IMG/VR virus record: IMGVR_UViG_2724678985_000012
Length of the DNA stretch: 64,000 nt
Source: a virus
Lineage: Duplodnaviria > Heunggongvirae > Uroviricota > Caudoviricetes
Strand: one strand, 5' to 3'
Shown here: positions 1 to 64,000 of the stretch, piece after piece
How positions within the stretch are numbered: the first letter of the stretch is position 1
Layout: each line of letters begins with the position of its first letter
The notes under the pieces: generated by a model
What the model saw: only the letters and a program-made list of their open reading frames with translations
Database searches by the model: none
What the model was told of the DNA's origin: nothing
Position numbers and translations under genes: made by a program

Positions 1-134
1 GCACGCGGAACAGTTAAAACAATCCTCCTTAGTGGTTAAGTCAAACATCCCGGCGTTAATTGTTAACTGGTTAACGTCACCTGGAGGCACCAGGCACCGC
101 AGCTTTTTTATTCGGTAAATAATGGAGTGAGAGG

Positions 135-1178
135 ATGCAGAACAATCCGAACAAATGTCGAACGCTATGGGTGCGGTTATATATTTATGTCGTCCTCTGT
201 TTGATTGTGTCACTGGTTCTGTATGTTTGGCTTTTGCCAAATATGATCTCATCTGACAGCACAATACTTGTATTGTTGGGAGTCCTTCTCGCGCTCATTT
301 ACCCGGCTTTTGCAGTAGTCTTTTTTCGTGAAAAAACCAGGAAATTGATTAATGAAAAAACGTTGATTAGTGCAGCGATTATTTTTGGTTCTTTATGTCT
401 GACCGGATGCGATCGGGTAGAGCCAGGTAACGTAGGGATCAAAGTAAATAAGCTGGGGGATGATAAAGGTATCGGTGAAGTAGTTGGCGTTGGTCGCTAC
501 TGGACAGGCTTGAATACTGAAGTTTATATCTTCCCGACCTTTAAGCAAATGAAGACATACGATGAGCCGTTCAGCTTCCAGATGAGCGACGGAACAACCA
601 TTGGTTACCACATCGGCGTAGCCTACAAGGTTGATCCAGCAAAAGTCACAACGGTATTTCAGACCTATCGCAAAGGTGTAGATGATATTACTGATACCGA
701 TCTACGCCAGAAGGTTGCAGATGCTCTGAACCGGTTAGCCAGCAAAATGACCACCGACAAATTTATCGACGGTGGCAAATCTGAATTGCTTGATGCAGCC
801 CTTAAAGACATTCAGGAAGAAATGACGCCCATCGGTATTCAGGTAATGAGCCTCTCATATGTGGGCAAGCCGGAGTACCCGCCAACCGTTATCGACAGCA
901 TTAATGCCAAAGTCACGGCGAACCAGAAAACTCTGCAACGCGAGCAGGAAGTCAAGCAACGCGAAGCAGAAGCCAACATGCTGCGCGCAGAAGCTGCTGG
1001 ACAGGCCGATGCCATTCGCACAAAAGCCCAGGCTGAAGCTGATGCCATTCGTTTACGCGGTGAGGCTCTGCGCCAGAACCCCGGCGTTATGGAGTTGGAA
1101 GCGATCAACAAATGGAACGGAACGCTACCGCAGTATATGACCAGTAATACCGCTGTTCCGTTTGTTCCGGTGAAATAA
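135..1178 (+). CDS. SPFH/band-7 (HflK/C, QmcA-like) membrane protein, possibly lipoprotein
   Basis: 347-aa ORF; N-terminal hydrophobic segments, lipobox-like LTGC, Ala/Gln-rich coiled-coil C-terminus typical of SPFH proteins. RBS before ATG 135; alternative TTG start at 345 with AGGA RBS would give a classical lipoprotein signal. Confidence 0.6.
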   Translation: MQNNPNKCRTLWVRLYIYVVLCLIVSLVLYVWLLPNMISSDSTILVLLGVLLALIYPAFAVVFFREKTRKLINEKTLISAAIIFGSLCLTGCDRVEPGNVGIKVNKLGDDKGIGEVVGVGRYWTGLNTEVYIFPTFKQMKTYDEPFSFQMSDGTTIGYHIGVAYKVDPAKVTTVFQTYRKGVDDITDTDLRQKVADALNRLASKMTTDKFIDGGKSELLDAALKDIQEEMTPIGIQVMSLSYVGKPEYPPTVIDSINAKVTANQKTLQREQEVKQREAEANMLRAEAAGQADAIRTKAQAEADAIRLRGEALRQNPGVMELEAINKWNGTLPQYMTSNTAVPFVPVK

Positions 1179-1191
1179 CCAAATAGATAAC

Positions 1192-1323
1192 ATGATGGAA
1201 TTTTGGACGTTTGCCGACAAGAACCCTTGGTGGACATTTTTATTTCTGCTGGTGGTTGCATATGGGGTCGAGCAAGCAGCAAAAGCCTTACGCGGTCCTG
1301 GCAAAAAGCGTAAGCGGAATTAA
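1192..1323 (+). CDS. Small hydrophobic peptide (43 aa) between SPFH gene and tRNA
   Basis: Hand-translated ORF MMEFWTFADKNPWWTFLFLLVVAYGVEQAAKALRGPGKKRKRN; one TM-like segment and basic tail; below the ORF-track size cutoff. Confidence 0.3.
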   Translation: MMEFWTFADKNPWWTFLFLLVVAYGVEQAAKALRGPGKKRKRN

Positions 1324-1332
1324 CAGTAATCT

Positions 1333-1408
1333 GGCCCTTTAGCTCAGTGGTTAGAGCTGGCGACTCATAATCGCACGGTCACCGGTTCAAGTCCGGTAGG
1401 GGCCACCA
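1333..1408 (+). tRNA. tRNA with CAU anticodon (tRNA-Ile2/lysidine type or tRNA-Met)
   Basis: 76-nt cloverleaf: 7-bp acceptor stem GGCCCTT/AGGGGCC, D-loop AGTGGTTAG, anticodon loop CTCATAA, T-arm GGTTCAAGTCC, encoded 3' CCA. Resembles enterobacterial ileX-type tRNA from memory. Confidence 0.85.
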
Positions 1409-1862
1409 TATTTGGTTGTAACACGGCGTCTGGCACATGCGTCGTTAGCGGTCTGGTGACGTTAAAGGGGTATCTTTGACTCTTGCTCAGGCAAACGGAC
1501 CAGGTAGCCGGAATGTGCAAGCCCCGATAACAGTGGCGGACCGAGGACTCACCATCCTGGCGATTCGGTGTGACAGCCGGAAGAGCACGGCGCACAACAG
1601 GAAAAGGCGTTTAATTAGCGTGAGCGCCGTTTCCGTTGTGGTAATTGCGGCTATGCGCTCGTGACGAAGCCATTTTTATTCACTACGTTCTGATAAGTGA
1701 CGTCGCCAGGAGTGGCTAACCTGGCAGGTGGAGGCACCACCGCCACAACTCCTTTCAATTCATCATATAGCCGCTCAGGCTGTACCCCTTAATTAATACG
1801 AATTTACGACATCACTACCGGCACTTCCGGGGGATAGTCGCGCGTGTAAAAAAGGAGACGTT

Positions 1863-2438
1863 ATGTTAATGGCGAACGATAACGCATATGCAGAAGAAGA
1901 TCTCATTTTGAGTGACTTCATAGGGAAGCGGGAACGCTGGACCCAAAAGCGAGAGGAACTTTACGCCTCATTAGTTCGCAAAGGCGTCAATATCGAAACC
2001 GCACAGAGCGGCGATATGACAGTGGTAAGCGTTGGATTGCACGGTGTAAGCGTGTCAGCAATCAATCATGAGCCATACGTTGCGTTATCCGAGTCAATGG
2101 TAAGGTTAGTTAAGTTCCTGAAGTACACAGAAGCGAATAATGTAATCATTGGCAAAAAGAATATCCCTTTTTCCTCGGCTTTTTACTGGATGATGAAAGG
2201 GCTTGATGCCCGGCGGACATCATGGCCTAAAGGGAGCTATATATCGATGTTCCGTGGCAGCATTGGCAGCAAAGAAAAGCTCTTCGAATTCTTGCCGGAA
2301 GAGGCATTCGATATTGTGGAAGGGTGCGATGTGATGGTGATGCCTCGCCTGGTAATGATGAATGGGGATTTACAGGCGCAGACAGACTGGTTTGCAACTG
2401 GTGTGGATATTATCGCGACTGACTGGGAGGCTTTCTGA
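1863..2438 (+). CDS. Hypothetical protein with DUF2829-like motifs
   Basis: 191 aa; FSSAFYWMMKGLDARRTSW and C-terminal DW motifs weakly resemble DUF2829. Confidence 0.45.
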   Translation: MLMANDNAYAEEDLILSDFIGKRERWTQKREELYASLVRKGVNIETAQSGDMTVVSVGLHGVSVSAINHEPYVALSESMVRLVKFLKYTEANNVIIGKKNIPFSSAFYWMMKGLDARRTSWPKGSYISMFRGSIGSKEKLFEFLPEEAFDIVEGCDVMVMPRLVMMNGDLQAQTDWFATGVDIIATDWEAF

Positions 2439-2830
2439 TGTACGGGACTACCAAATTAAGCACTCAACAGGCCACCAATATGGAGTGGTCTATCGCTAAC
2501 TGTAAGATCGTGTCATGCAATGCCACGCGTACTGATGTGGGCCATAAAAGCACTATAACAGGCTATCTAGTAATGACCACCAGGGGGATGAGGGTTAGAT
2601 TTCGCTGGAAAGCAGAGCAAGTAACGCCATTCAGAGAGCCATCAATGCCGCTGCAGGTTGAGCAGGATTATCTATGTTTACCAGAAATAGATGGAGGAAT
2701 GCTGGTGGAGTCTGATGGTAGTAAGGCTGATTTTGAAGCCAATTTGAAGCTGGCACAGGCCGTAATCAATAGTTATCGCGGAAAGTGGATCGCAAAAGTG
2801 AAACATGTTGTTCGTTTGTCTCGCTGGTAG
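2438..2830 (+). CDS. Hypothetical protein
   Basis: 130-aa ORF overlapping upstream stop (ATGA coupling). Confidence 0.4.
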   Translation: MYGTTKLSTQQATNMEWSIANCKIVSCNATRTDVGHKSTITGYLVMTTRGMRVRFRWKAEQVTPFREPSMPLQVEQDYLCLPEIDGGMLVESDGSKADFEANLKLAQAVINSYRGKWIAKVKHVVRLSRW

Positions 2831-2938
2831 CGTTAGGTATTTAATATTAATTTTCTAATATAATCATCTTTTTACCAGTCTATACAGTTTTAACATTCTC
2901 ATTATCATCCCCTCGGTCATTTCCTGCCCGGGGGATTA

Positions 2939-3331
2939 ATGGAACAAATCAGCAGCGCAGAAATTGCGGATATCATGATCAGGGCTGACTGCTATCTGAC
3001 AGTCACTGAAATTACCACTCTCGCCAAAGAAAAATACCCTCATCTCCATGTTTCACGAGTAAGTGTAACTAACATCATTCGTCATTTTGTTCGTTCAAGC
3101 AGGGCAATCTGTGAGCTGGATGATCGTGTGTATCCACGAAAATACTGGCTACATGGTCTGAACGGATATCAGTTCAAGGTGCGCGGGCGCACGCCTGAAT
3201 ACGGTAGCTTACTGGTTAAAAACTGTAGCAGGAAATCAGTCGAACAGGCGCGAAAAGAGCAACGAGAGCTGGTGGACATGGCGAATAAGCTGTGGAATGC
3301 CGCCGTTAAAAAGCGTGGTGTTGCTTTATGA
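2939..3331 (+). CDS. Putative DNA-binding protein at the position of P1 late promoter activator Lpa
   Basis: 130 aa, immediately upstream of and overlapping pacA; HTH-like segment; operator-like motif at 2847-2860 upstream. Confidence 0.4.
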   Translation: MEQISSAEIADIMIRADCYLTVTEITTLAKEKYPHLHVSRVSVTNIIRHFVRSSRAICELDDRVYPRKYWLHGLNGYQFKVRGRTPEYGSLLVKNCSRKSVEQARKEQRELVDMANKLWNAAVKKRGVAL

Positions 3332-4692
3332 GTCTGGTTAATTGGGAGGAGCACCGCGCCCGCTTTATAGCGTTGCGTGAAGAAAAAGGGATCACTGTAA
3401 AGGAATACTGTGAGGAGCATGGCCTTAGCTTCAATACAGCCAGAAAGCATCTCAATATGAAAAAAAATGAGGTGCGGTCGCAGGTAAAGACAACAAAAAA
3501 AAGCACCAAATCACCTGAAAAAAAACGGGCGGGAAGAGCAACAAAAAAGCTGGAAGAGGGTGCAGAAAAAACAAAATTTACAGAAATTGACAATTCGCAG
3601 GGCGCAGGTTCTTTCCGAAGTATGCCGAGAAAGAAAACTTCGGATCATGAAAATAATGCAAATAATAACAATGAGATAAAAGAATCTGTCAGGAGATCAT
3701 TGCGCGAAAAAATGGCGAAAATGATCCCCGAAGAAGATAAAAGCGCCCCAAAAATTGAGGGATCTTCAGCAATGATCCCTGGCGGTGCTGTGCAACGTGC
3801 CACATTGCCCACTACGAATGTGGCTCGCGACATGATGAAGAACGGCGCAGAAGAACACCTGCGGTTAGCAATTCAAATGGCGCAAGAGCGCGCACTTCAG
3901 TATCAAAGCATTGTTGATCAGGAGGCCGAACGTCTACAGGCGGAAATAGACGCCTTGGGCGATAAAGAGCCAGAAGGAATGCACCCTGGGCAGCGCCTTC
4001 TCGGTCTAATCAGTGACGCGGCCTACTACATGAATGATTTTATCAGTAGGTTGGCAGCTATATATCAGTCCGAACAAAAGCTGCGACAGGGGGATGAAAA
4101 GCTTCGTCAGAGCGCTCGCCAGCAAGCATTCAAAGAGGCTGAGGCCAGAGAAAAACTCGAATTAGCACGCCTACAGGCCGAACAGCGTGGCAAAGAGATT
4201 GAATATCGCATTGGCGCTGACGCACGCGCTGCCAGAGTTATCGCCGCCGCTATACGTATGCGTGAGCGCGAGGAACTGGATGATATCGGTGTTGCTGAAT
4301 ACATCGAGCGCCAGGGGGTCAGCGTCCCGGCTATCCTCGCGGCGCGCGCGGCGAAAGCTATCACTCTTCTCGAACCACCTGTTTCTGACGTCAATGATGT
4401 TGATGATGAACAGCTGGACAAAGAGGCAAGGGAGTTTGCAACGCTTCAGGCTAACCATCCGCAATGGCTGGCAGAGCGCCGGGCGGATGTGGCAACCATT
4501 GTTGAAGAATTGGGGTGCGGAGATTACGACCGCAATGGCGAGCGTAAAGCTGGAGAATTCGAGGCCAACGACGAAGAGCTGGATATTGACCCTTCGGCAA
4601 CGGCTGAAATTTACGGTGATTATGATGCATCTGATGCAGGGTATGACGCCGGAGATGATGATATCGCGATAGAACCGCCGGAGGATGATTAA
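3328..4692 (+). CDS. pacA: PacA-like terminase small subunit
   Basis: 454 aa, coupled to downstream PacB; acidic C-terminus; contains GATC-hexamer cluster. Confidence 0.65.
   Translation: MSLVNWEEHRARFIALREEKGITVKEYCEEHGLSFNTARKHLNMKKNEVRSQVKTTKKSTKSPEKKRAGRATKKLEEGAEKTKFTEIDNSQGAGSFRSMPRKKTSDHENNANNNNEIKESVRRSLREKMAKMIPEEDKSAPKIEGSSAMIPGGAVQRATLPTTNVARDMMKNGAEEHLRLAIQMAQERALQYQSIVDQEAERLQAEIDALGDKEPEGMHPGQRLLGLISDAAYYMNDFISRLAAIYQSEQKLRQGDEKLRQSARQQAFKEAEAREKLELARLQAEQRGKEIEYRIGADARAARVIAAAIRMREREELDDIGVAEYIERQGVSVPAILAARAAKAITLLEPPVSDVNDVDDEQLDKEAREFATLQANHPQWLAERRADVATIVEELGCGDYDRNGERKAGEFEANDEELDIDPSATAEIYGDYDASDAGYDAGDDDIAIEPPEDD
3641..3780. other. pac-like packaging site candidate: clustered GATC hexamers in two opposed groups
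   Basis: GATC at 3644, 3696, 3723, 3761, 3774; GATCAT elements on one side, TGATCC/GATCT on the other, as in the P1 pac site inside pacA. Confidence 0.5.
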
Positions 4693-6200
4693 TGGCTGGC
4701 GGGCGCAAGATTAAATGCGTCACCAGCGATCCACGCTGGCGCGATATGGTAATCAAATACCGCTACAACTTTACCCAGGCTGTTGTCGATATTTTTGGGA
4801 TGTTCCCCTCCCACCAGCAGCAGCAGATCATTCAGTCAGTGCAGGAAACGGGGAGTAGGACGACCGTCACGTCCGGACACGGAACGGGGAAGTCGTCCCT
4901 TACCGCGATGTTGCTGTTGATTTTTATGATCCTGTTCCCCGATGCCCGTGTCATCATTGTTGCTAACAAGATAGGCCAGGTAAAAACAGGCGTATTCAAA
5001 TACGTTAAACAGTATTGGGCGAATGCAGTTAAGCGTCATGGGTGGTTGCAGACCTATTTTGTCCTCTCTGACACCATGTTTTATGAGCGCTCCCGTAAGG
5101 GGATTTGGGAAGTTCTCTGCAAAGGTTATCGACTCGGCAACGAAGAAGCGCTGGCGGGGGAACACGCGGCACATTTGCTTCTAATTCTGGACGAAGCATC
5201 TGGTATATCTGATAAGGCGATCGGCGTAATGACCGGTGCTCTTACTGAAGAAGATAACCGGATGTTGATGCTATCCCAGCCAACAAGGCCAAGTGGTTAT
5301 TTCTACGATTCGCACCATTCTCAAGCAAAAACCCCAGACAACCCGAAAGGGATCTGGACAGCAATTGTTCTTAACTCGGAAGAATCACCGTTCGTCACAC
5401 CACAATTCATCAAGCAGAAGCTTCTGGAATATGGCGGGCGCGATTCTATTGAGTACATGGTCAAGGTGCTTGGTCAGTTCCCACGAGAAATTAACGGCTA
5501 TTTGCTTGGTCGTGATGAATGCGATCGCGCTGCTCGCCGCAAGGTGTTGTTGGAGAAAAACTGGGGATGGGTGGCAACGGCTGACGTTGGTAATGGGCGA
5601 GATAAGTCGGTCCTCAACATCTGCAAAGTATCTGGTCACAGGGATAAGCGGCGCGTTGTTAACTTTAAGGTAATGGAGATGCCTGGCACTATGGACCCAT
5701 TGGCCTTTGCTGACTTCATATATAACGAATGTACGCCGGAAAAATACCCGAATATAACAATCGCGGTTGATGCTGATGGTTTTGGTTCTGATACGTGTGC
5801 GCAGTTGGTGCGTCGTGGTGCGAACCCGGTACGTATTCGGTGGGGAAAACCCATGTTTGCGAACAAAGACAGGGAGCGATTTGTTAATCAGCGTGCCTAC
5901 GCAAATATTATGGCGCGAGATGCCATAAAGTCAGGGCGTATGCGGATAGACAGTGACCCTAAAACGGCAGAGCAAGCGTCAAAAATCCCCTTTTTACTGA
6001 ATGAAGAAGGGAAAATGGCGATGATGCGCAAAGAGCACATGCGGCAAAAGCTAAACATCAAATCGCCTGACCGATGGGATACCTACTGCTTCACTATGCT
6101 GGTGGACTATGTGCCTGCTAATGAAGATATTGGTGCCGAAATGGCAACTTTCCGAGATCAGGTTCTGGCGGATATCGAAATGCCGGATCTGGATATATAA
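4692..6200 (+). CDS. pacB: PacB-like terminase large subunit
   Basis: 502 aa; Walker A SGHGTGKS; terminase-like architecture; start overlaps pacA stop. Confidence 0.8.
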   Translation: MAGGRKIKCVTSDPRWRDMVIKYRYNFTQAVVDIFGMFPSHQQQQIIQSVQETGSRTTVTSGHGTGKSSLTAMLLLIFMILFPDARVIIVANKIGQVKTGVFKYVKQYWANAVKRHGWLQTYFVLSDTMFYERSRKGIWEVLCKGYRLGNEEALAGEHAAHLLLILDEASGISDKAIGVMTGALTEEDNRMLMLSQPTRPSGYFYDSHHSQAKTPDNPKGIWTAIVLNSEESPFVTPQFIKQKLLEYGGRDSIEYMVKVLGQFPREINGYLLGRDECDRAARRKVLLEKNWGWVATADVGNGRDKSVLNICKVSGHRDKRRVVNFKVMEMPGTMDPLAFADFIYNECTPEKYPNITIAVDADGFGSDTCAQLVRRGANPVRIRWGKPMFANKDRERFVNQRAYANIMARDAIKSGRMRIDSDPKTAEQASKIPFLLNEEGKMAMMRKEHMRQKLNIKSPDRWDTYCFTMLVDYVPANEDIGAEMATFRDQVLADIEMPDLDI

Positions 6201-6224
6201 AGCCCCGCGATGCGGGGCCGGTTG
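6201..6224. terminator. Bidirectional stem-loop between convergent pacB and repressor genes
   Basis: GCCCCGC-GAT-GCGGGGC hairpin with flanking A/T-rich runs. Confidence 0.45.
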
Positions 6225-6227
6225 TGA

Positions 6228-7265
6228 TTACCAGAGCTTCGCGGCGTACTGCGTTTGGGGGAATGTGTATCCGTAACGTTCTTCGATTGCTTTGCCGTAT
6301 TTTTTACGAGCTTCATTCAGTTTAATGCCGGTCAGGTCGTCTCCAGAGGCCATCATTACGTCTAACAATTCCAGATCCATTTTATCCAGCCTTGCCATTG
6401 CTTCACGTGATGTACGTATCTTACGTTCAATGATATGGCGAATAGCCGGATCGGCATCCTCCAGCATCTTAGCGGATTTCTGCTTAAGGCTTTCATTGCG
6501 AATATCGATGTTCCTTAAGATGTACGACTTCGCAACGTAGCTTGGCTGGTGTTTTTCCAGGTCACGAACACGATATAAGTTAAAATCGCCGAGAAGGCTG
6601 CAAGGTACCGATTCGACGCCAGAATAAATTGTAATGCTCCGGCGTTCACCAACATTATTGACAACGGGGATCGTTGTCTTCGGTAGTCTTGCGAAAACCA
6701 ATGCGCCATGTGCGCCAACTCTAAAGCGAGAAAGGGCATTGCTGCCTTCGATGTTTGTTGTCAGCACAACATCTGTATATGCCTCTTTACGCGCCCGGTA
6801 GATCTCGCCTTCAGGCTCAGCTTCAAAGAAGCGCTGTTCTTCTTCAAGAGCACCTACGATTTGAGAAAAAACCCTATTTTTCAGGCTTTTCTTTATGATT
6901 TTGTCGTATTTTTTTAGCAATTGTTCACGTGTAAATGTACGTGTTGTTGTAGCGCTTTGCACAACGACATGCGTGCTTTGATTGGTGTCCTCAATGATGA
7001 ATGGGATCGGAGAATATACAGACTCAACAATGTTCGACGCTTTGCCGTCGGCATCGCGGCACATGTCAACGAAGGCTTTCCATTCAGCAAGACATTTTTC
7101 AGCTTCTTCTAATATGTTTTGGTCATGCGTTAATGCAACATGGCGGAATTCCTCGCCAGCATAACTGGTATCATGGAAAACAGAGTTTGCGACCACCAGC
7201 TCTTTCCACCGTTCAGCGGTTTGCAGGAACCGTTTGTACTCTTTCTCGATCGACTTCTTACTCAT
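6228..7265 (-). CDS. Putative immunity repressor (C1-like by position and operator context)
   Basis: 345 aa between pacB and lox/cre, where P1 carries c1; operator-like motif 15 bp upstream of its start. Sequence identity to C1 not verified. Confidence 0.4.
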   Translation of the reverse strand: MSKKSIEKEYKRFLQTAERWKELVVANSVFHDTSYAGEEFRHVALTHDQNILEEAEKCLAEWKAFVDMCRDADGKASNIVESVYSPIPFIIEDTNQSTHVVVQSATTTRTFTREQLLKKYDKIIKKSLKNRVFSQIVGALEEEQRFFEAEPEGEIYRARKEAYTDVVLTTNIEGSNALSRFRVGAHGALVFARLPKTTIPVVNNVGERRSITIYSGVESVPCSLLGDFNLYRVRDLEKHQPSYVAKSYILRNIDIRNESLKQKSAKMLEDADPAIRHIIERKIRTSREAMARLDKMDLELLDVMMASGDDLTGIKLNEARKKYGKAIEERYGYTFPQTQYAAKLW

Positions 7266-7279
7266 TATTCCTACTCGAT

Positions 7280-7294
7280 TTAGTTTTCTAACAT
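7280..7294 (+). promoter_or_regulatory. C1-type operator-like site (TTAGTTTTCTAACAT)
   Basis: Exact copy of the dispersed motif; second inverted copy with one mismatch at 7364-7378. Confidence 0.5.
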
Positions 7295-7474
7295 AAAATT
7301 ACTATGACAAATTTATGTCGAATAACAGAGTGAGTAAAGGATCGAACTGTGATTTTTTGTCATCAATTTTAGAAAACCAACCGTAGAAACCACACTTCGC
7401 AAATTAAAGACCATGAAGGCAACGTGTTACTGGTCATCATCAATCTATGATGGATTTAAAAAAATCGGCATTTT

Positions 7475-7508
7475 ATAACTTTAAATAATTGGCATTATTT
7501 AAAGTTAA
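7475..7508. other. lox-like recombination site (13-bp inverted arms, 8-bp spacer)
   Basis: ATAACTTTAAATA-ATTGGCAT-TATTTAAAGTTAa; outer ATAACTT identical to loxP arms, inner arm bases differ; 150 bp upstream of cre. Confidence 0.8.
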
Positions 7509-7516
7509 GCTATAAT
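7489..7516 (+). promoter_or_regulatory. Sigma70-like promoter overlapping lox spacer, directed toward cre
   Basis: TTGGCA, 16-bp spacer, TATAAT. Confidence 0.4.
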
Positions 7517-7659
7517 CATGGGTGGATGATCAGTGTTGACATCACTGAAAATACGTGCCTCGAATCAAAGGTTTGAATCTTGAAAATTAACTTATAGCTA
7601 CCCTGTCATTTTTATATTTTTCGCGTAGCGTCATCTGTATATAGAGGTTAAATAGTTTC

Positions 7660-8688
7660 ATGAGTGAATTAATTATCTCTGGCAGCTCCAGTGGTTTTCT
7701 GCGCAACATTGGCAAAGAGTACCAGGAGGCCGCAGAAAACTTTATGCGGTTCATGAATGACCAGGGGGCTTACGCGCCTAATACTTTGCGCGATCTCCGG
7801 TTAGTGTTTCACTCCTGGGCGAGATGGTGTCACGCTCGCCAGCTCGCCTGGTTCCCGATCTCTCCAGAGATGGCCCGCGAGTATTTTCTTCAGCTGCATG
7901 ATGCTGATCTGGCTTCGACCACCATTGATAAGCACTACGCCATGCTGAACATGCTGCTTTCGCATTGTGGCCTTCCGCCACTTTCGGATGATAAAAGTGT
8001 TTCTCTGGCTATGCGGCGCATCCGGCGTGAAGCGGCAACGGAAAAAGGCGAACGAACAGGCCAGGCTATACCGCTGCGGTGGGACGATCTGAAACTGCTC
8101 GACGTCCTGTTGTCCAGGTCAGAACGGCTGGTGGACCTGCGCAACCGGGCTTTTCTCTTTGTTGCATACAATACGCTGATGCGCATGTCTGAAATCTCGC
8201 GTATTCGTGTAGGAGATCTGGACCAAACAGGTGACACTGTCACGCTACATATTTCACACACGAAGACAATAACGACCGCCGCCGGGCTTGATAAGGTGCT
8301 TTCCCGTCGCACTACTGCTGTGCTGAATGACTGGCTGGATGTTTCCGGGCTTCGTGAACATCCTGACGCGGTGCTGTTCCCGCCGATACACCGTAGCAAT
8401 AAGGCCAGGATTACGACAACGCCCCTTACTGCACCTGCAATGGAGAAAATATTTAGTGACGCCTGGGTGTTGCTGAATAAAAGAGATGCCACTCCAAACA
8501 AGGGGAGATACCGGACGTGGACCGGGCATAGTGCTCGTGTCGGGGCTGCTATCGATATGGCAGAAAAGCAGGTGTCTATGGTGGAGATCATGCAGGAAGG
8601 AACCTGGAAGAAACCGGAAACACTTATGCGGTATCTGCGCCGTGGCGGCGTGTCTGTGGGGGCTAATAGCCGCCTGATGGATTCATAA
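7660..8688 (+). CDS. cre: Cre-like tyrosine site-specific recombinase
   Basis: 342 aa; alignable along its length to P1 Cre from memory (WFP, AFL..AYNTL.R..EI.RIRV.D, HSARVGAA.DMA, C-terminal Tyr in MRYLRR). Confidence 0.9.
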   Translation: MSELIISGSSSGFLRNIGKEYQEAAENFMRFMNDQGAYAPNTLRDLRLVFHSWARWCHARQLAWFPISPEMAREYFLQLHDADLASTTIDKHYAMLNMLLSHCGLPPLSDDKSVSLAMRRIRREAATEKGERTGQAIPLRWDDLKLLDVLLSRSERLVDLRNRAFLFVAYNTLMRMSEISRIRVGDLDQTGDTVTLHISHTKTITTAAGLDKVLSRRTTAVLNDWLDVSGLREHPDAVLFPPIHRSNKARITTTPLTAPAMEKIFSDAWVLLNKRDATPNKGRYRTWTGHSARVGAAIDMAEKQVSMVEIMQEGTWKKPETLMRYLRRGGVSVGANSRLMDS

Positions 8689-8761
8689 ATTAAATTTCTA
8701 ACACATCTTTTTAGATTGTTATCTTTGCTGTAAAGTACCCTCGCCTATTTCGGAGGGTGCT

Positions 8762-9106
8762 TTGCAGAGTCAAATCACGGAATCAAGACGCTTTAAGGTG
8801 GATGGTTACACCGTAACCTTCGCCGCTGGTGTTAAGAACAGTCATGCTGTCGTTGTGTTCGGCATCATGACCGGGCTTGAGGCCGTCCCTGTGTTTACCC
8901 TCGAAAAAAACTGGCGAAATCTGGAGGAAGCAGAAAGCTACGTCCGGAAAGTAACCATCATTGCCGCCGAAAAACTCCTGGCCCACTATCAGGAAAATTA
9001 TCGCACTATGGTCGAGAAGATTAATCTCGCTTTCACTCGCCCCACTACCGGCTTTATTGCACCGGATACTAATGCAGGTCGCTATCCTGCAAGGGGGCGT
9101 CGGTGA
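8762..9106 (+). CDS. Hypothetical protein (TTG start)
   Basis: 114-aa ORF with GGAGGG RBS; first gene of operon downstream of cre. Confidence 0.35.
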   Translation: MQSQITESRRFKVDGYTVTFAAGVKNSHAVVVFGIMTGLEAVPVFTLEKNWRNLEEAESYVRKVTIIAAEKLLAHYQENYRTMVEKINLAFTRPTTGFIAPDTNAGRYPARGRR

Positions 9107-9579
9107 AAACTTATTACACATCTCTGAATTGTTACCCGTCTTCCTATCCAGAATTATCCGGGAAGCTGTTAGCTCTATTAGCTAAAGCACCTACGGAATG
9201 GTTTAAGCCAGTCGTTATCAATCCACACTTCCTGGATTACGGATCTGTTCGCACTCGTAACGAACTCAAAAACCTACTGGCGCATGGATTCATTCGACAC
9301 CGTGCCGGGAAAGGCTATCAGTTAGCGATTGCGCCAGAAGAGGCCGTGCGGCTATTCGCATATCGTGACAGCCAGACAAAAGCTCGGGTAATAGCTCAAA
9401 TACTTCATAACGGCAGCACCTATGCCCGCCAGTTTGGCGGCGACACGTCGCAGTTCTTGCGGGCGGTGCGATCGCTGGAGGAGCAAGGAGTTATTGAAAG
9501 TTCCTGTCTTCCTGTTCCTACCGTTCCACATATCAAACGTCGGGTTTACACCTTCACGCAGAGAGCTAAAAAACAATGA
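9103..9579 (+). CDS. Hypothetical protein
   Basis: 158-aa ORF coupled to flanking genes. Confidence 0.4.
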   Translation: MKTYYTSLNCYPSSYPELSGKLLALLAKAPTEWFKPVVINPHFLDYGSVRTRNELKNLLAHGFIRHRAGKGYQLAIAPEEAVRLFAYRDSQTKARVIAQILHNGSTYARQFGGDTSQFLRAVRSLEEQGVIESSCLPVPTVPHIKRRVYTFTQRAKKQ

Positions 9580-10070
9580 TTTACGTAAAAGTGAAACGCC
9601 TACATCCGGCAGCAAAACTTCCAGCTTATGCCACCTCCGGATCGGCGGCGATGGATTTTGAGGCTGTTGAAATAAAACCATGCGTCGATAGCAATGGTGC
9701 AATTTCCTCAAGCTGGTGGGTGTATACCGGACTGGCTATGGAGATCCCGCCCGGCTGGTGTCTGAAACTCTATCCGCGATCCGGATTGGGCTGCAAAAAA
9801 CATACTCGCCTGGCTAACTGCGTAGGAATTATCGACTCCGATTATCGCGGCGAAATCATGGCAAAACTGATTACTGATCCCGGCGGGGAAGGCGTTTGTC
9901 TCAAGCCTGGAATGGCTGTCATGCAAGGAATTTTTGAACGAGTTGAACAAGTCTCACTAGTCGAGGTTGAGGAACTCAACGAAACGGAACGTGGTGCTGG
10001 TGGCTTTGGTAGCACATCGGAAGGCCACTTTGAAATTAAGCGTTCACCGCTTCAGTACGAAAAGTTATAA
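9576..10070 (+). CDS. dut: dUTPase (dUTP pyrophosphatase)
   Basis: 164 aa; motifs AAMDF, GIIDSDYRGE, C-terminal glycine-rich GGFGSTS. Confidence 0.8.
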   Translation: MIYVKVKRLHPAAKLPAYATSGSAAMDFEAVEIKPCVDSNGAISSSWWVYTGLAMEIPPGWCLKLYPRSGLGCKKHTRLANCVGIIDSDYRGEIMAKLITDPGGEGVCLKPGMAVMQGIFERVEQVSLVEVEELNETERGAGGFGSTSEGHFEIKRSPLQYEKL

Positions 10071-10084
10071 GCAGAGAAAAGACT

Positions 10085-10762
10085 ATGAATAACATGGCAA
10101 CGAAAGAGCTTTTTAAGTTCCTTCCCAAATACAAAGCTCACAAAAACGTTAGTGCATCGAAAATCAAAAATGTTGTTATTTTCGGAGTAACTGATGCCCC
10201 ACTTTGGGGCTGCATCGAACTCGTTGAACCAAAAGGGGCAACAGTTTGTGTTGACGCAATGTTTTTACAAAAACACCGACCAAAAACTGGCGGGTATCTG
10301 ATCGTTTATGAAAACGGTTATCTGTTCTATGCCCCGGAGAAACCATTTGAGGAACGCTATGGCCTGGTTAACGACGCCTCCAAAAATGGAACCACGGTCA
10401 TCATTACGGATGACAACGGCGTGATGATTAATCTTACCGGGAGCGTAACTATTTCTGCTGGTGGCATCACCACCCAGCAAGAAGAAATCGACCTTGAAGC
10501 AGCCGACTTTTCTGACGCGCTGATGTGGCTGAAGGATGGCAAGAAAGTTGCTCGACGCGGGTGGAACGGCGAAAACCAATTCTGCTGGCTGGTTCCTGAA
10601 GGACAGTACCCGGCACGAATGGAAGCCATTAAGGGATATTTCCCCGGCGACCTCGTTCCGTATGGTGCTTATTTCGCCTTAAAAAATGCACAAGGTGTAG
10701 TTGTTCCGTGGGTTCCTTCTGTAGGCGACTTACTGGCATGTGACTGGTTTGTAGTGGAGTGA
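10085..10762 (+). CDS. DUF2829-domain protein (Tad2-like fold candidate) with N-terminal extension
   Basis: 225 aa; C-terminal DFSDALMWLKDGKKVARRGWNGEN ... DLLACDW matches DUF2829 signature as recalled. Confidence 0.5.
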   Translation: MNNMATKELFKFLPKYKAHKNVSASKIKNVVIFGVTDAPLWGCIELVEPKGATVCVDAMFLQKHRPKTGGYLIVYENGYLFYAPEKPFEERYGLVNDASKNGTTVIITDDNGVMINLTGSVTISAGGITTQQEEIDLEAADFSDALMWLKDGKKVARRGWNGENQFCWLVPEGQYPARMEAIKGYFPGDLVPYGAYFALKNAQGVVVPWVPSVGDLLACDWFVVE

Positions 10763-10768
10763 TTTGAC

Positions 10769-11545
10769 ATGGAAAGCACCAAAACAATTCAATACCGCTT
10801 GCGTAATGGCCTGCTGGTGGCTGTTAACGCCGACATGTCACTGCCGTTTGACACGATTGAACGCACTATCATGACGTATCTCGGCTTTAATGAAGAGCTG
10901 AATGAAGAGCATGGCGTAGCTATATGGAGTGATGCAGACAGCGGCGTTCGTCGTTACATCACCGCCAGGGGCAAAGACTACTCTCTGGAAGAACTGTTTA
11001 CCCTTGCGCAGTCTTTCGAATGTGTAGCATTAGACCTGTTTAATGATCCTGCTATAGCGCAACGACTTATACGCGAGCTTGGGCTATCCGTTACACCAAT
11101 TATCTTTAAAAATGGCAGCCTGACTGGCACATGGCGCGTAGAACGCATCTCAAACTACCTTCCATATAACCGACAGTTAAATGGAGTAATCTCCGGCGTT
11201 AATCAGCCCGTAGCGTGTGAAAATGTAAACCTGGTTGTCGCTGTTTTGGCAACCGCATGTCGTGTTATCGGTTTGGCTAAACAGGCATTTATTCATTTCC
11301 CAAATGGTGCAGAAGGTAGCGCAGAGATTATCGCGTGTGATTTCGAATTTACCTGGATGCTACGCGAATATCTGGACCAAACAGTATTCCGTGCCGAAGA
11401 ACTGGATATGTATATCACGTCAACGATTCCAGACGATGTGCGAGCTGAAGCAATCGCTATAGCCAGGGCGAAATGCCGTGCGGCGATTGCAGAACGGGCC
11501 AAAGAAGAACAGTCCAATGATACAGCGGCAGAAGAGGTGAAATAA
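10769..11545 (+). CDS. Hypothetical protein
   Basis: 258-aa ORF ending at strong terminator. Confidence 0.45.
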   Translation: MESTKTIQYRLRNGLLVAVNADMSLPFDTIERTIMTYLGFNEELNEEHGVAIWSDADSGVRRYITARGKDYSLEELFTLAQSFECVALDLFNDPAIAQRLIRELGLSVTPIIFKNGSLTGTWRVERISNYLPYNRQLNGVISGVNQPVACENVNLVVAVLATACRVIGLAKQAFIHFPNGAEGSAEIIACDFEFTWMLREYLDQTVFRAEELDMYITSTIPDDVRAEAIAIARAKCRAAIAERAKEEQSNDTAAEEVK

Positions 11546-11546
11546 C

Positions 11547-11579
11547 AAAAAGCCCGCTTGGTATGGCGGGCTTCTTTTC
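11547..11579. terminator. Rho-independent terminator (bidirectional-like)
   Basis: AGCCCGC-ttggtatg-GCGGGCT followed by TCTTTTC, A-run upstream. Confidence 0.7.
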
Positions 11580-11796
11580 AAATACTGGAAGCACTTTGCC
11601 TGCTACCAAGCATTCTCTGTTTAAGCACAACCATTTCCTGACGGCATAACACAGCAATAGCGGTCCTGGCGCCAATTTGCTTACCAATCAGGTATTGCTT
11701 TACCTCGCGGCGACTCACGCCATCAAGAAGCATCTTTAACGCTTCACGGGACAATTTGTTGTATCTACGTGCCATTAATCTACTCCGCGGAACCAT
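11578..11796 (-). CDS. Possible small HTH protein downstream of doc
   Basis: 72-aa ORF with HTH-like [22 protein letters not shown]; overlaps doc 3' end; weak. Confidence 0.25.
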
Positions 11797-12160
11797 ACAA
11801 TCTACGTAACGTGTCGGCGACAGAAGATACAGATATCTCTCCGGTCGCAGCCCCTACGGTAAGGTCTGCCAGTTCAGGTGAATCAAATACCTGCACCCCG
11901 TTACGGCGTAGAAATAGCAGCGCACTGTTTAGCGCGGTACGCTTATTGGCATCATTGAATATATGCCCTCTCGCCGTAGCCACCAGGTAGGTGGCGGAGA
12001 CTTCGAAAAGGTCGGTGATCTCTTCGTAGGCAACTCTGGCCTGAACTCTCCCGATAATGGCCTCTGCCCTACCCGGATCTGACATGCCCGGCAGTCCGCC
12101 GTAGCGGCTTATATTCGCATCATGAAGCGCAATAAGTTCTTCCGGTGATATATGCCTCAT
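11780..12160 (-). CDS. doc: Doc toxin (Fic-fold kinase, death on curing)
   Basis: 126 aa, essentially P1 Doc as recalled ([22 protein letters not shown]...). Confidence 0.95.
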
Positions 12161-12381
12161 TATCGGTTAACCAGTTCCTTGTTGGTGGAATCCAGAGTGT
12201 CAAACAGAGATGCAAATTCGGCATCCAGCGCCGCTTTTTTGTAGGCTTCGAAAGTAGCCTTGCTGACAATTACTGCTGGCTCACGGCCTCTGCGGGTGAT
12301 TTCAACCTCTTCCCCGGCTTCAACATTGTTGAGCACTTCAGAAAAGTTGCCGCGCGCGGTACGGAAGTTAATGGATTGCAT
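12160..12381 (-). CDS. phd: Phd antitoxin
   Basis: [12 protein letters not shown]...ELVNR matches P1 Phd; ORF track adds two N-terminal residues (to 12387); stop overlaps doc start. Confidence 0.95.
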
Positions 12382-12453
12382 AAACACCTCGTGTACTCAT
12401 TATGTGTACACAATTATAAACCTCACAGGCATAAAGCACCAGCACTTTGCAGC

Positions 12454-12830
12454 TTAAATAACCGGACAATCATCAAACTCCCCACTTCGGGCATCATTGA
12501 TGACATGAGTGATCACACCAAAAACAGCATTACTTCCCGTGCATCCATCGTCATCTACTGGTAACGCCTCTTTCTTCCCGGTGCTTAAATCCTCCAGGTG
12601 CTGGCGCGGATACTTCCTGTATCTCTTTATGCGATATTCACCCTCCATAGCGCACACAAGCAGCGAACCATCAACTGGAGTAAGCGAAGAATCAACCACC
12701 AGCATATTCCCTCACGGTGATGGCTATCAGCTGCCCGCATGAAGTAGGTTGCTGATGGATGCCTGATTAGTTGCTGATCAAGAGAAATTCGGCTTTCAAC
12801 ATAATCCGCCGCAGGAGAAGGGAAGCCCAT
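12454..12830 (-). pseudogene. humD: humD (UmuD'-like S24 peptidase) interrupted by a frameshift
   Basis: N-terminal part (FPSPAADYVE...HPSATYFMRA) in ORF 12627..12830, C-terminal part (LVVDS...GEYRIKRY...VFGVITHV) in a different frame 12454..12705; about five residues missing at the junction. Confidence 0.6.
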
Positions 12831-12859
12831 AGCGTTTTCACCTCAATAATACTGTTCAT

Positions 12860-12879
12860 TTATACAGTATACATTAAAT
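12860..12879. promoter_or_regulatory. LexA box (SOS operator)
   Basis: TACTGTTCATTTATACAGTA fits CTGT-N8-ACAG, about 30 bp upstream of humD start. Confidence 0.65.
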
Positions 12880-13099
12880 GGACACCTTTGGTGCAAACGC
12901 GTTACGTACATCAACCACCGCTGATGATTTTGTGCTCTTTGCTACTATTCATCACCAACGGATCAGCGTAACCTCGTTGCCAATCAGTTAATAAGGAATT
13001 GGCTATGCCTAATCGCATTCCTCTCGATCCTGTATTGCCCAAAAATTTTGACTGCACTCCTAACGAGAAACATTTTAAAATAAAGCTCGCCGGTCATCA

Positions 13100-13456
13100 T
13101 TAACTCCTACATTCAGGGCAAGAGTTCCCTTCCGCAAAATAGGGGAAACTGCTATCAAGCTCATCACACCATCTGCGATGGTCGTAGCACCAAAACGCCT
13201 CCCACGGTACACGGAAATACTTCATCCACCAGGACACTCGATCAGGTATATCTGCTGGTGGCAGCTCTTCTGGCAATAATTTGCCTGATAATTCCCTTTC
13301 CGCCCGCGCCAGCATTCCTTTTAGACTCGCATTTTCTTTTTCAAGAATCTCTACGCGAGCCTGTAACTCAGCTTTCGTTGGCATGGCCCGCCTCATGTTT
13401 ATCAGCCACCAGCGGCAATAAAGCCTTAGCCATTTCATGAACCAACATGGCATCAA
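13100..13456 (-). CDS. Hypothetical protein (likely shorter, start near 13384-13396)
   Basis: 118-aa ORF overlapping upstream gene; coiled-coil segment then Cys/Trp-rich tail. Confidence 0.3.
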   Translation of the reverse strand: MMPCWFMKWLRLYCRWWLINMRRAMPTKAELQARVEILEKENASLKGMLARAERELSGKLLPEELPPADIPDRVSWWMKYFRVPWEAFWCYDHRRWCDELDSSFPYFAEGNSCPECRS

Positions 13457-14135
13457 TGACGCCTAGCGTATGGCCCGGCTTAATCTTTAATGCGGCCTCA
13501 AGATAGCCTCTTTCCAGAGTGGTTTTTACGCTTTTCCTAGGCGCTTGTTGGGAACCATCCGGAAGAACCGGATGGTTCCCAGCCTCATAAGCTACCCGCA
13601 ACCAGTGCATGAATGTTTCCGCAGACACACAACCGCAGTCCACATCGATTTCCCCGCGTTGCTGCTCCAGCCATTGCTCAAAATCTAACTTGTAAGCCTT
13701 ACTTTCAGACTTGACTTTCTGAGACGCTATGCGAGCTGCTTCATACTGTTCACGAGTGACAACCGATGTAAACGCACTGCGATCAAGGTCACTGATATCG
13801 CAAATAATGCCATCAATGGAATAATTCTTTGATGATTGGTAATTTTTATGGCGCGTACCAAAAAGAACCGTAGCGCGACTACTACCTGGCATCGTAATGG
13901 ATAGATGGCAAAAATCTTTTCCATCAGGCCATCCATGCCCCTTAGATAATTCCTTCACTAACAAGTCAATCAGTGTCATAGCTTTACCATCCTTGCAAGG
14001 CGCTAAAGCTATTTTGGCAAGTTCCAATACTTCATCTGCTGTGTATCCAGCACCGTGACCATACATTTCGATACGGGAAATAATATCTGAAATACGCTCT
14101 TTAGTGATTCTTGTCATAGTTTTATTTCCTTGCAT
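13368..14135 (-). CDS. Hypothetical protein
   Basis: 255-aa ORF in minus-strand accessory operon. Confidence 0.45.
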   Translation of the reverse strand: MQGNKTMTRITKERISDIISRIEMYGHGAGYTADEVLELAKIALAPCKDGKAMTLIDLLVKELSKGHGWPDGKDFCHLSITMPGSSRATVLFGTRHKNYQSSKNYSIDGIICDISDLDRSAFTSVVTREQYEAARIASQKVKSESKAYKLDFEQWLEQQRGEIDVDCGCVSAETFMHWLRVAYEAGNHPVLPDGSQQAPRKSVKTTLERGYLEAALKIKPGHTLGVIDAMLVHEMAKALLPLVADKHEAGHANES

Positions 14136-14323
14136 GGTTCGCCTTTACGGCAAACAGCTACACGGTCATTTCTTACATTAACCACAGTCACCGTTCCGTC
14201 ATCGCATTGAATAACGATGAAAGGGTGTTCATTCTCTTTTGTGCAATGTTGCTGTTCCCCTGCTGTAACAGTGAGGGGAATTAATAAAATAATAATTACT
14301 GCGAATTTACTAAATGTTGCCAT
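14114..14323 (-). CDS. Small secreted protein (signal peptide)
   Basis: 69 aa; N-terminal hydrophobic signal-like segment, four Cys. Confidence 0.3.
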   Translation of the reverse strand: MATFSKFAVIIILLIPLTVTAGEQQHCTKENEHPFIVIQCDDGTVTVVNVRNDRVAVCRKGEPCKEIKL

Positions 14324-14347
14324 AGCAATCTTTCTTTCTGTTTTTCA

Positions 14348-14641
14348 TTATGGTTGAATCCAGTTATCTTCAATAGCAATGCTTAATCTTTGTAACCATT
14401 CTGCTAATTTCAGCATTGCTTCTCTTTCGCTTAAACCACACGGAAAATCATCAAGCGATATTGTTGGCTTGAAGTTTCCTAAATTATCCATTTCGACGGT
14501 CAGATTTTGCTCCAGCACGGTATTTCTTACGCGGCTATTGTGCCGAAGCAAATATACTGAACGTGATTTATTGGTTTTGTGGTCGAAAGTATATTCGGTA
14601 AGTATCATCTGGCTTCCGCCATGATTATTACCGCGCCACAT
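14348..14641 (-). CDS. Hypothetical protein
   Basis: 97-aa ORF. Confidence 0.35.
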   Translation of the reverse strand: MWRGNNHGGSQMILTEYTFDHKTNKSRSVYLLRHNSRVRNTVLEQNLTVEMDNLGNFKPTISLDDFPCGLSEREAMLKLAEWLQRLSIAIEDNWIQP

Positions 14642-14664
14642 AATTACTCCGTGTTAATTGAAAT

Positions 14665-14967
14665 TTAGCTATTAATCTTCACTTTTATCGCGAACACCTT
14701 TACCGGTTTATCACCGAAGTGCGGATGTGTGATTGTTTTTATTTCATATCCGTTATACGGGACGTCAATTCTGCGACTGAAGTCTTCGCGCTTCGGATAT
14801 CCCTTTGTGATAATCAGGCGGTCATACTTACGGTTAACGAGGCGCTTATTCCAGTAGTCATTACACAGGCGATACTCTTCCGTTTTCTCCCCTCGAATCA
14901 TGGCATCGAAGTATTCACCTTTAACGGCAAGTTGCAGGTTAGCCATTACCTCACCTCCAGTCTCCAT
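14665..14967 (-). CDS. ASCH-like domain protein
   Basis: 100 aa; GEKTEEYR resembles ASCH GxKxxExR motif. Confidence 0.4.
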   Translation of the reverse strand: METGGEVMANLQLAVKGEYFDAMIRGEKTEEYRLCNDYWNKRLVNRKYDRLIITKGYPKREDFSRRIDVPYNGYEIKTITHPHFGDKPVKVFAIKVKINS

Positions 14968-15206
14968 ACCGCCTGACCAATCCGGCTGGCATGGGTATCT
15001 TTGGATACTGTTCCGTCTTTAGCCAGCTCCATAAGAATTTTGCGCAAATCTGCCGAACGCCATTCTTCATCAGGAAATTCCTTCTCCATTGCCAACCGCA
15101 GATTCCAGGTTGCCATCCTGAATGGATATTCCCCGCCGAGAGCTTTATCTTGCAGGGCAGCCCGGGAACGCATCACCTGCAAAACCTTCTCTTTTACATC
15201 CATCAT
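14946..15206 (-). CDS. Hypothetical protein
   Basis: 86-aa ORF, coupled to neighbours. Confidence 0.35.
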   Translation of the reverse strand: MMDVKEKVLQVMRSRAALQDKALGGEYPFRMATWNLRLAMEKEFPDEEWRSADLRKILMELAKDGTVSKDTHASRIGQAVWRLEVR

Positions 15207-15778
15207 TTCGCCTCCTGCGGCGGTTCCGGTAGCGGCATCCAGTGAGTTGCTTGCTCAATACCATTACCCGGCTTAATCGTTGCATCTCCGCGCCGAAAGG
15301 TGCTTCCGGTATAGCGTGCGGAGCATATTAGCGGTTCAACCAGAGAGCTATCGAAATTCACCGAAATAAGCACGTTCTGGTTCTTTTCAGGCATCCGCTC
15401 ACTACAGCTTATCCAACCATCCGGAGTTACCGGCACTGGCTGGGCGGTGTAAAGTGGAACAACTCGCCCTCCCCATTGCTTAACACTACTCTCAGCGAAC
15501 ACTAAATGCTCAGTCCGATAATACCCAGGGGCATCAATATCTTTTCTTTCGCTATCCCACATGTAAACCACCGGTTCTGCTTCCAGTGATGCCAGTGCAA
15601 TTCGTGCCAGCTCACGCACAACTTCAGGGGGCGCGTAACGGTCATTCAGGTCATCCCACAGGCGTAGCATGTTATCGCTACCAGGGTGAACATCCTCGTT
15701 AGTTCCGGCAAGCGCACTAATAACCTCATCGGCTGCTTCAATAATTTTCTGTGCCTGTTCTCTGGTAATAGTGGTCAT
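15203..15778 (-). CDS. Hypothetical protein with DUF551-like C-terminus
   Basis: 191 aa; C-terminal WISCSERMPE...THWMPLPEPP typical of lambdoid DUF551 proteins. Confidence 0.45.
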   Translation of the reverse strand: MTTITREQAQKIIEAADEVISALAGTNEDVHPGSDNMLRLWDDLNDRYAPPEVVRELARIALASLEAEPVVYMWDSERKDIDAPGYYRTEHLVFAESSVKQWGGRVVPLYTAQPVPVTPDGWISCSERMPEKNQNVLISVNFDSSLVEPLICSARYTGSTFRRGDATIKPGNGIEQATHWMPLPEPPQEAK

Positions 15779-16056
15779 TTGTTAATCCTTAAAACTTTAT
15801 GCCCTGGCGCAAAAGCACGTGTTTTGTCTTTGCTTATTCGCCAGCCATCCTTACGTGCCTCTTTTGCACAGCCAGCCCATGACGTACCGATATATTCACC
15901 GAAGTCTGGTACTGGATATACACCTTCCGTACACTGGCGGCAGTCACAATAGAGATGCATGGTGTAACTTGCGGCAATAGCCATATCACTCTCCTTTAGT
16001 ACGCAAGTGGTTTTTCCAGCGGTTTTGCGCCGCGCTGGGCTTTTTGCAAAAACCAC
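15775..16056 (-). CDS. Hypothetical Cys-rich small protein
   Basis: 93-aa ORF; competes with overlapping ORF 15986..16267. Confidence 0.3.
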   Translation of the reverse strand: MVFAKSPARRKTAGKTTCVLKESDMAIAASYTMHLYCDCRQCTEGVYPVPDFGEYIGTSWAGCAKEARKDGWRISKDKTRAFAPGHKVLRINK

Positions 16057-16160
16057 AATCCATCATCCCGTAATATTTCATCAACCCCATCCGTCGGTTG
16101 CTGAGTCTCACCCACTGCCAGACGCTAGGGGCGTTTCTACGAACTAACAGAATCTTTGCT

Positions 16161-16727
16161 TTACGGTTTTTCATCGTTTTGCTCTCCTGCGTCTCCTTTG
16201 ATGCAAATGCCAGCGACGCGTGGCACATTAACTTCCACGATGCGCACAGTTGGTTTGTACATCTCAATCGCTGTCAGCCAGTCAGCGCCGGTCATATGCT
16301 TTTCTGCATCGCCATTAGTCCATTGAACCGGCACACCAATAGCTTTCATCGCAATTTCTATTTCCCCGGCGATGGCGCTTTTTCCGCAACCAGTAAAACC
16401 AGAAACAACGACAAGAACTTCGCCTTTGGCTGGTTTTATTTCCCGTGCTTCCAGTTCTGCAATGCGCTTCTCTGCGGCTTCCAGCTCAACACGCAGCTTC
16501 CCTACCGTTAGCGCAATTTCCTCGTTCTCCTGGTCGCGGCGTTTGATGTATTGCTGGTTTCTTTCCCGTTCATCCAACAATGCCAGCGCGATATCTGGCG
16601 AAAAGTGCTTCATAAAATCGTTAAGCGCATTAATTCGCTGATCGAAAGGCATTACAGGTGCTTCACCAGCAATTTTTGTTTTTTCAGCGATTTCACGAAG
16701 TTTTTGATAGTCAATTTTGTTTGTCAT
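16161..16727 (-). CDS. Ead/Ea22-like coiled-coil protein
   Basis: 188 aa; coiled coil ELEAAEKRIAELEAR shared with two paralogs downstream. Confidence 0.45.
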   Translation of the reverse strand: MTNKIDYQKLREIAEKTKIAGEAPVMPFDQRINALNDFMKHFSPDIALALLDERERNQQYIKRRDQENEEIALTVGKLRVELEAAEKRIAELEAREIKPAKGEVLVVVSGFTGCGKSAIAGEIEIAMKAIGVPVQWTNGDAEKHMTGADWLTAIEMYKPTVRIVEVNVPRVAGICIKGDAGEQNDEKP

Positions 16728-17602
16728 ACCACTACCTCTTCGAATTTCAACTCCAATTGGTCACCCCAGATTTCACATGATTCGGAACACGAACCAGTAT
16801 CAAACCGCTTGGCCTGCACCATCGCCTGATACAAATTTCTGTAGTCGCTGTCGGCATACATTCTGGCAATCCCGTCAAGCGTCAGGTGACCACGGTACAT
16901 AACGTCTTTACCTGTTCTGCGATGACCATCCCTGACGTGTTTGCCTGTAACCAGTTCATTAAAAACCCGCATCAGACCAGGTTCGTCTTTACATGCAAGC
17001 CCCAGCTTTTGCGTTGACTTTTTGATGCAAAAAACACAGTTCCCGAGGTGCTCCGGGATTTGCAAATCAAAAGGTTGTTTTCGCCACCACCGAATAACAT
17101 CCGACTTATCAAAATCTGACAGTTCTGCAAGATACCGGACGCCCGGTTTCGGTTTCAGCCTACGGTGTTCGTCCGCACGAATACCCAGCCATGTGATGTA
17201 ATTCCCTCGCCCAAAATGGTCATCGCAATATTTCGTGAAAGGGGTGAGTTTTAGCCTGTCAGTACAGAACGCGCCGCCGATGTAAGGCGTACCGTACTTT
17301 TTAACCATGTCCATAAACGGTTTAAGCACCGGCATTCGCGTCTGAATATCCTTTGGTTCCCATTCCGTATAACCATTTGGCTGCCCAAGTTCTGGATTTA
17401 TATCGACCTGCAACACCGTTAGCGGTACGTTCCAGAACTTCACAACCTCACGAATAAAGCGATACGTCAGAGGATGTTCACAGCCGGTATCCATAAAAAT
17501 GAAATGGACGCTAGCGCCAGCTTTTCGCTGTGCTTCCATCAGATGAACGAGATAAGCCGATGTTCGTCCACCTGAAAAGCTGACAACTTGATGCATACTC
17601 AC
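16724..17602 (-). CDS. PAPS reductase-like (PP-loop ATP pyrophosphatase family) protein
   Basis: 292 aa; N-terminal SFSGGRTS PP-loop motif; common lambdoid accessory gene. Confidence 0.7.
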   Translation of the reverse strand: MSMHQVVSFSGGRTSAYLVHLMEAQRKAGASVHFIFMDTGCEHPLTYRFIREVVKFWNVPLTVLQVDINPELGQPNGYTEWEPKDIQTRMPVLKPFMDMVKKYGTPYIGGAFCTDRLKLTPFTKYCDDHFGRGNYITWLGIRADEHRRLKPKPGVRYLAELSDFDKSDVIRWWRKQPFDLQIPEHLGNCVFCIKKSTQKLGLACKDEPGLMRVFNELVTGKHVRDGHRRTGKDVMYRGHLTLDGIARMYADSDYRNLYQAMVQAKRFDTGSCSESCEIWGDQLELKFEEVVV

Positions 17603-17605
17603 GGT

Positions 17606-18298
17606 TTATTCCTGAACGCGCTTAAACTCGATTACCCATACCCACGGGTTAGATAGCCAGTTATCCTGCCCGTAAATACTGCGCCAGATATCACCAAAAC
17701 CAACGCGATAAACAGCTTCCGGCGGCGTAATTTTGTACATCGCCGGAGATGCGCCTTCTGCTTTAGCATCTGCCTCGCTCATATCACGCAGCCGTTCCAC
17801 ACGCACGTCGGTAATTTCCAGCAAAATACGCGAAGCCCAGCGCGGCATGTGAATTGATGGACGCCACCCGCCATCAAACTTTTCATTCACAGTGTGAGGT
17901 TTCCAGTCGACATCATCGGGTATCGACCACAAACCGTAATCACCAGGCTTTTGCTCACAACTGGCCCGATAAATCCTTGCTGCGTTCTTCTCATCGCCAC
18001 GACAAAGGTTGTCGTTCCAGTCCACACTGCAACCATCCTCATTGCCTAATATCGCCCACGCCTCACGGACCCATATGCGATCACCAACGTTACCGAACGG
18101 GCATAAACCATGTTCAGGTGCATCCATAACGTGGGTATAGACACCATTGCGTTTCTTTGTCGGTTTACGGATAACTAGGCAGTTATCGGCCCTGACATTT
18201 TTTACAGGTCGGCGAGTCTGCGTCTTCCTTCCTTCGAGGATGGCCCTGACCATCTCATCGTTAAAAATCATCCCGCGTTCTTTCATTTTTTGATCCAC
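17606..18298 (-). CDS. ASCH-like domain protein
   Basis: 230 aa; N-terminal ILEGRKTQTRR motif. Confidence 0.4.
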   Translation of the reverse strand: MDQKMKERGMIFNDEMVRAILEGRKTQTRRPVKNVRADNCLVIRKPTKKRNGVYTHVMDAPEHGLCPFGNVGDRIWVREAWAILGNEDGCSVDWNDNLCRGDEKNAARIYRASCEQKPGDYGLWSIPDDVDWKPHTVNEKFDGGWRPSIHMPRWASRILLEITDVRVERLRDMSEADAKAEGASPAMYKITPPEAVYRVGFGDIWRSIYGQDNWLSNPWVWVIEFKRVQE

Positions 18299-18302
18299 CT
18301 CA

Positions 18303-19298
18303 TCAGTTATTGAACGTGATCACTCCGCGCTCGATGGCGAAGTCAAAAAGCTGGTTAGCGGCTACGTAAAGGCGTATGCCATGTGCTTTTTCCCATGCCC
18401 GAACATCGTTTTCTGCGCTTCTGGCGCAGTCATCGCAAAGAGGAACAGCCCAGCGGTCGTGTTCGTTTAACGAGCGGGCGCGGTACATGAACGGGTGGTT
18501 AACTTTGCCACCGCATCCGATGCACGGACGAGAAACCACAAACCGGAGATAAGCCGGGCTTTTACCGAGGACCGCTTTTGGTCGGCGCATATAAAGCAGG
18601 CCGGAATCCTCATCTACAGACAGGTTGACGATCTGCTCTGCGGTTATGTCCACCAGCTCGCGGGTACTGTGCTCCCAGGTGATATCTGATTCTTTCAGCG
18701 TACCGGTAGGGATTTCAGTTTTTGGCTGACAAAATGCAATGCGACCAGCTTCATCAGGCAGTTCGTCTTTAAGATTCCGGCGAATGGCCCAAAAGGTGAG
18801 TTCAACCATGCTCAGATCGCGATCCGGCGGAAGTTTTAACTCGCTGGCAGCCCAGTTCATAATCCAGTTGGCGCGATTCCGTGACAGTTGGTCTTCCAGC
18901 TTGCCGTATCCCTTCATCATGTATTCCGCATCATGCTTCCAGCACAGGCGAACGGCAGAACCGTTATAGAAATGGGTGGTTAGCTGGTGGCTGCAATCGC
19001 GCTTATCATGCGCCTGGCAATCGTGAATGTTGGTGCTAACCCAGTGAACGAGAGAATCCTCACCACCTAACGCGTTAAATACACGCTCACTTTGAAAAAA
19101 GGGTGCCAGTGACTGGTTGGCAACCAGTGAATAATTCAGGTCAACGACACCATCAGGGGTGTTTTCAGCCTGTTCACGCGGCAATGGGGATATAAGAAAA
19201 CGGCGTCCTGCGCCGATGTAATTGCTGGTGGGCTTATCTACAGGAAAGACAGCCACACCAGTTTCATTTACGACATATGGGGTGATTATTGCACTCAT
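18303..19298 (-). CDS. DUF968-like Cys-rich prophage protein
   Basis: 331 aa; C-terminal CIGCGG...CDDC cluster typical of lambdoid nin-region proteins. Confidence 0.45.
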   Translation of the reverse strand: MSAIITPYVVNETGVAVFPVDKPTSNYIGAGRRFLISPLPREQAENTPDGVVDLNYSLVANQSLAPFFQSERVFNALGGEDSLVHWVSTNIHDCQAHDKRDCSHQLTTHFYNGSAVRLCWKHDAEYMMKGYGKLEDQLSRNRANWIMNWAASELKLPPDRDLSMVELTFWAIRRNLKDELPDEAGRIAFCQPKTEIPTGTLKESDITWEHSTRELVDITAEQIVNLSVDEDSGLLYMRRPKAVLGKSPAYLRFVVSRPCIGCGGKVNHPFMYRARSLNEHDRWAVPLCDDCARSAENDVRAWEKAHGIRLYVAANQLFDFAIERGVITFNN

Positions 19299-19340
19299 AA
19301 TGCATACCGACTCTGTTTTGTTCCGATCGGTAAAATAATA

Positions 19341-19355
19341 TGTTAGAAAACTAAA
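19341..19355 (-). promoter_or_regulatory. C1-type operator-like site (reverse orientation)
   Basis: TGTTAGAAAACTAAA, exact reverse complement of the motif; second partial copy at 19361-19368; upstream of minus-strand operon starting 19298. Confidence 0.5.
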
Positions 19356-19396
19356 ATCAATGTTCTAACGTGATTTTGAGTGCGTAAATGATTTGA

Positions 19397-20089
19397 TCAG
19401 ACTTTAAGCTGCCCTCCCTTCACCTGCATTAGCGTCAGATTTCCGCAAAAAACCGCGCCCGTGTCTATGTAGTGCTGATTCCAGTATGCTTTTGGTCTTC
19501 GTACCGGTGTGTGCCCAAAGATAAAGCGATCTGCGCCTGTGATTTCTCCACCAATGCCATCTATCGAATCACCGACGCGACTGCGCGACCAGACAACATC
19601 AAAAAGCGACACATCCTTACCGAACTGGTACTCTCCACCTGGATAGTCGGCATGGGCTATAACGATAGTTTCATGCCCGGCGTTCAACTCAATGATATAT
19701 GGCAGACGCTTTACCAGCTCCACCAGCGCCTTGGCTAATATTTCCTGATCAGTGTCCAGCATGAAGAACCATTGTCCGCCATTCATTAGCCAGTTATTCA
19801 CGTTGCCATCAGGACTTAACGCATCAAGCATCAACCGCTCATGGTTCCCCATTACTGCCCTGAACCAGGGCATCTGCAATAGTTCCAGACATTCGACATT
19901 TTCAGTACCGCGATCGATAAGGTCGCCAACCGATATCAGTAAATCCTGCGCCGGGTCAAAATCCACACGATGGAGTTCGGACATCAGTCTGGTGTAGCAA
20001 CCATGCAGATCACCAACAACCCATATGTTTCTATAGCCAGAACCATCAATACGGCTATATAAATTCACTTCATGCAGAGCCTGGGTCAT
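19397..20089 (-). CDS. Ser/Thr protein phosphatase (lambda NinI / PrpA-like metallophosphatase)
   Basis: 230 aa; GDLHG, GDLIDRG, GNHE motifs. Confidence 0.8.
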
Positions 20090-20397
20090 GCGGCAACCTT
20101 CTCACGCAGCCAGATACAAACCGGACCATCTTCAGTGTCATGAATAGAGCCAACAAACCAGCCTTCACCCTCTGGTCGCTCCGGTTCCCAGGCGGCAATA
20201 TCGGGACCAGCTGCGTCCAGATCAAAATCATCTTCATCCATACTGCGAATAGTCCACTGAAGATTATTTTCCTTCATCCAGGCGTCAAATTCCTCAGTGG
20301 AAATATATTCACGACCTGCGCAAAACTTCTCATACTCCGGATGTGTCCAGCAGCCATATTCATCACGTTCTACCGGCATTTCTTTAATGATGCTCAC
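20086..20397 (-). CDS. Hypothetical protein
   Basis: 103-aa ORF coupled to neighbours. Confidence 0.4.
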
Positions 20398-20618
20398 TCT
20401 TCATCCTCCAAGTCGGCAACGGCCTCCATCACATCAGAACCGCGAATAACCTCAAAAGCACGGCAGGCCATTTCAAACACCTGTTGTTCTTGCGGATGCG
20501 GTGACTCCCAATACTTAAAACCAGGTCGATGCTCGTAACCCATCATGGAATAAAAATCGCCAGCAAGTTCAATCGCGGCATCAACAAGTTCGCGATTTGT
20601 CATCGTCTGTTCTGTCAT
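20394..20618 (-). CDS. Hypothetical small acidic protein
   Basis: 74-aa ORF. Confidence 0.4.
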   Translation of the reverse strand: MTEQTMTNRELVDAAIELAGDFYSMMGYEHRPGFKYWESPHPQEQQVFEMACRAFEVIRGSDVMEAVADLEDEE

Positions 20619-20890
20619 TTGGTTTTCTCCTGTCTGAACATCACTATCATCAGGTCGCCTTTTGTCGCTATTCTGGCTGTTGTGCCTGGTTCAATGCGGC
20701 TAAGCTCAAATGCGTCATAGAACGCTTCTAATGCCTTCTGGCGTAGTTCCTGTTTGCGCCGTTTTTTCCACTCTTTTAGGAAAATGGAACCCAGCCATCG
20801 CCAGGTACGGGACATGATGTAAAGCCAACCGAAAAGTGCCAGACCGGTATTTAGGGCCGTATCGATTGTTATCGTGGTGTCGATATTCAC
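20615..20890 (-). CDS. Hypothetical small membrane protein
   Basis: 91 aa with one TM-like segment. Confidence 0.4.
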   Translation of the reverse strand: MNIDTTITIDTALNTGLALFGWLYIMSRTWRWLGSIFLKEWKKRRKQELRQKALEAFYDAFELSRIEPGTTARIATKGDLMIVMFRQEKTK

Positions 20891-21135
20891 TGTGGTGGCT
20901 CCTGCTTTTCTGCCTTCAATACCATGCGAGAACCATCATCCAGCTCCCAATTAATTTCACCGCCTTCAGCCATGACTAGATGCCAAACGAGTTGTGCGGC
21001 CTCGTTGGTTACATCACGACCGCGATCATTGCCGACACGACGTTTTGTTCCATCCCCTAAGTCACGCATTTTTGCCAACACGATGGTTTTTGATAGCGGT
21101 GAAAAACCAAGCTGTAGTCGTGCGGAATTACTCAC
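20887..21135 (-). CDS. Hypothetical protein
   Basis: 82-aa ORF. Confidence 0.4.
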   Translation of the reverse strand: MSNSARLQLGFSPLSKTIVLAKMRDLGDGTKRRVGNDRGRDVTNEAAQLVWHLVMAEGGEINWELDDGSRMVLKAEKQEPPQ

Positions 21136-21896
21136 TGTTTGCCTCCTTTTCCAAGCTGGGCGGCGATATCTTCGAGAACGCCATCAGAGAATGAGCGGTC
21201 AAAATCGCCTTCCGGCGCATTAGCCATAAACTCAGTAGAGGTAAGAATCATCCGGGCAATATCCGCGGCGTTCTTCGCAGTATCATCAATAAAACCAGCT
21301 TCCCAGGCAGCCAGCATTCTGTTCGCCACAAAGTAAGCGCCCTCCTTGCGTGCTTCAGTCTTCACTTCAGCCAGGAAAGCATCGGTGGCTGGTGTTTGCG
21401 GCATCCCTCCATCTGTTGCGCAGATATACGCATCAGATATTTCATCCTGCTCGCCATCAAACACGTAGCAACTCTGTGCGATGAATTTATTCAGCCCCGC
21501 ATTCTCCGCCGCCAGCGCCGCGCGATTACCCTCCAGCTCTGCAATGCGCTGTTTTGCGGTATCAAGTTCAATCGATAATTTTTCCAACTGCTCTTTATGC
21601 TTCTTGTATTCCTGATATGCGTGCCAGGACTGACCTTTGCGCACACTATCAGTAATATCAGTAATCTGTTCTGGTGTTAGCGTAGTCAGTGGCTGTGCTG
21701 GGAAAATCAGCACTTTCCCGGAATCCCAATCAAAACCAGCGTGAATTGACTGAACCTCAACTGAGGGTGTTGAACCAATGCTGCCAGGCGAATGAACAAC
21801 GATCGTTACATCCATATCGCGACGATGGCTGTGGTTGTTGGACAAAATACGATTCACCAACTCAGAAAATTTGGAGAATTTCATGCGGAGCCTCAA
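21132..21896 (-). CDS. Ead/Ea22-like protein
   Basis: 254 aa; coiled coil plus C-terminal TPATDAFLAE motif shared with ORF 22300..22788. Confidence 0.45.
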   Translation of the reverse strand: MRLRMKFSKFSELVNRILSNNHSHRRDMDVTIVVHSPGSIGSTPSVEVQSIHAGFDWDSGKVLIFPAQPLTTLTPEQITDITDSVRKGQSWHAYQEYKKHKEQLEKLSIELDTAKQRIAELEGNRAALAAENAGLNKFIAQSCYVFDGEQDEISDAYICATDGGMPQTPATDAFLAEVKTEARKEGAYFVANRMLAAWEAGFIDDTAKNAADIARMILTSTEFMANAPEGDFDRSFSDGVLEDIAAQLGKGGKQ

Positions 21897-22336
21897 TATG
21901 CAAAATAGACCGTTGCCACGCCGTTATAGTGATCAAACGATACGGCGTTTACTTCATAGCTGGCAGGGAGCTTCGAGCCGAGAACATATCCGGGCCACGT
22001 TTTCCATGGAATTTCTCTACTCTCACTATCCCCATATACCGTACATCCAAGTGAACCTACAGCCTCGTCAGAACGTTTGCCGCATGTTATGAAACCTATA
22101 TTTTTCTTGCCGGTCTTAATGGCGATTGGGTGAACACTGGCTGATGCATTGGCAGCACGCTGTGACTGTTGGTTTGCGATATTCGCAGAGTTCGCAGCAG
22201 CTACAGCAGCCGTGGTCGCGGCGGTAGATGCCACAATAACTGCTGAAGCCTGCGCCTGTTGGGTAATGGTCAGCAATGCCGCCACAAAAATCATCCTCTT
22301 CACTTGCCAGCTCCTTTGCGAATCTGTTCCGCCCAT
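21893..22336 (-). CDS. Secreted protein (signal peptide)
   Basis: 147 aa; MIFVAALLTITQQAQASA signal-like segment. Confidence 0.4.
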   Translation of the reverse strand: MGGTDSQRSWQVKRMIFVAALLTITQQAQASAVIVASTAATTAAVAAANSANIANQQSQRAANASASVHPIAIKTGKKNIGFITCGKRSDEAVGSLGCTVYGDSESREIPWKTWPGYVLGSKLPASYEVNAVSFDHYNGVATVYFAY

Positions 22337-22788
22337 TCTTCAAGGGATTTCTCCGCATATTCACCAGACAGGCCATCAATCGGATGCGCTTCATTAGCCA
22401 ACTCTTCTTTCGCTGACAAAATCATGCGTGTAACGTCGAAAACTTCACGCAAAGACTTATTGATAAATCCGTGATTGAACGCAGCAGCAAGACGGCTTGC
22501 GGTATAGTTAATCCCCTCGTTGCGAGCCGCCGCACGAATTTCAGCCAGAAAAGCATCGGTGGCTGGAGTTTCGCTGTGGTGCAGGGCATCGTTGATAATC
22601 ATTGCAGCAACTCCGGCCTGCCCTGCATCCGTGACCGACACATGCTCAAGAGTTACAGCCATTGCATGTTTCAGCCCAGCATTCTCCGCCGCTAGCGCAG
22701 CACACGCTTTCTCAAGTCGGGAAATTTCCGTTACATACTCAGCGTTACGCTCTGCCAGTTGTGCGGGCGTTAAACCTTCAGACTTCAT
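22300..22788 (-). CDS. Ead/Ea22-like protein (paralog)
   Basis: 162 aa; shares coiled coil and TPATDAFLAE C-terminal block with 21132..21896. Confidence 0.45.
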   Translation of the reverse strand: MKSEGLTPAQLAERNAEYVTEISRLEKACAALAAENAGLKHAMAVTLEHVSVTDAGQAGVAAMIINDALHHSETPATDAFLAEIRAAARNEGINYTASRLAAAFNHGFINKSLREVFDVTRMILSAKEELANEAHPIDGLSGEYAEKSLEEWAEQIRKGAGK

Positions 22789-23095
22789 ACACTCTCCTTT
22801 CGAAATAAACGTACTGATTAATCATGCCCAGGGGCATTTCGAGTTTTTCCGCGATCTCACGGCGGGGAACACCACACTGATGAAGCTGCCGTGCCAGTTC
22901 TATATCGCTCTGCCGGTATTTGGCTGACGGATGAAAGTCTCCTTTCAGAATCATGCTGATCCCCAACTCCCGCGCTTTAGTCCTGACGGCATCACCGGTA
23001 CGACCGATCAGCTTCCCAATACTCTCGACCGTCATAGTTCCGGCGCACTGGCGGAGTATCATGATTTCTGCCCTTCCCCATCCCCGCCAGCTCAC
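22778..23095 (-). CDS. Putative small HTH DNA-binding protein
   Basis: 105 aa with HTH-like segments. Confidence 0.4.
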   Translation of the reverse strand: MSWRGWGRAEIMILRQCAGTMTVESIGKLIGRTGDAVRTKARELGISMILKGDFHPSAKYRQSDIELARQLHQCGVPRREIAEKLEMPLGMINQYVYFERRVYEV

Positions 23096-23730
23096 GCAGA
23101 ACTCCTTCTAACCAAAAGAACGCCATCTTCAGAAACAACGTTGCAGGACTTCAGGTAATTCATTGCCTCTTTCGGTAATGGATTCTTTGGATCGGCGTTT
23201 GCCAGGGATTTCGATAACCTCATGATAAATTTGATCATTACCTTCTGGCGGAGCTTGTGCTCATGAGATAAAGAAAGGTAATAGGAAATGGTATGGGCTA
23301 AACGCTCACGAAGCTGTTCTGTGCCGTGATATACAGCAGCGATATCACGCAGTGCATTGACCAGTTCCCGGTAAATATGTGGAGCAACCTGGCATTCAAT
23401 GTTGGTTGGTGACTCATAAATTACAGTCAGCCCCAGCTTTTCAGCCAGCGCGTGCTCTGCACGAGCACCAACCGATTCTTCCCATCGATTGAGCAAATAG
23501 ATCGCATCAGCAGAACGCACCATTGCCAGGCAAATATCCATGTATTCACTCTGGCAAAGGCCACCAGGTAACACCGCTGGATTCAGAACGATATGCCCTT
23601 CAGCCATCAGCTCGATCGCTTTCGCATTAAACGCCGCACGGTTGTAATCTGGATAACCAGTCATCGGCCCCGCGATGTAAATTTTCAAAACACGTTTCAC
23701 CATCAAAATTTCCCCAAAATCGTGACGCAA
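23092..23730 (-). CDS. DUF4406-like (nucleoside deoxyribosyltransferase-fold) protein
   Basis: 212 aa; N-terminal KIYIAGPMTG...NPAV pattern. Confidence 0.45.
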   Translation of the reverse strand: MRHDFGEILMVKRVLKIYIAGPMTGYPDYNRAAFNAKAIELMAEGHIVLNPAVLPGGLCQSEYMDICLAMVRSADAIYLLNRWEESVGARAEHALAEKLGLTVIYESPTNIECQVAPHIYRELVNALRDIAAVYHGTEQLRERLAHTISYYLSLSHEHKLRQKVMIKFIMRLSKSLANADPKNPLPKEAMNYLKSCNVVSEDGVLLVRRSSA

Positions 23731-23975
23731 AACATAAGCACTGCGAAAAGCTCAATACCAAGTTCAAGTAGCGCCAACGCCCCGAAAAACAACACATAGA
23801 ACAGGCCAATCTCATTCACAGATGGCTGGTGGATCGCACTTAAAGCTATAAGCATCATGTCCTCCAAACAGTTATCAGGAATGATATTAATGTTTTGTAT
23901 TAGAAAATCAATTTTGAATATCTAACCATTTTGATCAATCATAGAAAAATCGCTGAAAAGTAAGAGGCTGCCATC

Positions 23976-24554
23976 ATGCAGAAACAGAGCTATTGGGAGA
24001 AACAGAGACAAAAAGCCATGCAAAAATTGGCTGACCCGGCCTGGCGAGAGGAACAAAGGGCAAAGCGCCTTCAACAAGCTCAACGCCAGCAGCAGCGAGC
24101 GAGAGAAAAAGCCGCATCGCCTGAATATCGGCAAAAAAAAATTGAAAAAGCAAAGCAATATGACCAGCGGAGAAAAGAGAAAGCTGTATCCGCTCCGTCC
24201 AAAAAAACACGCACGTCACGCGGCCTGAAGGGCAGATCACTCACAGCCGATGAACGCCGGATACAGACCGCTATCGGTACTCTCCCCTGCATTGCCTGCC
24301 ATATTCACGGGAAACATAGCCCAGTGGTATCCCTGCACCATATCTTCGGGAGAACGGCAGAGAACGCACATAAATATGTCCTCCCTTTGTGTAAATGGCA
24401 CCACCAGTACGCAGCGCCAGCCGAGGTCCGAGAACAATATCCCTGGCTGGTCCCTGTTCATGCTGATGGAAAAATAGGCGGAAAAGCAGATTTCATACGG
24501 CACAATGCCGATGAAATGGCGTTGTATCAGATGGCGATTGAATTGATAAATTAG
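23976..24554 (+). CDS. ref: Ref recombination enhancement function, HNH endonuclease
   Basis: 192 aa; C-terminal GLKGR..ERRI...LPCIAC..HG...VSLHH..GRTA....LPLC.WHHQ.AAPAEVRE.YPWLVPVHADG matches P1 Ref. Confidence 0.85.
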   Translation: MQKQSYWEKQRQKAMQKLADPAWREEQRAKRLQQAQRQQQRAREKAASPEYRQKKIEKAKQYDQRRKEKAVSAPSKKTRTSRGLKGRSLTADERRIQTAIGTLPCIACHIHGKHSPVVSLHHIFGRTAENAHKYVLPLCKWHHQYAAPAEVREQYPWLVPVHADGKIGGKADFIRHNADEMALYQMAIELIN

Positions 24555-24565
24555 TTTTCTAACAT
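24551..24565 (+). promoter_or_regulatory. C1-type operator-like site
   Basis: TTAGTTTTCTAACAT exact; degenerate copy upstream of ref at 23896-23911. Confidence 0.5.
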
Positions 24566-24885
24566 TTTAAGTTGAATTGTGAATTTCCCCGATGTACATT
24601 CACTACCGATTGGTACACCGGTCAACTTTTTGAGACAAACTGTTTAGTTTTTCGTATTATTGCCGCCGCCATACCTATGGCGGTGCAATATAGGTGGCTG
24701 AAAAGCCCCCGTTGACTCACGGTGTTCCAGCCTTTATTGCGCCGCCACCAGACCGTGGAACAGTCGATGGCGGCTCCGAAAGCAAGGAGTCACTACACTA
24801 TGAACAACTACAGTCTTTTCCCATCACTCGTCGTCCACCACTCACGCGATAATCTGCATTCTTTACTCGCGCCGGGGGTGTCAAA

Positions 24886-25053
24886 ATGACTGTTCGCTAC
24901 CTCAACTTTCAAATCAAGAACATTACTGGCGGTTGCTATGACTGGTTTGTCACTCTCGGAAAAGAAGTGATTACTGGTAAACTGGATGAAGTGAAAGCTA
25001 AAGCAATGGCCTACGCCTGCAAGCAAACCAGGAAGAAATCCGCCAAAGCATAA
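24886..25053 (+). CDS. Small ORF (55 aa) in immI-like leader
   Basis: Hand-translated MTVRYLNFQIKNITGGCYDWFVTLGKEVITGKLDEVKAKAMAYACKQTRKKSAKA; followed by hairpins and a strong terminator. Confidence 0.25.
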   Translation: MTVRYLNFQIKNITGGCYDWFVTLGKEVITGKLDEVKAKAMAYACKQTRKKSAKA

Positions 25054-25156
25054 AATACTGACTGTTGCGCCCTGGCATTATCGTGGGGTATATTTCTACG
25101 GCACCTTAGAAAAACGGGTGCCGGGATTGGAACCCCGGATAATGTCAAAGGCGACA

Positions 25157-25180
25157 CAGACGCCGAAAGCGTCTTTTTTT
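25157..25180 (+). terminator. Rho-independent terminator
   Basis: GACGC-cgaaa-GCGTC followed by T7 run. Confidence 0.75.
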
Positions 25181-25365
25181 GTGTCACGCCATCGCACAGC
25201 CATACGTAGCGTTTAGCTCAGAGATCAATGGTAGTGCTGGCTGGGCTGCCGAAAGGCAGGCCGGTTCCCTTTGACGCCGGTAGTTCCAACCCAGTCAGTG
25301 CTACCGCCATTGAGATTGGAACCTCACGCGGTAGCTCCTTAACTTAGTCAAAGGAGGCTGCCAAT

Positions 25366-25581
25366 ATGGCTACTATCCCTACCCCAACTCATTCTGAATT
25401 TATCTGGCGTTTCTATTCCTGCCAAAAACACCTGTATATCTGCGTCATGGCTGCTACCGAAGCAGAGGCGCGCTCATACCTTCCCGAAGAACCCTGCATT
25501 TTTGCTGCTCGCTTCACTCTTGATGCGATGGAGATCCTCAATTACTGGAATCTGCCGATGAACTGCGTGGAGGTGCACTGA
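25366..25581 (+). CDS. Icd-like (host cell division inhibitor) small protein
   Basis: 71 aa starting MATIPTPTHSEF with EAEAR...FAARF pattern recalled for Icd-like proteins; AGGAGG RBS. Confidence 0.5.
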   Translation: MATIPTPTHSEFIWRFYSCQKHLYICVMAATEAEARSYLPEEPCIFAARFTLDAMEILNYWNLPMNCVEVH

Positions 25582-26522
25582 TGAATCTGTCCATCTCTCA
25601 AAAAGCGACAATGACCAGTATTGAGATCGCGGAACTGGTGGGAAGTCGTCACTCTGATGTTAAACGCAGCATCGAAAGACTTGTTGCTAAAGGAGTTATC
25701 CAACATACGCCATTGGCTACAGTTGAGAATAATCAATCACTTAGCCCTAATAAATACACAAAAGCCTATTTCTTCGAAGGCGAACAAGGCAAGCGCGATA
25801 GTATTGTCGTCGTCGCGCAGCTCTCTCCCGAATTCACCGCCCGGCTGGTGGACCGCTGGCGCGAATTGGAGAATGCCCGGGTACAGTTAAAATCAAAAGC
25901 CGAAATTCTGGCTGAAATGGCGCAAATGCATCTTGAACATGAACGCCGGATCAACGCCGTAAATGCCCAGGTAGCCGAGGTATCGGCACAAGTGTCCAGG
26001 GTCGCTGAAACCGTTGAGCAAATCAAGAAAGGCAATATGCCGGAAGGCTACATTGGCTACCGCCAGCTGGCGGCAAAATGCGGCCTGACCGAAGCCAAAT
26101 GTCGCAACCTGGTCAACGCTTACCGGATTCCCACCGATACGCATGAGTTTTTAACTCCCGATGGTTTGCTTGCGCGACGCTCCATTGTGGCCCTGGCCCC
26201 CTTCCGGAAAGCCTTTAAGCAGGTGATGTCGGAGGCAGAACCACGCAATAAACGCTGGTATCATCCAAAGATGGGGATGTTTCAGGCAATCAACCATCCT
26301 GTGCCTGAAAGCCCAAAGGATAATCTGTCACTACATACCGCCAGAGAGAAGATCAGGACTGGATACGCAACAGTGTGTCGTCGTTCTTCCTGGCCTGAAG
26401 GTATATGGGTGTGGCCCGAAGGTGGATCACGAAAGCACTGGCGCACTATCCGGGATGGGAAAATCCATGCTATTGATTTAGCTCCAGAGGATGTTGTTGC
26501 TACGGACTGGATTGTTAGTTAA
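25581..26522 (+). CDS. Rha-family phage regulatory protein (possible antirepressor)
   Basis: 313 aa; N-terminal MTSIEIAELVGSRHSDVKRSIERL typical of Rha domain; coupled to icd-like ORF. Confidence 0.6.
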   Translation: MNLSISQKATMTSIEIAELVGSRHSDVKRSIERLVAKGVIQHTPLATVENNQSLSPNKYTKAYFFEGEQGKRDSIVVVAQLSPEFTARLVDRWRELENARVQLKSKAEILAEMAQMHLEHERRINAVNAQVAEVSAQVSRVAETVEQIKKGNMPEGYIGYRQLAAKCGLTEAKCRNLVNAYRIPTDTHEFLTPDGLLARRSIVALAPFRKAFKQVMSEAEPRNKRWYHPKMGMFQAINHPVPESPKDNLSLHTAREKIRTGYATVCRRSSWPEGIWVWPEGGSRKHWRTIRDGKIHAIDLAPEDVVATDWIVS

Positions 26523-26649
26523 TAGCTTTTGCCCCGGTCAGGCCGGGGCATGATACCAATAAATTGCATAACATAGTGTAGATTAGTAAAATAGCATACT
26601 CACACAGCTTTATAATTATTTGTTTTTTTACGTTAAAGGATGAATAACT

Positions 26650-27000
26650 TTGGCTACTAAAATTAACTTAGAAAATCCTCGGACAGGCGAGTCCATCTCA
26701 GGCTTTTATGGATTCTCCTGGACTACGTTCTTTTTTGGTGCCTTCCCGGCTTTGTTCAGGAAAGACTTTATAACTTTCATCGGGGTGTTCGTTGTGATGC
26801 TAATCCTGGCATTCCTCACTGCAGGAATTGGTCCTTGGGTAGCTTCACTTGTCTGGGCATTTATATACAATAAATATTTCACCGTAAATAAGATAAAACA
26901 AGGATTTGTATTTGCTGGCTCTCACACAGAAAATGAGTTAGCCGCCAGCAAACTTGGATTGGTCTTAAACCAAAACAACTGCAAAACTATTACCGAGTAA
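26650..27000 (+). CDS. Small inner-membrane protein (two TM segments)
   Basis: 116 aa, TTG start with AGGA RBS. Confidence 0.35.
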   Translation: MATKINLENPRTGESISGFYGFSWTTFFFGAFPALFRKDFITFIGVFVVMLILAFLTAGIGPWVASLVWAFIYNKYFTVNKIKQGFVFAGSHTENELAASKLGLVLNQNNCKTITE

Positions 27001-27002
27001 AA

Positions 27003-27037
27003 TTCAAAAAGCAGGCTTAGTCGTTAAGCCTGCTTTA
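27003..27037 (-). terminator. Rho-independent terminator for the minus-strand secreted-protein gene
   Basis: AAAGCAGGCTTAG-tcgt-TAAGCCTGCTTT; T-run on minus strand. Confidence 0.6.
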
Positions 27038-27041
27038 TCAA

Positions 27042-27962
27042 TTACGAATCTTGCTGGCAATTCAGAAACATAAATGCCCGCTTGTCCGTCAAATCAGTGA
27101 CATAATATTCTCTCGTTCCTGTAGGTTTTATTCTACGGGCATATACAAACTTATGTACCGGTTGTTTATCTCCATAACTCACTTCTGTCCTAAACTCATC
27201 AACCACGCTACCATCTTTTTCAGTTTCCTTTCTCACTAGCTGATTTTCTAATACAGGCTTTGATTCGTCCATGCCACTAAAAGCATCCTGACCTGTGCTG
27301 TTGCCTCGGTTTCCGCGTGGTAAATCCCATGAAAAATAAGTGCCATAGTCAGTAATCACACGATCCCATGTTCCGGAATCCCCCATATAGTTAGAACGCT
27401 CCCCCTTGTAAGTTACAGCCACCTTACAGGCATACGTTTCACCATTATTTTTTTTATCATGTCCAGCCATGCTCGCTGTAGTTGCAGGAGTTGCAGGGGA
27501 ATTATGAATAGATGCGCTTACATCATCTTGCGTTAATTCCTCAACTGGAGCAAATTCATATATGGGTGTGCCGAGGCTATTTAAATATAACTTATATCTA
27601 ACCCTAAGCGCACTTCCATCAGAGAATTCATACGTTCCCAGACATTGGAGCTTATTTTTTTCTCTTATCTCATTGATCTGATTATAAGCATCAATTACAG
27701 AGATTGCTTCCTGATCGTCCTTCAGCAGTTCATTATAATCATCGATTAACATCTGTCTGGTTTTAGGGGCATTGCAGTCAATTTTGCTAAAATCATAAGC
27801 AAAGGCAAATGTGGGAACAGAGAGAGCAACAACAGTAGCAAGTATTGTTGAGGAACTTCTTTTTCCATTTTTTATAAAAAACATTTCATTAACTCCATAC
27901 TTTACCATCTTAGCCGCGAGCGCGGTCCCTAAAACCCTTAACTTCACTGCACAGACCTTCAT
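27042..27962 (-). CDS. Secreted protein of unknown function
   Basis: 306-aa ORF; probable start at 27884 (MFFIKNGKRSS...) giving a signal peptide; AT-rich. Confidence 0.45.
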   Translation of the reverse strand: MKVCAVKLRVLGTALAAKMVKYGVNEMFFIKNGKRSSSTILATVVALSVPTFAFAYDFSKIDCNAPKTRQMLIDDYNELLKDDQEAISVIDAYNQINEIREKNKLQCLGTYEFSDGSALRVRYKLYLNSLGTPIYEFAPVEELTQDDVSASIHNSPATPATTASMAGHDKKNNGETYACKVAVTYKGERSNYMGDSGTWDRVITDYGTYFSWDLPRGNRGNSTGQDAFSGMDESKPVLENQLVRKETEKDGSVVDEFRTEVSYGDKQPVHKFVYARRIKPTGTREYYVTDLTDKRAFMFLNCQQDS

Positions 27963-28175
27963 GCAATCAAAATGACTTTTATGTTATAAAAATAATCAGC
28001 CAAATCAACATGATTTAGGCCAAATTTCGGTCAAAAAATAAAATCCACAAAAAGTGGTTGACACTATTTTGGAAATCACAAACTGCACATAATCCATCGC
28101 GCTAACGGCTCCCGTTGAAGGTTCTTTTGACGATTAACTTTCAGCCGAAGCGCGGTAGGGAGTCATAACGCCAAA

Positions 28176-28202
28176 GCAGGCCGCCATGTGCGGCCTTTTT
28201 TT
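28176..28202 (+). terminator. Leader hairpin-terminator upstream of gene 28230
   Basis: AGGCCGC-catgt-GCGGCCT followed by T7; no plus-strand gene immediately upstream. Confidence 0.5.
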
Positions 28203-28229
28203 GTATCCGTCATCCGTGGAGGAAGGACA

Positions 28230-28883
28230 ATGGAAAAGATCGCAATATTCAGCCTGACCACCAGCAAGCCTCAAATGCTCACTGCAATACTGAAAGACGG
28301 TGCTCTCATTATTAACGAAGTAAAACCCCTTCCTGCGTCAGCATTGGAGCAAAAGCAAAAAATTCCTCCAGCTATAGCAGCCCTGCGGAAAAGCAAATTT
28401 AAGGTTCTAGTAGACGAAATTACGCCAACGATCTCCGCTGGCACCGGAGCAAGCCAGGTGACTCTCAAGACCCGTCATGCCGATGGTAGAGCAGCAATCA
28501 TCGTTGGGATGGAAAGATACAGAGAGTTAAAACTCCAGAAACTATTATCCCTGCCGCAAAATAACAAAGGTGCTTTCGAAATCCCCGACTCTATCGTTGA
28601 TACCGAATACAACGGTAACGGAGAAGAAGTCTACAGGGTGAACTGGCAGGATATCAGGCCGGAGCATATTCTGATGATCCTGTGTTGCTACGCGACCGTA
28701 TACCACAACGTTGCCAGTGCGGATTACGTAGAGCAGATGACCGGTACAGTCGAGAAAGAGCAAAAAACAGGCATACTCGCTTCGTTCCTTTCCATTATTG
28801 GGCATGAAAAAGTTAAAGCAGGCACCTCCCAGCCAAAGTCACTGGCTGGGAAAGAAGTTGATGAAGATACCGTGATACTTTGA
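28230..28883 (+). CDS. Hypothetical protein
   Basis: 218 aa from MEKIAIF with GGAGGAAGG RBS (ORF track starts at 28188). Confidence 0.45.
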   Translation: MEKIAIFSLTTSKPQMLTAILKDGALIINEVKPLPASALEQKQKIPPAIAALRKSKFKVLVDEITPTISAGTGASQVTLKTRHADGRAAIIVGMERYRELKLQKLLSLPQNNKGAFEIPDSIVDTEYNGNGEEVYRVNWQDIRPEHILMILCCYATVYHNVASADYVEQMTGTVEKEQKTGILASFLSIIGHEKVKAGTSQPKSLAGKEVDEDTVIL

Positions 28884-29018
28884 TCACATTAGTAGCTTTG
28901 TTAACTCCCTCAATACCAGGTAGAAGAGTAACAAAAATATTGACGCCAGTATTTGAGTGGACAATGAAGCGTTCATAAACAGATCAATTAGCATTAATAA
29001 TTCGAAGATAACATCCAT
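28884..29018 (-). CDS. Small hydrophobic peptide (44 aa), membrane toxin/holin-like candidate
   Basis: Hand-translated MDVIFELLMLIDLFMNASLSTQILASIFLLLFYLVLRELTKLLM; GGAG RBS 9 nt upstream; below ORF-track cutoff. Confidence 0.3.
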   Translation of the reverse strand: MDVIFELLMLIDLFMNASLSTQILASIFLLLFYLVLRELTKLLM

Positions 29019-29211
29019 GTCATTCACTCCGCTTAATTTTTAATCTAATGCCAGCAAATGAAGCTGGCCCCCGCATAAAGATTAATGAAAGTCACTTGTC
29101 ACCAGTGAGGGGATTTATGAACCACATCCCCCTGAACTGGTGGCCTGTCTGTTTCTCGCATTTCACACCCTGCATACAGTTTCCACCAGGTTATGACTGA
29201 GAGGCTTTGTT

Positions 29212-29541
29212 ATGGGCTATAGCAGACTCGACGATAGGTATATTGAAGACGATATTTTTCGTGCGCTGTTTCACCAGGAAATGATTAAGCGGGTATCGGA
29301 GTATCACTCTGATAATTTCCAGTACACGATAAAGATTGATGAAGTATATCGTTCAGACCTTGCAGCCTACAGGGCGTATGGCAATGCAGATTTGCGCTGG
29401 GTATTCCGGGTGCTGGTGGGCCATGAGTCAGAAATGGAAGAAATGCCCGCCGGGACCACGTTAACTCTTCCTGATGTGGCATGGCTGAGGAACAAGATCC
29501 GTGATTACGCGAGCGCGGAACCGGAGATAGAAAATGCCTGA
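29212..29541 (+). CDS. Hypothetical protein
   Basis: 109-aa ORF coupled to downstream gene. Confidence 0.4.
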   Translation: MGYSRLDDRYIEDDIFRALFHQEMIKRVSEYHSDNFQYTIKIDEVYRSDLAAYRAYGNADLRWVFRVLVGHESEMEEMPAGTTLTLPDVAWLRNKIRDYASAEPEIENA

Positions 29542-30724
29542 TTTCCTGAAAAACCAGGACGGGCGCTATATCACTGACGGTCTGTCCTCTAAGGACTTCA
29601 CGCGTTTATTCGACCTTATCAGGAAAGAACAAACCCGTAAGCGCCGACAAGCTCACCGGACGCTGACGCCAGGCAGACTTAGGAACAAATCCGCCGAAGA
29701 TATTCTCAAGTTAGGGAAGAAAAAAGGCGGCACGTTCTTTACGCGAGACGATCTGAAAGGCTTCGAAAAGCTACGGAGTAAAACGCGCGAAAAATATGAC
29801 AGCAAGACGGCTGGCATCACATACGCCCAGCTGGTGGCATCCAGCCAGGCTATCGATATTAAGCGTGCAAATAACGCCGTGGATGACGGATCTGGTATCA
29901 AAAGAGCTACACCCGTATCTCTTCGCCACAATGTGATTAATATCCGCGTAGAAGCATCGGATATATCCGTCCACCAGCACCATATCGTCCGGATACGCTT
30001 TGAAGAATGGGATCAGATGGTTGATGATATCGCAGAAGACGATAAATCAGCTCTCAAAATCACTAAATCACTGTGCGCCGGGCGAGTGTCTTTCGATTGT
30101 GACTGTGGTCGTCATCAATACTGGTATCGTTACATCGCCACTGCGGGTAACTTTGCCCTGGCACCGCCAAAAGAATACGCCTATCCAAAAGTTCGCAACC
30201 CGAAGCTGCAAGGCGTCGCCTGTAAACACGTGATCCACTCAATGACGCGGTTACAGTCCGCCAGTTGGCAAATGAGTATTGCTCGTGCGCTACAAAAGGC
30301 TGCAACGCAAATTGCATTTGGTGACGATCGCCGCCGTACAACCAAACACTTCTCAAAAGAAGACGAGAAGGAGTTTAATCGCAATCGTAGCAGTAAAACG
30401 AACGTTGACGCTGCCAAGCGAGAATGGAGGCTCTATCAGAAGCGCCAGGCCGCTTTAAGCACAAAACTGGCAAAGGACAACGGCAAGATTGACAAGCTAC
30501 GTGACCAACTGACCAAGGCCAGAAAGTTGTCAGACGCACAGAAAAAACGGGCGGCAGCAAAAGAAGCGGCGTTGCAACGTGAGAAACAGAAAAACAAGGA
30601 GCTTCAGCAACGCCTGGCCGATCAGTTCGCACTGAAGAAGCAGGCGTTCATTGATGCGCTTGTCATGGCTGGAACACCACCAGCACAAGCTGAAAAAATG
30701 TTCATGGAGTACATAAAAAATTAA
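29534..30724 (+). CDS. Hypothetical protein with SWIM-like zinc finger and basic coiled-coil tail
   Basis: 396 aa; FDCDCGRH...CKHVIH fits CxCxnCxH; C-terminal Lys/Gln/Ala-rich coiled coil. Confidence 0.45.
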   Translation: MPDFLKNQDGRYITDGLSSKDFTRLFDLIRKEQTRKRRQAHRTLTPGRLRNKSAEDILKLGKKKGGTFFTRDDLKGFEKLRSKTREKYDSKTAGITYAQLVASSQAIDIKRANNAVDDGSGIKRATPVSLRHNVINIRVEASDISVHQHHIVRIRFEEWDQMVDDIAEDDKSALKITKSLCAGRVSFDCDCGRHQYWYRYIATAGNFALAPPKEYAYPKVRNPKLQGVACKHVIHSMTRLQSASWQMSIARALQKAATQIAFGDDRRRTTKHFSKEDEKEFNRNRSSKTNVDAAKREWRLYQKRQAALSTKLAKDNGKIDKLRDQLTKARKLSDAQKKRAAAKEAALQREKQKNKELQQRLADQFALKKQAFIDALVMAGTPPAQAEKMFMEYIKN

Positions 30725-30735
30725 CAAAGGTGGGT

Positions 30736-31470
30736 TTATCCCACCTTTTTATTAGCATCGCATTTAATTTTTTCAAGTGAATCAGAAAGCTTTGAGAGAA
30801 GCTCCTCAAGTGTTTCCCTGTCATTTGTATCACCCGAACGAAAAGATGAGTTTTTCACGGCGGTAAAAAATTCATAAAAATCATCCACCGAATTTAAGCT
30901 CTCACCTTTCTCTCTATATAATTTAATAATATGAATGATATCGCTATCCACACATTCAATCTGTTTCCTAATTTCTTTAAGCCGTTTTTCTAATGATTCA
31001 AGTTCTTCTTCTTCTTGTTCAATATACTTTTTAACGTCTCTCTGCTTCTTAATGGCTTTCTTAATATCACTGTTAATTGTCCTTATTTGTTCTTTTTTAT
31101 TTGCAATTTCATCTATTTTTCTTAATTTAGCATATAATGTGCTTGTCACCAAAGAAATTAACAGGGTTAACAGTGGCGCTAATATTGACGCCACAACACC
31201 ATAAATAAAAGGCAAAACAAAATGAGCTACGAACGATGGTAAAAAAAGATTCCCCAATAATGGGATCTTTTCCCCGACAAACACTATAGATAATGTATAC
31301 ATAACATCATCTTTTGACTTCAGTAATATAAATATGTCTCGCCAATTAGAAATTAAAAACGAAATAAAAATGTAGGCAAAAACCTTATTAAACAACTTAT
31401 CTTTTACAGCATCTTCTAACAGATTTTGGGTAGAGGAGTTTTCCTTTTCTATTGATGAATCAGCGCTCAT
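30736..31470 (-). CDS. Membrane protein with cytoplasmic coiled-coil domain (candidate effector)
   Basis: 244 aa; three to four N-terminal TM segments, Glu/Lys-rich coiled coil; very AT-rich; directly downstream of an HTH antitoxin-like gene. Confidence 0.5.
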   Translation of the reverse strand: MSADSSIEKENSSTQNLLEDAVKDKLFNKVFAYIFISFLISNWRDIFILLKSKDDVMYTLSIVFVGEKIPLLGNLFLPSFVAHFVLPFIYGVVASILAPLLTLLISLVTSTLYAKLRKIDEIANKKEQIRTINSDIKKAIKKQRDVKKYIEQEEEELESLEKRLKEIRKQIECVDSDIIHIIKLYREKGESLNSVDDFYEFFTAVKNSSFRSGDTNDRETLEELLSKLSDSLEKIKCDANKKVG

Positions 31471-31530
31471 ATAATTACCAAATATTTAAACATTGATTTT
31501 ATGTAAAAGCGGTCATCCAGACCGCAAAAC

Positions 31531-31890
31531 TTAAACACCAACCAGACTTTCCAGTGGAATACCAAACTGGGCATGTAAACGACGAATCATAGGTAACGTC
31601 AAATTTCGTGTCCCATTAAGCACTTCGTAAACACGGTTTGACTTACCAATTGCCGGTTCCAGATCCTTCACGGTCAGTCCTTGCTGTTCCATACGGAATT
31701 TAATGGCCTCAATAGGTGATGGTGGCTCAATTGGGTAATGTTTTTTCTCGTACTCCTCAATGAGAAGACACATAACCTCAAAGAAATCGCCTTCCGGTGT
31801 GTTCATTTCCGGTTCGTTATCGAACATCGGTTCGACCGCACGCAGTGCGGCCTCATAATCTTGTTCTGTACGGATAGGTTTAATGTTCAT
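31531..31890 (-). CDS. HigA-like HTH protein (E. coli K-12 HigA architecture), no adjacent RelE-type toxin
   Basis: 119 aa; N-terminal domain plus C-terminal HTH GLTVKDLEPAIGKSNRVYEVLNGTRNLTLPMIRRLHAQFGI as recalled for K-12 HigA. Confidence 0.55.
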   Translation of the reverse strand: MNIKPIRTEQDYEAALRAVEPMFDNEPEMNTPEGDFFEVMCLLIEEYEKKHYPIEPPSPIEAIKFRMEQQGLTVKDLEPAIGKSNRVYEVLNGTRNLTLPMIRRLHAQFGIPLESLVGV

Positions 31891-31899
31891 TAATTACAA

Positions 31900-31930
31900 A
31901 GGAAAGCCCACTTGCTAAGTGGGCTTTTTG
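31900..31930. terminator. Palindromic terminator separating higBA from the downstream two-gene unit
   Basis: AAAGCCCACTT-gcta-AGTGGGCTTT with T/A-rich flanks. Confidence 0.6.
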
Positions 31931-31946
31931 TATGTGTTTTACTATA

Positions 31947-32285
31947 TCAGGCTGCTTTTTTATTCAGGTTCCGCTGAGAAATAAATTTTTCAGCAGTATT
32001 GATACGACTTAACTCTTCCTGAACGCGCATATCATTTTCGACTTCCCACAGTTCTACTGCGGTCTGAAGATTAATCCAAAAATCTACAGAAGTATCGAAT
32101 GCTTTTGCCAGGCGATATGCCATATCCATCGTTAGCTTACGATTATTATTAACAAGAGCACTTACGGTGTTACGATGAACATGAAGTATTTCTGCTAACT
32201 CGTTGATCTTCAGCTCTAACGGCTCCAGGTATTCGTACAGCAGGATATCACCTACGGTCGTCGGTTTTCTGGTTGCCTGTTTCAT
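31947..32285 (-). CDS. higA: HigA antitoxin (HTH, HigA family)
   Basis: 112 aa; VGDILLYEYLEPL...LA..L.V.RNTVSALVN..R.LT.DMAYRLAKAF.TS..FW.NLQ matches HigA/VapI family. Confidence 0.75.
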   Translation of the reverse strand: MKQATRKPTTVGDILLYEYLEPLELKINELAEILHVHRNTVSALVNNNRKLTMDMAYRLAKAFDTSVDFWINLQTAVELWEVENDMRVQEELSRINTAEKFISQRNLNKKAA

Positions 32286-32355
32286 TTTTTGCCCTTACTA
32301 GCGTGCGTATTAAGTGGACTCTGGTCAGAACCCGGTCCGTAACCGGGTATCTGTT

Positions 32356-32658
32356 TTAGTATTTGTGAGGGTCGAGATACAAGTCCTCGGCCTTTCCGTT
32401 AACCCACTTAAAAATTAACCTATATTGCTTATTCACCCTTACTGATGAATAGCCATTTAGCTTCCCTGACAGTTCCTCATACCGATTACCTGGTGGTGAT
32501 CTTAAATCCTTACAGGTAGTTGCGGCATTGATAATGTCCAACTTCCGTGACAATGTCATATGAATATCAGGAGGTATCTTTCTATGTGGTGTTGAAAATT
32601 CAAAAAAATCATCAAGCCACGCATCCCTGAAATCCTTTATGTTAATTTTTTTGGTCAT
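32356..32658 (-). CDS. higB: HigB toxin (RelE/ParE superfamily, plasmid killer)
   Basis: 100 aa upstream of higA; C-terminal YRLIFKWVNGKAEDLYLDPH typical of HigB. Confidence 0.7.
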   Translation of the reverse strand: MTKKINIKDFRDAWLDDFFEFSTPHRKIPPDIHMTLSRKLDIINAATTCKDLRSPPGNRYEELSGKLNGYSSVRVNKQYRLIFKWVNGKAEDLYLDPHKY

Positions 32659-32808
32659 TAGTCATTTGATCCTCCGTGATGATTACCGAATGCCATAACT
32701 ATAGCGCACCGTTGCACTGTGCGCAAGTGCATTTTATGAATTCCCCCTCCTTCATCCAAAATCACAATCTCCCGAAAATCTTCCTTTCGATACCTGACAG
32801 ATCGACCT

Positions 32809-33612
32809 TTGAGGATGCTTATGGGCCGTTTTGACGAATGGTTTGCTGACGATGCAAACCTGGCAAGTAAGGAGTCAGAACATGACAGCACGCAGAGAGA
32901 AACGCCAGCGCCGATTGAAGCGAATGCAGGAGGCGCGCCGGAACATGGCAATACCGGTTCGGATTCATTCAGCATTCTGGAAGAGCAACCCGCCGCCAAA
33001 GCTGATAGCCATGATAATTTTGCTGATAGCAACGGTGGCCTTACTCCGGATGCTGGCGAATCAGATATAGCCATACTTCCATCTTCCCTGGCTGGCAGAG
33101 AACCGACTCCACAGTTAAAAGCACGCTATAACGGGCATAAAGCCTTTAACGACCAAATCCGCGCAGACTGGATGCTGATTATTGAATCCAGCCCAGACGC
33201 GTTTCAGGCTCTCTTATATCGACCAGATGTTGGCACATATGGGGTAGTCAGCGACGAAACAGGAGAAGAGTCATTCACTGAACTGGATAACAACCAACGC
33301 GAACTGACTTACCAGGAACCTGAAATCGTTTATGTGCTGGATAACCCTGACGGGCGTGACTCTTTCCATGCGATTGACGCAGACGGTGAGCAGGATGGCT
33401 TAACCGATGATGTTCTGATTCTGCGTATTGCAGCAAATAACGTCCCCGTCGGCTCAATTCTTGAATGGAATGAAGAGATGGTAAACGGCGTAGCCCGCCG
33501 CTGGTGGTACGTGCACCGTATTTTTAGCTACGGCACACAGCATGTTGGTTCGCTTTACTACTGCATACCTGCCAGAAATTTTGATACGACTCAAAACGGA
33601 GTGATCGAATGA
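32809..33612 (+). CDS. Acidic hypothetical protein
   Basis: 267 aa; first of four coupled plus-strand genes ending in a spike-like gene. Confidence 0.4.
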   Translation: MRMLMGRFDEWFADDANLASKESEHDSTQRETPAPIEANAGGAPEHGNTGSDSFSILEEQPAAKADSHDNFADSNGGLTPDAGESDIAILPSSLAGREPTPQLKARYNGHKAFNDQIRADWMLIIESSPDAFQALLYRPDVGTYGVVSDETGEESFTELDNNQRELTYQEPEIVYVLDNPDGRDSFHAIDADGEQDGLTDDVLILRIAANNVPVGSILEWNEEMVNGVARRWWYVHRIFSYGTQHVGSLYYCIPARNFDTTQNGVIE

Positions 33613-34376
33613 CTTCAAATAAAACCCTCCTGGCACGAACAGGTGAATGGCAAACCTCACGCACAGGAAAATTCCAGACCACGGGCTTTGAAAACGTGGA
33701 TAACGCGTTTGCTACGCTAATCAGCAATATCTTTTCTGATATCTTACTGGTGGCCCCCGCGCCGGAAGAAAAACGCTTTGCGTCATTCCTGAATCGTCCA
33801 CCAGCAGAGCGTGTCTATGTGGCCCGTTTCGACAATGCGATCGAGTTTCTTAAAGCAGTTCGTCGCGCAAATGCCGGGCAAGGGAGAAAACCTGAAAACC
33901 AGAACATTAACCGGGATGCTCTCCCCCTGGTCAATATCTCACGCACTATGGATATCAATTATATCAACGATGATCAGCAGATTGACCGCAAAAAAGTAGC
34001 CAGTTTTTGCGAACCGGATACCGGAATGCCTTTAGCAGAACTGGAATACACCCAGGCCATTCTGACGTATGACGTTACGTTAATGGCAACTGATAAAGCG
34101 ACCATGAGTCTGATGTGTAATTCGCTGGGCGCACGGCTTCGCCTGATGACAGGTACACAATTTGAAGCAACCACTCACCTTGTTCGTGTCCCGGTCCCGC
34201 TGATTTGCTCGATACAGGATGCCAAAGAAGTCGGCTTTACGGATGTTTCAGCACCAATTGGAGAAGAGCGTATTTATGCCACACAAGCGCCGATAAGTGT
34301 GATTGCAGACGTGATCACAGCATGGGAGTTGGACGCAAAACGTATTATTACCGAAACCTCGATATCTATGGGGTGA
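33609..34376 (+). CDS. Hypothetical protein (putative baseplate/tail assembly)
   Basis: 255 aa, coupled. Confidence 0.4.
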   Translation: MTSNKTLLARTGEWQTSRTGKFQTTGFENVDNAFATLISNIFSDILLVAPAPEEKRFASFLNRPPAERVYVARFDNAIEFLKAVRRANAGQGRKPENQNINRDALPLVNISRTMDINYINDDQQIDRKKVASFCEPDTGMPLAELEYTQAILTYDVTLMATDKATMSLMCNSLGARLRLMTGTQFEATTHLVRVPVPLICSIQDAKEVGFTDVSAPIGEERIYATQAPISVIADVITAWELDAKRIITETSISMG

Positions 34377-34379
34377 TAA

Positions 34380-35360
34380 GTGGCCCAGGAGTTACAACAA
34401 TATTTTCTACAGTCAGTGCTCATTAACGATAACAAAGTGCCACGAGACTGGATTTTTACCGCAGTATATGTAGAAAAAACCAGCCTCAAAGCCCCTTTGC
34501 TAAAACTGGAAATTCATGACGCTACCGGCACCGTAATTGATGACTGGAAAGCCAAATACGGTGCATCGCTGGTGGCTGAAATGGGCGATCCAAACGGTAA
34601 TGCAGGCACTTTTAAAACAGATTTCTTTGTTACGTCTGCAATGCTGGCTGGTGATGTTGTTACCGTTATTGCTGTCAGTGAAGACGTGCGCAGGTTTAAG
34701 ATCCCCTCCCCGCGCACAAATTTACATACCAACAAAACACCAGACGCTATATTCAAGGCATATTCCGGCAAACTTAAAATTACCAGCAGCGTGCTAAAAC
34801 GCGCAGTTACATATCATCTGAATGCTGGTGACAAACCGTCAAAAATGCTTTCGGAGATAGCGCGAGACAAAGGTGCATTGTGTTGGGTATGTCGGGGGGA
34901 ATTTAACTTTTACACCCTGGCTGATCTGATGAAGCAAACGCCATCATTTACCTACGAGGGGAATAACCCTAAAGCAGAATACACTTTGTCAAAAATGCGC
35001 CTACTCCAACAGGAACATGCGACAACAGCAAAGAATCAATATCGTTTTGTTGGGTATTCCATGACCGATGGCTACGTCGAATATGGCGATAGCTCACTCC
35101 CAGTGCGTTATATATCCGACTCTGATATGGAAACTCTTCGCAATATGCAGCTGTCTCTCGTCCCCAAAATGGATATAGAAGTCGCAGGCAATCCTGATAT
35201 AAAACCGGGGATGGTAATAGAGATTATCGTATACCGCTATGACCAGGAAAACCGCATTGATGAATCAATGCCCCGTAAGCTGATAGTAAAAAATGTTGCG
35301 CACTTTGAGGACCGCGTAGGCTACACAACACGAATGATATTGGGAGTGCCTAACAAATGA
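34380..35360 (+). CDS. Hypothetical protein (putative baseplate/tail assembly)
   Basis: 326 aa. Confidence 0.4.
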   Translation: MAQELQQYFLQSVLINDNKVPRDWIFTAVYVEKTSLKAPLLKLEIHDATGTVIDDWKAKYGASLVAEMGDPNGNAGTFKTDFFVTSAMLAGDVVTVIAVSEDVRRFKIPSPRTNLHTNKTPDAIFKAYSGKLKITSSVLKRAVTYHLNAGDKPSKMLSEIARDKGALCWVCRGEFNFYTLADLMKQTPSFTYEGNNPKAEYTLSKMRLLQQEHATTAKNQYRFVGYSMTDGYVEYGDSSLPVRYISDSDMETLRNMQLSLVPKMDIEVAGNPDIKPGMVIEIIVYRYDQENRIDESMPRKLIVKNVAHFEDRVGYTTRMILGVPNK

Positions 35361-36010
35361 AGCGTAGAGCGCAAATTGTTGGAACTGTGCACCCGGCAGG
35401 GCTTATGCGTGCTCAAGTCCGTGTTTTACCTGACTGGAATGGCGTTCCTGATGACGATCTACCCTGGGCGGAATACCTGTTACCCATCGGAAACGCTTTT
35501 GTACCCACAGTCAAAGGTGACCTGGTCTGGGTAGAGTTTCCTTATTTAGATGTTAACGGTCGAATAGACACCAGACGCCCAATGATAGTTGGTGCCGCTC
35601 AGGATGCACCGGGAGGAATTCCAAACGTTGCACCAGAAGCATCTGGCAAAGGCAACGGCTGGACGCCGCCGGAAGTAGATGGAGCACCTCCCCGCCCCCA
35701 AATCTCAGCAACGAAAGACTTCGTTATTCACCGCAACAATATTCTTGAAGTACGAACTGCTGGTGGCGGCTATGAAATTGCCAATACGGCAGCAGGCTCA
35801 AGGATTGGCATGAATGAGTCCGGGCAGATATATATCATTGGTCCGGCTGATGTAATCGTGAATGCAGGAGGGAGTGTTAACGTCAAATCAGCCAACAACA
35901 TCAATGTTAAAGGGGAAAATATTGCTGTCACCGCTAACGGAGACATAGCTTTCAAGGCAGGAGGAACCTTTCAGGCCACTGCTAGCAACTTCGATTTCAA
36001 GAAAGGATAG
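35357..36010 (+). CDS. Baseplate spike-like protein (gpV / gp45-type OB-fold plus beta-helix)
   Basis: 217 aa; N-terminal G.V......RV...DW...DL.W pattern and Gly/Asn-rich repetitive C-terminus. Confidence 0.45.
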   Translation: MKRRAQIVGTVHPAGLMRAQVRVLPDWNGVPDDDLPWAEYLLPIGNAFVPTVKGDLVWVEFPYLDVNGRIDTRRPMIVGAAQDAPGGIPNVAPEASGKGNGWTPPEVDGAPPRPQISATKDFVIHRNNILEVRTAGGGYEIANTAAGSRIGMNESGQIYIIGPADVIVNAGGSVNVKSANNINVKGENIAVTANGDIAFKAGGTFQATASNFDFKKG

Positions 36011-36020
36011 AAAATGCACC

Positions 36021-36063
36021 CATTTGTGTTAGATAATTAATATGTATTTTCTAACACAAATGG
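36021..36063. promoter_or_regulatory. Palindromic operator-like element upstream of rdgC
   Basis: CATTTGTGTTAGA ... TCTAACACAAATG, 13-bp inverted repeat with 17-bp spacer; arms contain the TCTAACA operator core. Confidence 0.45.
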
Positions 36064-36069
36064 TGAGAC

Positions 36070-36975
36070 ATGAGATCAGTCGCTTTCAAAAATATCTTCA
36101 TCTATCGTCTTTCACGCGAAGTTAGCTGGGATACTGCAGAAGTAAATGCAGCCCTTAGCAAGTTTGTGTTTACCCCATGCGGTTCTCAGGATATGGCTAA
36201 AGCTGGTTGGACCCCCGTTCTTGGCGACAACCTCACCCATGAATACCAAGGTTTTCTTCTGATACAGCATAAACGAGAGGAAAAAATCCTACCCTCTCAA
36301 GTGCTCAAAGAAGAGTTACAGAAAAAAATCCTGACACTTGAAGAAGAGCAAGACAGAAAGCTGAAGAAGACTGAAAAAGATTCGCTGAAGGATGAAGTGC
36401 TTCACTCTCTGCTTCCTCGTGCTTTCACGAGAAAATCAGTCGCTAAAATCCTGATAGACCGAAGCAATCATCTGGTTTTTGTCGAGGCCAGCAGTGCTAA
36501 AAAAGCAGAGGATCAGCTGGCTTTGTTACGGAAATCGCTTGGCAGCTTGCCCGTTGTCCCCTTCTCTCCGAAAGACCCATTAGAACTGACCATCACTGGC
36601 TGGATTAAAAATGGCTTCCCGAACGGTTTCCGTGCCGGTGAGGAAGCGACCTTAAAAGCATTGCTTGATGATGGCGGCGCGGTCCGCTGCAAAAAAGTGG
36701 ACCTGCTATCCGACGAGATCATGAGTCATATAGAAGCTGGTAAGGTTGCAACCACAGTTGCGGTTAACTGGCAAGACCGTGCATTTTTCAGACTGAATGA
36801 CGATATGAGTATCAAGGCTTTGTCGTTCAGCGACGAATTGTACGACCAGAACGACGATATTGATCGAGAGGATGTTGCGCAACGATTTGACGCTGACTTT
36901 ATCCTGTTTACTGCTGAATTATCCGCGATGTTCACTTCGCTGGTGGAGGCCGTTGGTGGTGAAGCAGAACGTTAA
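36070..36975 (+). CDS. rdgC: RdgC recombination-associated protein homolog
   Basis: 301 aa; alignable end to end with E. coli RdgC but clearly divergent. Confidence 0.85.
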
Positions 36976-36988
36976 CAATAGACCTCTG

Positions 36989-37639
36989 ATGGTGAGTCTT
37001 TGTGATTTCACGGGGAAAATGGTCGCCCCCTGGCTGGAGCATGGTATAGATGCTGTTATCGTCGATCCACAACACGCAGAGACCAGAGATGAGCTGATGC
37101 AATCAGGCGCAGTTCTGACACGTATCAGTGCGATTATCGATAGTGATGAAGTTTATGCTTTTCTCCGAAATAATTTACAACGTATTGTGTTTTTAGCTGG
37201 TTTTCCGCCGTGCACGGACCTTGCTGTTTCCGGTGCGCGCTGGTTTGCGCATAAGGCTGACAAAGATCCGTTTTTCCAGTTCAAAGCGATGCAGGTCGTC
37301 TGGCAGTGTTACGATATTGCAAAGATGATTGGTTGCCCGTACATGATTGAAAACCCGGTCAGCCAAATATCGACATTCTGGCGTAAACCTGATCACATCT
37401 TCCATCCTTACCACTTCACTGCATATTGCAAGGAAGACAATTACACCAAAAAAACATGCCTCTGGAGCGGGCAAGGCTTTGTCATGCCTGATGCCCTAAT
37501 GGACGAATCATTAGGCAAGCCAGATAACAGAATCCATACCGCGCCACCTGGACCTGAAAGGGCTAATTTTCGAAGTGCTACTCCGCATGGATTCGCAAAG
37601 GCAGTTTTCGAAGCGAATAAGGGGGTGCTCTATGAGTAA
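36989..37639 (+). CDS. Short C5-cytosine DNA methyltransferase-like protein
   Basis: about 217 aa from MVSLCDFTGK; motif I-like DFTGKM, motif IV GFPPC, motif VI ENPV; no obvious target-recognition domain. Confidence 0.4.
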   Translation: MVSLCDFTGKMVAPWLEHGIDAVIVDPQHAETRDELMQSGAVLTRISAIIDSDEVYAFLRNNLQRIVFLAGFPPCTDLAVSGARWFAHKADKDPFFQFKAMQVVWQCYDIAKMIGCPYMIENPVSQISTFWRKPDHIFHPYHFTAYCKEDNYTKKTCLWSGQGFVMPDALMDESLGKPDNRIHTAPPGPERANFRSATPHGFAKAVFEANKGVLYE

Positions 37640-38537
37640 ATCTATAGCAAGCATAGCCATAAAAAAACAGGATACGATGGCTGAAATTAGCTATATGCGC
37701 ACCATTCGGACTCCGGATGAATATGAGCGCCCGATCTTCAAATGGGTAGGCGGTAAATTCTCAGAGTTGCCTACAGTGCTTGAGCATCTACCACACGGCA
37801 AGCGGTTAATAGAACCATTCGTTGGTGGCGGTTCCGTATTTACAAATGCAGGATTTCACCACAACCTGCTTAATGATATTAACGGTGACCTGATTAACTT
37901 CTATCAGACATTGCAGCGAGAAGGACATTCGCTCGTCACGCTGTCATATAGTTTTTTCCAAAATTACAACAACGCTGACGCTTACCTCGAAGTGCGTGAG
38001 GCATTTAACAGAGGAAAGTATGACCAGCTACATCATGCTGCCGCCTTTTTGTACCTTAATCGGCACTGTTTTAATGGCGTAACGCGGTACAACCAAAATG
38101 GCGAGTTCAACGTGGGGTATGGCAAATACAAAGCGCCCTACTTCCCACATGCAGAGATGGAGGCATTTTTGGCTGATGACGTACTCAAAAACACGTCCTT
38201 TGTATCAGGTGACTTTGCTGGCGTCATCGAGGCGGCTGGTGAAGGCGATGTGATTTTTTGCGATCCGCCGTATGAACCGCTGCCGGATACAGAAGGGTTT
38301 ACCAGTTATTCAGGAAATAGCTTCCGTTTCGACGAACAGAAACGGCTGGTATCTCTATTGGTGGAAGCCCACCAGCGCGGCGCTAAGGTAGTGATAACAA
38401 ATAGTGGTGCGCCAAACATCCGTGAACTATATGAAGGAAACGGGTTTAAAGTACATCATATGGCAGCCAGACGGTCGGTTTCCTGCAAGGCGTCAACACG
38501 TGTAGTTGCTAACGATATAATTGCGATAATGAAGTAA
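37632..38537 (+). CDS. dam: Dam-family N6-adenine (GATC) DNA methyltransferase
   Basis: 302 aa from MSKSIAS; FKWVGGK, FVGGGSVF, NRHCFNG, CDPPYEP motifs; alignable with E. coli Dam. Confidence 0.85.
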   Translation: MSKSIASIAIKKQDTMAEISYMRTIRTPDEYERPIFKWVGGKFSELPTVLEHLPHGKRLIEPFVGGGSVFTNAGFHHNLLNDINGDLINFYQTLQREGHSLVTLSYSFFQNYNNADAYLEVREAFNRGKYDQLHHAAAFLYLNRHCFNGVTRYNQNGEFNVGYGKYKAPYFPHAEMEAFLADDVLKNTSFVSGDFAGVIEAAGEGDVIFCDPPYEPLPDTEGFTSYSGNSFRFDEQKRLVSLLVEAHQRGAKVVITNSGAPNIRELYEGNGFKVHHMAARRSVSCKASTRVVANDIIAIMK

Positions 38538-38569
38538 AAAACGCCGCAGTAGCGGCGTTTACTTTTTTA
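38538..38569 (+). terminator. Rho-independent terminator after dam
   Basis: AACGCCGC-agta-GCGGCGTT followed by TACTTTTTT. Confidence 0.7.
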
Positions 38570-38585
38570 TGTGGCGAAATACCTA

Positions 38586-40247
38586 TTAACCTAACTTCGC
38601 CCAGGTATCACGCAGCCCAACGGTGCGGTTAAATACCGGTTTTTCCGCCGTGGAATGGCGGCTGTCGAGGCAGAAATAACCTTCACGCTCAAACTGGAAT
38701 GCTTTACCCGCTACCGCTTCTTTCAGCGACGGTTCAGCAAAGCCCTGTTTGATCACCAGCGATTCCGGGTTAATCACCGACAGGAAATCATCCGCAGCAC
38801 CTGGGTTCGGTACACTGAACAGACGGTCGTACAGGCGAATTTCAACCGGCAGCGCATGGGCCGCGCTTACCCAGTGGATAACGCCTTTCACTTTACGACC
38901 ATCTGCCGGATCTTTGCTTAAAGTATCGGCATCGTAGGTACAGAAGATGGTGGTGATATTGCCTTCGGCATCTTTCTCCACGCGTTCAGCCTTAATGACG
39001 TAAGCATTACGCAGACGCACTTCTTTACCCAGCACCAGACGTTTGTACTGCTTGTTAGCTTCTTCGCGGAAATCGGCGCGGTCGATCCAAATCTCACCGC
39101 TAAACGGCACCTGACGGCTACCCATTTCCGGTTTGTTTGGATGGTTCGGCATGGTGACCATTTCGCCTTCGCCCTGGTAGTTTTCGATAACCAGTTTCAC
39201 CGGATCGATAACCGCCATTGCGCGCGGGGCATTTTCGTTGAGATCTTCACGGATGCAGGATTCCAGCGACGCCATCTCAATGGTGTTGTCCTGCTTGGTC
39301 ACGCCGATGCGTTTGCAGAACTCACGAATAGAAGCAGCAGTGTAACCACGACGACGCAGACCGGAAATGGTCGGCATACGCGGGTCATCCCAGCCTTCAA
39401 CGTGCTTGTCGGTTACCAGCTGGTTCAGCTTACGCTTGGACATCACGGTGTATTCCAGATTCAGGCGCGAGAATTCGTACTGGCGCGGATGAACAGGAAT
39501 GGTGATGTTGTCCAGTACCCAGTCATACAGACGACGGTTGTCCTGGAACTCAAGCGTACACAGAGAGTGCGTAATACCTTCCAGCGCATCGCTGATGCAG
39601 TGGGTGAAGTCGTACATCGGGTAGATGCACCACTTGTTGCCAGTCTGGTGGTGTTCAGCAAACTTAATACGGTACAGCACCGGGTCGCGCATCACGATAA
39701 ACGGCGAAGCCATGTCGATTTTCGCACGCAGGCAGGCTTTACCTTCTTCAAAACCACCGGCACGCATTTTTTCGAACAGCGCCAGGTTCTCTTCAACGCT
39801 GCGGTCGCGGTACGGGCTGTTTTTACCCGGCTGCGTCAGGGTGCCGCGGTATTCGCGGATCTGTTCCGGCGTCAGTTCGTCAACATACGCCAGTCCTTTG
39901 TTGATCAGTTCAACAGCATAGGCATGGAGTTTGTCAAAATAATCGGAGGAGTAACGGATGTTGCCAGACCAGTGAAAACCTAACCATTCAACGTCGTTTT
40001 TAATCGACTCGACGTACTCGATATCTTCTTTTACCGGGTTAGTGTCGTCGAAACGCAGGTTGCACTGGCCTTTATAGTCCTGGGCGATCCCGAAGTTCAG
40101 GCAGATAGATTTCGCATGACCAATATGCAGATAGCCATTCGGTTCCGGCGGGAAACGGGTATGTACTGTGGTGTGCTTACCACTGGCCAGATCTTCATCG
40201 ATGATCTGACGAATAAAGTTAGTCGGGCGGGCTTCTGCCTCACTCAT
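38586..40247 (-). CDS. glnS: Glutaminyl-tRNA synthetase, near-identical to enterobacterial chromosomal GlnS
   Basis: 553 aa; HIGH and VMSKR motifs; differs from E. coli GlnS (as recalled) at only a few positions. Confidence 0.95.
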
Positions 40248-40407
40248 TGTGGATTCCTCAAAGCGTAAACAACGTATAACAGCGTATGATCTTATAAGCC
40301 GAATAGGCTGACAACCACTAGTTGATTAGAAATTGCTTTCTATCGTTATTTCAATAATGAGCTTTTTCATGAAGCCCACTTTTGCGCATAAGTAAATTAA
40401 TGAAAAA

Positions 40408-40482
40408 TGGTACACAATTGGAACCAAAAAGGATGTAAAGGTACACCAAATTAGTGGTGTATTGGTGCACCTTTGGTTCAAG
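40408..40482. repeat. Repeat cluster (GGTACAC, TTGGAACCAAAAAGGATGTAAA, near-palindrome GGTGTATTGGTGCACC)
   Basis: AAAGGATGTAAA plus GGTACA block recurs at 44408-44428. Confidence 0.4.
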
Positions 40483-40515
40483 ACTTTTTAAGTTCTAAAA
40501 CCAACCTGAAAGACT

Positions 40516-40803
40516 TTATTTTGCTTCTTCAGACTCCGCTAACATGAGGATAGCATGGCGGATCATATTCAATTTGCTGCGATTATGCTTTTTACTTAAC
40601 GCATCAAGTACCTGGTACTCGTATTCATTGAAACCAACACGAATAGATTTAAAATCACGTGGAGCGTCCTTATCGAGCACTTTGTTGTCTTCTGGTTGCT
40701 CACCCGGCACCAAATCAGCCTTACTTGCAAAATCCTCAATTCGGCGTTCAAGATCGGGGTCTTTTACTTCGGGGGCTTTTACCGATTTACGAGGCTTAAT
40801 CAC
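40516..40803 (-). CDS. ParG-like small centromere-binding partition protein
   Basis: 95 aa, downstream of and overlapping parA; basic N-terminus, RHH-like C-terminus. Confidence 0.5.
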   Translation of the reverse strand: MIKPRKSVKAPEVKDPDLERRIEDFASKADLVPGEQPEDNKVLDKDAPRDFKSIRVGFNEYEYQVLDALSKKHNRSKLNMIRHAILMLAESEEAK

Positions 40804-41437
40804 TTAATAACTCCTTAACCAACATCTGGATTTCACCTTTAGCTTTCCCGTTGTCCATCTCAACAACGCCCTTCCCTTCAGCCATGCAATCGCGGTAAAC
40901 CTTACGATCACGAATGATGGTTTTCAGCAACTTCAGTTGCGGATATTCAGCCAGGTACTCTTTGGCCTCATTGGTTTCATTCACAACCGGATTGGATGGG
41001 GCCATTGTTAAGACTGCGAACGCCTTAATGCTAGGATTAGGCATCAGGTCCAAAGCCTCTTCAAACACTTCAACAAAGTGTGCCAGCGTGTCTAAATCTG
41101 GTTGAGATGGTCTGAATGGGACCAACACAATATCTGCAGCGGTTATGCCTGTACGCATCTCTTTGCTATCGCGCCCGGCTGTATCAACAACAACAAATTC
41201 ATAACGCTTATCCAGATCGAGAAGTGTTTCTCGAATATTACCAAACTTCTGGACACAATGAATAACAGGAGAAACCTCTGCCGTGTTACGGTCAGCTGCC
41301 CAGCGGGCAGCTGTTCCTTGCTTGTCTGCATCTAGTAACACTACATCCTTATTTGCGCGGGCAAGCTCCGCACAGATGTTTACGCTTGTGGTTGATTTTC
41401 CACAGCCACCTTTTTGGCTGACTACCAATATAATCAT
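40796..41437 (-). CDS. parA: ParA/ParF-type partition ATPase
   Basis: Deviant Walker A KGGCGKST; start taken at MIILVVSQKGG (ORF track extends to 41467). Confidence 0.8.
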   Translation of the reverse strand: MIILVVSQKGGCGKSTTSVNICAELARANKDVVLLDADKQGTAARWAADRNTAEVSPVIHCVQKFGNIRETLLDLDKRYEFVVVDTAGRDSKEMRTGITAADIVLVPFRPSQPDLDTLAHFVEVFEEALDLMPNPSIKAFAVLTMAPSNPVVNETNEAKEYLAEYPQLKLLKTIIRDRKVYRDCMAEGKGVVEMDNGKAKGEIQMLVKELLSD

Positions 41438-41467
41438 ATCCGTTCCTCGGTGTGATTTTGGTATCAA

Positions 41468-41670
41468 AACGGTTCCAGATAAGAGCCTTCTTGATGCGGG
41501 ACAGGCTCTATAATGGAGTCATGAATGTTTGGCAAAGTATAACATCAATCAGACCAAATACACCTTATATTGCATCCTATTTAACACGAAATCAGCCCCA
41601 AATTGGAACCAGATACAAAATTGCATCATAACAGCACCTAACTGGTTCCAGATTAACACCAATTAGACAC
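41468..41670. repeat. Centromere/operator-like repeats GG(T/A)(T/A)CCAGAT upstream of parA
   Basis: GGTTCCAGAT at 41471, GGAACCAGAT at 41605, GGTTCCAGAT at 41644. Confidence 0.4.
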
Positions 41671-41724
41671 CATTAAGGCATAAAAAAGGCTGCAATTTGC
41701 AGCCTTAAACCAGCACATTTTCTG

Positions 41725-42069
41725 TCAATCAGGTAGAGAGTCAGCCAGATTGCGCGCCGACGCGCTTTTGGCAACAACTTGCTCCTTCACTGGCTCAATG
41801 GAGGCAGGGCGCTCCTCAACCGCAGCTGGTAGTTCCAGGAAGGATGCCAGCATTTTTCGGATCAGCTCCGGGTTATTGTCTTCGGTCAGCAGGGAAGCCA
41901 GTAATCCTGGAAGCCTGCTATCGACTTCTCCCAGCGCAAGCCCTGCCAACAATGCGGTTCTTGCCATATCGCTATGTTTTTTTATCTTCTCGCTCGCCGC
42001 CTTTTCATTGGCATAAGCCTCTGGGCGAAGATAAATCATCACTTTCTTACGTTCCTGAGACATGGACAT
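41725..42069 (-). CDS. parR: ParR-like centromere-binding protein
   Basis: 114 aa immediately downstream of parM. Confidence 0.5.
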   Translation of the reverse strand: MSMSQERKKVMIYLRPEAYANEKAASEKIKKHSDMARTALLAGLALGEVDSRLPGLLASLLTEDNNPELIRKMLASFLELPAAVEERPASIEPVKEQVVAKSASARNLADSLPD

Positions 42070-42076
42070 TACCTCG

Positions 42077-43057
42077 TTAACCGATTGCTTTCAGGCCATG
42101 AACAAGAGCAAGTTGCGGGTCATCCGCCACGAAGAAACGGTCATCACGAATATTAACTTGCTCGCGAATTGCATCTGCCACCAGCGGTGCGCCACCACCG
42201 ATCACCATGACATGCGTATATCCTTTAAAGTCGCCAATCACATCAAGAACGCGGGTACGCAGACGGTCAATGCTTGCGGCAATGGCCTTTTTCACATCAC
42301 CAATCGCTGATGGGTCATTGATATTGTCGTTCAGATAATCTTCATCGTGGCGGTTAATAATGAGCTGATCAACATTGTAATTTGACGTTTCGGTATTGGC
42401 CCTTGCAAGTGCTTGCCTTACTTCCCTGGTGACCAGTGATACACCAAGATTCGAATCGCCAAAAACACGGGAAACTGCCGTCATTTGCCCGGCGACCATT
42501 GAAACATCAAGGGTAGTTCCACCCAAATCGACGATAAGAACAGAATGGGCAGGGTTCAGATTGTCGCACAGGCCAATTCCTGCCGGAATAGACTCCGGTC
42601 GTACCGTAACTTTCTTAATCGTGAACACATTGCCTTTATTCAGCGTGACGGGGCGCATAAGACTGGCTTTCTTGCGCTCGATGTTATCGAGATTGTATTG
42701 CGCGTCGTCGTCGTAAAACTCCGCCAGAGGCAGCGTGACCACAATTTCTACTTCCTGCGGCTCAATGCCACTTGTCAGCAGGGCATGGTGAACAGCCAGG
42801 ACGTTAAGCGGGCTGTATTGCCATTCCACATTATTCGTCGGCAGAACATCTGGCGATATCAAGTCGTATGAATACTTTTCGTCGTCAATGACATAGTTAA
42901 ACGGCTTGCCAGCACCAAATGTTGCTGACCATCCGCGCTTAAAGCTGTTAGGACTGATGTGAGTGCGAGTTTCCCCGTCGTGCTCCCACAGCATTTTGAT
43001 ATTGGTTGAACCATCATCGATAAAAATGCGCATCTTCTTGCTCCACTTCTGAGACAC
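42077..43057 (-). CDS. parM: ParM/StbA actin-like segregation ATPase
   Basis: MRIFIDDGSTNIK actin-fold phosphate-1 motif; probable start at 43033. Confidence 0.85.
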   Translation of the reverse strand: MSQKWSKKMRIFIDDGSTNIKMLWEHDGETRTHISPNSFKRGWSATFGAGKPFNYVIDDEKYSYDLISPDVLPTNNVEWQYSPLNVLAVHHALLTSGIEPQEVEIVVTLPLAEFYDDDAQYNLDNIERKKASLMRPVTLNKGNVFTIKKVTVRPESIPAGIGLCDNLNPAHSVLIVDLGGTTLDVSMVAGQMTAVSRVFGDSNLGVSLVTREVRQALARANTETSNYNVDQLIINRHDEDYLNDNINDPSAIGDVKKAIAASIDRLRTRVLDVIGDFKGYTHVMVIGGGAPLVADAIREQVNIRDDRFFVADDPQLALVHGLKAIG

Positions 43058-43058
43058 A

Positions 43059-43215
43059 TTTGAGAATCAAAATGTAATTTTAAAAGAGAAGCACCCAAAA
43101 ATCCACACCAAACGAGACAAAAAAAGAGCGCTTGTTGAGTTTATTTTGAGAATATCTTAATCACCCACTGAATGATGGCCTGATAGTGAGATTTATTTGA
43201 GAATGAATTGAGAAT
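43059..43215. repeat. parC-like centromere iterons (TTTGAGAAT)
   Basis: Copies at 43059, 43145, 43196 and 43207 upstream of parM. Confidence 0.5.
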
Positions 43216-43300
43216 ACAAAAATATTCCGAAATTTAACTCTCCGTTTGAATGACGAAATAACAAAGTGATGACAATAGGAGGATAACCAGGAGGTGAAGA

Positions 43301-43585
43301 ATGAGCGCAATAGCCACCAGCGACACCCTTTGTTCTGGTCACGGAGGATTTCCGCCGCGACTGGTAGCTGAAACCGTTCCCTGGTTCACCGTTAACGGTA
43401 AGCCAGTTGTTGTAGATGGTGCCATGTTTCCCAGTCACACTGACGGTAACAGTGCACACCCAGGGGCAGCTGTATCGACGCGAGTATGGTTTTCGATAGG
43501 TGGAAAGGGAGTTGTCTGTGTAGGCGATCCGCTTTCTTGTGGTTCTGTTATCGCCAACGGCGAGGATATTTTTCAGGTTGCATAA
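43301..43585 (+). CDS. PAAR-like spike-tip protein
   Basis: 94 aa; Gly/Cys/His-rich beta-rich sequence with HPGAA motif; AGGAGG RBS. Confidence 0.45.
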   Translation: MSAIATSDTLCSGHGGFPPRLVAETVPWFTVNGKPVVVDGAMFPSHTDGNSAHPGAAVSTRVWFSIGGKGVVCVGDPLSCGSVIANGEDIFQVA

Positions 43586-44388
43586 TGCTTGATTCAATAG
43601 GTGAAGTTAAAGCCTTCAAAATTCTGTCAGATGCCGGTATCTCTACACCAGAATCTATAACCATAAGCCGGGCAGCTTCTGTAAAAGCCTCATCGCTCGC
43701 CAGCGCCATACAGGGAATAGTTCACGCCGATAAAACCTATCCTGATTCTGTTTCGGCCTGGACTACTCAATTGCTTGGCTTTTCTGAACAGCTCAATGAG
43801 GCCAGCAAAGCGTCTTCATTACTGGCTGATTCTCTTTCCCCATACACCAAGCCATCAGAGCTGTTACAGATGAAGATTGGCTGGGAATGCTACGCAAAAG
43901 GTAACGAGCTGACCCCCATACCTGCTTTCGCCCTTGTTGAGGGAATGGGGAATGTTTCCATTCCGCAATCTCTAACGGACGCATTGACGGCGCTAAAACT
44001 TGATGCTCTGAAAACCGCCATGAACGCCATTAACGCAAAAATTGAAGCTGCCGGAAGTGCTGGTGGTGATAGCAATGGTGGGCAGGGTGGTACTGGGGGC
44101 GCTCAGGCTCCAGTCATTACTCAGGATGAAATTGATGCTTTACGGGAAGCAGTGACAGCCGCCGAAGTTTTACTCTCCGAAATTAACTCAGCAAGTGAGA
44201 GTGTCGTAGCCCTTGCAGGTCGCATTAAAACGTCAACCACTCAGGCAACCAAAGGTTTAGAGAACGCTGTCGCCATCACGTTAACTGGTTCTCTACTGGA
44301 TGATGCAGTAATGAGTCCGGCAATCAGTTTAATCATGCCACAAGGCGTTATCGACGCACTCCAAACGAACACCAAAAAGGAACCATAG
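43585..44388 (+). CDS. Hypothetical protein
   Basis: 268 aa from MLDSIGEV; start overlaps PAAR stop (TAATG). Confidence 0.4.
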   Translation: MLDSIGEVKAFKILSDAGISTPESITISRAASVKASSLASAIQGIVHADKTYPDSVSAWTTQLLGFSEQLNEASKASSLLADSLSPYTKPSELLQMKIGWECYAKGNELTPIPAFALVEGMGNVSIPQSLTDALTALKLDALKTAMNAINAKIEAAGSAGGDSNGGQGGTGGAQAPVITQDEIDALREAVTAAEVLLSEINSASESVVALAGRIKTSTTQATKGLENAVAITLTGSLLDDAVMSPAISLIMPQGVIDALQTNTKKEP

Positions 44389-44446
44389 CAACACCACTTA
44401 GGAACACAAAAGGATGTAAATTGGTACATGTTTAACACCAAAAAAA

Positions 44447-44920
44447 ATGAACCTGAAGAGGATGGTTTTGAAAAAGATAATTTTGATTGTAATTGCGCTT
44501 TTAGCCATTTCTGGAATTTACCGAACAACGACGGCAGTTATCGAACACATCAGGTATGTCCGATCGCTTGAAGACTCAAAATCACAACTGGAAAGCACGA
44601 ACAACACGCTTTCTACCGCATTACAGTTAAGTGAGAACGCTCGCTCAGCCATGCTGACCGAAAACGAAAGAATTAAAGCACTGGAAAAGGAGTACCAGCG
44701 CAAAACAGCAGAACTGAATGCCAACCTAATCAAACAACGGGAGGAAAGCCAGAATGAAATCACTCGCCTTGAAAATGCGTTACGCCGTGCTGGGATTAAC
44801 GATGTGCGTGTGCCTGATGACGTTATCAGGATGCAGCGGGAACGGGCAAAAGCCATCAACCAGCGTGCCAGTGAAAATTACCGTAGAAGCCACCAGCAAG
44901 CCGCAGGCAAATCTGATTGA
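44447..44920 (+). CDS. Rz-like inner-membrane spanin
   Basis: 157 aa; N-terminal TM anchor then coiled coil. Confidence 0.55.
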   Translation: MNLKRMVLKKIILIVIALLAISGIYRTTTAVIEHIRYVRSLEDSKSQLESTNNTLSTALQLSENARSAMLTENERIKALEKEYQRKTAELNANLIKQREESQNEITRLENALRRAGINDVRVPDDVIRMQRERAKAINQRASENYRRSHQQAAGKSD

Positions 44921-45086
44921 TTACTCCCCTTGTTTAGTGCCAGAAGACACGCCAGTGCTGTTAAACAAGTATCCGACATACGCTGAACAGCTATTCAGCA
45001 CGATCGACGAATGCAACCAACGAAACGCACTGAATAACCAAAGAAACAGGGAGATTTGGGAAGGGAAGGGGGATCAAGGCTCCTGA
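44775..45086 (+). CDS. Rz1-like outer-membrane lipoprotein spanin, embedded in +1 frame of Rz
   Basis: Lipobox LSGC, Pro-rich; overlaps the 3' half of Rz ORF. Confidence 0.55.
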   Translation: MRYAVLGLTMCVCLMTLSGCSGNGQKPSTSVPVKITVEATSKPQANLIDYSPCLVPEDTPVLLNKYPTYAEQLFSTIDECNQRNALNNQRNREIWEGKGDQGS

Positions 45087-45532
45087 AGCCAGATGTCCTG
45101 GCTGTCAGCTTCTTCGAAACCGTGACAGACGTTAAAGTCACTCAAACGATACTGACGCTGACGGCCCCTATTTCGCTCATGCCAATGCATATATCCACCA
45201 GCAAATGCCAGCGGACAATCGCTATAGTCTATGTAACCAATACCATTCCCCAAACGTGCTTCGCGCGCACCAGCTTTCCAGGACAGTAGAAAAGAGTCAC
45301 GATCCGCCAGCATAACAACAAAATCGTCCGGATCTCCGATACAGTGAAGAATACCTGCCTTACATAACTGCTTGAGCGCTTTTGACTGGCTCAGGATGTC
45401 TTCTCCGTAATACTGAAAACAATCATCAACAACAGCGGGATAGCCTGCCGGGGGATTCAGGCTGGTTGGTATAGCTGACGCGATCGCCAGCATTAAGCGA
45501 TATTGTGTTTTTGATGGGTTAACGTGACTCAT
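45074..45532 (-). CDS. Hypothetical protein
   Basis: 152-aa ORF. Confidence 0.4.
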   Translation of the reverse strand: MSHVNPSKTQYRLMLAIASAIPTSLNPPAGYPAVVDDCFQYYGEDILSQSKALKQLCKAGILHCIGDPDDFVVMLADRDSFLLSWKAGAREARLGNGIGYIDYSDCPLAFAGGYMHWHERNRGRQRQYRLSDFNVCHGFEEADSQDIWLQEP

Positions 45533-45548
45533 TTTGTCCCTTGTTTAC

Positions 45549-45941
45549 TCATTGTCGCCATGCATTTTTTAACTCAGGAATATCTGCCATTTCAATTAAC
45601 TTGCGAAGTCCAGCACTGACTTTCCCATTGCCAACCATAGCAAGCCAATCTCTTACAGCTTTCGGCATGTAGAGCGTTGCAGTTACCGGCTCTTCAACCC
45701 TGGCAGGACATCCGCATACAGGCCATTTAATTGATTCCATAACTTCGGATGCCGGGGTGAGGGCGGGGACATTGAGTATATCTCTACCAGAAAACTGGAT
45801 AACGATCCGTTCAGCGAGCGAGAGTATCTCACTTTCGGCAAGAATTGATGCCAACTGCGCCTCAACAAGAAAGCGACTTGTTGTGTTCAGAGAGTGGCTC
45901 TTAGCGCCATTTTTATACGAAACAAAGATTCGATACGCCAT
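45549..45941 (-). CDS. Hypothetical protein (operator-controlled)
   Basis: 130-aa ORF with operator-like site just upstream. Confidence 0.4.
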   Translation of the reverse strand: MAYRIFVSYKNGAKSHSLNTTSRFLVEAQLASILAESEILSLAERIVIQFSGRDILNVPALTPASEVMESIKWPVCGCPARVEEPVTATLYMPKAVRDWLAMVGNGKVSAGLRKLIEMADIPELKNAWRQ

Positions 45942-45956
45942 AACTCTAATGATTTG

Positions 45957-45971
45957 TGTTAGAAAACTAAA
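45957..45971 (-). promoter_or_regulatory. C1-type operator-like site (reverse orientation)
   Basis: TGTTAGAAAACTAAA exact reverse complement of motif. Confidence 0.5.
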
Positions 45972-46099
45972 ATTAAATCACATAACAACATGCGTGTTAA
46001 TAGATTTTATTTTACTAAACCTATTGACTAAATCACAAAGTAGGTATTGTTAGCCCGTCAAAAGAACCTTCACGCCGCGCCCGAATTTAGGGCTTAACC

Positions 46100-47797
46100 G
46101 TGAATAAAAACATTCAGCCAGCTCGTGATCGCGAGCGCGAGATTATGAATCGGGCGGCAAGCGTCATGGCTATGACCGTCGATCCGACCACCGATGCAGC
46201 AGGCAACATGATTGCTGACCAGGCAGTAATGATGGAAAACCTGGATAAAGCAATCCAGAAAGTGCCTATGTTTGAAGGCGTAAATCCAGAGGTCGCTCGT
46301 CAGATCACTGGTGGGTGGGCTATGTCTCTGCATGAGTATAAACGTCAACATGGTCATTACCCGGCAAGTGACATCCTGGCGAACGCACACATGGCTCTTG
46401 AACGCCTGATGACTGAATGTGCCAGTGATACCCATGAAGGCACGGGTAAGGCAATGTTTGAGTCTGTCGCGCAATCAATGCGTAGCTCTGACGGCGTAAT
46501 GAAAGTTGCTCAATATGCTGCTCTAATTCTGCCTGCCTCTCTGGGCGCTGCTACCAGTGATGCCTGTACTTTTGTTCCTTGTGATCGTGACGAGTCAAAT
46601 ATTTATGAACTGGTCAACGTAGCAGGCACAAAATTCGGCACCTTCAAACAAGGTGACGAACTGAATATGCAGTCAGCTGGTGTTTATTCTCAAATGAAGC
46701 GCCTGTATACCCTTTCCACTAAAGGGGATGGCAGCACCAAAACCTTCCAGTTCGACATCCAAAATTTTGAGGGACAATCCTGCCCGCTTCGCGCTGGTTA
46801 TAACAAACTGCTGATCAACCGCAAACCGTCCAAAGTTGACGACGGCGATGGCAACCTTTATTTCAATGCTAAAGACAGCAAAGGTAATGCTTTCTCAGCG
46901 ACTGCCAAAGTTGCCTATGACACTGGTGTCATTGACATTACATTTACCCAGGCTCCGCCAGAAGGTACTGAAATTGCTGTTCAGGTCGAAATTAACATCG
47001 AGCGCAATCCAAGCCTGATTCCTGTGATCAACCAGGCTATGCGTAAGTACGAAGTTCGTCCGTCCCAGTACGTAATTGCTTCCGAACACACGGTAATGTC
47101 CGCATCCGATTTAAGCCGTGAGCACGGCCTTGAATTAGCGGCACTTCAGTTCTCCGCGATGCGTAACTGGATCTCCCATGAAACCGACATCATGCGTCTG
47201 CGCACCCTGGTATTCCATACCGTTTATGGTCGTGAATTTGATGTGGCTCTGCCGGAAGCTCAAAACTATGAGTCCTGGGTCGGCCTCCTGCGTCACGTAG
47301 TAAACGCTCTGTCTCAGGAAATGGCAAATCGTACCCTGACAACGGGGATTCGTGGCGGCTTTGCTGGTGGTGACGCCGCGAACTTCCTGCGCTCTCTGCC
47401 TCCACAGCACTTCCAGATCGCACCAGGTTACGTTCAGTCGCCGTATGTACAGTACATCGGCACCCTGTTTGGCACGATTCGTATTTACGAAGTGCCGCAA
47501 CCTGTCTGTGAGCAATTCCAGGCACAGGGATATGACTTCGGGCTGGATGACATCTTCTTCTATGGGCGTGGCGAAGGCATCGGTAAAGCCGGTCTGATTG
47601 CTGGTGATGCAGTCCCAGCAATCCCTTACGTGCACGAAACCAATCCGTCTCTCGTTAACCGTACCACTCTCTGGGGCAGTGCCATCAACGAAGTGCATCC
47701 TCGCAACGGTGAAAACTACTTCACCCGCCTGCGTCTGACTCGTGCCAAAGAAGGTGCTATCGACATGCTGACAGGCAAGGTTAACGAAAAAAAGTGA
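46100..47797 (+). CDS. Virion structural protein, probable major head protein (P1 gp23-like by position)
   Basis: 565 aa; first gene of structural operon, followed by Ig-like decoration gene and sheath-like gene; assignment by synteny. Confidence 0.45.
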   Translation: MNKNIQPARDREREIMNRAASVMAMTVDPTTDAAGNMIADQAVMMENLDKAIQKVPMFEGVNPEVARQITGGWAMSLHEYKRQHGHYPASDILANAHMALERLMTECASDTHEGTGKAMFESVAQSMRSSDGVMKVAQYAALILPASLGAATSDACTFVPCDRDESNIYELVNVAGTKFGTFKQGDELNMQSAGVYSQMKRLYTLSTKGDGSTKTFQFDIQNFEGQSCPLRAGYNKLLINRKPSKVDDGDGNLYFNAKDSKGNAFSATAKVAYDTGVIDITFTQAPPEGTEIAVQVEINIERNPSLIPVINQAMRKYEVRPSQYVIASEHTVMSASDLSREHGLELAALQFSAMRNWISHETDIMRLRTLVFHTVYGREFDVALPEAQNYESWVGLLRHVVNALSQEMANRTLTTGIRGGFAGGDAANFLRSLPPQHFQIAPGYVQSPYVQYIGTLFGTIRIYEVPQPVCEQFQAQGYDFGLDDIFFYGRGEGIGKAGLIAGDAVPAIPYVHETNPSLVNRTTLWGSAINEVHPRNGENYFTRLRLTRAKEGAIDMLTGKVNEKK

Positions 47798-47944
47798 TGG
47801 TGGCGAACGTGTCGGTATCACCAACGTCACTTGACGTAGATGAAGGTGAAACTATCGCCGCGAACACTTCAAAGGCACAGAAAAAAACAAAGCAGAAGTA
47901 AGGCAAAAACACGCCCCTGAATAAGGGGCGTTCAGGAGAAAAGA

Positions 47945-48223
47945 ATGGCAAACATTCAAGTAACTATCACGCCATCTGACGCAACAGACAAATCTTTCAC
48001 TGTTGAGTCAGATCACCCTGAAATTGTCCAGGTTGATGGCACTACATGTACCGCTCTTAAGGCCGGGCAGGCAGTGCTGACAATCAAAACAAATGACGGC
48101 AATAAAACCGCACAGTGCACAGTCACTGTTAGGGAGGCACCTAAAAGCGTAAGCGCCGTCAGTGTTGAACCAACTACGAAAGAAGTAACCGTAGGCGACA
48201 ACTTCACGGTAAGCGAATCCTGA
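47945..48223 (+). CDS. Ig-like (Big_2-type) domain protein, possible decoration protein
   Basis: 92 aa; beta-rich Thr/Val pattern; AGGAG RBS. Confidence 0.45.
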   Translation: MANIQVTITPSDATDKSFTVESDHPEIVQVDGTTCTALKAGQAVLTIKTNDGNKTAQCTVTVREAPKSVSAVSVEPTTKEVTVGDNFTVSES

Positions 48224-48290
48224 TCAGAGGCTGCCCATTAACCGTGGGTAGCCTTGCCTCGTTCTCTCGCTTTAGAGGATAAGAACCAGC

Positions 48291-49949
48291 ATGAATAAGA
48301 TTAGTTTTTCGGTAGGGCAGGCAGCTGGCGTTGCTGTAATGTCAGTCAATGCTGACGCTACCCTCACCAATACCAGCGGTGGCGCTTCCGTCTTTGCTGG
48401 GCTTGTAATATCGCGTCGTGGCGCACCGGGTAAGGTACTGAAAGTTGACGATACGACTTATCAAAGCGTATTAGGTTCACCGATTCACCCTCGCCTGGGC
48501 GCGGCATTTGAACCATACCGCCACGTGGAGCGTGCAGTAAAAGGCGGTTCTGGATATGTCGTTCGAGTTTGCGCTAAAGACATGAAGGTACCGGGTATTT
48601 CTGTTTCCGTTGTGGGCAGAGCAAAAGCGGCAAAGGCGAGTAAAGAACTTTCCGTTGAACCAACTGAAACCACAGTAAATCCAGGTGACACATTAAGCGT
48701 TGGTGTTGCTTCAACAGTAACGACTCAATCAGAGGTCTTCACACCAAAAGAGACGCCTCAGATAAAAGGTGATGAGAAAGCATTATTCTTCATCAAAGAT
48801 GGTGATGCATCTCAAAATCGCACGTTATCACTAACCCGCGATAATGAAGAAAGCGAACTCTTTACGCTGACGCTGAAAGAAAAACAAACTGATGGGTCCA
48901 TTGAGGTACTGGAAAGCCACCAGGTGTCCTTCAATCCAGAAGGCACTAACGACATGGGCCAACCTGCATGGATTCCGACACTGCTTGAAAGCCAGTCCAC
49001 TCGCATTGGTGCCGTGCTGGCAGATGATGCAGAAGCATCTGCTGCTCAACTCATTTTTGAGGATGTAGCTTTTGAAGGTGGTACTGATGGCGATCTGTCC
49101 ACAATTAACACTGAAGACTATCTGGAAGCATTAAAGGTTCTCGAAGCTTCAGAGGTTAATTACACCGCATTGCTGTCACTGGGTTGTTATGACGCATCCG
49201 CCTTAGCCGCAATCAAAAAGCTGGCTGAAGATGTTCGCGTAGACATGTTCTATGACCTGAAGGGCAACCAGACACCTGAAAACGCTATTTCAGAAGCGAA
49301 AAGCCATAGTTTTGGCGGCTCACATCAACCAAGCCGTTACTACTTCCCGCTTTCCTGCCGAGATACCTTCACTGGGATGAATGTCGTCTATGGCATTAGT
49401 TGCGACGCATTCGTAGCGAAAGCAAAAGGAGTTGCGCTGGTACCGGATGTTGGTGGTTGGCATTACGCACCCGCAGGTATATCACGCGCAATTATTGATC
49501 GACAGAACATTGCCCGAATTCCAAATATCGGTGCAGTTGATCGTGAAGCGTTCGTTCTTGCGCGCATTAATCCAGTTTCAGTTGCTGCTGACGGGTCCGT
49601 TTACATTGACGACTCTTTAACAACTTACAGCAAAAACAACTATCTGCGATTCCAGCATGTGTCTTCCTTGATGAACGCCATCGCCAGAAATTTCTATGAC
49701 GTAGCTCAGGCGATTAAGCACGAACCGGATGGCATTACCAAAGAAACGCTCATGAAAGCAATGACTGAATTGCTTGACCGTTACGTTGCAGCCGGTGCGC
49801 TGGTTACTCCACGTGACAAATCCCAGGGCGAAGATCCATATGTTGTTCAGGTTGTCCAAAAGGACATCGATCTGTGGGAAGTGTCCTGGTCTGTTTGTCC
49901 GACCGGTACAGCTCGCCGAATCGTCGGTAAGCCAATTCTGATGCGCTGA
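48291..49949 (+). CDS. Virion structural protein, probable tail sheath (P1 gp22-like by position)
   Basis: 552 aa; Ig-like insertion near residues 118-140; assignment by synteny. Confidence 0.45.
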   Translation: MNKISFSVGQAAGVAVMSVNADATLTNTSGGASVFAGLVISRRGAPGKVLKVDDTTYQSVLGSPIHPRLGAAFEPYRHVERAVKGGSGYVVRVCAKDMKVPGISVSVVGRAKAAKASKELSVEPTETTVNPGDTLSVGVASTVTTQSEVFTPKETPQIKGDEKALFFIKDGDASQNRTLSLTRDNEESELFTLTLKEKQTDGSIEVLESHQVSFNPEGTNDMGQPAWIPTLLESQSTRIGAVLADDAEASAAQLIFEDVAFEGGTDGDLSTINTEDYLEALKVLEASEVNYTALLSLGCYDASALAAIKKLAEDVRVDMFYDLKGNQTPENAISEAKSHSFGGSHQPSRYYFPLSCRDTFTGMNVVYGISCDAFVAKAKGVALVPDVGGWHYAPAGISRAIIDRQNIARIPNIGAVDREAFVLARINPVSVAADGSVYIDDSLTTYSKNNYLRFQHVSSLMNAIARNFYDVAQAIKHEPDGITKETLMKAMTELLDRYVAAGALVTPRDKSQGEDPYVVQVVQKDIDLWEVSWSVCPTGTARRIVGKPILMR

Positions 49950-49987
49950 TTTATAACCCCCCGCTAAATGATGCGGGGGAAAGAGGT

Positions 49988-50728
49988 TTGAATATGAAAA
50001 ATTATACTGCTGATCCTTTTATGCGTGCGATTTTCGGTTCTGGCTGCTTTGAAAGCGGTGATAAATCCACGCAGGACAATAATGATAACGCCATGCTGGA
50101 AAGCGCAGGACAGAAAGGGAAGGACACTCAACCAAAGCCCAAAGACGACATTGAAACCGCAATGATGGAAGCGGTTGAATCCCGTGCACAAGGTGATATG
50201 CGCAGCCTGGCAGCTTCCATGCTTGCTGGTTGGGTTGAAGATGGTGATCCGGAGGCTGACTCATTTGATGCATTAGCAATCACTATGGCTGGTCTGGCTG
50301 ATATCGATGAAGACACCGATTTCACCGATGAGCAAATCGATGCTTATAACGATGCTCTCGCAGCTCTTGCTGATGCAGCTGTTGCGCTTGGCGCTGATCA
50401 GGACGATGTAACCGAAATGATCGACGATGAAGATGACTCAGCTGCCGAACGTGTTTATGACGCTCTTTCCGAAAGCGACACCGACATGATGGAAACAGCT
50501 ATTGCCATTTACACCGTTGCTGGTGGTGATAGCGCAATGCTGGAAGCGGTACGTAAAAAAGTGGTTCGTGATGGCAAGGTTACCATCATCCGTAAACGCC
50601 CGCGTCCTCGCCGCATGACGTCATTGCAAAAACAGGCGCTGAAAAAAGCACGCCGCAAAGCACATACATCCGTAGCGAATATCAACCGCAAAAAATCAAT
50701 GCGCATTCGCAAAAAACGCGGTTTGTAA
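49988..50728 (+). CDS. Highly acidic structural protein with basic C-terminus
   Basis: 246 aa; Asp/Glu-rich with Arg/Lys tail. Confidence 0.4.
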   Translation: MNMKNYTADPFMRAIFGSGCFESGDKSTQDNNDNAMLESAGQKGKDTQPKPKDDIETAMMEAVESRAQGDMRSLAASMLAGWVEDGDPEADSFDALAITMAGLADIDEDTDFTDEQIDAYNDALAALADAAVALGADQDDVTEMIDDEDDSAAERVYDALSESDTDMMETAIAIYTVAGGDSAMLEAVRKKVVRDGKVTIIRKRPRPRRMTSLQKQALKKARRKAHTSVANINRKKSMRIRKKRGL

Positions 50729-50777
50729 GTGACATAGGCCGCCTGCAAAGGTGGCCTCTACCTGGGAGAAATAGCGT

Positions 50778-51368
50778 TTGATTTGCGGCGCGATAATGCC
50801 TGACGGAATAAGTCCGTTAATGAAGGTTTATATCCTCTCTTCAGAGGATATGGTCGTCGGTTATATCGGTGAAGGATCTACCGCAGAACTGTCATCAATG
50901 TGGCAATCACCATTTGAAAACCAGTCAGTAGGAGGTTTGCTTGGCGGTATTAGCGCTGCGGCTGGCTCTCTTGCAGATACGCTTCAGACCGCAACCGGCG
51001 TAACAACAAAAACCCTCTTCAACTCAATGCTTGTTTGGGAAGGTCAGCAACCGCCTGAATTTAATCTGGTAATTGATTTCATGGCGACAACGAACGCGCA
51101 ACTTGAAGTGAACGCAGCCATTACAGCATTGCTGAAGATGGAATCGCCGGAACTGAACAATGTAGCGCCATTCGGTCGTCGCCCGGAGACAGTAACGTTA
51201 AACATAGGTAGGAACATAGCCCTTACCGACGTTGTTATCAAAAGCGTGAGTTACCAACTGGACGCCCCGCGCACACCGGAAGGCTATTTCACTCATAACA
51301 CGGTAACCCTGCAATGCAGCGGTAACACATCGATCAACCGTAGCAATATCTCATCTGTTTTTGTGTAG
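50778..51368 (+). CDS. Hypothetical structural protein
   Basis: 196-aa ORF. Confidence 0.4.
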   Translation: MICGAIMPDGISPLMKVYILSSEDMVVGYIGEGSTAELSSMWQSPFENQSVGGLLGGISAAAGSLADTLQTATGVTTKTLFNSMLVWEGQQPPEFNLVIDFMATTNAQLEVNAAITALLKMESPELNNVAPFGRRPETVTLNIGRNIALTDVVIKSVSYQLDAPRTPEGYFTHNTVTLQCSGNTSINRSNISSVFV

Positions 51369-51376
51369 GAGTATTT

Positions 51377-51868
51377 ATGTCCGGTTTTGCAAATACAAAA
51401 GCCGATATGGCCTTTCTAAAATCCCGGTTTAATAAAAACCTGGCTGCAGGCGAAAAACTTATTGGTTCTGAATATTGGATGACCATTAAGGGTTACGAAC
51501 ATCTGTCTGTACTAGTTCGTACAGCTCAGTTACCAGAAATGACACGTGAAGATGTGGAGGATTACGCCCCTGGTGGCATGAAATTCAACCAGCACGGACC
51601 ATTACGCAACTCTGGTGAATTTCAGGTCACATGCGCGGAAACTATCGAAGGCGCAGTTCTCGCCGCTGTAAAACAGATGGTATACGGAAAAGAATATCTG
51701 GAAATTACCTTACAGGCGGCGGCTGAATCGAATAGCGGTAACCATAAAGGTCTGATCCGCACATATTCTCATTGCAAAGTGTATTCCGACGCCGTGGACT
51801 TCTCATCCGAAGACGTAACGGCGGTCGTTAAACCTTCTCTGCGCATTGTTTACAACTGGGCGGAATAA
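51377..51868 (+). CDS. Hypothetical structural protein (tail tube candidate)
   Basis: 163 aa; size and position consistent with tube. Confidence 0.35.
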   Translation: MSGFANTKADMAFLKSRFNKNLAAGEKLIGSEYWMTIKGYEHLSVLVRTAQLPEMTREDVEDYAPGGMKFNQHGPLRNSGEFQVTCAETIEGAVLAAVKQMVYGKEYLEITLQAAAESNSGNHKGLIRTYSHCKVYSDAVDFSSEDVTAVVKPSLRIVYNWAE

Positions 51869-51922
51869 TCCCTATCCCGCCCTTGTGGCGGGAACATCCT
51901 TGTTATTGAGTTGTAGGCAACA

Positions 51923-52474
51923 ATGACACCAATTGAATTATTAGAAAGCGTTAAAGAGCGATTTAATCCACTGCTTGTGCGTGAAGAAGAAACGTTGAAA
52001 GCATTCCTGATCAAAGCTCTGACCACGTATCAGGACAGGGCAGGGGTAGTGAAAACGTTAAAACTTGAAAAAGCTGGTGGTACTGCAATTCCGTTGCCAG
52101 AAGATTATCTCTCTCTGGTTCATGTTACCGACAACAACGGCCTGTTGGTCTATTCGGATGAATTATCCGGATTTATTGAATTAGAGCTAACAGGTTCAGA
52201 ACGCTGGCCTTTACGAATGCTGTATCTGGTTAACCTACGCGACAGAAAGCTGGATGAATGGCAAGTGCCTCCTGCAATCATTGGAATGCTGGAGGAATAT
52301 CTAGAGGCGCTTATCAATGTAAGAAATGTCGCTCGGCAGCGTAGAGCGTCCATCGACGGGAAATTTGACTACTCCGATCTGCCCGATGAAGCCACGCTAT
52401 ATGCCCGCGTGCAGGAGATTGAGGAAAAAATGTCCTCAAACCGGGCCATTATTCCGGGGGCTACCATTTTTTAA
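51923..52474 (+). CDS. Hypothetical structural protein
   Basis: 183-aa ORF. Confidence 0.4.
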   Translation: MTPIELLESVKERFNPLLVREEETLKAFLIKALTTYQDRAGVVKTLKLEKAGGTAIPLPEDYLSLVHVTDNNGLLVYSDELSGFIELELTGSERWPLRMLYLVNLRDRKLDEWQVPPAIIGMLEEYLEALINVRNVARQRRASIDGKFDYSDLPDEATLYARVQEIEEKMSSNRAIIPGATIF

Positions 52475-52489
52475 CGCTGGAGGCGCAGA

Positions 52490-53197
52490 GTGAGTATTTT
52501 CAGCAGCGTTGGTAGAACGTTGACCACCGCATTGTCATTTAACACGAAATCATTCACCAGCAACCTCATTAGCGACATTCTTGATAAAGCCATATCAGGC
52601 GGCGGGGTAAGCGGGAATTACAGTAGCGATATTGCCTACGGGAAAAATATTGTTGCTGCCGCTATGCGTATCCGTTACGCCCAGGGGTGGCAGTGGACCG
52701 TTGAAGTGGATGGTCTGAACGGCTTCGATATGTTCGTGAAGGATATCACCTACAGCAGTGGGAACATCGAGACAGAAAGCAAGGTGATCGGCAGCGTAGA
52801 ATTCAGCAAGCCAACCTATGTTAGCGCCGGACCGGTCACTATGACCGTGAGGGATACCGAAGATGGCAAGATCATGGACTGGTTCAAAGAGCGTCGTTCT
52901 CGTGTAACAAATCCTGATGGAACAATAAACCTTCCTCCTGAATATCTGATGAAAATCCGTGTCTACCGGGTGACTCAGGACGGCGGAAAAGAACTGGAAG
53001 AAGAAATGCGCGTATTTCCTACGCAACTTGGGGAAATCACACGCTCACGTGATCAGGTGTCAGAGTTCTTGTCATACCCAATCACTTTCCATAAATACAC
53101 ATCCGCAGGCTCAGGTGTTTCTGCTTTGGTCAACGGTGCCGCTGGCATGGCTACAAGTGCGTTAAAGGGGGCTGTGAGTGGAGTAATCAAATTCTGA
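52490..53197 (+). CDS. Hypothetical structural protein
   Basis: 235-aa ORF. Confidence 0.4.
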   Translation: MSIFSSVGRTLTTALSFNTKSFTSNLISDILDKAISGGGVSGNYSSDIAYGKNIVAAAMRIRYAQGWQWTVEVDGLNGFDMFVKDITYSSGNIETESKVIGSVEFSKPTYVSAGPVTMTVRDTEDGKIMDWFKERRSRVTNPDGTINLPPEYLMKIRVYRVTQDGGKELEEEMRVFPTQLGEITRSRDQVSEFLSYPITFHKYTSAGSGVSALVNGAAGMATSALKGAVSGVIKF

Positions 53198-53286
53198 ATA
53201 GCTTTAATTATGTGTGCTGGAGGGTTGCTCATTTCCCGCCAGCACCCACGCCCTCAACGATAGCGGGTAGGGAAGGTAGCGCAATT

Positions 53287-53582
53287 TTGAGGGCATTTTT
53301 TACATCATCAATTCATCTGTAATGAAGGCATTCTTTACACATTTCAATAATATCAATCAGTTAACACAGTGAATGATAATAAAAAAGCGCAATAAGAATG
53401 CACGATACGCACGATATTGGTTGAGGGCGATTTTTACATAGTCCTTACATATCAATACGTTATATAAAAACACAACTTGCTAATAACAAGATACATGCAA
53501 TTAAGATGTAAAAATTGCCCTCAATTGCCGATCGTTAAGGGCAAATTCTACACCTTGAGAGGGGTGTAAAAATTGCCCTTAA
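53287..53582. repeat. Iteron array downstream of repA (incA-like)
   Basis: Five copies of about 19 bp TGAGGGC(A/G)ATTTTTACA(T/C)C in both orientations. Confidence 0.7.
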
Positions 53583-54367
53583 GACTGCTGATAGGTAAAT
53601 TTTATCCTGGTAACTTTGCCGCCTTCCGTCACCTCTGAGAAGACTATTTTCATTTTTGTATTTTTTTCAATCTCTGCTACAGCCTTCGTTAAAAAACTTC
53701 TCTTAAATTCGGCATACCGCTGATAGCTTTTTGGTAACCCATAACGCTCCCGCATCCATTCGACGCCAAGTATGGCAAAGCCGCTTCCATCATCCTTCCT
53801 GTACTGGCATAAGGACTCATAAAGCCGCATAGAATAAGGATTTGTAAGGCGAGATACTTCGGTAAAATTCAGCCTTGTGAATCTCTTATCAAGCAGAGTA
53901 AAAAACGGCATGAGATATGGATTAAGATGAATAATGTAAGTCCCGCGCCGTGGTGAATAGGCATCCTTAATCATCCAAGGATAAGACTCATAACTGTCTT
54001 CTGATTCGGTCGATTCATCAGGGTTATATATCGTAACTTTCTTCTCGCTAAGCCCTGAAATGGCCTTACGAATATCCTTGCTGGCTTCAGCAGAGGGCAA
54101 ATTATACATCTCTGCATATTCGTTGACCGTCAACTCACAGGCACCTGAACCAAGAACGCCATCCTTAGAAGCATAGCGAAGTCTTCCCACCACAATAAAC
54201 AACAGTCGCTTTTGGTCGCGAGTCAGGTGATAAGCAGCCTCCGTGATCTCATTGGCTTGTGCCAAACTACGACTAATAGGTGTCGCTGACTCAATCAGGC
54301 TGACGGCTTTTGCTGTTAATTCCGCTCTGTTCATAACCCTGTGTGATCCTTCAAATGGTGAGGGCAA
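53579..54367 (-). CDS. repA: RepA plasmid replication initiator
   Basis: 262 aa flanked on both sides by iteron arrays with AT-rich region and DnaA-box-like site upstream. Confidence 0.7.
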   Translation of the reverse strand: MPSPFEGSHRVMNRAELTAKAVSLIESATPISRSLAQANEITEAAYHLTRDQKRLLFIVVGRLRYASKDGVLGSGACELTVNEYAEMYNLPSAEASKDIRKAISGLSEKKVTIYNPDESTESEDSYESYPWMIKDAYSPRRGTYIIHLNPYLMPFFTLLDKRFTRLNFTEVSRLTNPYSMRLYESLCQYRKDDGSGFAILGVEWMRERYGLPKSYQRYAEFKRSFLTKAVAEIEKNTKMKIVFSEVTEGGKVTRIKFTYQQS

Positions 54368-54617
54368 TTTTTACATCACTTTGAGGGCAATTACTACACC
54401 TTTTGAGGGCAAATCTTACACCTTTTGAGGGCAAATCTTACACCGATCGTATTTAATTGAGGGCAAATCTTACACCAGCCTCCTCTACAGCCCGCGCCAC
54501 TACTGGCTCCAGCGACGCCTAAAAAGGATCTAAAAAGGATTAAAAATGGAAAAAGGTTTATAAAAATACTCTGTGGATATGTGAGTAGCGTCACTTAAGG
54601 TGTAAAAATCACCCTCA
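54359..54617. repeat. Origin-type iteron array upstream of repA with AT-rich region and DnaA-box-like site
   Basis: Five direct TGAGGGCAA(A/T)TnTTACACC copies at 54359-54476, one inverted at 54599-54617; TAAAAAGGAT repeats; TGTGGATAT at 54572-54580; GATC sites. Confidence 0.7.
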
Positions 54618-54722
54618 ATAATCGCTTCTCGACCGGCAAAGATCTTCATTCAATCCCCATCGCAAATCACACACTCCCTATCCTCTGGAAAATGAACAGA
54701 TACCTGCTTTTCGGAGGAATAC

Positions 54723-55544
54723 TTGAACATTCCAAAATTCCCATTGCCTTCCCGTCCTGAGACAGAAATTCAGTTCCACGCCCCTACCGTGAAGGATGCG
54801 CTGAAATATTCTGACCTGAACCCGGCAGAAGATGAGGCAACTACTACAGAGTACCTTAACTCTATGCAGGATGGTGAAATTAACGACAGTGCTAACTGGA
54901 CAGTTCAGGATCGCAGAACTGCTCTTTGGTGGATATTTGTTAATTCGCGCCCCGATGCAGTAATGACCTACTCCTATGAGTGCAGTCACTGCGGTAATAC
55001 GCATCATGCAGATATTAACCTGAGCGACCTGGCCCAAACAGTAGAAATACTCACCGTACCTCCTTACGTGAAAACCAACGTACCAGTAAATGGAGTACCA
55101 ACAGACTGGATACTTAAACCATTAACCGGGAAAGGCGCGGAACTCCTTGAACGAATGCGAGCGTCACTTCCTGATATGAAAAGCCCCGAATACAGTGCTG
55201 GCGTGGCACGGATGCGGATTGCTGAACTGGCTTTATGCACGGCGCTTGAAGACGATCCGGAGGACTTCACGCAGGCCGCTAACCGACGCTTTGACATTAT
55301 TGAAAGCATGGCGCTTGAAACCGAGTTTACACCGCTTGTGGCTCGCATACAGCTTATGCAAAAAGACCTACGCCACGGCCTGAAAATGTCTATTGAGAGA
55401 GGCGCAAGCCGACTGATCCTGCCTCCGCAACATTGCAAAAACGCTAAGGAGGGTGCAGATGTGACAACCACACTGTACGTCCCCTTTCTCAATAGAGAGT
55501 TTATCCCATCAATTAGATCTGAATGGATGGCTAACCATTATTAA
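54723..55544 (+). CDS. Hypothetical protein
   Basis: 273-aa ORF upstream of tape-measure-like gene. Confidence 0.4.
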   Translation: MNIPKFPLPSRPETEIQFHAPTVKDALKYSDLNPAEDEATTTEYLNSMQDGEINDSANWTVQDRRTALWWIFVNSRPDAVMTYSYECSHCGNTHHADINLSDLAQTVEILTVPPYVKTNVPVNGVPTDWILKPLTGKGAELLERMRASLPDMKSPEYSAGVARMRIAELALCTALEDDPEDFTQAANRRFDIIESMALETEFTPLVARIQLMQKDLRHGLKMSIERGASRLILPPQHCKNAKEGADVTTTLYVPFLNREFIPSIRSEWMANHY

Positions 55545-55558
55545 CAACCTGACTCTAT

Positions 55559-58500
55559 ATGGATATCAGCCCGTTAGCGACGTTGAACAATTACCGCAAT
55601 GGCGAGCACTCCATATGTCAAAAGCCCTGGAAGAAAAATACAAAGCTCAAGCTGGGAAACGTTGATCGCGCTGGTAAAAGAGAGGTTATTTTGAAAGAAA
55701 ATAAAGACCGTATCGCAATAATTGACGCTATTCAGGAAGCGAGCACAAACGAACTTAAAGCTCTTGCTGAGGTAAAAGACGCCATTCTTTCTGGGGCAAG
55801 CACCATAACTCAACAGGACGAAAGGCAAGGCAGAGTTAGCAACAGACTATCACGCAGGCGTAAAGACTACGAGCAAAGTACATCTGATAGCGTTAGAGAT
55901 GTCCAAACTAACCCATATAAAAAACGTCTCCCTGCTAAAAAGGAGAGGGCACCGATAAACCAAACCGTGGACCGCTCTATCGTTGCAACGAACACACCAG
56001 AAAGTGTTCGCTCTGTGCAATCACGTCAGACCATCCGAAAATCGGACGGTTTTATACCAGTAGCTGCTAATTCAGCACCTCTTGAACCACAATCCCCTCA
56101 AAGTCTAAAAGGCCCGCTGCGGGATAGTAATGGACGTTTTGTATCCCAAAAAAGCAATGAGGATGTAGCCAGAAAAAAAGAATTGCAGAACGCACGTAAA
56201 GCCGACGCAAAATTACAAGCTGGCTTTCTCAGAAAGCTAGGTTCCATTATGGGGGTAGATGGCAATCAGTCTTCCAGTGAAGAGTCTTTAACAAATGCAG
56301 CTGGTGTCGGTGCTGGTGGGCCGTTATGGATGGCGGCTCGTGGCATGTACGACATAACTAAAGAGATCACAGGTAAAGCAGAATCTCTTAAAGAATGGGT
56401 AGAAAAGGGGAAAAAAGAAACATCAACCTCGAAAGCGATATCACCAGTAATTACTTATCCGGCGGCGGTGAATTCTCAAAAATCAACATCTGCAAAAGCG
56501 TTCAATAACGCTGTTGAGACAAAATCCGCACAAGCAGTAGAAGAGCAAACCAAAATCCTTCAGACCAATGACAACAAAATAATTGATGGTCTGGAAAATG
56601 TTTCTGACGAGATAGTTAAGCTTCGGAAATCAGTGTCTTCTGGAAATAAGTTCGGCTTAAGTGATCTCTGGAAAAATCGAGCAAGCAGAAGAAATAAAAT
56701 CAATATTGGTGATCGGGCGGGAAAAAATAAACGGAACAAATCGAAAAGGAAAGGCCGCAATCTTGGGAAAAAAGCACTCTCCGTTGGCGAAAAAGTTGCT
56801 GCCGGTAGCGCTGCAGCTGGCACTGGTGTCGGAACAGCCAAAGCAGTTAAAAATAAGATCAGCAAACCCAAAGATGTAAGCACTATCAGCGATACATCAA
56901 AGGGGATTGCAAAGGAAACAAAAAATACTGCTAAGGCCGTGAAGTCAGCTGGTGTTGTGGCTGAAGATACTACCATTAAAACCGGCGAAGCCATTGCAAA
57001 GAAAAAAACTGAATCTGTAGCCCTCAAAAGTGCTGCAAAAATAGGTGTTAAATCAGCAGCATCCACAGCGGCAAGAGCGGTCCCTATCATCGGTTCGCTG
57101 GCAATGGCTGGATATGACGCCATAGATGGTTACACAGATACAGAGGCGCAAAAGGCAGCCTTTGGTTTAAGTGACGATGATGCTGTATCCGAACAGCAAA
57201 AAACGGCTTACGCAACAGCTAATGTGCTCGATATGGGGGGCTTGGTGTCGGGCGCAACAAACTTGATAGGGAAAGGAATTTCTGCGCTAGGATTTGAAAG
57301 AGCTGGTGAAAAACTTCAGAATTTTGATACCGGAGATATTGCTCGTGGTGTTAACGGTGCAGTAGATATCACCAAATCTGTTTTTGGTAGCCTTAAGGAT
57401 ACATTTTTATCCACTGACGAAAACACGAAACAAGTAAAAAAAGCGGTTGAGGATGGCACCAAGAAGACCGTCGATGCGATTCATTCTTTAGGTGAGCAGC
57501 TACAAGGCGGGCGTGATGGTGAAGATGGTGTTGGTGAGCACGGGTATACTTCCCCGGCTGAATTTAATGCCCCTGCCAGCAACACCATTGCAGCGGATCT
57601 GAATATTGGTGGCAGCAACGCTAAAAACCGCAATTACCGGAATAATAACCTCGGCAACCTTGTTTTCGCTAATCAGGAAGGGGCGGCGCTGGAAGCACCA
57701 AATGCAAAAGGTGAACAACGTTTTGCGCGATTTAACACGCCTGAAGAAGGGATCAGGGCGCTGGCAAACCAGGTGTCAAGCTATTACAACGGCACCAGCG
57801 CCGCCGCTGGGTATCAGAAGCTACAGACGGTATCCAGTATTATTTCCAAATGGGCACCCCCAAAGGAGAACAATACTAATCAATATATTGATAACGTCAG
57901 CAAATATCTTGGCGTCTCGCCTAATGAAAAAATAGACGTCAGCAACCCAGAGGTTATGACGCAATTAGTTCGTGCAATAGCGACGAAAGAAGGTGGAAAC
58001 CCGGCGGTTAACAATGAGTTCATAAAGAATGCTCTTGGGGCATTTAACACAAACACTGGTCGATGGGAGGGACAATTCTCTGACGAAACATTGGCGCGGA
58101 TTAATAAAATTCAGAAAGAAAATGGTGGTCAGCTAATTGCCCGCGATTCGCAATATAGTGTTGGTCGCAAGGTAAAATATGCTAATGGAAAATCTCCAGC
58201 TCAACCAGTTTTGAATGCCGTTCCGACAGCAACACAACAGCCAATTGAGGTTGCACAACATGCCCAGGCAGTCAAAAAGCCACAAAAAACAGGCAATCAA
58301 TCGCAACCGATTAATCCAGAGAATGTTGATGTTAATACTGGCTCGCCATCAAGTCTGCTTGAGAGATTAATCGCTATAAATGACAGCGGGGTAGGTAATT
58401 TATTTGGAGGTGCGGCTACCAGCCTTGCTGGTACAAGCCTTGGCCTGATTAAGGATTTTGCGTCGGCGACTTCGTTTGGTTCTATATCTTCGCTTTCCGA

Positions 58501-59341
58501 AAAAGCGAAAGGAATGGATCAGGCTCTTACTGAAAAGATATCCAGCTTAACCGGTAAATCTTTTGGATTTCAAAAAGCAAGCCAGGTAACTGATATAAGA
58601 GACGCTTTACAAAAAAGACCAAAAGCTGAACGCGATATGCCTTCAGTGGATCTTCTTTCCGGTGTTTCTTCGGCAAGTGAGAGTGAAAAAATCTCTGTAA
58701 ACTCAAGGGGGATTCCAGTTTATGACAATGGATACAAGGTAATTGATGGTGAAGATAAGGGGGTGCTTGGCTCTTTGTTTGACTCGTCATTAACAGGTCT
58801 GAAACGTATTAGCTCTGCTGTGTTACCTGCAATTGGCGATAACGTTTCACAACTTATTGGTGGGGTAGATGGCACAGGCATTGTTAATGATTTGGTTTAT
58901 CAGGCTACTGGGCAGAACTCAACAATTGCCAGGGCTATTAGCCCGCTTACCAAGAGCGCCGGTAGTTGGCTGAATAATGGTATTCAACAAACCGCAGATA
59001 GCATTAGAGGTATATCAAACGAAGCCAATAATGCCATATTTGGCTCTGCGTCAGCCGTGCAAGAACCTTTTCTTGCTATGCCACCACAGCTTCCTACTGT
59101 AACAGATCTCGCACGAAGCGGAATAAGACAACCATTAACTACTGACACTATAAATAACGATCCTGCTATGTTGAAGGCGCTGGATAACATCTGCTCTATC
59201 CTGAACGACCTTCTGAATGTGAACAAGAACAATACAAAAGGCGATCCGGATAAGGTTGTCAAAACATCGCAGCCGCAACCGCGACCACGTGCTAGCACAA
59301 CTATTAATGACCCGTCGCTGGATGCTCTGCTTGAGGATTAA
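55559..59341 (+). CDS. Large tail tape-measure / injection protein (P1 Sit-like)
   Basis: 1260 aa; low-complexity Ala/Lys/Ser-rich central region with Gly-rich segments; upstream of baseplate and fibre genes. Confidence 0.5.
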   Translation: MDISPLATLNNYRNGEHSICQKPWKKNTKLKLGNVDRAGKREVILKENKDRIAIIDAIQEASTNELKALAEVKDAILSGASTITQQDERQGRVSNRLSRRRKDYEQSTSDSVRDVQTNPYKKRLPAKKERAPINQTVDRSIVATNTPESVRSVQSRQTIRKSDGFIPVAANSAPLEPQSPQSLKGPLRDSNGRFVSQKSNEDVARKKELQNARKADAKLQAGFLRKLGSIMGVDGNQSSSEESLTNAAGVGAGGPLWMAARGMYDITKEITGKAESLKEWVEKGKKETSTSKAISPVITYPAAVNSQKSTSAKAFNNAVETKSAQAVEEQTKILQTNDNKIIDGLENVSDEIVKLRKSVSSGNKFGLSDLWKNRASRRNKINIGDRAGKNKRNKSKRKGRNLGKKALSVGEKVAAGSAAAGTGVGTAKAVKNKISKPKDVSTISDTSKGIAKETKNTAKAVKSAGVVAEDTTIKTGEAIAKKKTESVALKSAAKIGVKSAASTAARAVPIIGSLAMAGYDAIDGYTDTEAQKAAFGLSDDDAVSEQQKTAYATANVLDMGGLVSGATNLIGKGISALGFERAGEKLQNFDTGDIARGVNGAVDITKSVFGSLKDTFLSTDENTKQVKKAVEDGTKKTVDAIHSLGEQLQGGRDGEDGVGEHGYTSPAEFNAPASNTIAADLNIGGSNAKNRNYRNNNLGNLVFANQEGAALEAPNAKGEQRFARFNTPEEGIRALANQVSSYYNGTSAAAGYQKLQTVSSIISKWAPPKENNTNQYIDNVSKYLGVSPNEKIDVSNPEVMTQLVRAIATKEGGNPAVNNEFIKNALGAFNTNTGRWEGQFSDETLARINKIQKENGGQLIARDSQYSVGRKVKYANGKSPAQPVLNAVPTATQQPIEVAQHAQAVKKPQKTGNQSQPINPENVDVNTGSPSSLLERLIAINDSGVGNLFGGAATSLAGTSLGLIKDFASATSFGSISSLSEKAKGMDQALTEKISSLTGKSFGFQKASQVTDIRDALQKRPKAERDMPSVDLLSGVSSASESEKISVNSRGIPVYDNGYKVIDGEDKGVLGSLFDSSLTGLKRISSAVLPAIGDNVSQLIGGVDGTGIVNDLVYQATGQNSTIARAISPLTKSAGSWLNNGIQQTADSIRGISNEANNAIFGSASAVQEPFLAMPPQLPTVTDLARSGIRQPLTTDTINNDPAMLKALDNICSILNDLLNVNKNNTKGDPDKVVKTSQPQPRPRASTTINDPSLDALLED

Positions 59342-59346
59342 TACAG

Positions 59347-59721
59347 ATGCTTTATGAAATAGACGCAAGACTTCAAACGAATGAGAGCGGTGTCATTATT
59401 GCAGAAGGAAGTACCGCAGCATGGATGGCCCGACTTGACGAGTGGCTACGAACCCCTGAAGGGAGTGTTTATGGTTTACCCTCTTGGGGGAATCCAATGG
59501 AAGAATTTAAGCATGAACCATTCGGCTCTGAAACTTCGCACATAGTTGAAGTGGCTATTGAAGGGAGAATGATGAAAAAACTACGACAAGACTTGCCAGG
59601 TTTGGATGTGGAGGGGATTCGTTGCACATCAATTTCTGAAGATTCTTTATTAATTAGTTTTTATGCGAAAGGTGGGAGCATGGATATTGTTATGCAGAAA
59701 TCAAGTGGGGTGGGCGCGTGA
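59347..59721 (+). CDS. Small baseplate protein candidate
   Basis: 124 aa, coupled to downstream baseplate-like gene. Confidence 0.35.
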   Translation: MLYEIDARLQTNESGVIIAEGSTAAWMARLDEWLRTPEGSVYGLPSWGNPMEEFKHEPFGSETSHIVEVAIEGRMMKKLRQDLPGLDVEGIRCTSISEDSLLISFYAKGGSMDIVMQKSSGVGA

Positions 59722-61148
59722 CGATTACAGAATTACTGGACAAATTTAACGCTAAGTTAAATGAAAACACATGGTGGTCACGATTTGTAAATAGTCAGTT
59801 TGTGCAGATGCACGCTATATTCGGATCACAGCTTATTTATATTGCCCGTACATTTGCAAGCCGCGGCCTCACTGAGGGACTTATTTCAACGGCTACGCGC
59901 CGCTCAAGTATTTTAGCGGTTGCTGAAGACCGTAGTTACGTAGGGCGATTTGTTAGTGCTTCATACGGAACAACGTCTATAACTAATAAAACTGATCGGG
60001 ATATTACGTTACCAGCCGGGGCTGAATTGCTTGCCAATGACCAAACACCTTTGGCAATTATTAACAGTGTTGTAATTCCTGCTGGAGGAACTGTTTCTGG
60101 CGTAGAAACTAAACAGCATGAAGCTGTTAGCGTTACATTTGATATTGAGAAGGAAACTTTATTTCTGACATTGTTGCTTTCCAGAGAGTTAACAAAAGAA
60201 GTCTCCAGTCTGGATGTTTATGTTATTACAGATGGCGTAGAAGAAAAATGGACATATAACCCATTATTTAGAATGTCCAGAGACAAGAGTAAGCACTATT
60301 CATTGGCATATAAACCTACAGAACAACTTGGAGTCAAGTTTGGTGATGGTTCTATGGGTATGATGCCTCCAGCAGGCTGTCAGGTTCGAATCGATGTTAT
60401 GGCTAGCCTTGGCGACTATACTTTGGCTGAAGGACAAAAGTTAGAACCGGCTGGAAATATCGCTCAATATGTGGAGTCACTAGAGTTTAAAACTGATTCG
60501 ATCATTACCGGTGGTAGTGGTATGGAAACTACAGAAGAAACTCGAAATCGTGCTCAGTATTATGTTGCATACGATGAACAAGTGGTATGGGGCGGTGATT
60601 ATCGCCAATTCATTCAGAATGTTGTTCATGGAACTTCATGGTTGAACGTTTGGGGCGAAGCGTTACAAGAGAAAATAACTGGGTTTGACGTTCGAAACAT
60701 CAACAAGATTTTCTTTTGCGGACATAAGCCAGGTGTAAGCCAGGCTCAGCTAAAATCAGAAATACTGAAAGCTCTAGAGAATGTTCCAAATGAGTTGAAC
60801 AAGCGGTTTGAGTATGTAGATACAAATGAACAACCATTTACTATAAAATTTACAGGTATTGCACGTAAAAATGTTCTGATAGACGACGCTCAAAATGCTA
60901 TTAAAGCAGCGTTGGAAGATAATTTTGGTCGTGATTCGTCATCATTCAGTTTATTACTACAGAGTGATGATGATTCTCAGCAATGTTATGCACAGGTAAA
61001 AGTTAAAGATATTTGGCGAGTAATAGAGTCGCTGGATATGTTTCTCTCTTATGACATAACAATACAAAATATGAAAGATGCAGTTTACTTTAATGACTTC
61101 ATTTATCTTGACGTGAAATCTTCAACGTTCAGTATTTCTTACCCGTAA
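59718..61148 (+). CDS. Baseplate protein candidate (J-like)
   Basis: 476 aa between tape-measure and fibre genes. Confidence 0.4.
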   Translation: MTITELLDKFNAKLNENTWWSRFVNSQFVQMHAIFGSQLIYIARTFASRGLTEGLISTATRRSSILAVAEDRSYVGRFVSASYGTTSITNKTDRDITLPAGAELLANDQTPLAIINSVVIPAGGTVSGVETKQHEAVSVTFDIEKETLFLTLLLSRELTKEVSSLDVYVITDGVEEKWTYNPLFRMSRDKSKHYSLAYKPTEQLGVKFGDGSMGMMPPAGCQVRIDVMASLGDYTLAEGQKLEPAGNIAQYVESLEFKTDSIITGGSGMETTEETRNRAQYYVAYDEQVVWGGDYRQFIQNVVHGTSWLNVWGEALQEKITGFDVRNINKIFFCGHKPGVSQAQLKSEILKALENVPNELNKRFEYVDTNEQPFTIKFTGIARKNVLIDDAQNAIKAALEDNFGRDSSSFSLLLQSDDDSQQCYAQVKVKDIWRVIESLDMFLSYDITIQNMKDAVYFNDFIYLDVKSSTFSISYP

Positions 61149-61158
61149 TGAGGTTAGC

Positions 61159-62004
61159 ATGAAAGATAATTGGCTTAAGGAACGATTAACTAAAGTAAAA
61201 CAGGATTCACATCTCTGGAGTGCATTTATAGACGCTTTACAGGATGTCTGGAATGAGGCAGTAGAACCAATATTAACAAGAATAAGTAATAGAAAATCCT
61301 TCTTCACTATGGACAGTGAGGATATGGATGCCCGCATTGCTGAATACGGGCGTTTTTTCGTTATCACTGAAAAAGATAAGGCTCGTAGGCCAATGCTGCT
61401 GGCACAACGTTTAGATGAAGTGCACTTTAAAGGCACTATCTTGCCAATTGAGCAGACATTCTGGCGTGAATTCGGTTGTATTCCTGTTAGTTGGGAACCG
61501 CTGTATGCACCTGTAAATATAGAAAAACACCCCTATGGTTCATATTTTGCGACCGAAATAGAAATACCTACGGCACAGGCTCAATTCGGTGAGTTCTTCC
61601 TGACATCAAGGGGGCTGGTCGTTGTTGATCAGAACAAGCTATATCGCTCATATGGAGAGCAGGATAAAGAAGCCGCTGTACAGAAATTGTTATCTGACTT
61701 CGAAACAGTAATAGCCCCTTTATTGCCATTGCATATTGTTTTTGATGGCGTCTCGTTTCGGCTTAGTGCTGTATTCCCTGAAGTGGCAGAAATACTAAAT
61801 TGCTTGTCTACGGATGTTTCGGTAATTGAAGGTGTTTATGTTACTGAGAGTATGGCTGATATGCTATCCCGTAGTGATACCTCCTGCCAGGTAGACAATA
61901 TTTCTCTTAACGCCATACCGAACCGAACGGCAGAAAAGCAATTACATCTTGATGTAACCCCACTCGATGCGTGGCCTTTGGATTACCACCTTCAACCTGT
62001 TTAA
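61159..62004 (+). CDS. Tail/baseplate protein candidate
   Basis: 281-aa ORF. Confidence 0.4.
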   Translation: MKDNWLKERLTKVKQDSHLWSAFIDALQDVWNEAVEPILTRISNRKSFFTMDSEDMDARIAEYGRFFVITEKDKARRPMLLAQRLDEVHFKGTILPIEQTFWREFGCIPVSWEPLYAPVNIEKHPYGSYFATEIEIPTAQAQFGEFFLTSRGLVVVDQNKLYRSYGEQDKEAAVQKLLSDFETVIAPLLPLHIVFDGVSFRLSAVFPEVAEILNCLSTDVSVIEGVYVTESMADMLSRSDTSCQVDNISLNAIPNRTAEKQLHLDVTPLDAWPLDYHLQPV

Positions 62005-62098
62005 TAATTCTTCCCCCGCATTTGGGGGAAGAACAACGGAAATCACAAACTGAGCATACTCTCCTTTGGTTCATTGCTTATGAAGGAGCTATGTTCGT

Positions 62099-62545
62099 AT
62101 GGCTGAAAATTTAAAGGCAAGAGATGGTAACCGCCTGTATAAGGCGCAATTGCTTTCCTACTATTATTCACGCCGCGCAGAGTCGGCGATCGGCAAAGGT
62201 GCGCGTTTTGTTATCTCTAAGGCGTATTGGTGCAAATCTAGTCTGGTAACTGCTAATGGTGCAGGAGGCTGGAATATAGCGGACATTCCACTCGATTTTA
62301 AATTGAGTGACGCTCAACAGTTTGCCGTGTCCGATCTGATATTATCCAGCGTGGATGGGATTATCACTATCAATGCAGCCTTCCCTCAAGAAAGAATGCC
62401 GGATAACACGCCTTACGACTTTAACACGCTTGTGCTTGTTGATGCTGAGGAACAGGCTTTTGGTGTGCTTTGCACCCAGCAAGATACCCTCTATAAAGGT
62501 AAACGTTACAGTATTCTCATGACAATCGAGCAAGTTGAGGGTTGA
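62099..62545 (+). CDS. Tail protein candidate
   Basis: 148 aa; stop overlaps fibre start. Confidence 0.4.
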   Translation: MAENLKARDGNRLYKAQLLSYYYSRRAESAIGKGARFVISKAYWCKSSLVTANGAGGWNIADIPLDFKLSDAQQFAVSDLILSSVDGIITINAAFPQERMPDNTPYDFNTLVLVDAEEQAFGVLCTQQDTLYKGKRYSILMTIEQVEG

Positions 62546-62547
62546 TT

Positions 62548-64000
62548 ATGGGGGCTGATAAAACGAACAACATAATGACACTATCCTCTGGTGTCTCACA
62601 GCCTTTGCTTGCTGATGTTCAATATTTCGAACTCTATAGTAGTTCGGCTCTTAACAGAAAACTAAAAAATATTGTTTTGCCTGGCTTTTACTGTGGATTT
62701 GAACCAGTTCCCGGCACAGGGTTGAGCGTCCGTATAACTTCTGAAAATTCAGAAGGTAAAGGGGCTGCTTCAGTAGATGTAAATAATGTTCAGATATCCG
62801 TTCAGCAAATAGAAGATGTGACTGTCTCGGTAAAGGCAGGGGCTACCAACATTATTGTGCTGGAAGCCAATTTTGAACATGGTGTAAAAACGACACAGGT
62901 AGATAGCACATCTTCTGTCAGTGCTGCAAGAATTTACGCGCGTACGGACAATACTATTGGGCAGAATCAAATTGAATTATGTCGAGTTATCGTGCCTAGC
63001 GGCGCAACGGCTGTGACTAAAGAAATGATTGTGCTTAAATACCGGGTTAACCGTGCTGTTGGTGTCGAATTCTCTAATGAAATAAGCAGTACAGAAGAAA
63101 GAAAAGCGGCTACACCTCTGGCTGTCAAAACTCTCCATGATTTGGTTGATACAAAAGCTCCGCTCGATAGTCCGCATCTGTCAGGTACGCCGACTTCGCC
63201 AACACCTGAACCCGGTACAAAAAACACACAGATCGCAAATGCGGCCTTTGTCTATGCAGCTATAAATGCGCTTATCAATGGTGCTCCGGGAACGATGGAC
63301 ACGCTGAAAGAAATTGCAGCAGCCATCAATAACGACCCAAAATTCAGCGAAACTATCAATAACGCACTGGCTCTTAAAGCTCCTTTGGCAAGCCCTGTGT
63401 TCACAGGTACGCCGACAGCGCCTACGGCCTCACAAGGCACAAATAGCACGCAGATTGCAAATACAGCCTTTGTTAAGGAAGCCATAACGGCACTTATCAA
63501 CGGTGCACCTGGCACACTGGATACGCTTAAAGAAATAGCTGCTGCGATCAATAACGACCCGAATTTCAGCACAACTATCAATAATGCCCTGGCTCTCAAA
63601 GCGCCTTTGGCAAGCCCTGCATTAACGGGTGTCCCTACTGCGCCGACCGCCGCACAGGGCACAAATAATACGCAGATTGCTACGACCGCTTATGTAAGAG
63701 CTGCCATTTCCGCATTGGTTGGTTCATCACCAGAAGCTCTTGATACCCTGAATGAGCTTGCCGCAGCACTTGGCAATGACCCGAACTTTGCGACAACAAT
63801 GACAAATGCGCTGGCAGGCAAACAGCCTCTGGATGCAACTTTAACCGCGCTTGCTGCCCTTGCGACTGGTGCAAACAAACTGCCTTATTTCACCGGTAAG
63901 GATACGGTAGCGCAGACTGATTTAACGTCAGTCGGTCGCGATATTCTGGCTAAAACAAGCACACTGGCCGTTATCCAATACCTTGGTTTAAGAGAACTCG
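62548..64000 (+). CDS. Tail fibre protein (P1 S / Mu S-type), 5' partial; runs off window
   Basis: ATG at 62548, open to window end; contains repeated tail-fibre motif ..TQIANTAFV..AI.ALINGAPG.LDTLKEIAAAINNDP.F. Confidence 0.7.
   Translation, partial: MGADKTNNIMTLSSGVSQPLLADVQYFELYSSSALNRKLKNIVLPGFYCGFEPVPGTGLSVRITSENSEGKGAASVDVNNVQISVQQIEDVTVSVKAGATNIIVLEANFEHGVKTTQVDSTSSVSAARIYARTDNTIGQNQIELCRVIVPSGATAVTKEMIVLKYRVNRAVGVEFSNEISSTEERKAATPLAVKTLHDLVDTKAPLDSPHLSGTPTSPTPEPGTKNTQIANAAFVYAAINALINGAPGTMDTLKEIAAAINNDPKFSETINNALALKAPLASPVFTGTPTAPTASQGTNSTQIANTAFVKEAITALINGAPGTLDTLKEIAAAINNDPNFSTTINNALALKAPLASPALTGVPTAPTAAQGTNNTQIATTAYVRAAISALVGSSPEALDTLNELAAALGNDPNFATTMTNALAGKQPLDATLTALAALATGANKLPYFTGKDTVAQTDLTSVGRDILAKTSTLAVIQYLGLREL
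63238..63770 (+). repeat. Three tandem ~180-bp (about 59-aa) repeats within the tail-fibre gene
   Basis: Repeated block NAAFV..AI.ALINGAPGT.DTLKEIAAAINNDP.FS.TINNALALKAPLASP; third copy more divergent. Confidence 0.6.

Follow-up and report, generated by a model that had tools for sequence, protein, structure and literature searches.

A conserved array of GATC-centred nonamers inside pacA as the probable packaging site of D6-type phage-plasmids

Where does the packaging of a D6-like phage-plasmid begin? For P1, it has been known since the 1980s that pac lies within pacA and is regulated by Dam; P7 and other P1-type phages have a pac site of this type, too, with a staggered cut made by PacA/PacB. 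Within 161 bp, the P1 site combines seven TGATCA/G repeats (HEX4 and HEX3) with an IHF site and a centrally placed cut, and its cleavage is controlled by the methylation state (PMC10028697). For D6, a plasmid prophage and distant relative of P1, the deposited records annotate rox and cix but not pac. A description of a D6 pac site was not found in the literature searched, which left the primary D6 papers outside, so that a prior description is possible. The locus analysed here lies in a 64,000-nucleotide stretch of viral DNA (IMG/VR record IMGVR_UViG_2724678985_000012; denoted the window), for which an original prediction had placed a candidate P1-like pac site within the small terminase gene.

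At the sequence level the window is a D6-like phage-plasmid: its pacA DNA (3328-4692) is 99.3% identical to that of Escherichia phage D6 (AY753669, MF356679). The local gene order, lpa-pacA-pacB-c1-rox-dre, is the same as in P1. The relevant genes and sites are:

2939-3331, lpa (order annotated in the D6 records)
3328-4692, plus strand, pacA, small terminase (pacase A) subunit, an ORF of 454 aa annotated as pacA in the deposited D6 records
4692-6200, plus strand, pacB, large terminase (pacase B) subunit, the presumed nuclease/ATPase partner
6228-7265, minus strand, c1
7476-7507, minus strand, rox, the Dre recombinase target (exact 32-bp match; annotated in AY753669)
7660-8688, dre
37575-38537, plus strand, phage-encoded Dam-family adenine methyltransferase (PF02086 and TIGR00571)

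Judged by sequence comparison, both P1 pacase subunits have homologues in the window. PacB shares 56% identity with P1 PacB over 488 aa and has a weak Terminase_6N match; PacA is 21% identical to P1 PacA end to end (E = 6e-10). Identity rises to about 35%, by hand count on the alignment, over the N-terminal ~45 residues of PacA, which carry the motif W..H..F..G.T..Y..L..NTAR common to both proteins and are clearly related to the P1 PacA N-terminus. No Pfam family was matched by PacA, the scan of species-representative genomes found no relatives of it, and a tblastn search of a phage collection at E <= 1e-5 returned D6 itself as the sole match, P1 PacA being too distant.

That the element encodes its own Dam, as had been proposed, was borne out by the ORF at 37575-38537, which matches Pfam MethyltransfD12 (PF02086) with E = 2e-56 and TIGR00571 dam with 249 bits (cut-off 115). 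Its D6 orthologue, D6_63, starts 57 nt further in; the D6 record describes it as a DNA-adenine methylase resembling the C-terminal half of P1 Dmt. From family membership, the enzyme is predicted to be specific for GATC.

The five GATC sites predicted within 140 bp of pacA are all present, at positions 3643, 3695, 3723, 3761 and 3774 (nt 316-450 of pacA); the first two had been placed one position too far right, at 3644 and 3696. The GATC-to-GATC gaps are 52, 28, 38 and 13 bp, and the longest GATC-free gap is 48 bp. With five sites in 135 bp, the cluster reaches a density of about 37 per kb, roughly eleven times the window average; the background is 3.3 per kb in the window (210 sites) and 3.6 per kb in the D6 genome (325 sites). 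It contains the tightest group of 3, 4, 5 and 6 GATC sites in the 64-kb window and the tightest group of 4, 5 and 6 in the entire 91,159-bp D6 genome, the runner-up group of five spanning 331-349 bp. The window as a whole shows no over-representation of GATC (210 sites versus 233 +/- 14 expected). An enrichment of GATC over background had been proposed as a check, and the outcome was divided: the cluster is indeed the densest in the window and in the D6 genome, but uniform random placement yields five sites in 135 bp in 16% of windows and 30% of genomes (P = 0.16 and 0.30, respectively). Because density alone is not significant, it was rejected as a test for pac, and we relied on motif and conservation tests instead.

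Each of the five GATCs lies within a copy, matching at 7-9 of 9 positions, of the asymmetric nonamer AATGATCCC:

3641-3649, minus strand, site A1, CATGATCCG, a weak copy (7/9) with its GATC at 3643
3693-3701, minus strand, site A2, AATGATCTC, 8/9, GATC at 3695
3720-3728, plus strand, site B1, exact AATGATCCC, 9/9, GATC at 3723
3759-3767, minus strand, site A3, GAAGATCCC, 7/9, GATC at 3761
3771-3779, plus strand, site B2, exact AATGATCCC, 9/9, GATC at 3774, 51 bp from B1

From left to right the orientations thus read - - + - +. The arrangement originally envisaged, a left and a right cluster of hexamers facing each other, does not hold, as A3, the element at 3761, points in the same direction as the left pair and thereby rules out a simple opposed-cluster model. 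Neither the window nor the complete D6 genome has any exact AATGATCCC other than the two at 3720 and 3771, and a repeat search returned these two copies together with inverted copies at 3693-3701 and 3695-3703. In hexamer terms the five sites read GGATCA, AGATCA, TGATCC, GGATCT and TGATCC, with TGATCY on one strand in four of them. Four of the 15 ATGATCY heptamers of the window fall within 137 bp (simulation P = 3.5e-5); P values for the motif are optimistic because it was defined after inspection of the data.

In a sister lineage, L004, A2, B1, A3 and B2 each match AATGATCCCT perfectly and make two inverted pairs, whose GATCs lie 28 and 13 bp apart. Site A3 is a perfect minus-strand AATGATCCC in this lineage and forms a near-palindrome with B2, and A2 is a perfect minus-strand AATGATCCC in L004 as well as in lineages L006 and L008.

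Conservation was assessed in a set of pacA genes from plasmids, IMG/VR and metagenomes (56 genes, 44 of them unique and 42 full length). Five representative lineages, with pacA nucleotide identities of 70-92% to the window, were compared over nt 145-480. In this segment the GATC columns are invariant throughout (20/20) versus 118/316 other columns (37%; Fisher P = 8e-9), and only 10.5% of all tetramer windows are invariant. The five oriented nonamers are situated in a part of pacA that codes for a poorly conserved PacA linker, and nt 145-480 is the fastest-evolving segment of the gene: lineages L004, L006 and L008 are 61-63% identical to the window here, a figure that rises to 76-85% over nt 1-144 and to 68-80% over nt 481-1362. 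The pacA GATCs outside the cluster (nt 589, 634, 681, 1032 and others) are not conserved, and in D6-type lineages the stretch from nt 63 to nt 316 of the gene is free of GATC.

Exactly five GATCs were counted in nt 100-520 in 38 of the 42 unique D6-clade pacA genes; of the others, L018 and L044 are down to four, each by a single T-to-C change, and the two Enterobacter-type genes reach eight. The A1 GATC is invariant in all D6-type lineages and absent from the Enterobacter-type lineages L009 and L042. At B1, AAATGATCCC is invariant in a nine-sequence alignment that includes the Enterobacter type, and a single one of 33 unique region sequences, L044, has GACC at this site. The B2 nonamer is kept in every lineage of the same alignment; two of the 33 unique sequences (L054 and L059) show one change in its last base pairs, outside the GATC.

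The coding context indicates what this constraint acts on. The five sites occupy all three codon phases and encode the peptides D-H (A1), R/G-S-L/F (A2 and A3) and M-I-P (B1 and B2). At A2 and A3 the first codon alternates between AGA (Arg) and GGA (Gly) with the GATC retained, and within the sites Ile is always encoded by ATC and Asp by GAT. Retention of one motif on either strand and across three reading frames shows that the constraint acts on the DNA rather than on the protein. The Enterobacter-type relatives, at about 56% amino-acid identity, have lost A1 and A3 and gained two copies, one 11 bp ahead of B1 and the other within an insertion close by; three further GATCs at 12-bp spacing form a separate left cluster about 190 bp upstream. 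Such turnover of sites with their number kept is the behaviour that a functional binding-site array would show.

Two further elements flank or interrupt the array:

3574-3594, plus strand, conserved block AAATTTACAGAAATTGACAAT, holding TTACA and, at a distance of 10 bp, TGACA; A1 follows 50 bp to the right
3666-3678, plus strand, tentative IHF-like 13-mer TAACAATGAGATA, between A1 and A2 in the A/T-rich stretch 3649-3692

The 13-mer is identical at 10/13 positions to the annotated IHF site of P1 pac, AAACAAAGAGTTA, a match of >= 10/13 being expected by chance about 0.06 times in 140 bp. Its codon frame differs from that in P1, and its core AACA....G.TA is conserved in all D6-clade lineages. 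Against the IHF consensus it scores only 7/9, which is chance level (10.6 such matches per kb), and for this reason the assignment is tentative only; a scan of distant PacA clades with the consensus gave no match of 8/9 or better. In the left block, about 14/21 bases are invariant among the 33 unique region sequences, including the synonymous third positions of ACA and GAC. The promoter scan gave no promoter-like match there. The block may be part of the same functional unit as the nonamers, in which case the D6-type pac site may extend left to about 3574.

From the analogy with P1 and from conservation, we infer that D6-type phage-plasmids initiate packaging at 3641-3779, their pac site, an assignment that we consider likely. 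Counted for it were the D6-like identity and gene order, the P1 precedent, the motif structure, the conservation, the DNA-level constraint, the compensated turnover, the generality across PacA clades, the co-variation of PacA helix and motif (see below) and the Dam-family gene. Counted against it were the GATC density, which alone is not significant, the weak IHF-like match, the departure of the architecture from that of P1 and the natural variants L018 and L044, each without one GATC.

The same array might have no function in DNA at all and be a chance cluster held in place by coding constraint on the PacA peptides MIP, GS and DH. A cluster defined by GATC only is expected by chance in 16-30% of trials, and B1 and B2 both encode M-I-P, as this explanation would have it; the opposite-strand copies of the nonamer, however, encode unrelated peptides, the GATC is kept through R-to-G changes, synonymous positions are fixed, and all 20 GATC bases are invariant in a linker that is only ~61-63% identical between the main lineages. 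We regard an origin by coding constraint as extremely improbable. It is unlikely that the cluster is a partial pac site or a remnant of one, with packaging starting elsewhere or with additional elements being needed, such as the block at 3574-3594 or a left arm that has escaped recognition; in that case the five GATCs would make up one arm, homologous to a single P1 cluster. P1-type sites do consist of two clusters 90-130 bp apart, the Enterobacter type has its separate left cluster about 190 bp upstream, and 50 bp separate A1 from a strongly conserved block on its left. Against a missing arm speak the GATC-free stretch between pacA nt 63 and 316 in D6-type lineages and the five sites themselves, which already hold both orientations and two inverted pairs.

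Clustered GATCs are also the substrate of SeqA and of methylation-sensitive regulators, and conservation at the DNA level would fit any cis-acting role. The array could therefore be a Dam/SeqA-sensitive cis-regulatory element unrelated to packaging, which would time or attenuate pacA-pacB expression or serve in the sequestration of new plasmid DNA, the nonamers being bound by another protein. We consider such a role very unlikely: the position within the small terminase gene is that of the proven P1 pac and is common to all PacA clades, and the motif changes along with the N-terminal helix of PacA. A promoter as the basis of the array was likewise rejected, since a scan of 3300-4800 found no sigma-70-like site, a result that also argues against cis-regulation.

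As in P1, the cluster occupies linker-coding sequence within the 5' third of pacA, with pacB as the neighbouring gene; every repeat centres on a GATC; A/T-rich DNA with a tentative IHF-like 13-mer lies between elements; and a phage-encoded Dam-family methylase is accompanied by a Cre/Dre target site ~4 kb downstream (rox is 3.7 kb downstream of the candidate pac; in P1, lox is about 4.0 kb downstream of the pac cut). In the P1 annotation, pac extends over pacA nt 195-351, with GATC hexamers at nt 195, 202, 214 and 229 on one side and at nt 325, 337 and 348 on the other, plus one at nt 376; the IHF site is at nt 256-268 and the cuts are at nt 275-284. The P1-like organisation originally proposed is well supported as far as a conserved Dam-site cluster in pacA and its P1 layout are concerned, and only partly right in its structural details. 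The P1 unit is the palindromic TGATCA/G, whereas the D6-type unit is the asymmetric AATGATCCC, and none of the five sites (0/5) matches the P1 hexamer. The D6 type has five copies instead of seven, spaced at 13-52 bp rather than 7-15 bp, and it has neither the 4+3 division of P1 nor the roughly 90-bp GATC-free centre that contains the cut. The orientation - - + - + with two inverted pairs also sets the D6 type apart from P1. Transferring the P1 spacing would put the cut at about 3685-3694, directly left of the A2 GATC at 3695; this position is a pure extrapolation, and the fact that it falls on the A2 site was counted against the assignment as pac.

In the headful phages P22 (gene 3) and Sf6 and in the SPP1 region, the small terminase likewise recognises a site within or beside its own gene and packaging proceeds by processive headfuls. 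The pac sites of these phages are not known to have Dam-site repeats or to be under methylation control. Several Dam sites in a short stretch, with a function that depends on their methylation state, are found in Escherichia coli oriC and in P1 oriR. In contrast to these origins, the D6-type cluster lies inside pacA, far from the annotated repA/repL homologues, and has no iterons or DnaA boxes.

Beyond the D6 clade, GATC hexamers are concentrated in nt 150-480 of pacA in every PacA clade sampled, P1 included. In the other clades (Citrobacter, Leclercia, Pantoea and Serratia types; 39 unique genes) these hexamers are overwhelmingly TGATCA. Those of the D6 clade are TGATCC or TGATCT, with counts in the 42 unique genes of 153 for GGATCA, 31 for AGATCA, 28 for AGATCC and 2 for TGATCA. 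The conserved N-terminal helix of PacA reads NTARKHL in the D6 clade only and NTARR[Y/E/Q][L/F] in all other clades; for P1, the putative recognition helix is NTARRYL, in a protein with 21% overall identity. The pattern suggests that PacA helix and site motif may have changed together, though in a single evolutionary event. We hold it possible, at slightly less than an even chance, that D6-type phages have re-tooled the P1 packaging signal, the helix having changed from RR[Y/E/Q] to RKH together with a change from the palindromic TGATCA to the asymmetric AATGATCCC in inverted pairs, which would yield a pac specificity orthogonal to that of P1 and still gated by Dam. This would represent a natural case of co-evolution of terminase and pac, and would provide a second, independent pac/pacase pair for phagemid delivery.

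By analogy with P1, packaging could proceed as follows. The N-terminal DNA-binding domain of PacA would bind the nonamers, and PacA together with PacB would cut the concatemer within or beside the cluster, where a host bending protein (IHF or HU) may assist at the A/T-rich stretch 3649-3692. With a GATC at the core of every unit and a Dam encoded by the phage itself, adenine methylation probably controls the cutting, as it does in P1. A need for fully methylated GATCs would delay packaging relative to replication, as has been proposed for P1. Headful packaging would then run towards pacB, c1 and rox, as suggested by the synteny with P1; this direction would place rox in the terminal redundancy of the first headful, so that Dre could circularise the DNA.

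If the assignment is correct, packaging in the D6 group, a phage-plasmid subgroup (P1-g2) common in E. coli and Salmonella, would start here. The direction and start of the headful series would thereby be fixed, and with them the plasmid genes that are most often duplicated or transduced. A survey gave only a pacB homologue for the D6 subgroup, whose members were hence considered less likely to be P1-like transducers (PMC7969092). The sequence comparisons described here qualify this statement, since the pacA of the D6 group, though divergent, is syntenic and contains a Dam-site signal in the style of P1. The probable D6-type site extends the known P1 principle by a variant with an asymmetric unit, five copies and inverted pairs, lacking the 4+3 split. 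P1 pac has already been used in phagemid delivery tools (PMC10028697), and a pac/pacase pair with a different motif could serve there as a packaging signal orthogonal to P1 pac.

Contig ends were also considered as a proxy for physical DNA ends and were rejected, with 1/20 IMG/VR contigs ending in the region. In an isolate assembly (IMG 2537562191), a single case, two contigs meet at 3647-3656 with an overlap of 10 nt.

The D6 subgroup (P1-g2) has been said to encode pacB homologues only (survey, PMC7969092). The syntenic D6 pacA, the small-terminase gene that lies between lpa and pacB, is a real homologue, though very divergent (21% identity), which was probably overlooked in that survey owing to the similarity threshold used there. 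The ORF coordinates place the start of pacA within the end of lpa, with an overlap of 4 nt (window 3328-3331), and the junction therefore lacks intergenic room for a late promoter of the P1 LPpac kind. In P1, LPpac is located between lpa and pacA, whereas the D6-like window has no space there. As read from the gene layout, the organisation of pacA transcription in D6 must differ from that in P1.

To the left of the GATC cluster, the candidate pac site within pacA that comprises five GATC-bearing nonamer copies, we found a conserved block:

Window 3574-3594: AAATTTACAGAAATTGACAAT, containing TTACA and TGACA, 10 bp apart

Among 33 unique D6-clade sequences, approximately 14 of the 21 bases of this block are invariant, synonymous third positions included, within an otherwise diverged linker; the first GATC follows 50 bp to the right. 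The block could be a further site in the pac region to which a protein binds; alternatively, it could encode a peptide motif (FTxxDN).

In the IMG isolate genome 2537562191, one contig (L117) ends and another (L106) starts inside the GATC cluster. The two contigs have 10 nt in common, ATGAAAATAA, corresponding to window 3647-3656, just right of the leftmost nonamer copy, A1. Such a break was seen in 1 of the 20 contigs examined; it may have arisen by accident during assembly, or it may hint at a physical end of the DNA.

Two natural D6-type variants, L018 (site A2) and L044 (site B1), each carry one T-to-C change that converts one pac GATC to GACC. Such changes may be tolerated, may mark prophages in decay or may come from errors in sequencing. 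In Shigella dysenteriae plasmid CP026821 (L007), pacA is broken off after 116 codons (ORF of 351 nt including the stop codon). Its alignment additionally reveals single-base gaps within the pac region, so that this sequence is likely due either to a prophage that is defective or to multiple errors in the assembly.

Elsewhere in the phage-plasmid, a full-length glutaminyl/glutamyl-tRNA synthetase with three Pfam domains is encoded at window 38586-40247 (-), adjoining Dam and RdgC; it is already annotated as GlnS-like in the D6 record (D6_62). The 191-aa ORF at 1863-2438 (+), orf6 in the D6 record and labelled hypothetical there, carries a domain resembling Tad2 (Thoeris anti-defence 2; PF11195, E = 1e-9). 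Close to the window start, 135-1178 (+) encodes an SPFH/Band-7 domain protein (PF01145, E = 2e-30).

Follow-up and report, generated by a model that had tools for sequence, protein, structure and literature searches.

A 16-nt sequence, TTAGTTTTCTAACAYA, is genuinely repeated in the 64,000-nt stretch of DNA analysed here (the window), which belongs to a phage D6-like plasmid prophage of the P1 family. The copies are non-random, intergenic and conserved; they occupy positions orthologous to those of the P1 operators, and the motif and the P1 operator sequence are mutually exclusive. We consider it probable (about 85%) that these copies form the operator set of the D6-type repressor C1, encoded at 6228-7265 on the minus strand, although binding and repression by C1, and the exact overlaps with promoters, are deduced from sequence. 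The arrangement would then be a dispersed-repressor switch of a well-known kind, of which the D6 type is a new member.

The exact sequence TTAGTTTTCTAACA matches the window four times, at 7280-7293(+), 19341-19354(-), 24551-24564(+) and 45957-45970(-), and is absent from all of 100 dinucleotide shuffles. All four exact intergenic copies named in the original prediction are thus present, the copy at 24551 overlapping the stop codon of ref. With up to two mismatches there are 9 matches compared to 0.55 expected, a number reached by 0 of 100 shuffles; at up to three mismatches the signal is weaker (13 compared to 6.5). An unbiased k-mer count ranked the motif first among the 12-mers repeated in the window. 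Because the sequence around the copies is unrelated from one copy to another, the copies are not parts of longer repeats.

Scores from a 16-nt position weight matrix (PWM) are bimodal: 12 sites, 10 of which also served as training sites, score at least 15.5, the next score is 8.4, and the null model predicts 0.43 sites at 14 or above. A motif equally common in coding DNA would have spoken against an operator set, but 11 of the 12 sites are intergenic or touch only a stop codon in a sequence with a coding fraction of 0.898 (P=1.4e-10). Scanning the D6 genome gave 16 sites or half-sites compared to 0.8 expected, and each site in the window has a D6 counterpart. Nine operator loci in the window are confident and two more are possible.

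Approximately half of the loci possess an inverted partner, always in a single register (14+2+14), and the partner half-site scores positively only at a spacer of 2. The operators are therefore monovalent or bivalent and not purely asymmetric; the asymmetry originally proposed holds for the monovalent loci and fails for the other half. The unit of a locus would be the 16-nt half-site, used either singly or as two inverted copies whose TTAG ends are separated by 2 bp and whose TCTAA cores lie at a distance of 21 bp.

The presumed binder is the 345-aa product of the open reading frame at 6228-7265(-), which is 100% identical to D6 C1 (annotated c1 in AY753669). Its homology to P1 C1 is detectable across most of its length: BLASTP gives 21% identity over 240 aa (pairwise E=2e-8), and the NCBIfam model NF041318 (phage_rep_C1) aligns residues 7-240 of 345 to profile positions 8-245 of 283 with 25.4 bits (E=8.9e-6). 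The cutoff of this model is 500 bits and P1 C1 itself scores 607, so by sequence comparison the D6-type protein is a remote homologue rather than an equivalog; its C-terminus is about 100 aa longer. A tblastn search of phages with this protein matched D6 alone, P1 not being reached at database scale; a Pfam search gave no family and a PDB search no relative.

The gene order, pacB (4692-6200), c1, rox (approximately 7476-7507) and dre (7660-8688), parallels that of P1 (pacB, c1, coi, lox, cre), placing c1 in both cases between pacB and the recombination module. D6 (AY753669, MF356679) has the same c1, rox/dre, lpa, pacAB and two immI-like regions as the window, from which it differs by indels and in its left end. 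Neither GenBank record annotates an operator, although a description in the genome paper (Gilcrease & Casjens 2018) is possible. The D6-type repressor family is found in 149 plasmid records.

Upstream of lpa (2939..3331, +), annotated in D6 as the late-promoter activator and 31% identical to P1 Lpa (E=1e-16), lies an operator at 2829..2862, with a strong half at 2847-2862(+) (PWM 23.5) and a weak inverted partner at 2829-2844(-) (7.2). The original prediction left lpa unnamed as a target. Two sites surround the candidate c1 promoter, Pc1 (TTTACT-17-TAAATT at 7338-7310, -). One, an exact copy at 7280..7295(+), is downstream of Pc1, 15 bp ahead of the start codon of c1, and would serve autoregulation; the other, at 7365..7380(-) (PWM 19.3), lies upstream of Pc1 in the c1-rox-dre spacer. 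Two base pairs past the dre stop codon, in front of the orf117-orf116-dut operon, is a site at 8690..8705(+) (PWM 23.9) overlapped by a candidate promoter (CTAACA-16-TG-TATCTT). Between ppp and a pdcB-like gene lies a pair at 19339..19372, its strong half (19339-19354, -) exact and its partner (19357-19372, +) weak, with a score of 3.4.

Two operators are associated with ref (23976-24554). The first, at 23896..23929, occupies the divergent region between ref(+) and a leftward accessory operon, with a strong half at 23896-23911(-) (PWM 21.9) and a partner at 23914-23929(+) (5.8). The second is the exact copy at 24551..24566(+), which overlaps the ref stop codon and faces small open reading frames and an immI-like module. 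A site before ref had been expected, and it is the former that fits; the latter lies at the 3' end of the gene. A candidate promoter (TTGAAT-16-TAACAT) spans 24538-24565, and the operator is some 550-670 bp upstream of the two module RNAs, an isrK-like RNA (25101-25179, +; Rfam RF01394, 62.7 bits) and a C4 antisense RNA (25224-25311, +; RF01695, 77.1 bits). These are followed by icd (25366-25581, +) and the antirepressor gene ant (25581-26522, +), both named from the D6 annotation. The window thus contains what characterizes an immI region, namely C4 RNA, icd and antirepressor behind a C1-type operator; for the other immI copy of D6 there is a site at 21263 in D6 coordinates.

The PWM adds two possible weaker sites to those originally listed. 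One, at 27980..27995(-) (PWM 15.5), precedes a simB-like gene in a divergent region shared with mat; it departs from the invariant C9, is kept in D6 and coincides with a candidate promoter (TTGATT-16-TAACAT). The other, at 27240..27255(+) (16.2), is the sole intragenic PWM site and falls within the simB-like coding sequence (27042-27962, -). Before hrdC/rdgC-dcm-dmt is a bivalent palindromic operator at 36020..36063, with halves at 36025-36040(-) and 36043-36058(+) (PWM 23.0 and 20.1). The inverted pair predicted before rdgC is found here, at 36027-36040(-)/36043-36056(+), inside an inverted repeat (36020-36037/36046-36063) with 18-nt arms that are 94% complementary. The last site, an exact copy at 45955..45970(-) (PWM 26.9), precedes a minus-strand operon of two genes (D6 orf52/orf53), which diverges from capsid gene 23. 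The degenerate copies claimed earlier all exist; 2847-2860(+) was correctly placed and others need slight shifts, to 7367-7380(-) from 7364-7378, to 8690-8703 from 8692-8705 and to 23898-23911(-) from 23896-23911.

P1 C1 acts at 22 dispersed operators with an asymmetric 17-bp consensus, ATTGCTCTAATAAATTT (PMC8546580). Sites in the window fall at the same junctions as the annotated P1 operators Olpa, Oc1ab, Oc1c-e, Oref, Omat, Odmt and Oc4: the lpa site corresponds to Olpa, 7280..7295 to Oc1ab, 7365..7380 to Oc1c-e, 23896..23929 to Oref and 36020..36063 to Odmt, and both Omat and the site at 24551 overlap the ref stop codon. Beyond the window, D6 has sites matching OpmgR, OpmgT and Orlf; pmgR/S and the position after pmgS are among the junctions shared with P1. 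Both systems (P1/P7 and D6-type) have a single master repressor with approximately 15-22 operators, monovalent and bivalent, dispersed over a plasmid prophage of about 90 kb. The cascade in which lpa is repressed by C1 and the late promoters depend on Lpa would likewise be common to both.

The operator sequences themselves are a different matter. Scanning the window for ATTGCTCTAATAAATTT gave no match at up to three mismatches, and scanning 94 kb of P1 for the D6-type core gave none. The absence of the P1 operator sequence from the window leads us to expect heteroimmunity to P1 and a specificity of its own. An invariant core with TCTAA is common to both, as originally suggested, and this likeness looks real because the core recurs in other C1 clades. 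The flanks are unrelated and the paired-site geometry differs: P1 bivalent operators span 28 bp as two 17-mers with a 6-bp overlap, TCTAA facing inward and cores 13 bp apart, whereas in the D6 type TCTAA faces outward. P1 immunity is tripartite (immC, immI and immT) and includes the anti-repressor Coi, encoded upstream of c1, and the corepressor Lxc (immT). Upstream of the D6-type c1 there is no sense open reading frame of at least 35 aa that could be a coi counterpart, and the D6 frame syntenic with lxc shows no similarity to the P1 Lxc protein, although remote or relocated analogues of either are possible. In P1, C1 also controls repL; the region upstream of D6 repL has no good site.

Further evidence comes from related plasmids. 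Across C1 alleles of 100, 90, 80, 70 and 68% identity the motifs in the c1 spacer are invariant islands while the surrounding spacer is scrambled: ATGTTAGAAAA at the 7280 site is invariant over the whole range, as is TTTTCTAA, the core of the site at 7365..7380. Similar footprints are seen at four further junctions. The 90, 80 and 70% allele classes all keep the lpa operator and the operator at 8690..8705, and the lpa operator of the 80% class forms a clean 14+2+14 pair. Operator junctions are retained in the 80 and 70% classes and in a Shigella plasmid (70% C1), with the exception of the site at 27980..27995, for which no counterpart was found in that plasmid. The Shigella plasmid has full bivalent pairs at the ppp/pdcB-like junction (the footprint at 19339..19372) and in the ref divergent region (23896..23929, a conserved island with scrambled flanks), and retains the operator at the ref stop codon (24551). 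In its hrdC palindrome the arms are conserved and the centre varies. The site at 45955..45970 is kept there too, and its D6 copy has 1 mismatch. In a Leclercia clade with 30% C1 identity, another motif stands at the same c1-proximal junctions.

These observations bear on the alternatives to C1. That the copies are functionless, being chance AT-rich matches or recombination leftovers at module boundaries, is extremely improbable, even though both the motif and intergenic DNA are AT-rich and several sites lie at mosaic module junctions; the shuffles, the bimodal scores, the unrelated flanks, the core conserved amid scrambled spacer and the fixed dyad register all oppose it, and the footprint and register tests effectively refute it. 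That the motif is instead a promoter or host-factor element common to these loci (an atypical -10/-35 or a nucleoid-protein site) is very unlikely. The motif does end in TAACAT or TAACAC, which resembles a -10 hexamer, the majority of strong halves face the downstream gene, and relaxed scans give the candidate promoters at 24551 and 27980. Yet placement relative to the candidate promoters is inconsistent (in the spacer at 19339, at the -10 at 24551, downstream of +1 at 7280). Sixteen conserved positions and a fixed-register partner exceed what a promoter needs, the conserved palindrome arms around a variable centre point the same way, and the core is absent from P1, which shares hosts, RNA polymerase and host factors with the D6 type.

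Somewhat less improbable, but still unlikely, is that another phage DNA-binding protein reads the motif (a Rha/Roi/KilA-type 'antirepressor', an addiction-module HTH protein or Lpa) and that C1 acts elsewhere. The link between motif and C1 is deduced, and P1 and D6 are unlike in most regulators, so covariation of operator and repressor is not unique to C1; with 31% identity to its P1 relative, D6-type Lpa must also read a different site. Against this, the sites stand at junctions where P1 C1 operators have been defined by experiment, two of them around c1 itself, and the c1-proximal junctions of the Leclercia clade carry a different motif along with a divergent C1. For Lpa there is a separate box, AAATCACAnnCT-N3-5-TAnnnT, on the transcribed strand before the late operons 23, 7, pmgB, R and mat, which fits an Lpa role; no structural late operon has a motif site in front of it in sense orientation. 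As the late promoters have a different box, Lpa is not the motif binder.

If C1 is the binder, it would in the plasmid-prophage state occupy about 10 dispersed loci in the window, the number for a complete D6 genome being about 16 half-sites. It would block lpa and, through Lpa, keep all late morphogenesis and lysis operons silent; the lpa operator is the key node of this cascade and the most consequential target. Because two sites bracket Pc1, C1 would also repress its own gene. Further predicted targets are the dut operon distal to dre; ref together with the 'lambdoid' accessory operon that diverges from it, inside which a second site precedes pdcB; the immI-like C4/icd/antirepressor module; hrdC-dcm-dmt; orf52-53; and possibly simB/mat. 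Some results weigh against C1 as the binder: a strict sigma-70 scan put no consensus promoter on the motif sites, overlaps arising only at relaxed 8/12 matches, and to this are added the remote homology to P1 C1, the lack of a good site before D6 repL and the failure to find Coi- or Lxc-like partners. In lambda, the operators form two clusters, one on each side of the repressor gene, and control two early promoters. As with lambda CI/Cro, the D6-type prophage repressor would silence lytic genes and autoregulate, and half-sites occur as inverted repeats; unlike in lambda, the sites are genome-wide, each would control an operon of its own, and many consist of one half-site alone.

A broader and more tentative reading, to which we give somewhat less than even odds, is that TCTAA is read by all C1-family repressors of P1-like phage-plasmids and that the flanks alone set immunity specificity: ATTGC-TCTAA-TAAATTT in P1, TTAGTTT-TCTAA-CAYA in the D6 type, ATAGAT-TCTAA-GGCTTTT in the Leclercia type and WT-TCTAA-RW in the Pantoea type. 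Junctions would then have stayed fixed while sequences were swapped wholesale, and a D6-type dimer would bind outward-facing pairs; unlike P1 C1, the D6-type protein, with its extra 100 C-terminal residues, would hold half-sites two helical turns apart.

E. coli, Salmonella and Shigella commonly harbour D6-like phage-plasmids, whose lysis-lysogeny switch has, to our knowledge, so far not been dissected. The operator set predicts which genes would be silent in the carrier state (ref, antirepressor modules and methylases) and would account for heteroimmunity with P1. Dre/rox, the counterpart of Cre/lox, is already exploited as a tool, and the D6-type repressor and its operators may extend the P1-based toolbox by another C1/operator pair, orthogonal to the first. 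The family would also offer a natural experiment in which a dispersed regulon has switched specificity at some 15 sites together, with their positions unmoved.

The sequence TTAGTTTTCTAACA occurs exactly at 7280(+), 19341(-), 24551(+) and 45957(-), the four positions originally predicted, and never in 100 shuffles. A scan of the window against shuffled sequence, allowing up to two mismatches, returned 9 copies where 0.55 are expected. In an unbiased k-mer count the motif is the top repeated 12-mer of the window, and the sole comparably over-represented word is Chi; among 10-11-mers the strongest over-representation in the same count belongs to Chi, GCTGGTGG, and its extensions, which occur on both strands (examples at 1246, 4811, 10455, 10811, 13252, 33798, 35757, 44057, 47361 and 50517). 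Alignment of 14 sites, taken from the window and from the region found only in phage D6, gave a motif of ~16 nt, TTAGTTTTCTAACAYA, in which T6, T8, C9, T10, A11, A12 and A14 are invariant. Scores of the resulting weight matrix are bimodal in the window: 12 sites reach at least 15.5, the next scores 8.4, and 0.43 sites are expected at 14 or above. Although 89.8% of the window is coding, 11 of the 12 sites lie between genes or overlap a stop codon only (P=1.4e-10), which bears out the intergenic placement that had been claimed. Chance is excluded as the origin of the copies. The degenerate copies listed in the original prediction are likewise all real, but their coordinates were shifted by 2-3 nt and two further sites had been overlooked, one at 27980(-) and the single intragenic one at 27240(+).

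The DNA itself belongs with Escherichia phage D6 (MF356679), a plasmid prophage of the P1 family, which shows 95% identity to a 20-kb slice of the window; plasmids of ~93 kb from E. coli and Salmonella show ~97.5% identity across 95% of that slice. The window corresponds approximately to D6 34.6-91.2 kb plus 0-7.5 kb, in reversed orientation. At its left end (1-1700) the window departs from D6: in place of the tciA/tciB genes and the different tRNAs of D6 it carries a 347-aa ORF at 135-1178(+) and, at 1333-1405, a tRNA.

The presumed binder is the product of c1, the ORF at 6228-7265(-), which matches the D6 c1 product at 100% identity, the latter being annotated in AY753669 as 'phage repressor, similar to C1 of P1'. 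Pfam offers no family for this protein, the PDB no relative, and the PHROGs family to which it belongs has no known function, so that none of the three gives a functional handle on the repressor. BLASTP aligns it to P1 C1 with 21% identity over 240 aa (E=2e-8), and the NCBIfam model phage_rep_C1 matches residues 7-240 (E=9e-6, far below the equivalog cutoff); judged by these alignments it is homologous to P1 C1. Searches for a Coi- or Lxc-like partner found none. Overlapping the rox recombination site (region 7476-7516) is a near-consensus sigma-70 promoter at 7489-7516(+), TTGGCA-16-TATAAT (11/12), directed toward the recombinase gene dre.

The location of the sites may be compared with the P1 record AF234173, in which every C1 operator is annotated. 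D6-type sites and P1 operators occupy the same gene junctions: before lpa, the late-promoter activator gene (P1 Olpa; site 2829-2862), before c1 (Oc1ab; 7280), in the spacer between c1 and the recombinase gene (Oc1c-e; 7365), before ref (Oref; 23896-23929), overlapping the ref stop codon (Omat; 24551), before hrdC-dmt (Odmt; 36020-36063) and before the C4/icd/ant module (Oc4; 24551 and D6 21263), together with pmgR/pmgS (OpmgR; D6 10318), just after pmgS (OpmgT; D6 9069) and just after repL (Orlf; D6 21263). By analogy with P1, this positional agreement is the strongest argument for C1 as the binder. The two operator sequences exclude one another: in the window the P1 consensus finds no match at up to three mismatches, and 94 kb of P1 contain no copy of the D6 core. 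Upstream of repL in D6 (22294-22493) no convincing operator was found; TTAAATTGCTAACA (22466-22479) comes closest but departs from the motif at an invariant position.

Two of these junctions differ from what had been proposed. Site 24551 was thought to precede ref; it lies after the gene, overlapping its stop codon, and faces small ORFs followed, 550-670 bp further on, by the immI-like isrK/C4/icd/ant module, which Rfam confirms. A site before ref does exist, at 23896-23929, and also faces the leftward accessory operon. Within the module an isrK-like Hfq-binding RNA (25101-25179) stands directly upstream of the C4 antisense RNA (25224-25311; Rfam), the two forming the leader of the icd-antirepressor operon. 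Given the site before lpa, the regulon would be a cascade, as is the C1 regulon of P1 (PMC8546580).

The sites have a defined anatomy. Their flanks carry a mirrored GTTAG at -14 to -10 and an A at -2. When an inverted partner was scored at each offset from -2 to 8, only a 2-bp spacer gave a positive score (all other offsets, -8 to -47), which means that an operator is either monovalent or bivalent, with the geometry 14+2+14. The motif, which had been called asymmetric, is thus not purely so. The paired halves at 36025/36043 score 23/20, weaker inverted partners are present at 2847 (7.2), 19339 (3.4) and 23896 (5.8), and the rdgC-proximal operator is a palindrome with 18-nt arms. D6-type C1 has a C-terminal extension of ~100 residues (window 6228-6527) without counterpart in P1 C1; as a candidate dimerisation domain it might account for the pairing of half-sites.

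Plasmids provide an allelic series of the repressor, with identities of at least 99%, ~90%, ~80%, 68-70% and 24-30%. In an alignment of the c1-dre spacer that took in the 100, 90, 80, 70 and 68% C1 classes, a stretch of ~130 columns is scrambled, with TTTTCTAA (site 7365) and ATGTTAGAAAA (site 7280) invariant and a candidate c1 promoter, TTTACT-17-TAAATT, conserved between them. A Shigella dysenteriae plasmid (70% C1) retains sites at the orf52, rdgC, ref-stop, ref-5' and ppp/pdcB junctions, three of them clean 14+2+14 pairs, and the 80% and 70% classes both keep the lpa, c1 and dre-3' sites. Across four junction alignments the arms are conserved, the flanks scrambled, and the centre between the arms varies freely. 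At the lpa operator the stronger half falls on opposite sides in different lineages, which argues that both halves matter.

Could the motif serve another protein? Lpa would be the obvious candidate were the motif a late-promoter box, a reading we reject. The P1 late box, AACAAGTGACTT-N-TAnAAT, has one good copy only in the window, and when the regions upstream of late genes were compared de novo a different box emerged, AAATCACAnnCT, unrelated to the motif; this separate shared box rules the motif out as the Lpa site. In the form AAATCACAnnCT-N3-5-TAnnnT it recurs upstream of the late genes 23, 26, 7, pmgB, R and mat, without exception on the transcribed strand. A distinct box fits a D6-type Lpa diverged from that of P1, to which it is only 31% identical. 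Candidate boxes upstream of the late operons mat, gene 7, gene 23, pmgB/sit and R lie on the + strand at 28073-28084, 32759-32770, 46030-46041, 54664-54675 and 62040-62051, each with TAnnnT 3-5 nt later, and a further copy is at 53034-53045. The mat upstream combines this candidate late box with the weak operator 27980, recalling the dual control of P1 mat. The lone good P1-type box (ACAAGTGACT...TAATCT), at 29078-29099(-) between mat and gene 26, points leftward and is reminiscent of P1's bidirectional LP26/LPpmgL box.

That the motif is itself a promoter element is unlikely. The motif has 16 conserved positions and an inverted partner, and its placement relative to candidate promoters is variable; all three features speak against a promoter element. 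Bound repressor may act by promoter occlusion, but a strict sigma-70 scan placed no consensus promoter on any site in the window; relaxed matching (8/12) does overlap sites 8690, 19339, 23896, 24551, 27980 and 36025, although matches of that quality are frequent in AT-rich sequence. We infer, with a probability of roughly 0.85, that the sites are operators at which C1 would bind and repress, and the C1-type regulon first proposed is supported with the corrections described. Neither of the two D6 GenBank records annotates operators, and accessible papers contain nothing descriptive on D6 operators or immunity; the motif string is in none of them, although the D6 genome paper falls outside that scope, so a prior description is possible.

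The TCTAA core had been noted as common to the P1 operator, and the invariant operator columns are C.CTAAT in P1 and T.TCTAA.A in the D6 type. Plasmids with ~30%-identical C1 homologues are without the D6 motif and have dispersed intergenic TCTAA-core motifs of their own at c1/recombinase junctions. No D6 motif was found near c1 of Leclercia plasmid NZ_CP042508 (C1 30% identical), which carries atagaTTCTAAGGCTTTT at six sites against 1.15 expected, all intergenic (22207, 25664, 40511, 40655, 41910 and 45928), two upstream of c1 and one just after a cre-like gene. In Pantoea plasmid CP009882, WTTCTAARW, a degenerate, AT-biased pattern derived post hoc from the junctions and hence a lead only, occurs 11 times against 1.7 expected, at c1, the recombinase gene and other intergenic junctions (4219, 5568, 5780 and eight more); GC-rich coding repeats dominate an unbiased repeat search of that plasmid, and only the junction-derived pattern proved enriched. 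On these comparisons the shared core looks like a family trait. Pairing differs: in P1 the TCTAA cores of paired sites point inward, 13 bp apart, whereas in the D6 type they point outward, 21 bp apart. The probable operator set thereby joins the P1 C1/operator system as a heteroimmune member, alike in logic and places, different in sequence and pairing geometry.

What the first reader, a model, noticed from the sequence alone, without database searches (positions are those of the whole stretch)
7475..8688. Cre homolog with a lox-like site whose inner arm sequence differs from loxP
The 342-aa recombinase aligns with Cre across its length. The adjacent 34-bp site ATAACTTTAAATA-ATTGGCAT-TATTTAAAGTTAa keeps the outer ATAACTT of loxP but differs in the inner arm bases and spacer. 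This may be a naturally heterospecific Cre/lox pair, useful as an orthogonal recombination tool. A near-consensus promoter (TTGGCA-16-TATAAT, 7489-7516) overlaps the spacer and points at cre, so recombinase binding could autoregulate.
Basis: partly seen in the sequence, partly recalled or inferred. Interest (0 to 1): 0.55.

Follow-up and report, generated by a model that had tools for sequence, protein, structure and literature searches.

The report
Dre recombinase and its rox site

Summary
Window 7476-7507 matches the published 32-bp rox site exactly (TAACTTTAAATAATGCCAATTATTTAAAGTTA, read on the minus strand). It is a perfect 14-4-14 inverted repeat. The 342-aa ORF at 7660-8688 is Dre of phage D6 with one substitution (G11S, 341/342). 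It is 41% identical to Cre and keeps every catalytic residue. The gene order pacA-pacB-c1-rox-dre-orf2-orf3-dut matches the D6 immC record (AY753669), which annotates both dre and rox. The 1.7-kb region is 100% identical to ~92-kb plasmids of Salmonella and E. coli. Published work shows that Dre recombines rox and not loxP, and Cre the reverse. The only part that may not be documented is the promoter. TTGGCA-16-TATAAT (7489-7516) is the only 11/12 or better sigma-70 match in the 64-kb window. Its -35 hexamer contains the rox spacer. Its -10 TATAAT is invariant, 3 nt after rox, in all 24 distinct haplotypes examined, including a lineage whose recombinase is only 70% identical, while neighbouring bases vary. 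P1 has no such lox-embedded promoter. Autoregulation by Dre is therefore plausible but untested.

The parts
7476..7507 (-). rox, the 32-bp Dre recombination site. It has 14-bp inverted arms (7476-7489 and 7494-7507) around the asymmetric 4-bp spacer TGGC (7490-7493). The published orientation (…AATGCCAATT…) reads on the minus strand.
   Evidence: Perfect 14-4-14 inverted repeat. Exact match to published roxP on the minus strand. Identical to the misc_recomb 'rox' feature of AY753669.
7475..7508 (.). The outermost pair, A7475/A7508, is not complementary. D6 has G at the position of 7508.
   Evidence: PMC3082901 gives the D6 boundary bases as (A)…(G).
7489..7516 (+). Sigma-70 promoter-like site pointing at dre. 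The -35 TTGGCA (7489-7494) is the rox spacer plus one base of each arm. The 16-nt gap is the rest of the right arm plus 3 nt. The -10 TATAAT is at 7511-7516.
   Evidence: 11/12 consensus match and the only such match in the window. TATAAT is invariant in 24/24 distinct haplotypes while the 3 nt before it and the bases after it vary. Function is inferred, not shown.
7660..8688 (+). dre, a Cre-like tyrosine recombinase of 342 aa (allele G11S). Catalytic residues are R175, E178, K202, H290, R293, W316 and the Y325 nucleophile.
   Evidence: 341/342 identical to AAV84949.1. 41% identical to Cre. Pfam PF00589 scores 62.6 bits against a cutoff of 27.1. Catalytic residues mapped by alignment; 36 of the 37 nucleotide differences from D6 dre are synonymous.
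7644..7647 (+). Probable Shine-Dalgarno GAGG, 12 nt upstream of the dre ATG.
   Evidence: Read from the sequence. AGAGG is conserved in four of the five D6-type lineages aligned; the fifth, L015, has AGAAA there.
7598..7630 (+). Conserved leader block CTACCCTGTCATTTTTATATTTTTCGCGTAGCG between the promoter and dre. Its TTTCGCGTAGCG core is also present upstream of cra in P1. Its role is unknown.
   Evidence: Alignment A2.
6228..7265 (-). c1, the D6-type prophage repressor (345 aa), divergently oriented on the other side of rox.
   Evidence: Annotated c1 in AY753669 and 'prophage repressor' in MF356679. Weak NCBIfam phage_rep_C1 match.
4692..6200 (+). pacB, the terminase large subunit. It is part of the pacA-pacB-c1-rox-dre arrangement shared with P1 and D6.

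Best explanation
The locus is the Dre/rox site-specific recombination system of a D6-like (P1-related) phage-plasmid of Enterobacteriaceae. Dre is a Cre-type tyrosine recombinase. By homology with Cre, one monomer binds each inverted arm of rox and two rox sites synapse in a Dre tetramer. Tyr325 then cleaves and exchanges one pair of strands to form a Holliday junction, and the second pair resolves it. The asymmetric spacer gives the site its direction. Published work shows that no accessory protein is needed and that Dre acts on rox but not loxP, while Cre does the reverse. By analogy with P1 Cre/lox, its role in the phage is inferred to be circularising terminally redundant DNA after infection and resolving dimers of the plasmid prophage so that it segregates stably. 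Also inferred: dre is transcribed from a sigma-70 promoter whose -35 hexamer is the rox spacer. Dre bound at rox would then occlude RNA polymerase and limit its own synthesis.
For: Identity: the protein is 341/342 identical to D6 Dre. The 32-bp site is identical to the annotated rox of D6 and to published roxP. The neighbours pacA, pacB, c1, orf2, orf3 and dut are in the same order. The region is 100% identical to ~92-kb Salmonella and E. coli plasmids, and 143 plasmid records match. Chemistry: all Cre catalytic residues are conserved, and the protein aligns with Cre over its full length. Selection: 36 synonymous against 1 non-synonymous difference from D6 dre. Specificity, from the literature: no cross-reactivity among Cre, Dre, VCre and SCre and their sites in E. 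coli (PMC3082901); orthogonal in B. subtilis (PMC12331466); no cross-reaction with loxP in mice (PMC3973285). Role: D6-like prophage papers assign multimer resolution to this recombinase and site (PMC6799933). Promoter: an 11/12 match that is unique in the window. The -10 hexamer is invariant in 24/24 haplotypes, including a lineage whose Dre homologue is 70% identical, while the flanks vary. No terminator-like site lies between it and dre.
Against: Nothing contradicts the identification. Three caveats apply. First, this allele carries G11S, found in 2 of 33 related loci, and has not itself been assayed. Residue 11 lies before the region that aligns with Cre, so an effect on specificity is unlikely. 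Second, the Dre cleavage positions in rox have not been mapped definitively (PMC4777119). Third, the promoter and autoregulation are inferred only. A single 11/12 match is within chance for 64 kb (mean 1.5 in shuffles). The -35 hexamer is conserved in any case because it is part of the recombination site. One natural variant (spacer GGGG, L027) would weaken the -35 but still has an intact dre.
Confidence: 0.97

Rival explanations
1. The promoter-like match over rox is incidental. On this view dre is transcribed from weaker promoters further downstream, as cre is in P1, and Dre binding at rox has no regulatory role.
For: In P1 all three annotated cre promoters lie downstream of lox and none overlaps it. 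A single 11/12 match is within chance for 64 kb. The -35 hexamer is constrained by recombination anyway. The region downstream of rox holds another conserved TTGACA (7536-7541) next to a GATC, which recalls the Dam-sensitive P3cre of P1. The GGGG spacer variant would weaken the -35. No D6 record annotates a promoter here.
Against: TATAAT sits exactly 3 nt after rox in all 24 distinct haplotypes. That includes L015, where almost everything downstream has diverged and the recombinase is only 70% identical. The three bases before the hexamer (AGC, GGC, GGT, GTA, TCA) and the bases after it vary. No matching conserved element lies on the left side of rox, so the hexamer is not part of a symmetric recombinase footprint. 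The spacing to the -35 is constant at 16 nt.
Confidence: 0.3
2. This is a new, uncharacterised heterospecific Cre/lox-like pair, the novelty implied by the first reader.
For: None, beyond the fact that public plasmid annotation calls the gene only 'tyrosine-type recombinase/integrase' and does not annotate the site.
Against: The protein is 99.7% identical to Dre and the site is 100% identical to rox. GenBank AY753669 annotates both. The search found 94 papers holding at least two of the terms 'Dre recombinase', 'rox site' and 'phage D6'.
Confidence: 0.01
3. The copy in this window is a decayed, non-functional remnant: the recombinase is inactivated by G11S, or the site is disabled by the change in a flanking base.
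For: One amino-acid change from the reference, and a G-to-A change at 7508 just outside the 32-bp core.
Against: The ORF is intact and every catalytic residue is present. 36 of the 37 differences from D6 dre are synonymous, which indicates purifying selection. An identical 1.7-kb sequence occurs in at least eight complete plasmids from different hosts. The 32-bp core that suffices for recombination in published assays is unchanged.
Confidence: 0.02

Closest known systems
Dre/rox of Escherichia (Salmonella Oranienburg) phage D6 (Sauer & McDermott 2004, Nucleic Acids Res 32:6086; GenBank AY753669, MF356679)
   Same: The rox core is the same 32 bp. The protein is 341/342 identical. Gene order is the same (pacA-pacB-c1-rox-dre-orf2-orf3-dut). 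The TTGGCA-16-TATAAT motif is also the same.
   Different: There is a G11S substitution and 37 nucleotide differences within dre (3.6%). The base after the right arm is A rather than G. The surrounding phage-plasmid is a mosaic relative, not D6 itself.
Cre/loxP of phage P1
   Same: Same fold family and catalytic residues. The site has the same overall layout, and the arms share ATAACTT…ATA. The genomic position next to c1 and the pac genes is the same, and so, by inference, are the roles in circularisation and dimer resolution.
   Different: The proteins are only 41% identical. Three arm positions and the spacer differ, and the literature reports no cross-recombination. P1 has cra and about 420 bp between lox and cre, with three promoters all downstream of lox. 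The D6 type has 152 bp between rox and dre and a promoter-like site embedded in rox.
Panto/pox of Pantoea sp. aB (PMC4957104)
   Same: A Cre-like recombinase whose site differs from rox at one arm position. Dre recombines pox and Panto recombines rox.
   Different: The protein is 52% identical to Dre, four of eight spacer positions differ, and rox does not recombine with pox.
Recombinases that repress their own promoter by binding their recombination site, for example Tn3/gamma-delta resolvase at res (from my own knowledge, not checked here)
   Same: The proposed logic is the same: the recombination site overlaps the recombinase promoter, so site occupancy limits recombinase synthesis.
   Different: Those are serine recombinases with multi-subsite res regions. 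Here the claim concerns a tyrosine recombinase with a minimal site, and it is untested.

Membership tests
Dre/rox system (phage D6 type) | Recombinase essentially identical to Dre (AAV84949.1) | tested here: met
   341/342 identical with no gaps.
Dre/rox system (phage D6 type) | 32-bp rox site, TAACTTTAAATAAT-GCCA-ATTATTTAAAGTTA, immediately upstream of the recombinase gene | tested here: met
   Exact match at 7476-7507 on the minus strand, 152 bp upstream of the ATG. Identical to the rox feature annotated in D6.
Dre/rox system (phage D6 type) | Location in the immC/pac region of a P1-related phage-plasmid (pacA, pacB, c1, rox, dre) | tested here: met
   Same order as AY753669 and MF356679. 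The rest of the window matches ~93-kb phage-plasmids carrying tail and other phage genes.
Dre/rox system (phage D6 type) | Recombines rox x rox without accessory proteins and does not recombine loxP | not testable with these tools
   Shown in the literature for the D6 allele and the identical site. Not assayed for the G11S allele.
Cre-like tyrosine recombinases (Pfam PF00589 Phage_integrase) | Catalytic domain above the family threshold | tested here: met
   PF00589 scores 62.6 bits against a cutoff of 27.1. The N-terminal SAM-like domain PF02899 scores 21.6 against 22.3, just below its cutoff.
Cre-like tyrosine recombinases (Pfam PF00589 Phage_integrase) | Catalytic residues R-E-K-H-R-W and the tyrosine nucleophile | tested here: met
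   R175, E178, K202, H290, R293, W316 and Y325 align with Cre R173, E176, K201, H289, R292, W315 and Y324. The same residues (without K202 and E178) are listed for Dre in PMC4777119.
Cre/loxP of P1 itself | loxP sequence (ATAACTTCGTATA-ATGTATGC-TATACGAAGTTAT) and Cre-level protein identity | tested here: not met
   Arm positions 8-10 are TAA rather than CGT, and the spacer differs (against the P1 lox half-site). The protein is 41% identical. It works like Cre/loxP but is not Cre/loxP.
Recombination site doubling as an autoregulated promoter | Promoter hexamers overlapping the recombinase binding site and conserved beyond their neighbours | tested here: met
   The -35 is the spacer plus one base of each arm. 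The -10 is invariant in 24/24 haplotypes with variable flanks.
Recombination site doubling as an autoregulated promoter | Transcription starts there and is repressed by the recombinase | not testable with these tools
   No expression data were available, and the literature search found nothing relevant.

The most novel reading that the evidence does not exclude
In the D6 lineage, but not in P1, the recombination site has been recruited as the core of the recombinase gene's own sigma-70 promoter: the -35 is the rox spacer, and a right-arm-bound Dre monomer would sit between -35 and -10. If so, Dre represses its own synthesis by occupying rox. The spacer sequence would also be under dual selection, for strand-exchange compatibility and for promoter strength. 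That could explain why natural spacer variants are rare (TAGC in L015, GGGG in L027). As far as I could check, the D6 GenBank records do not annotate such a promoter and no paper in the searchable library mentions one. I could not read the original 2004 description, which may mention it.
Probability: 0.4. Interest if true: 0.3.

Novelty: already known. Interest (0 to 1): 0.1.

Why it matters
As a discovery it does not matter. Dre/rox was described in 2004 and is a standard orthogonal partner to Cre/loxP in mice, mammalian cells and bacteria. The result does show that the first-stage reader can recover a real heterospecific recombinase and site pair from raw sequence. Two small points may be useful to people who use the tool. 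First, wild-type rox followed by its native TATAAT looks like a strong bacterial promoter, and the 32-bp site alone supplies a near-consensus -35. That could cause read-through expression or Dre-dependent repression in bacterial constructs. Second, natural rox variants exist in public data: A9G in the left arm, and spacers TAGC and GGGG. There is also a Dre homologue only 70% identical that keeps identical arms. These could inform work on specificity and on heterotypic sites.

Tried and rejected
1. I tried to read the primary papers, but none is held: Sauer & McDermott 2004 (by DOI and by PMC534624), Lobocka 2004 on the P1 genome (PMC523184), and Gilcrease & Casjens 2018 on the D6 genome (PMC5800970). 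What these papers say is therefore taken from papers that cite them, from GenBank annotation, or from my own memory, and is marked as such.
2. A search for papers on autoregulation at lox or on cre promoters returned only mouse-genetics papers. A search for 'cryptic promoter' together with 'rox site' returned one irrelevant paper.
3. A scan of one genome per species for rox with a free spacer gave a single hit. It is an AT-rich palindrome in a Clostridia MAG, flanked by A and T runs, with no Dre homologue in the 8 kb of DNA fetched around it. I treated it as a chance or terminator-like match, not a rox site.
4. I considered whether rox resembles a P1 C1 operator. By eye, only about half of the 17 positions match the consensus as I recall it, so I dropped the idea.
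5. I considered a second promoter at the conserved TTGACA (7536-7541). Its best -10 candidate, TCGAAT, lacks the A at position 2 and is not picked up by the scan, so it remains only an observation.
6. I did not run structure prediction or the large protein searches. Identity to a characterised protein made them unnecessary.

Full report
OBSERVATION. The repeat finder reports a perfect inverted repeat with arms 7476-7489 and 7494-7507, 14 nt each, separated by 4 nt (TGGC). That parse is legitimate, but its outermost pair (A7475/A7508) does not match. The 32-mer is unique in the window and none of 100 shuffles produced a match. Perfect 14-nt-arm hairpins with loops of 10 nt or less occur twice in 64 kb, against a mean of 0.005 in shuffles. 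The ORF at 7660-8688 (+) encodes 342 aa. It aligns with Cre over residues 22-341 at 41% identity. It passes the Pfam Phage_integrase threshold. The promoter-like site TTGGCA-16-TATAAT at 7489-7516 is present with 11 of 12 consensus positions.

IDENTITY. A megablast of 7200-8900 against phage records hits Escherichia phage D6 at 96-97% identity. The features under the match are annotated 'dre: tyrosine recombinase', 'c1' and 'region of crossover (rox) site for Dre recombinase'. The window protein is 341/342 identical to Dre AAV84949.1; the only change is G11S. The c1-dre intergenic region is 98% identical to D6, and the 32-bp rox core is unchanged. The wild-type roxP sequence printed in PMC4777119 is 5'-TAACTTTAAATAATGCCAATTATTTAAAGTTA-3'. 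It matches 7476-7507 exactly on the minus strand. PMC3082901 gives the site in the other orientation with its D6 boundary bases, (A)TAACTTTAAATAAT TGGC ATTATTTAAAGTTA(G). The window differs only in the last boundary base, A7508. Mapping by alignment to Cre gives R175, E178, K202, H290, R293, W316 and Y325. These include the residues listed for Dre in the literature. Of the 37 nucleotide differences from D6 dre, 36 are synonymous, so the gene is under purifying selection.

CONTEXT. To the left lie lpa, pacA and pacB (4692-6200), then the divergently oriented D6-type c1 repressor (6228-7265). To the right lie orf2, orf3, dut and, further on, phd/doc. This is the same order as in the D6 immC record and the complete D6 genome. 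The 1.7-kb region is 100% identical to at least eight ~92-kb plasmids of Salmonella enterica and E. coli. In all, 143 plasmid records and 117 of 5426 complete E. coli genomes carry a match, almost always on a plasmid. Window 1-12418 is 99.66% identical to pMFDS1011659, after which the similarity becomes patchy. The next 25 kb matches other ~93-kb phage-plasmids at about 97% and carries tail and other phage genes. The window is therefore a mosaic D6-like phage-plasmid, a group already described in Salmonella Typhimurium ST213 (PMC6799933).

MECHANISM. Recombination chemistry: published work, as cited by the papers read here, shows that Dre recombines two rox sites by excision and by integration in E. 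coli and in mammalian cells. It also shows that the Cre/loxP and Dre/rox pairs do not cross-react. The related Panto recombinase does cross-react with rox. That Dre needs no accessory proteins is recalled from the original 2004 description, which I could not read. By homology with Cre I infer one monomer per arm, a tetrameric synapse, Tyr325 attack, a Holliday-junction intermediate, and directionality from the asymmetric spacer. The exact cleavage positions in rox have not been mapped definitively.

BIOLOGICAL ROLE. This is inferred by analogy with P1 Cre/lox. P1 Cre circularises terminally redundant DNA after infection (from my own knowledge), and the recombinase and site are assigned multimer resolution of the plasmid prophage in D6-like prophages.

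THE PROMOTER. This is the only part of the finding that is not plainly documented. The geometry is as follows. The -35 hexamer 7489-7494 consists of the last base of the left arm, the 4-bp spacer and the first base of the right arm. The 16-nt gap is the remaining 13 bases of the right arm plus 3 nt. The -10 hexamer is at 7511-7516. Dre bound to rox would cover the -35 and the spacer DNA. On statistics, it is the only match of 11/12 or better on either strand of the window, but shuffles give a mean of 1.5 per window. Within the 394-nt intergenic region and in the right orientation, 1.5% of shuffles give one.

PROMOTER CONSERVATION. I collected rox-containing loci from IMG/VR (32 loci) and diverged plasmid relatives. 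These gave 38 sites and 24 distinct 92-nt haplotypes. The recombinases in these loci range from 100% down to 70% identity to the window protein. TATAAT lies exactly 3 nt after rox in all 24 haplotypes. The 3 nt before it are AGC, GGC, GGT, GTA or TCA, and the bases after it also vary. In L015, the lineage with the 70%-identical recombinase, nearly everything downstream has diverged but TATAAT remains. No mirror-image conserved element lies on the left of rox, which argues against the hexamer being part of an extended recombinase footprint. P1 has no equivalent: its three annotated cre promoters all lie downstream of lox, and the sequence after lox contains no TATAAT at that position. No D6 record annotates a promoter here, and the literature search found nothing on it. 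I rate a functional promoter at about 0.65 and Dre-mediated repression of it at about 0.4 overall. The original 2004 paper could not be read and may already mention it.

COMPARISON AND NOVELTY. The locus passes every sequence-level membership test for Dre/rox. It is a Cre-like system but not Cre/loxP: the loxP sequence test fails at three arm positions and in the spacer, and the protein is 41% identical. Novelty: already known. Interest: low. The residual interest lies in the rox-embedded promoter and in the natural variants of the site.

WHAT LED NOWHERE. Three primary papers were not available. The scan of one genome per species returned only an AT-rich palindrome in a Clostridia MAG, which is not a rox site. 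The literature searches on autoregulation found nothing relevant.

Noticed in passing
L015 2524-3737 (IMGVR_UViG_3300009011_000012, 89-kb contig): A 342-aa Dre homologue only 70% identical to Dre sits next to a site whose 14-bp arms are identical to rox but whose spacer is TAGC rather than TGGC. TATAAT still lies 3 nt after the site, while the rest of the leader has diverged. It may be a natural heterotypic rox, and it shows how strongly the arms are conserved relative to the protein.
   Followed up: partly
L027 12405-12436 (IMGVR_UViG_2579778873_000001): A rox site with spacer GGGG (CCCC on the other strand) lies next to a dre gene 99.1% identical to the window's. This is either a real natural spacer variant, which would weaken the -35 hexamer, or a sequencing error.
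   Followed up: no
L003 1702-1733, L005 1711-1742 and about ten IMG/VR loci (for example L013, L016, L017, L022): A common natural arm variant, TAACTTTAGATAAT (A9G in the left arm only), makes the two arms 13/14 complementary. It occurs with Dre proteins from 89% to 99.7% identical, so Dre evidently tolerates it.
   Followed up: partly
window 7528-7541 and 7560-7575: Two further conserved blocks lie between rox and dre. One is GATC followed by a perfect TTGACA (7536-7541). The other is TCGAATCAAAGGYTT. The GATC next to a -35-like hexamer recalls the Dam-methylation-sensitive P3cre promoter annotated in P1. D6 itself has lost this GATC.
   Followed up: partly
window 7598-7630; L002 (P1) 163-174: The leader block CTACCCTGTCATTTTT…TTTTCGCGTAGCG is almost invariant across all D6-type lineages. 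Its TTTCGCGTAGCG core is also present in P1, upstream of cra. In P1 the homologous upstream region precedes cra rather than cre, so dre occupies the position of cra. The function of the block is unknown.
   Followed up: no
window 13549-13581: This is the only other perfect inverted repeat with 14-nt arms in the window: GGGAACCATCCGG-AAGAA-CCGGATGGTTCCC. It is G+C-rich and has no obvious T run after it. It lies in a segment where the window diverges from plasmid pMFDS1011659.
   Followed up: no
window 12418 onwards, compared with L041 (CP092511.1): The window is 99.66% identical to pMFDS1011659 over 1-12418. After that the identity drops to patchy 90-96% blocks. This is a recombination or mosaic junction, typical of D6-like phage-plasmids.
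   Followed up: partly
L008 6381-6412 (OZ007016.1, uncultured Clostridia MAG): The pattern for rox arms with a free spacer matched exactly, giving TAACTTTAAATAAT-TAAT-ATTATTTAAAGTTA flanked by an A run and a T run. No Dre homologue is present in the 8 kb of DNA fetched around it. It looks like an AT-rich bidirectional terminator-type hairpin rather than a recombination site. It could act as a pseudo-rox site.
   Followed up: partly
L006 1500-2900 (NZ_MK356558.1, pSa1423-160k): This D6-like copy has a truncated right rox arm and many single-base indels, and its dre reading frame is broken into small annotated ORFs. It is either a decayed copy or an error-rich assembly.
   Followed up: no
L007 1-294 and 1519-2731 (NZ_CP090571.1, IncFIB/IncN plasmid pBY63-1): An intact rox and a dre homologue (89% identical) lie on a mobilizable IncF/IncN plasmid, with an IS26 about 1.2 kb upstream. 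The module has apparently been captured outside a phage-plasmid backbone.
   Followed up: no

Follow-up and report, generated by a model that had tools for sequence, protein, structure and literature searches.

The closest described counterparts of the locus studied here belong to phages P1 and D6. In P1, the operons pmgN-pmgO-pmgP-ppp-pmgQ (Oppp/Op83), pmgR-pmgS-pap (Op86a,b), and pmgT-pmgU-pmgV (Op88) have the same relative location and are directed toward hot/humD/phd/doc, and the repressor operators overlap the sigma-70 promoters that head successive operons, as is predicted for the block described below. In the P1 record this equivalent region carries Oppp, OpmgRa/b, and OpmgT as annotated C1 operators, with transcription likewise toward humD. 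The genome of phage D6 was described by Gilcrease and Casjens (2018, as cited in PMC6799933). Its orf88–orf105 region (NC_050154 / MF356679) has the same position, strand, and scaffold genes as our block, with both operator sites conserved, and the notes of the record itself name as relatives phiV10, 933W, ES18, mEp213, and N15, together with P1 ppp, pdcB, and pmgU. The nin and ea/b regions of lambdoid phages (lambda, Stx phages, phiV10) are likewise made of dense small ORFs with stop/start overlaps, and have mosaic joints at short conserved sequences. The block that we describe is very likely the early accessory region that D6-type plasmid prophages (P1 supercluster) normally have, ordinary and already recorded in public genomes, and not a foreign insertion.

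The window, i.e., the whole 64,000-nucleotide stretch analyzed, is collinear with phage D6 for about 50 kb, with 97–98% identity outside the block and conserved order (blastn). Between a humD pseudogene and ref, 24 closely packed minus-strand ORFs run without interruption from about 23855 to 13100. The sequence-only reading had recognized this minus-strand block, placing it at 13100–23730; the right edge was drawn too short, since the small hydrophobic ORF at 23703–23855 and a second operator/promoter region (23884–23916) belong to it too. At the left flank, a 13-bp deletion relative to P1 near 12703 splits the frame of the humD pseudogene (12454–12830, minus strand), and the P1 homology runs on to 13079, taking in, by P1 coordinates, the LexA site and the start of lxr. 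Compared to D6, the window lacks hot and its humD is frameshifted. At the right flank, and divergent from the block, there is a ref-like RecA-dependent nuclease gene (23976–24554, plus strand; PF16786, E 1.5e-34, and D6 annotation). The neighbor here is ref, and not tail genes as in P1, because the backbone of D6 is arranged differently from that of P1.

Domain calls refer to Pfam matches above the gathering score. The phosphatase, DUF968, PAPS-reductase-like, DUF551, and DUF4406 assignments of the sequence-only reading all pass at this level, with DUF4752 and DUF7446 as additional calls. All of the genes that follow are on the minus strand. The predicted first gene of the upstream operon is the small hydrophobic ORF (23703–23855, 50 aa), a homologue of D6 orf88 with 100% amino acid identity to D6 and 71–100% in other D6-type elements. 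It is followed by a DUF4406 protein (23092–23730; PF14359, E 3e-33; 77–99% amino acid identity in 7/7 D6-type elements) and by a 105-aa putative HTH DNA-binding protein (22778–23095; 90–100% in 7/7 relatives) that has weak matches only, to HTH/sigma-70 region 4, and whose homologues PGAP labels "DNA-binding protein." Next come two Ea22-type modular proteins, paralog B (22300–22788) and the 254-aa paralog A (21132–21896, with repeats D1 and D4). Between them lies a variable cassette encoding a 147-aa protein (21893–22336; 136 aa as annotated in relatives; phrog_8805, unknown function), with a hydrophobic, signal-peptide-like N-terminus in its translation, which is found at 97% identity or more in three of the seven sampled D6-type elements, at 53% in a fourth, and is missing from the other three. 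A stretch of four small ORFs (20086–21135) comprises a variable DUF7446 ORF (20887–21135) and three scaffold genes, namely a DUF4752 ORF (20615–20890), a 74-aa ORF (20394–20618), and a 103-aa ORF (20086–20397). Finally, ppp (19397–20089) encodes a Ser/Thr protein phosphatase of the lambda-PP/NinI type (PF00149, Metallophos) present in all D6-type elements.

The downstream operon appears to have as its first gene that of a DUF968/HNH-type Cys-rich protein (18303–19298; PF06147, E 6e-45), a scaffold gene with 95–98% amino acid identity in all relatives. Beyond it, variable cassettes predominate: a PmgT homologue (17606–18298), a NinC-type PAPS-reductase-like protein (16724–17602; PF01507) found in three of the seven D6-type elements, and, after an Ead/Ea22 family protein (16161–16727), ORFs of 62 and 69 aa (15775–16174), DUF551 (15203–15778), eaa (14946–15206), a small ASCH-like ORF (14665–14967), a 97-aa ORF (14348–14641), and a 69-aa ORF with a signal-peptide-like start (14114–14323), assigned from Pfam, PHROGs, and the conservation matrix. 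The cassettes in 14114–16174 show nucleotide identity to phiV10, PA2, and the P1-type phage MH422554. The last two genes of the block are a 255-aa ORF (13368–14135) whose C-terminal end derives from pmgU, as seen by nucleotide and amino acid comparison and PHROGs, and a 94-aa ORF (13100–13384; phrog_3797). Two proteins had been read as ASCH-like, which is borne out only in part: both remain below the Pfam gathering threshold for ASCH (PF04266, 21.2 bits), with E 0.004 (18.3 bits) and E 0.053 (14.7 bits), and the larger (17606–18298) is really the PmgT homologue. PGAP calls close homologues of the small ORF at 14665–14967 ASCH.

The D6-type comparison set consists of seven elements, phage D6 and six plasmids, and all of them (D6 and 6/6 plasmids sampled) are organized alike in the interval from humD/phd-doc to ref, the block being on the strand directed toward humD. 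A conserved scaffold (the small TM ORF, DUF4406, HTH, DUF4752, two small ORFs, Ppp, and DUF968) is present in 7/7 at 71–100% amino acid identity, and ref is also found in all seven, while the remaining block ORFs vary (per-ORF matrix). Compared to D6, conserved and replaced segments alternate within the block (blastn). D6 aligns to 48% of the block, with 93.5% nucleotide identity (94% in the stretch 18301–20892), and three segments (13516–15775, 16719–18301, and 20892–22531) have been replaced, bringing in NinC, PmgT-like, DUF551, eaa, ASCH-like, DUF7446, and Ea22-type genes different from those of D6. The D6-like plasmid CP057047 matches 95% of the block at 97.7%. In a wider plasmid search 966 plasmids match the block, eight of them covering at least 80% of it at 96–98% identity.

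The Ea22-type genes illustrate this mosaicism. Three Ead/Ea22 paralogs had been proposed, of which only the 16161–16727 protein scores high enough in Pfam (PF13935, E 1e-19, 71.6 bits where 27 are required), while paralogs A and B have only a coiled-coil stretch in common with it and gave no Pfam Ead_Ea22 match even at E values up to 5. PGAP names some homologues of these two ORFs ead/Ea22-like. Paralogs A and B fall in the same PHROG families and, as had been noticed, share a C-terminal block (87 residues, 41% identity, E 2e-19), as well as an AALAAENAGL coiled-coil patch. The further suggestion that this C-terminal block could mediate recombination fares worse, since the longest exact DNA match between the two genes is 17 bp, making recombination between them within the element unlikely to be efficient. 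Paralog B is itself mosaic, with an N-terminal part similar to D6 orf92 and a C-terminal part similar to phiV10 p46, and the joint coincides with another patch common to both paralogs (TPATDAFLAE, 22540–22571).

Both halves of the block are preceded by candidate control regions. The internal one (19332–19374, minus strand) contains the 15-mer TGTTAGAAAACTAAA at 19341–19355, which has three exact copies and one with a single mismatch in the window, where 10 matches at up to three mismatches are found versus 2.6 expected. A weaker inverted partner (19352–19374) scores 14.8 with the weight matrix, at the boundary of the null (maximum 12–15), and together with the 15-mer forms GTTAGAA-N14-TTCTAAC. 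The upstream region (23884–23916, minus strand), divergent from ref, has an operator-like site scanned at 23894–23916, with the core TATTAGAAAATCAAT at 23898–23912. This site, which lay outside the training set, scores 20.4, whereas the null reaches about 12–15 at most. The internal region is conserved in 7/7 relatives and the upstream site is kept as TGTTAGAAAATCAAT in 7/7, although these relatives are so close (about 90–98% identity) that conservation alone says little. Each site coincides with a predicted leftward sigma-70-like promoter: the internal one would sit in the spacer (-35 TTGATT 19360–19355, 17-nt spacer, -10 TATTTT 19337–19332), and the upstream one would overlap its promoter (-35 TTGATT 23911–23906, 16-nt spacer, -10 TAATAT 23889–23884). 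Both promoters were read by eye and have 8/12 consensus matches, below the threshold of nine of the strict scan, which thus did not report them.

The strong copies of the motif are all intergenic, upstream of c1 (7275–7297), lpa (2842–2864), ref (23894–23916), c4-icd-ant in the immI region (24546–24568), hrdC-methylase (dmt/hrdC, 36023–36060), and the DUF968 gene in the ppp region (19337–19359). They correspond to P1 Oc1, Olpa, Oref (which in P1 also lies upstream of ref), Odmt, and Oppp, and a C4 RNA (25224–25311) is located just downstream of the site that follows ref. Since the motif recurs where P1 has its C1 operators, the reiterated 15-mer is probably the operator of a D6-type repressor, with the consensus TGTTAGAAAAYTAAW. 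The candidate repressor gene (6228–7265) encodes a distant C1 homologue (21% identity to P1 C1 over 240 aa, E 2e-8), whose counterpart D6 annotates as "similar to P1 gene C1." The proposal of a C1-type operator at 19341–19355 is right in that a repeated operator-like site precedes the DUF968 gene, and wrong as to the P1 sequence type: the P1 operator consensus ATTGCTCTAATAAATTT has no match at up to three mismatches in the 64 kb, while the same search finds five sites in a 21-kb P1-type locus.

We consider it very likely that the block is native to a D6-type plasmid prophage, serving as its early accessory region under repressor control and exchanging cassettes with lambdoid prophages. It would form two back-to-back leftward operons (about 23855–19397 and 19298–13100), each headed by a sigma-70-like promoter overlapped by a putative D6-type operator. 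In the lysogen, the D6-type C1 repressor would sit on both sites and keep the block silent, and upon induction or infection both promoters would fire, with the genes expressed early. The predicted products (the Ppp phosphatase, a PdcB-like HNH protein, NinC, PmgT-like, Ea22-type, and small membrane or secreted proteins) may have roles in host takeover or accessory roles. However, some of those that have a signal-peptide-like or membrane segment may just as well be exclusion functions expressed in the lysogen from unrecognized promoters. As to its evolution, cassettes interspersed in a conserved scaffold would have been replaced piecemeal by recombination with lambdoid prophages residing in the same enterobacteria, in some cases within genes, at short conserved patches.

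An alternative makes the 15-mer a promoter element or the target of a different regulator, such as a host factor or the 105-aa HTH protein encoded in the block; the block would then be independent of immunity, for instance like lysogenic-conversion "moron" genes. This alternative seems improbable to us. The missing match to the P1 operator consensus speaks for it, as does the membrane-bound or secreted appearance of several products, often seen in exclusion-type morons. Nevertheless, the sites have gene-for-gene equivalents among the annotated C1 operators of P1 (c1, lpa, ref, dmt/hrdC, and the ppp region), and one of them precedes the start codon of c1 by 14 bp. The motif is also distinct from the late-promoter box of the P1 type, its core can be aligned with TCTAA, the core of the P1 operator, and a changed operator specificity is to be expected of a repressor so distant from P1 C1.

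In the sequence-only reading, about 11 kb of lambdoid nin/ea genes had entered a P1-like backbone as one module, and the insertion brought them under P1-type immunity control. We regard this as very improbable. The lambdoid affinity of the cassettes, as judged from their sequences, is genuine, just as that reading maintained. Lambda has homologues of NinC (80% amino acid identity, E 3e-167), NinI (62%, E 1e-94), and Ea22 (47%, E 1e-22; tblastn), patches with 83–97% nucleotide identity are found in Stx phage PA2 and phiV10 (92% to PA2 in the NinC-type gene, 16724–17602), and of 5426 complete E. coli genomes, 3739 carry parts of the block, at 7345 chromosomal places. An insertion would also agree with the operator-like site inside the block and with the absence of most block genes from canonical P1 (per-ORF matrix). 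However, the lambdoid-like pieces are scattered patches of 200–900 bp, and no single lambdoid phage accounts for more than about 15% of the block. No flanking direct or inverted repeats or att-like duplication pairing its two edges were found in a repeat search, nor recombinase or transposase domains among the ORFs scanned (Pfam, PHROGs), nor a shift in GC or composition across it. Close relatives should lack an inserted island at this site, whereas every D6-type element examined has the scaffold there. That reading had named the same gene set at this position in canonical P1-like genomes as evidence against itself, and by this standard it falls. Its statement that none of these genes is part of the P1 core also fails, as the block holds homologues of ppp (88% amino acid identity), pmgT (67% to residues 1–232, E 2e-107), and pdcB (39% over the full length, E 3e-78), and the pmgU-derived fragment at its left end. 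Since the same kind of block is found in D6-type relatives and P1 already has ppp under Oppp, immunity control would be ancestral to the P1/D6 group rather than newly acquired by this element. What had been flagged is partly confirmed and its interpretation partly supported. Hardly credible is a late or morphogenetic region driven by Lpa-dependent late promoters, as the pmg (putative morphogenetic) names of the P1 homologues in the equivalent region and the nearby P1 late promoter LPhot might suggest, given that none of three late-promoter box sequences (those of P1, which may not be D6-type) has an exact match in the block, that its phosphatase, NinC, Ea22, and DUF968 content is typical of lambdoid early/accessory regions, and that operator-like sites stand ahead of both halves.

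The native early accessory region that we favor would be the positional and regulatory counterpart of the C1-controlled pmgN-ppp-pmgQ, pmgR-pap, and pmgT-pmgV operons of P1. Both regions have ppp, pmgT, and a pmgU fragment in common, pdcB being located elsewhere in P1, and they differ in operator sequence, repressor, and most other genes. Compared to lambda, nin-type and ea-type genes are intermixed here, and the lambda order and context (ren-nin-Q, int-xis-ea-exo) are missing: the block is flanked by humD/phd-doc and ref instead of lying between the replication genes and Q, or between int/xis and exo. Its anatomy also points to control by a C1-type repressor and its operators, versus the N/Q antitermination from pL/pR that operates in lambda.

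The element in the window is a D6-type plasmid prophage and not P1. About 50 kb of its backbone is collinear with phage D6, a P1-related plasmid prophage, at 97–98% nucleotide identity, and its repressor (6228–7265) is just 21% identical to P1 C1. D6 carries an equivalent minus-strand block (orf88–orf105) between hot/humD and ref, and its GenBank record notes genes resembling those of phiV10, 933W, ES18, mEp213 and N15, plus P1 ppp, pdcB and pmgU. Outside the block, small breaks relative to D6 at 10146–10382, 26562 and 30720–31262, in an alignment otherwise 96–98% identical, indicate further minor replacements or indels of the backbone. A tRNA with a CAT anticodon (1333–1408, plus strand), reported as Met by ARAGORN, lies by collinearity beside the homologue of tciB, the place of trnI (tRNA-Ile2, CAT) in P1; the D6 RefSeq record has no feature in the corresponding gap (D6 5630–6278).

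ORF calling gave 24 closely packed and often overlapping ORFs in the block, which are all encoded by the minus strand from 13100 to ~23855. It is flanked on the left by humD (12454–12830) and, beyond it, phd-doc (11780–12387), and on the right by a divergent gene for a ref-type RecA-dependent nuclease (23976–24554). humD is split into two ORFs by a 13-bp deletion near 12703 compared to P1 and plasmid CP057047 (in which the gene is intact), which makes it a pseudogene unless the assembly is in error here; hot, found in D6 and several relatives, is missing from the window. The domain labels of the sequence-only reading were mostly upheld by Pfam, namely Metallophos (the phosphatase Ppp, 19397–20089), DUF968 (18303–19298), PAPS-reductase-like (16724–17602), DUF551 (15203–15778) and DUF4406 (23092–23730), all on the minus strand; DUF4752 and DUF7446, previously unnamed, are also present. 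Two proteins labelled ASCH-like both fell under the Pfam threshold, also at relaxed E-value. Of three supposed Ea22 paralogs, one passes as Ead/Ea22 in Pfam (16161–16727, minus strand), while the other two (21132–21896 and 22300–22788) gave no Ead_Ea22 match at relaxed E-value, yet form a genuine pair (see below). NCBIfam returned no meaningful match for ten unassigned ORFs, and PHROGs placed each ORF in a known phage family, every one of them labelled "unknown function". A solid biochemical assignment is available for the phosphatase alone, from its homology to lambda-PP. Three small minus-strand ORFs (14114–14323, 21893–22336, and 23703–23855), all in PHROG or D6 families without an assigned function, contain hydrophobic, signal-peptide-like or transmembrane segments and are candidates for envelope-acting functions, e.g., superinfection exclusion.

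The observation of a block with lambdoid affinities was largely correct, but its reading as an insertion of non-P1 genes was not. Lambda homologues of the block proteins include NinC (80% amino acid identity), NinI (62%), and Ea22 (47%), and the Stx phage PA2 and phiV10 have patches of 200–900 bp in common with it at 83–97% nucleotide identity; no lambdoid phage covering more than ~15% of the block was found. Among 5426 complete E. coli genomes, 3739 contain pieces of it, at 7345 places on chromosomes and 979 on plasmids; at least 80% of the block is found in only three of them, all with ~92 kb plasmids. The sharing with lambdoid phages is real and consists of piecemeal mosaic exchange, in agreement with the ~30% of genes recently exchanged in P1-like phage-plasmids (PMC10879196). 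A single insertion is contradicted by the presence of the same architecture in all seven D6-type elements compared (D6 and six plasmids, one of them from Salmonella), by the P1 homologues within the block and by the lack of insertion marks. We looked for a signature of transposition or integration and found none: there were no flanking repeats at the block edges, no recombinase or transposase domains among its ORFs in Pfam and no composition shift across it, its negative GC skew being due to minus-strand coding. In a megablast search 966 plasmids matched the block, eight of them covering at least 80% at 96–98% identity and CP057047 reaching 95% at 97.7%. Per-ORF tblastn separated a scaffold found in all seven elements (small transmembrane ORF, DUF4406, HTH protein, DUF4752, two small ORFs, Ppp, DUF968, a terminal 94-aa ORF, and Ref) from variable cassettes (NinC-type PAPS reductase, present in three of the seven, PmgT-like, DUF551, eaa, ASCH-like, DUF7446, and Ea22-type genes). 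Compared to D6, three segments are swapped (13516–15775, 16719–18301, and 20892–22531). The block is the element's own, an ordinary feature of D6-type plasmid prophages that public genomes already record, and it illustrates how small early genes form a common pool of P1/D6 plasmid prophages and integrated lambdoid prophages.

The earlier statement that none of these genes is part of the P1 core is incorrect. Ppp has 88% identity to its P1 namesake and the 230-aa "ASCH-like" protein 67% to PmgT of P1 (E 2e-107); the DUF968 protein is homologous to P1 PdcB over its full length (39%, E 3e-78), and a pmgU-derived stretch lies at the left end. MH422554, a P1-type phage from infant faeces, has four of the block cassettes (97-aa, ASCH-like, eaa, and 62-aa) at 97–100% amino acid identity in the equivalent place (5989–8404 of that genome, between the pmgT region and hot/humD), showing that both lineages, P1 and D6, draw on one circulating pool of cassettes.

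The genuine pair of Ea22-type genes (21132–21896 and 22300–22788) falls in common PHROG families, and their products are related over a C-terminal stretch of 87 residues (41% identity, E 2e-19). This conserved block had been suggested to mediate recombination. At the DNA level they share only two 32-bp patches (91–94% identity), encoding TPATDAFLAE and AALAAENAGL. RecA-dependent recombination usually needs ~23–27 bp of identity, and the longest exact run here is 17 bp, so efficient homologous recombination between the two within the element is unlikely. The TPATDAFLAE patch of the second gene (22540–22571) is exactly where D6-like (22531 upward) and phiV10-like (22311–22567) homology overlap, which suggests that short conserved patches of this kind have served as joints in the evolutionary reshuffling of these modular genes.

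A C1-type operator had been proposed at 19341–19355. No match to the P1 C1 operator consensus was found in the window with up to three mismatches, ruling out an operator of P1 sequence, but the 15-mer at that place, TGTTAGAAAACTAAA, is reiterated beyond expectation, with exact copies at 7279–7293, 19341–19355, and 45957–45971, a one-mismatch copy at 24550–24564, and ten matches with up to three mismatches against 2.6 expected. A weight matrix trained on seven sites (null maximum ~12–15) recovered copies outside its training set at 23894–23916 (score 20.4) and 36038–36060 (22.1). Operator-like sites stand upstream of c1 (14 bp from its start codon) and of lpa, directly after cre, in the gap between block and ref, directly after ref (24546–24568), upstream of the hrdC-like/DNA methyltransferase operon (36023–36060, an overlapping inverted pair, TGTTAGATAATTAAT / TGTTAGAAAATACAT), upstream of a D6 orf52 homologue and upstream of the DUF968 gene. 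A late-promoter (Lpa) box was rejected, the motif differing from that of P1. A search of full-text literature for the motif sequence matched only unrelated primers. Given the reiteration, the P1-like placement of the sites and a core that can be aligned to TCTAA, the core of the P1 operator, we infer that the motif is the D6-type C1 operator. Both block operators are kept in all seven relatives, which are close, so that this conservation is weak evidence. The block/ref gap of the window has one strong copy and one degenerate (23909–23931, score 9.1), and the same intergenic region of the more divergent D6-type plasmid NZ_LR890273 (16522–16551) has two full inverted copies. To the right, ref is adjoined by an immI-type immunity locus behind the site at 24546–24568, made up of an isrK-like Hfq-binding sRNA (25101–25179, 62.7 bits), the C4 antisense RNA (25224–25311, 77.1 bits), both on the plus strand by Rfam, and, directly downstream of them, icd-ant (25366–26522).

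Two operator regions, rather than a single one, belong to the block. Read by eye, each comes with a putative minus-strand promoter, TTGATT-17-TATTTT (19360–19332), with the operator in its spacer, and TTGATT-16-TAATAT (23911–23884), whose −35 is overlapped by the operator. Both match 8 of 12 consensus positions, under the threshold of the strict sigma-70 scan, which gave no minus-strand promoter in either gap. Beside the anatomy, homologies, conservation pattern and motif distribution established by the analysis, a scheme of control can be proposed: in a lysogen D6-type C1 would repress both promoters, and upon induction or infection both operons would be expressed early, their products serving accessory or host-directed functions.

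The corrected reading of the window (D6-type rather than P1-type, a native block, two putative operator-bearing promoter regions and four genes with P1 homologues) has small significance beyond correct annotation. The sole new product, and mildly so, is the inferred operator consensus and regulon, which could aid annotation of immunity regulons in many D6-like plasmids of E. coli and Salmonella. It seems reasonably probable that TGTTAGAAAAYTAAW, sometimes as inverted pairs, is the D6-type C1 operator, in a regulon with some eight sites that mirrors the one of P1 promoter by promoter (c1, lpa, ref, c4-icd-ant, hrdC-dmt, and ppp-region operons) although the repressor is only distantly related and the operator sequence has changed. 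If so, the entire mosaic block would belong to this regulon, and we would have a clean case of repressor and operator co-changing specificity on a fixed regulatory architecture, leading to heteroimmunity. The annotated P1 operators Oc1, Olpa, Oref, Odmt, and Oppp stand at genes corresponding to the window sites, and the inverted pair, the counterpart of Odmt, resembles the bivalent operators of P1. At the position equivalent to the block, canonical P1 has the successive operons pmgN-pmgO-pmgP-ppp-pmgQ, pmgR-pmgS-pap, and pmgT-pmgU-pmgV, all running toward hot/humD/phd/doc and each with an annotated C1 operator at its head (Oppp/Op83, OpmgRa,b/Op86, and OpmgT/Op88, respectively). An annotation in the P1 record gives 64% identity between ppp and the lambda phosphatase, and with this gene lying behind Oppp, C1 control of a lambda-type gene is of long standing in the phage group.
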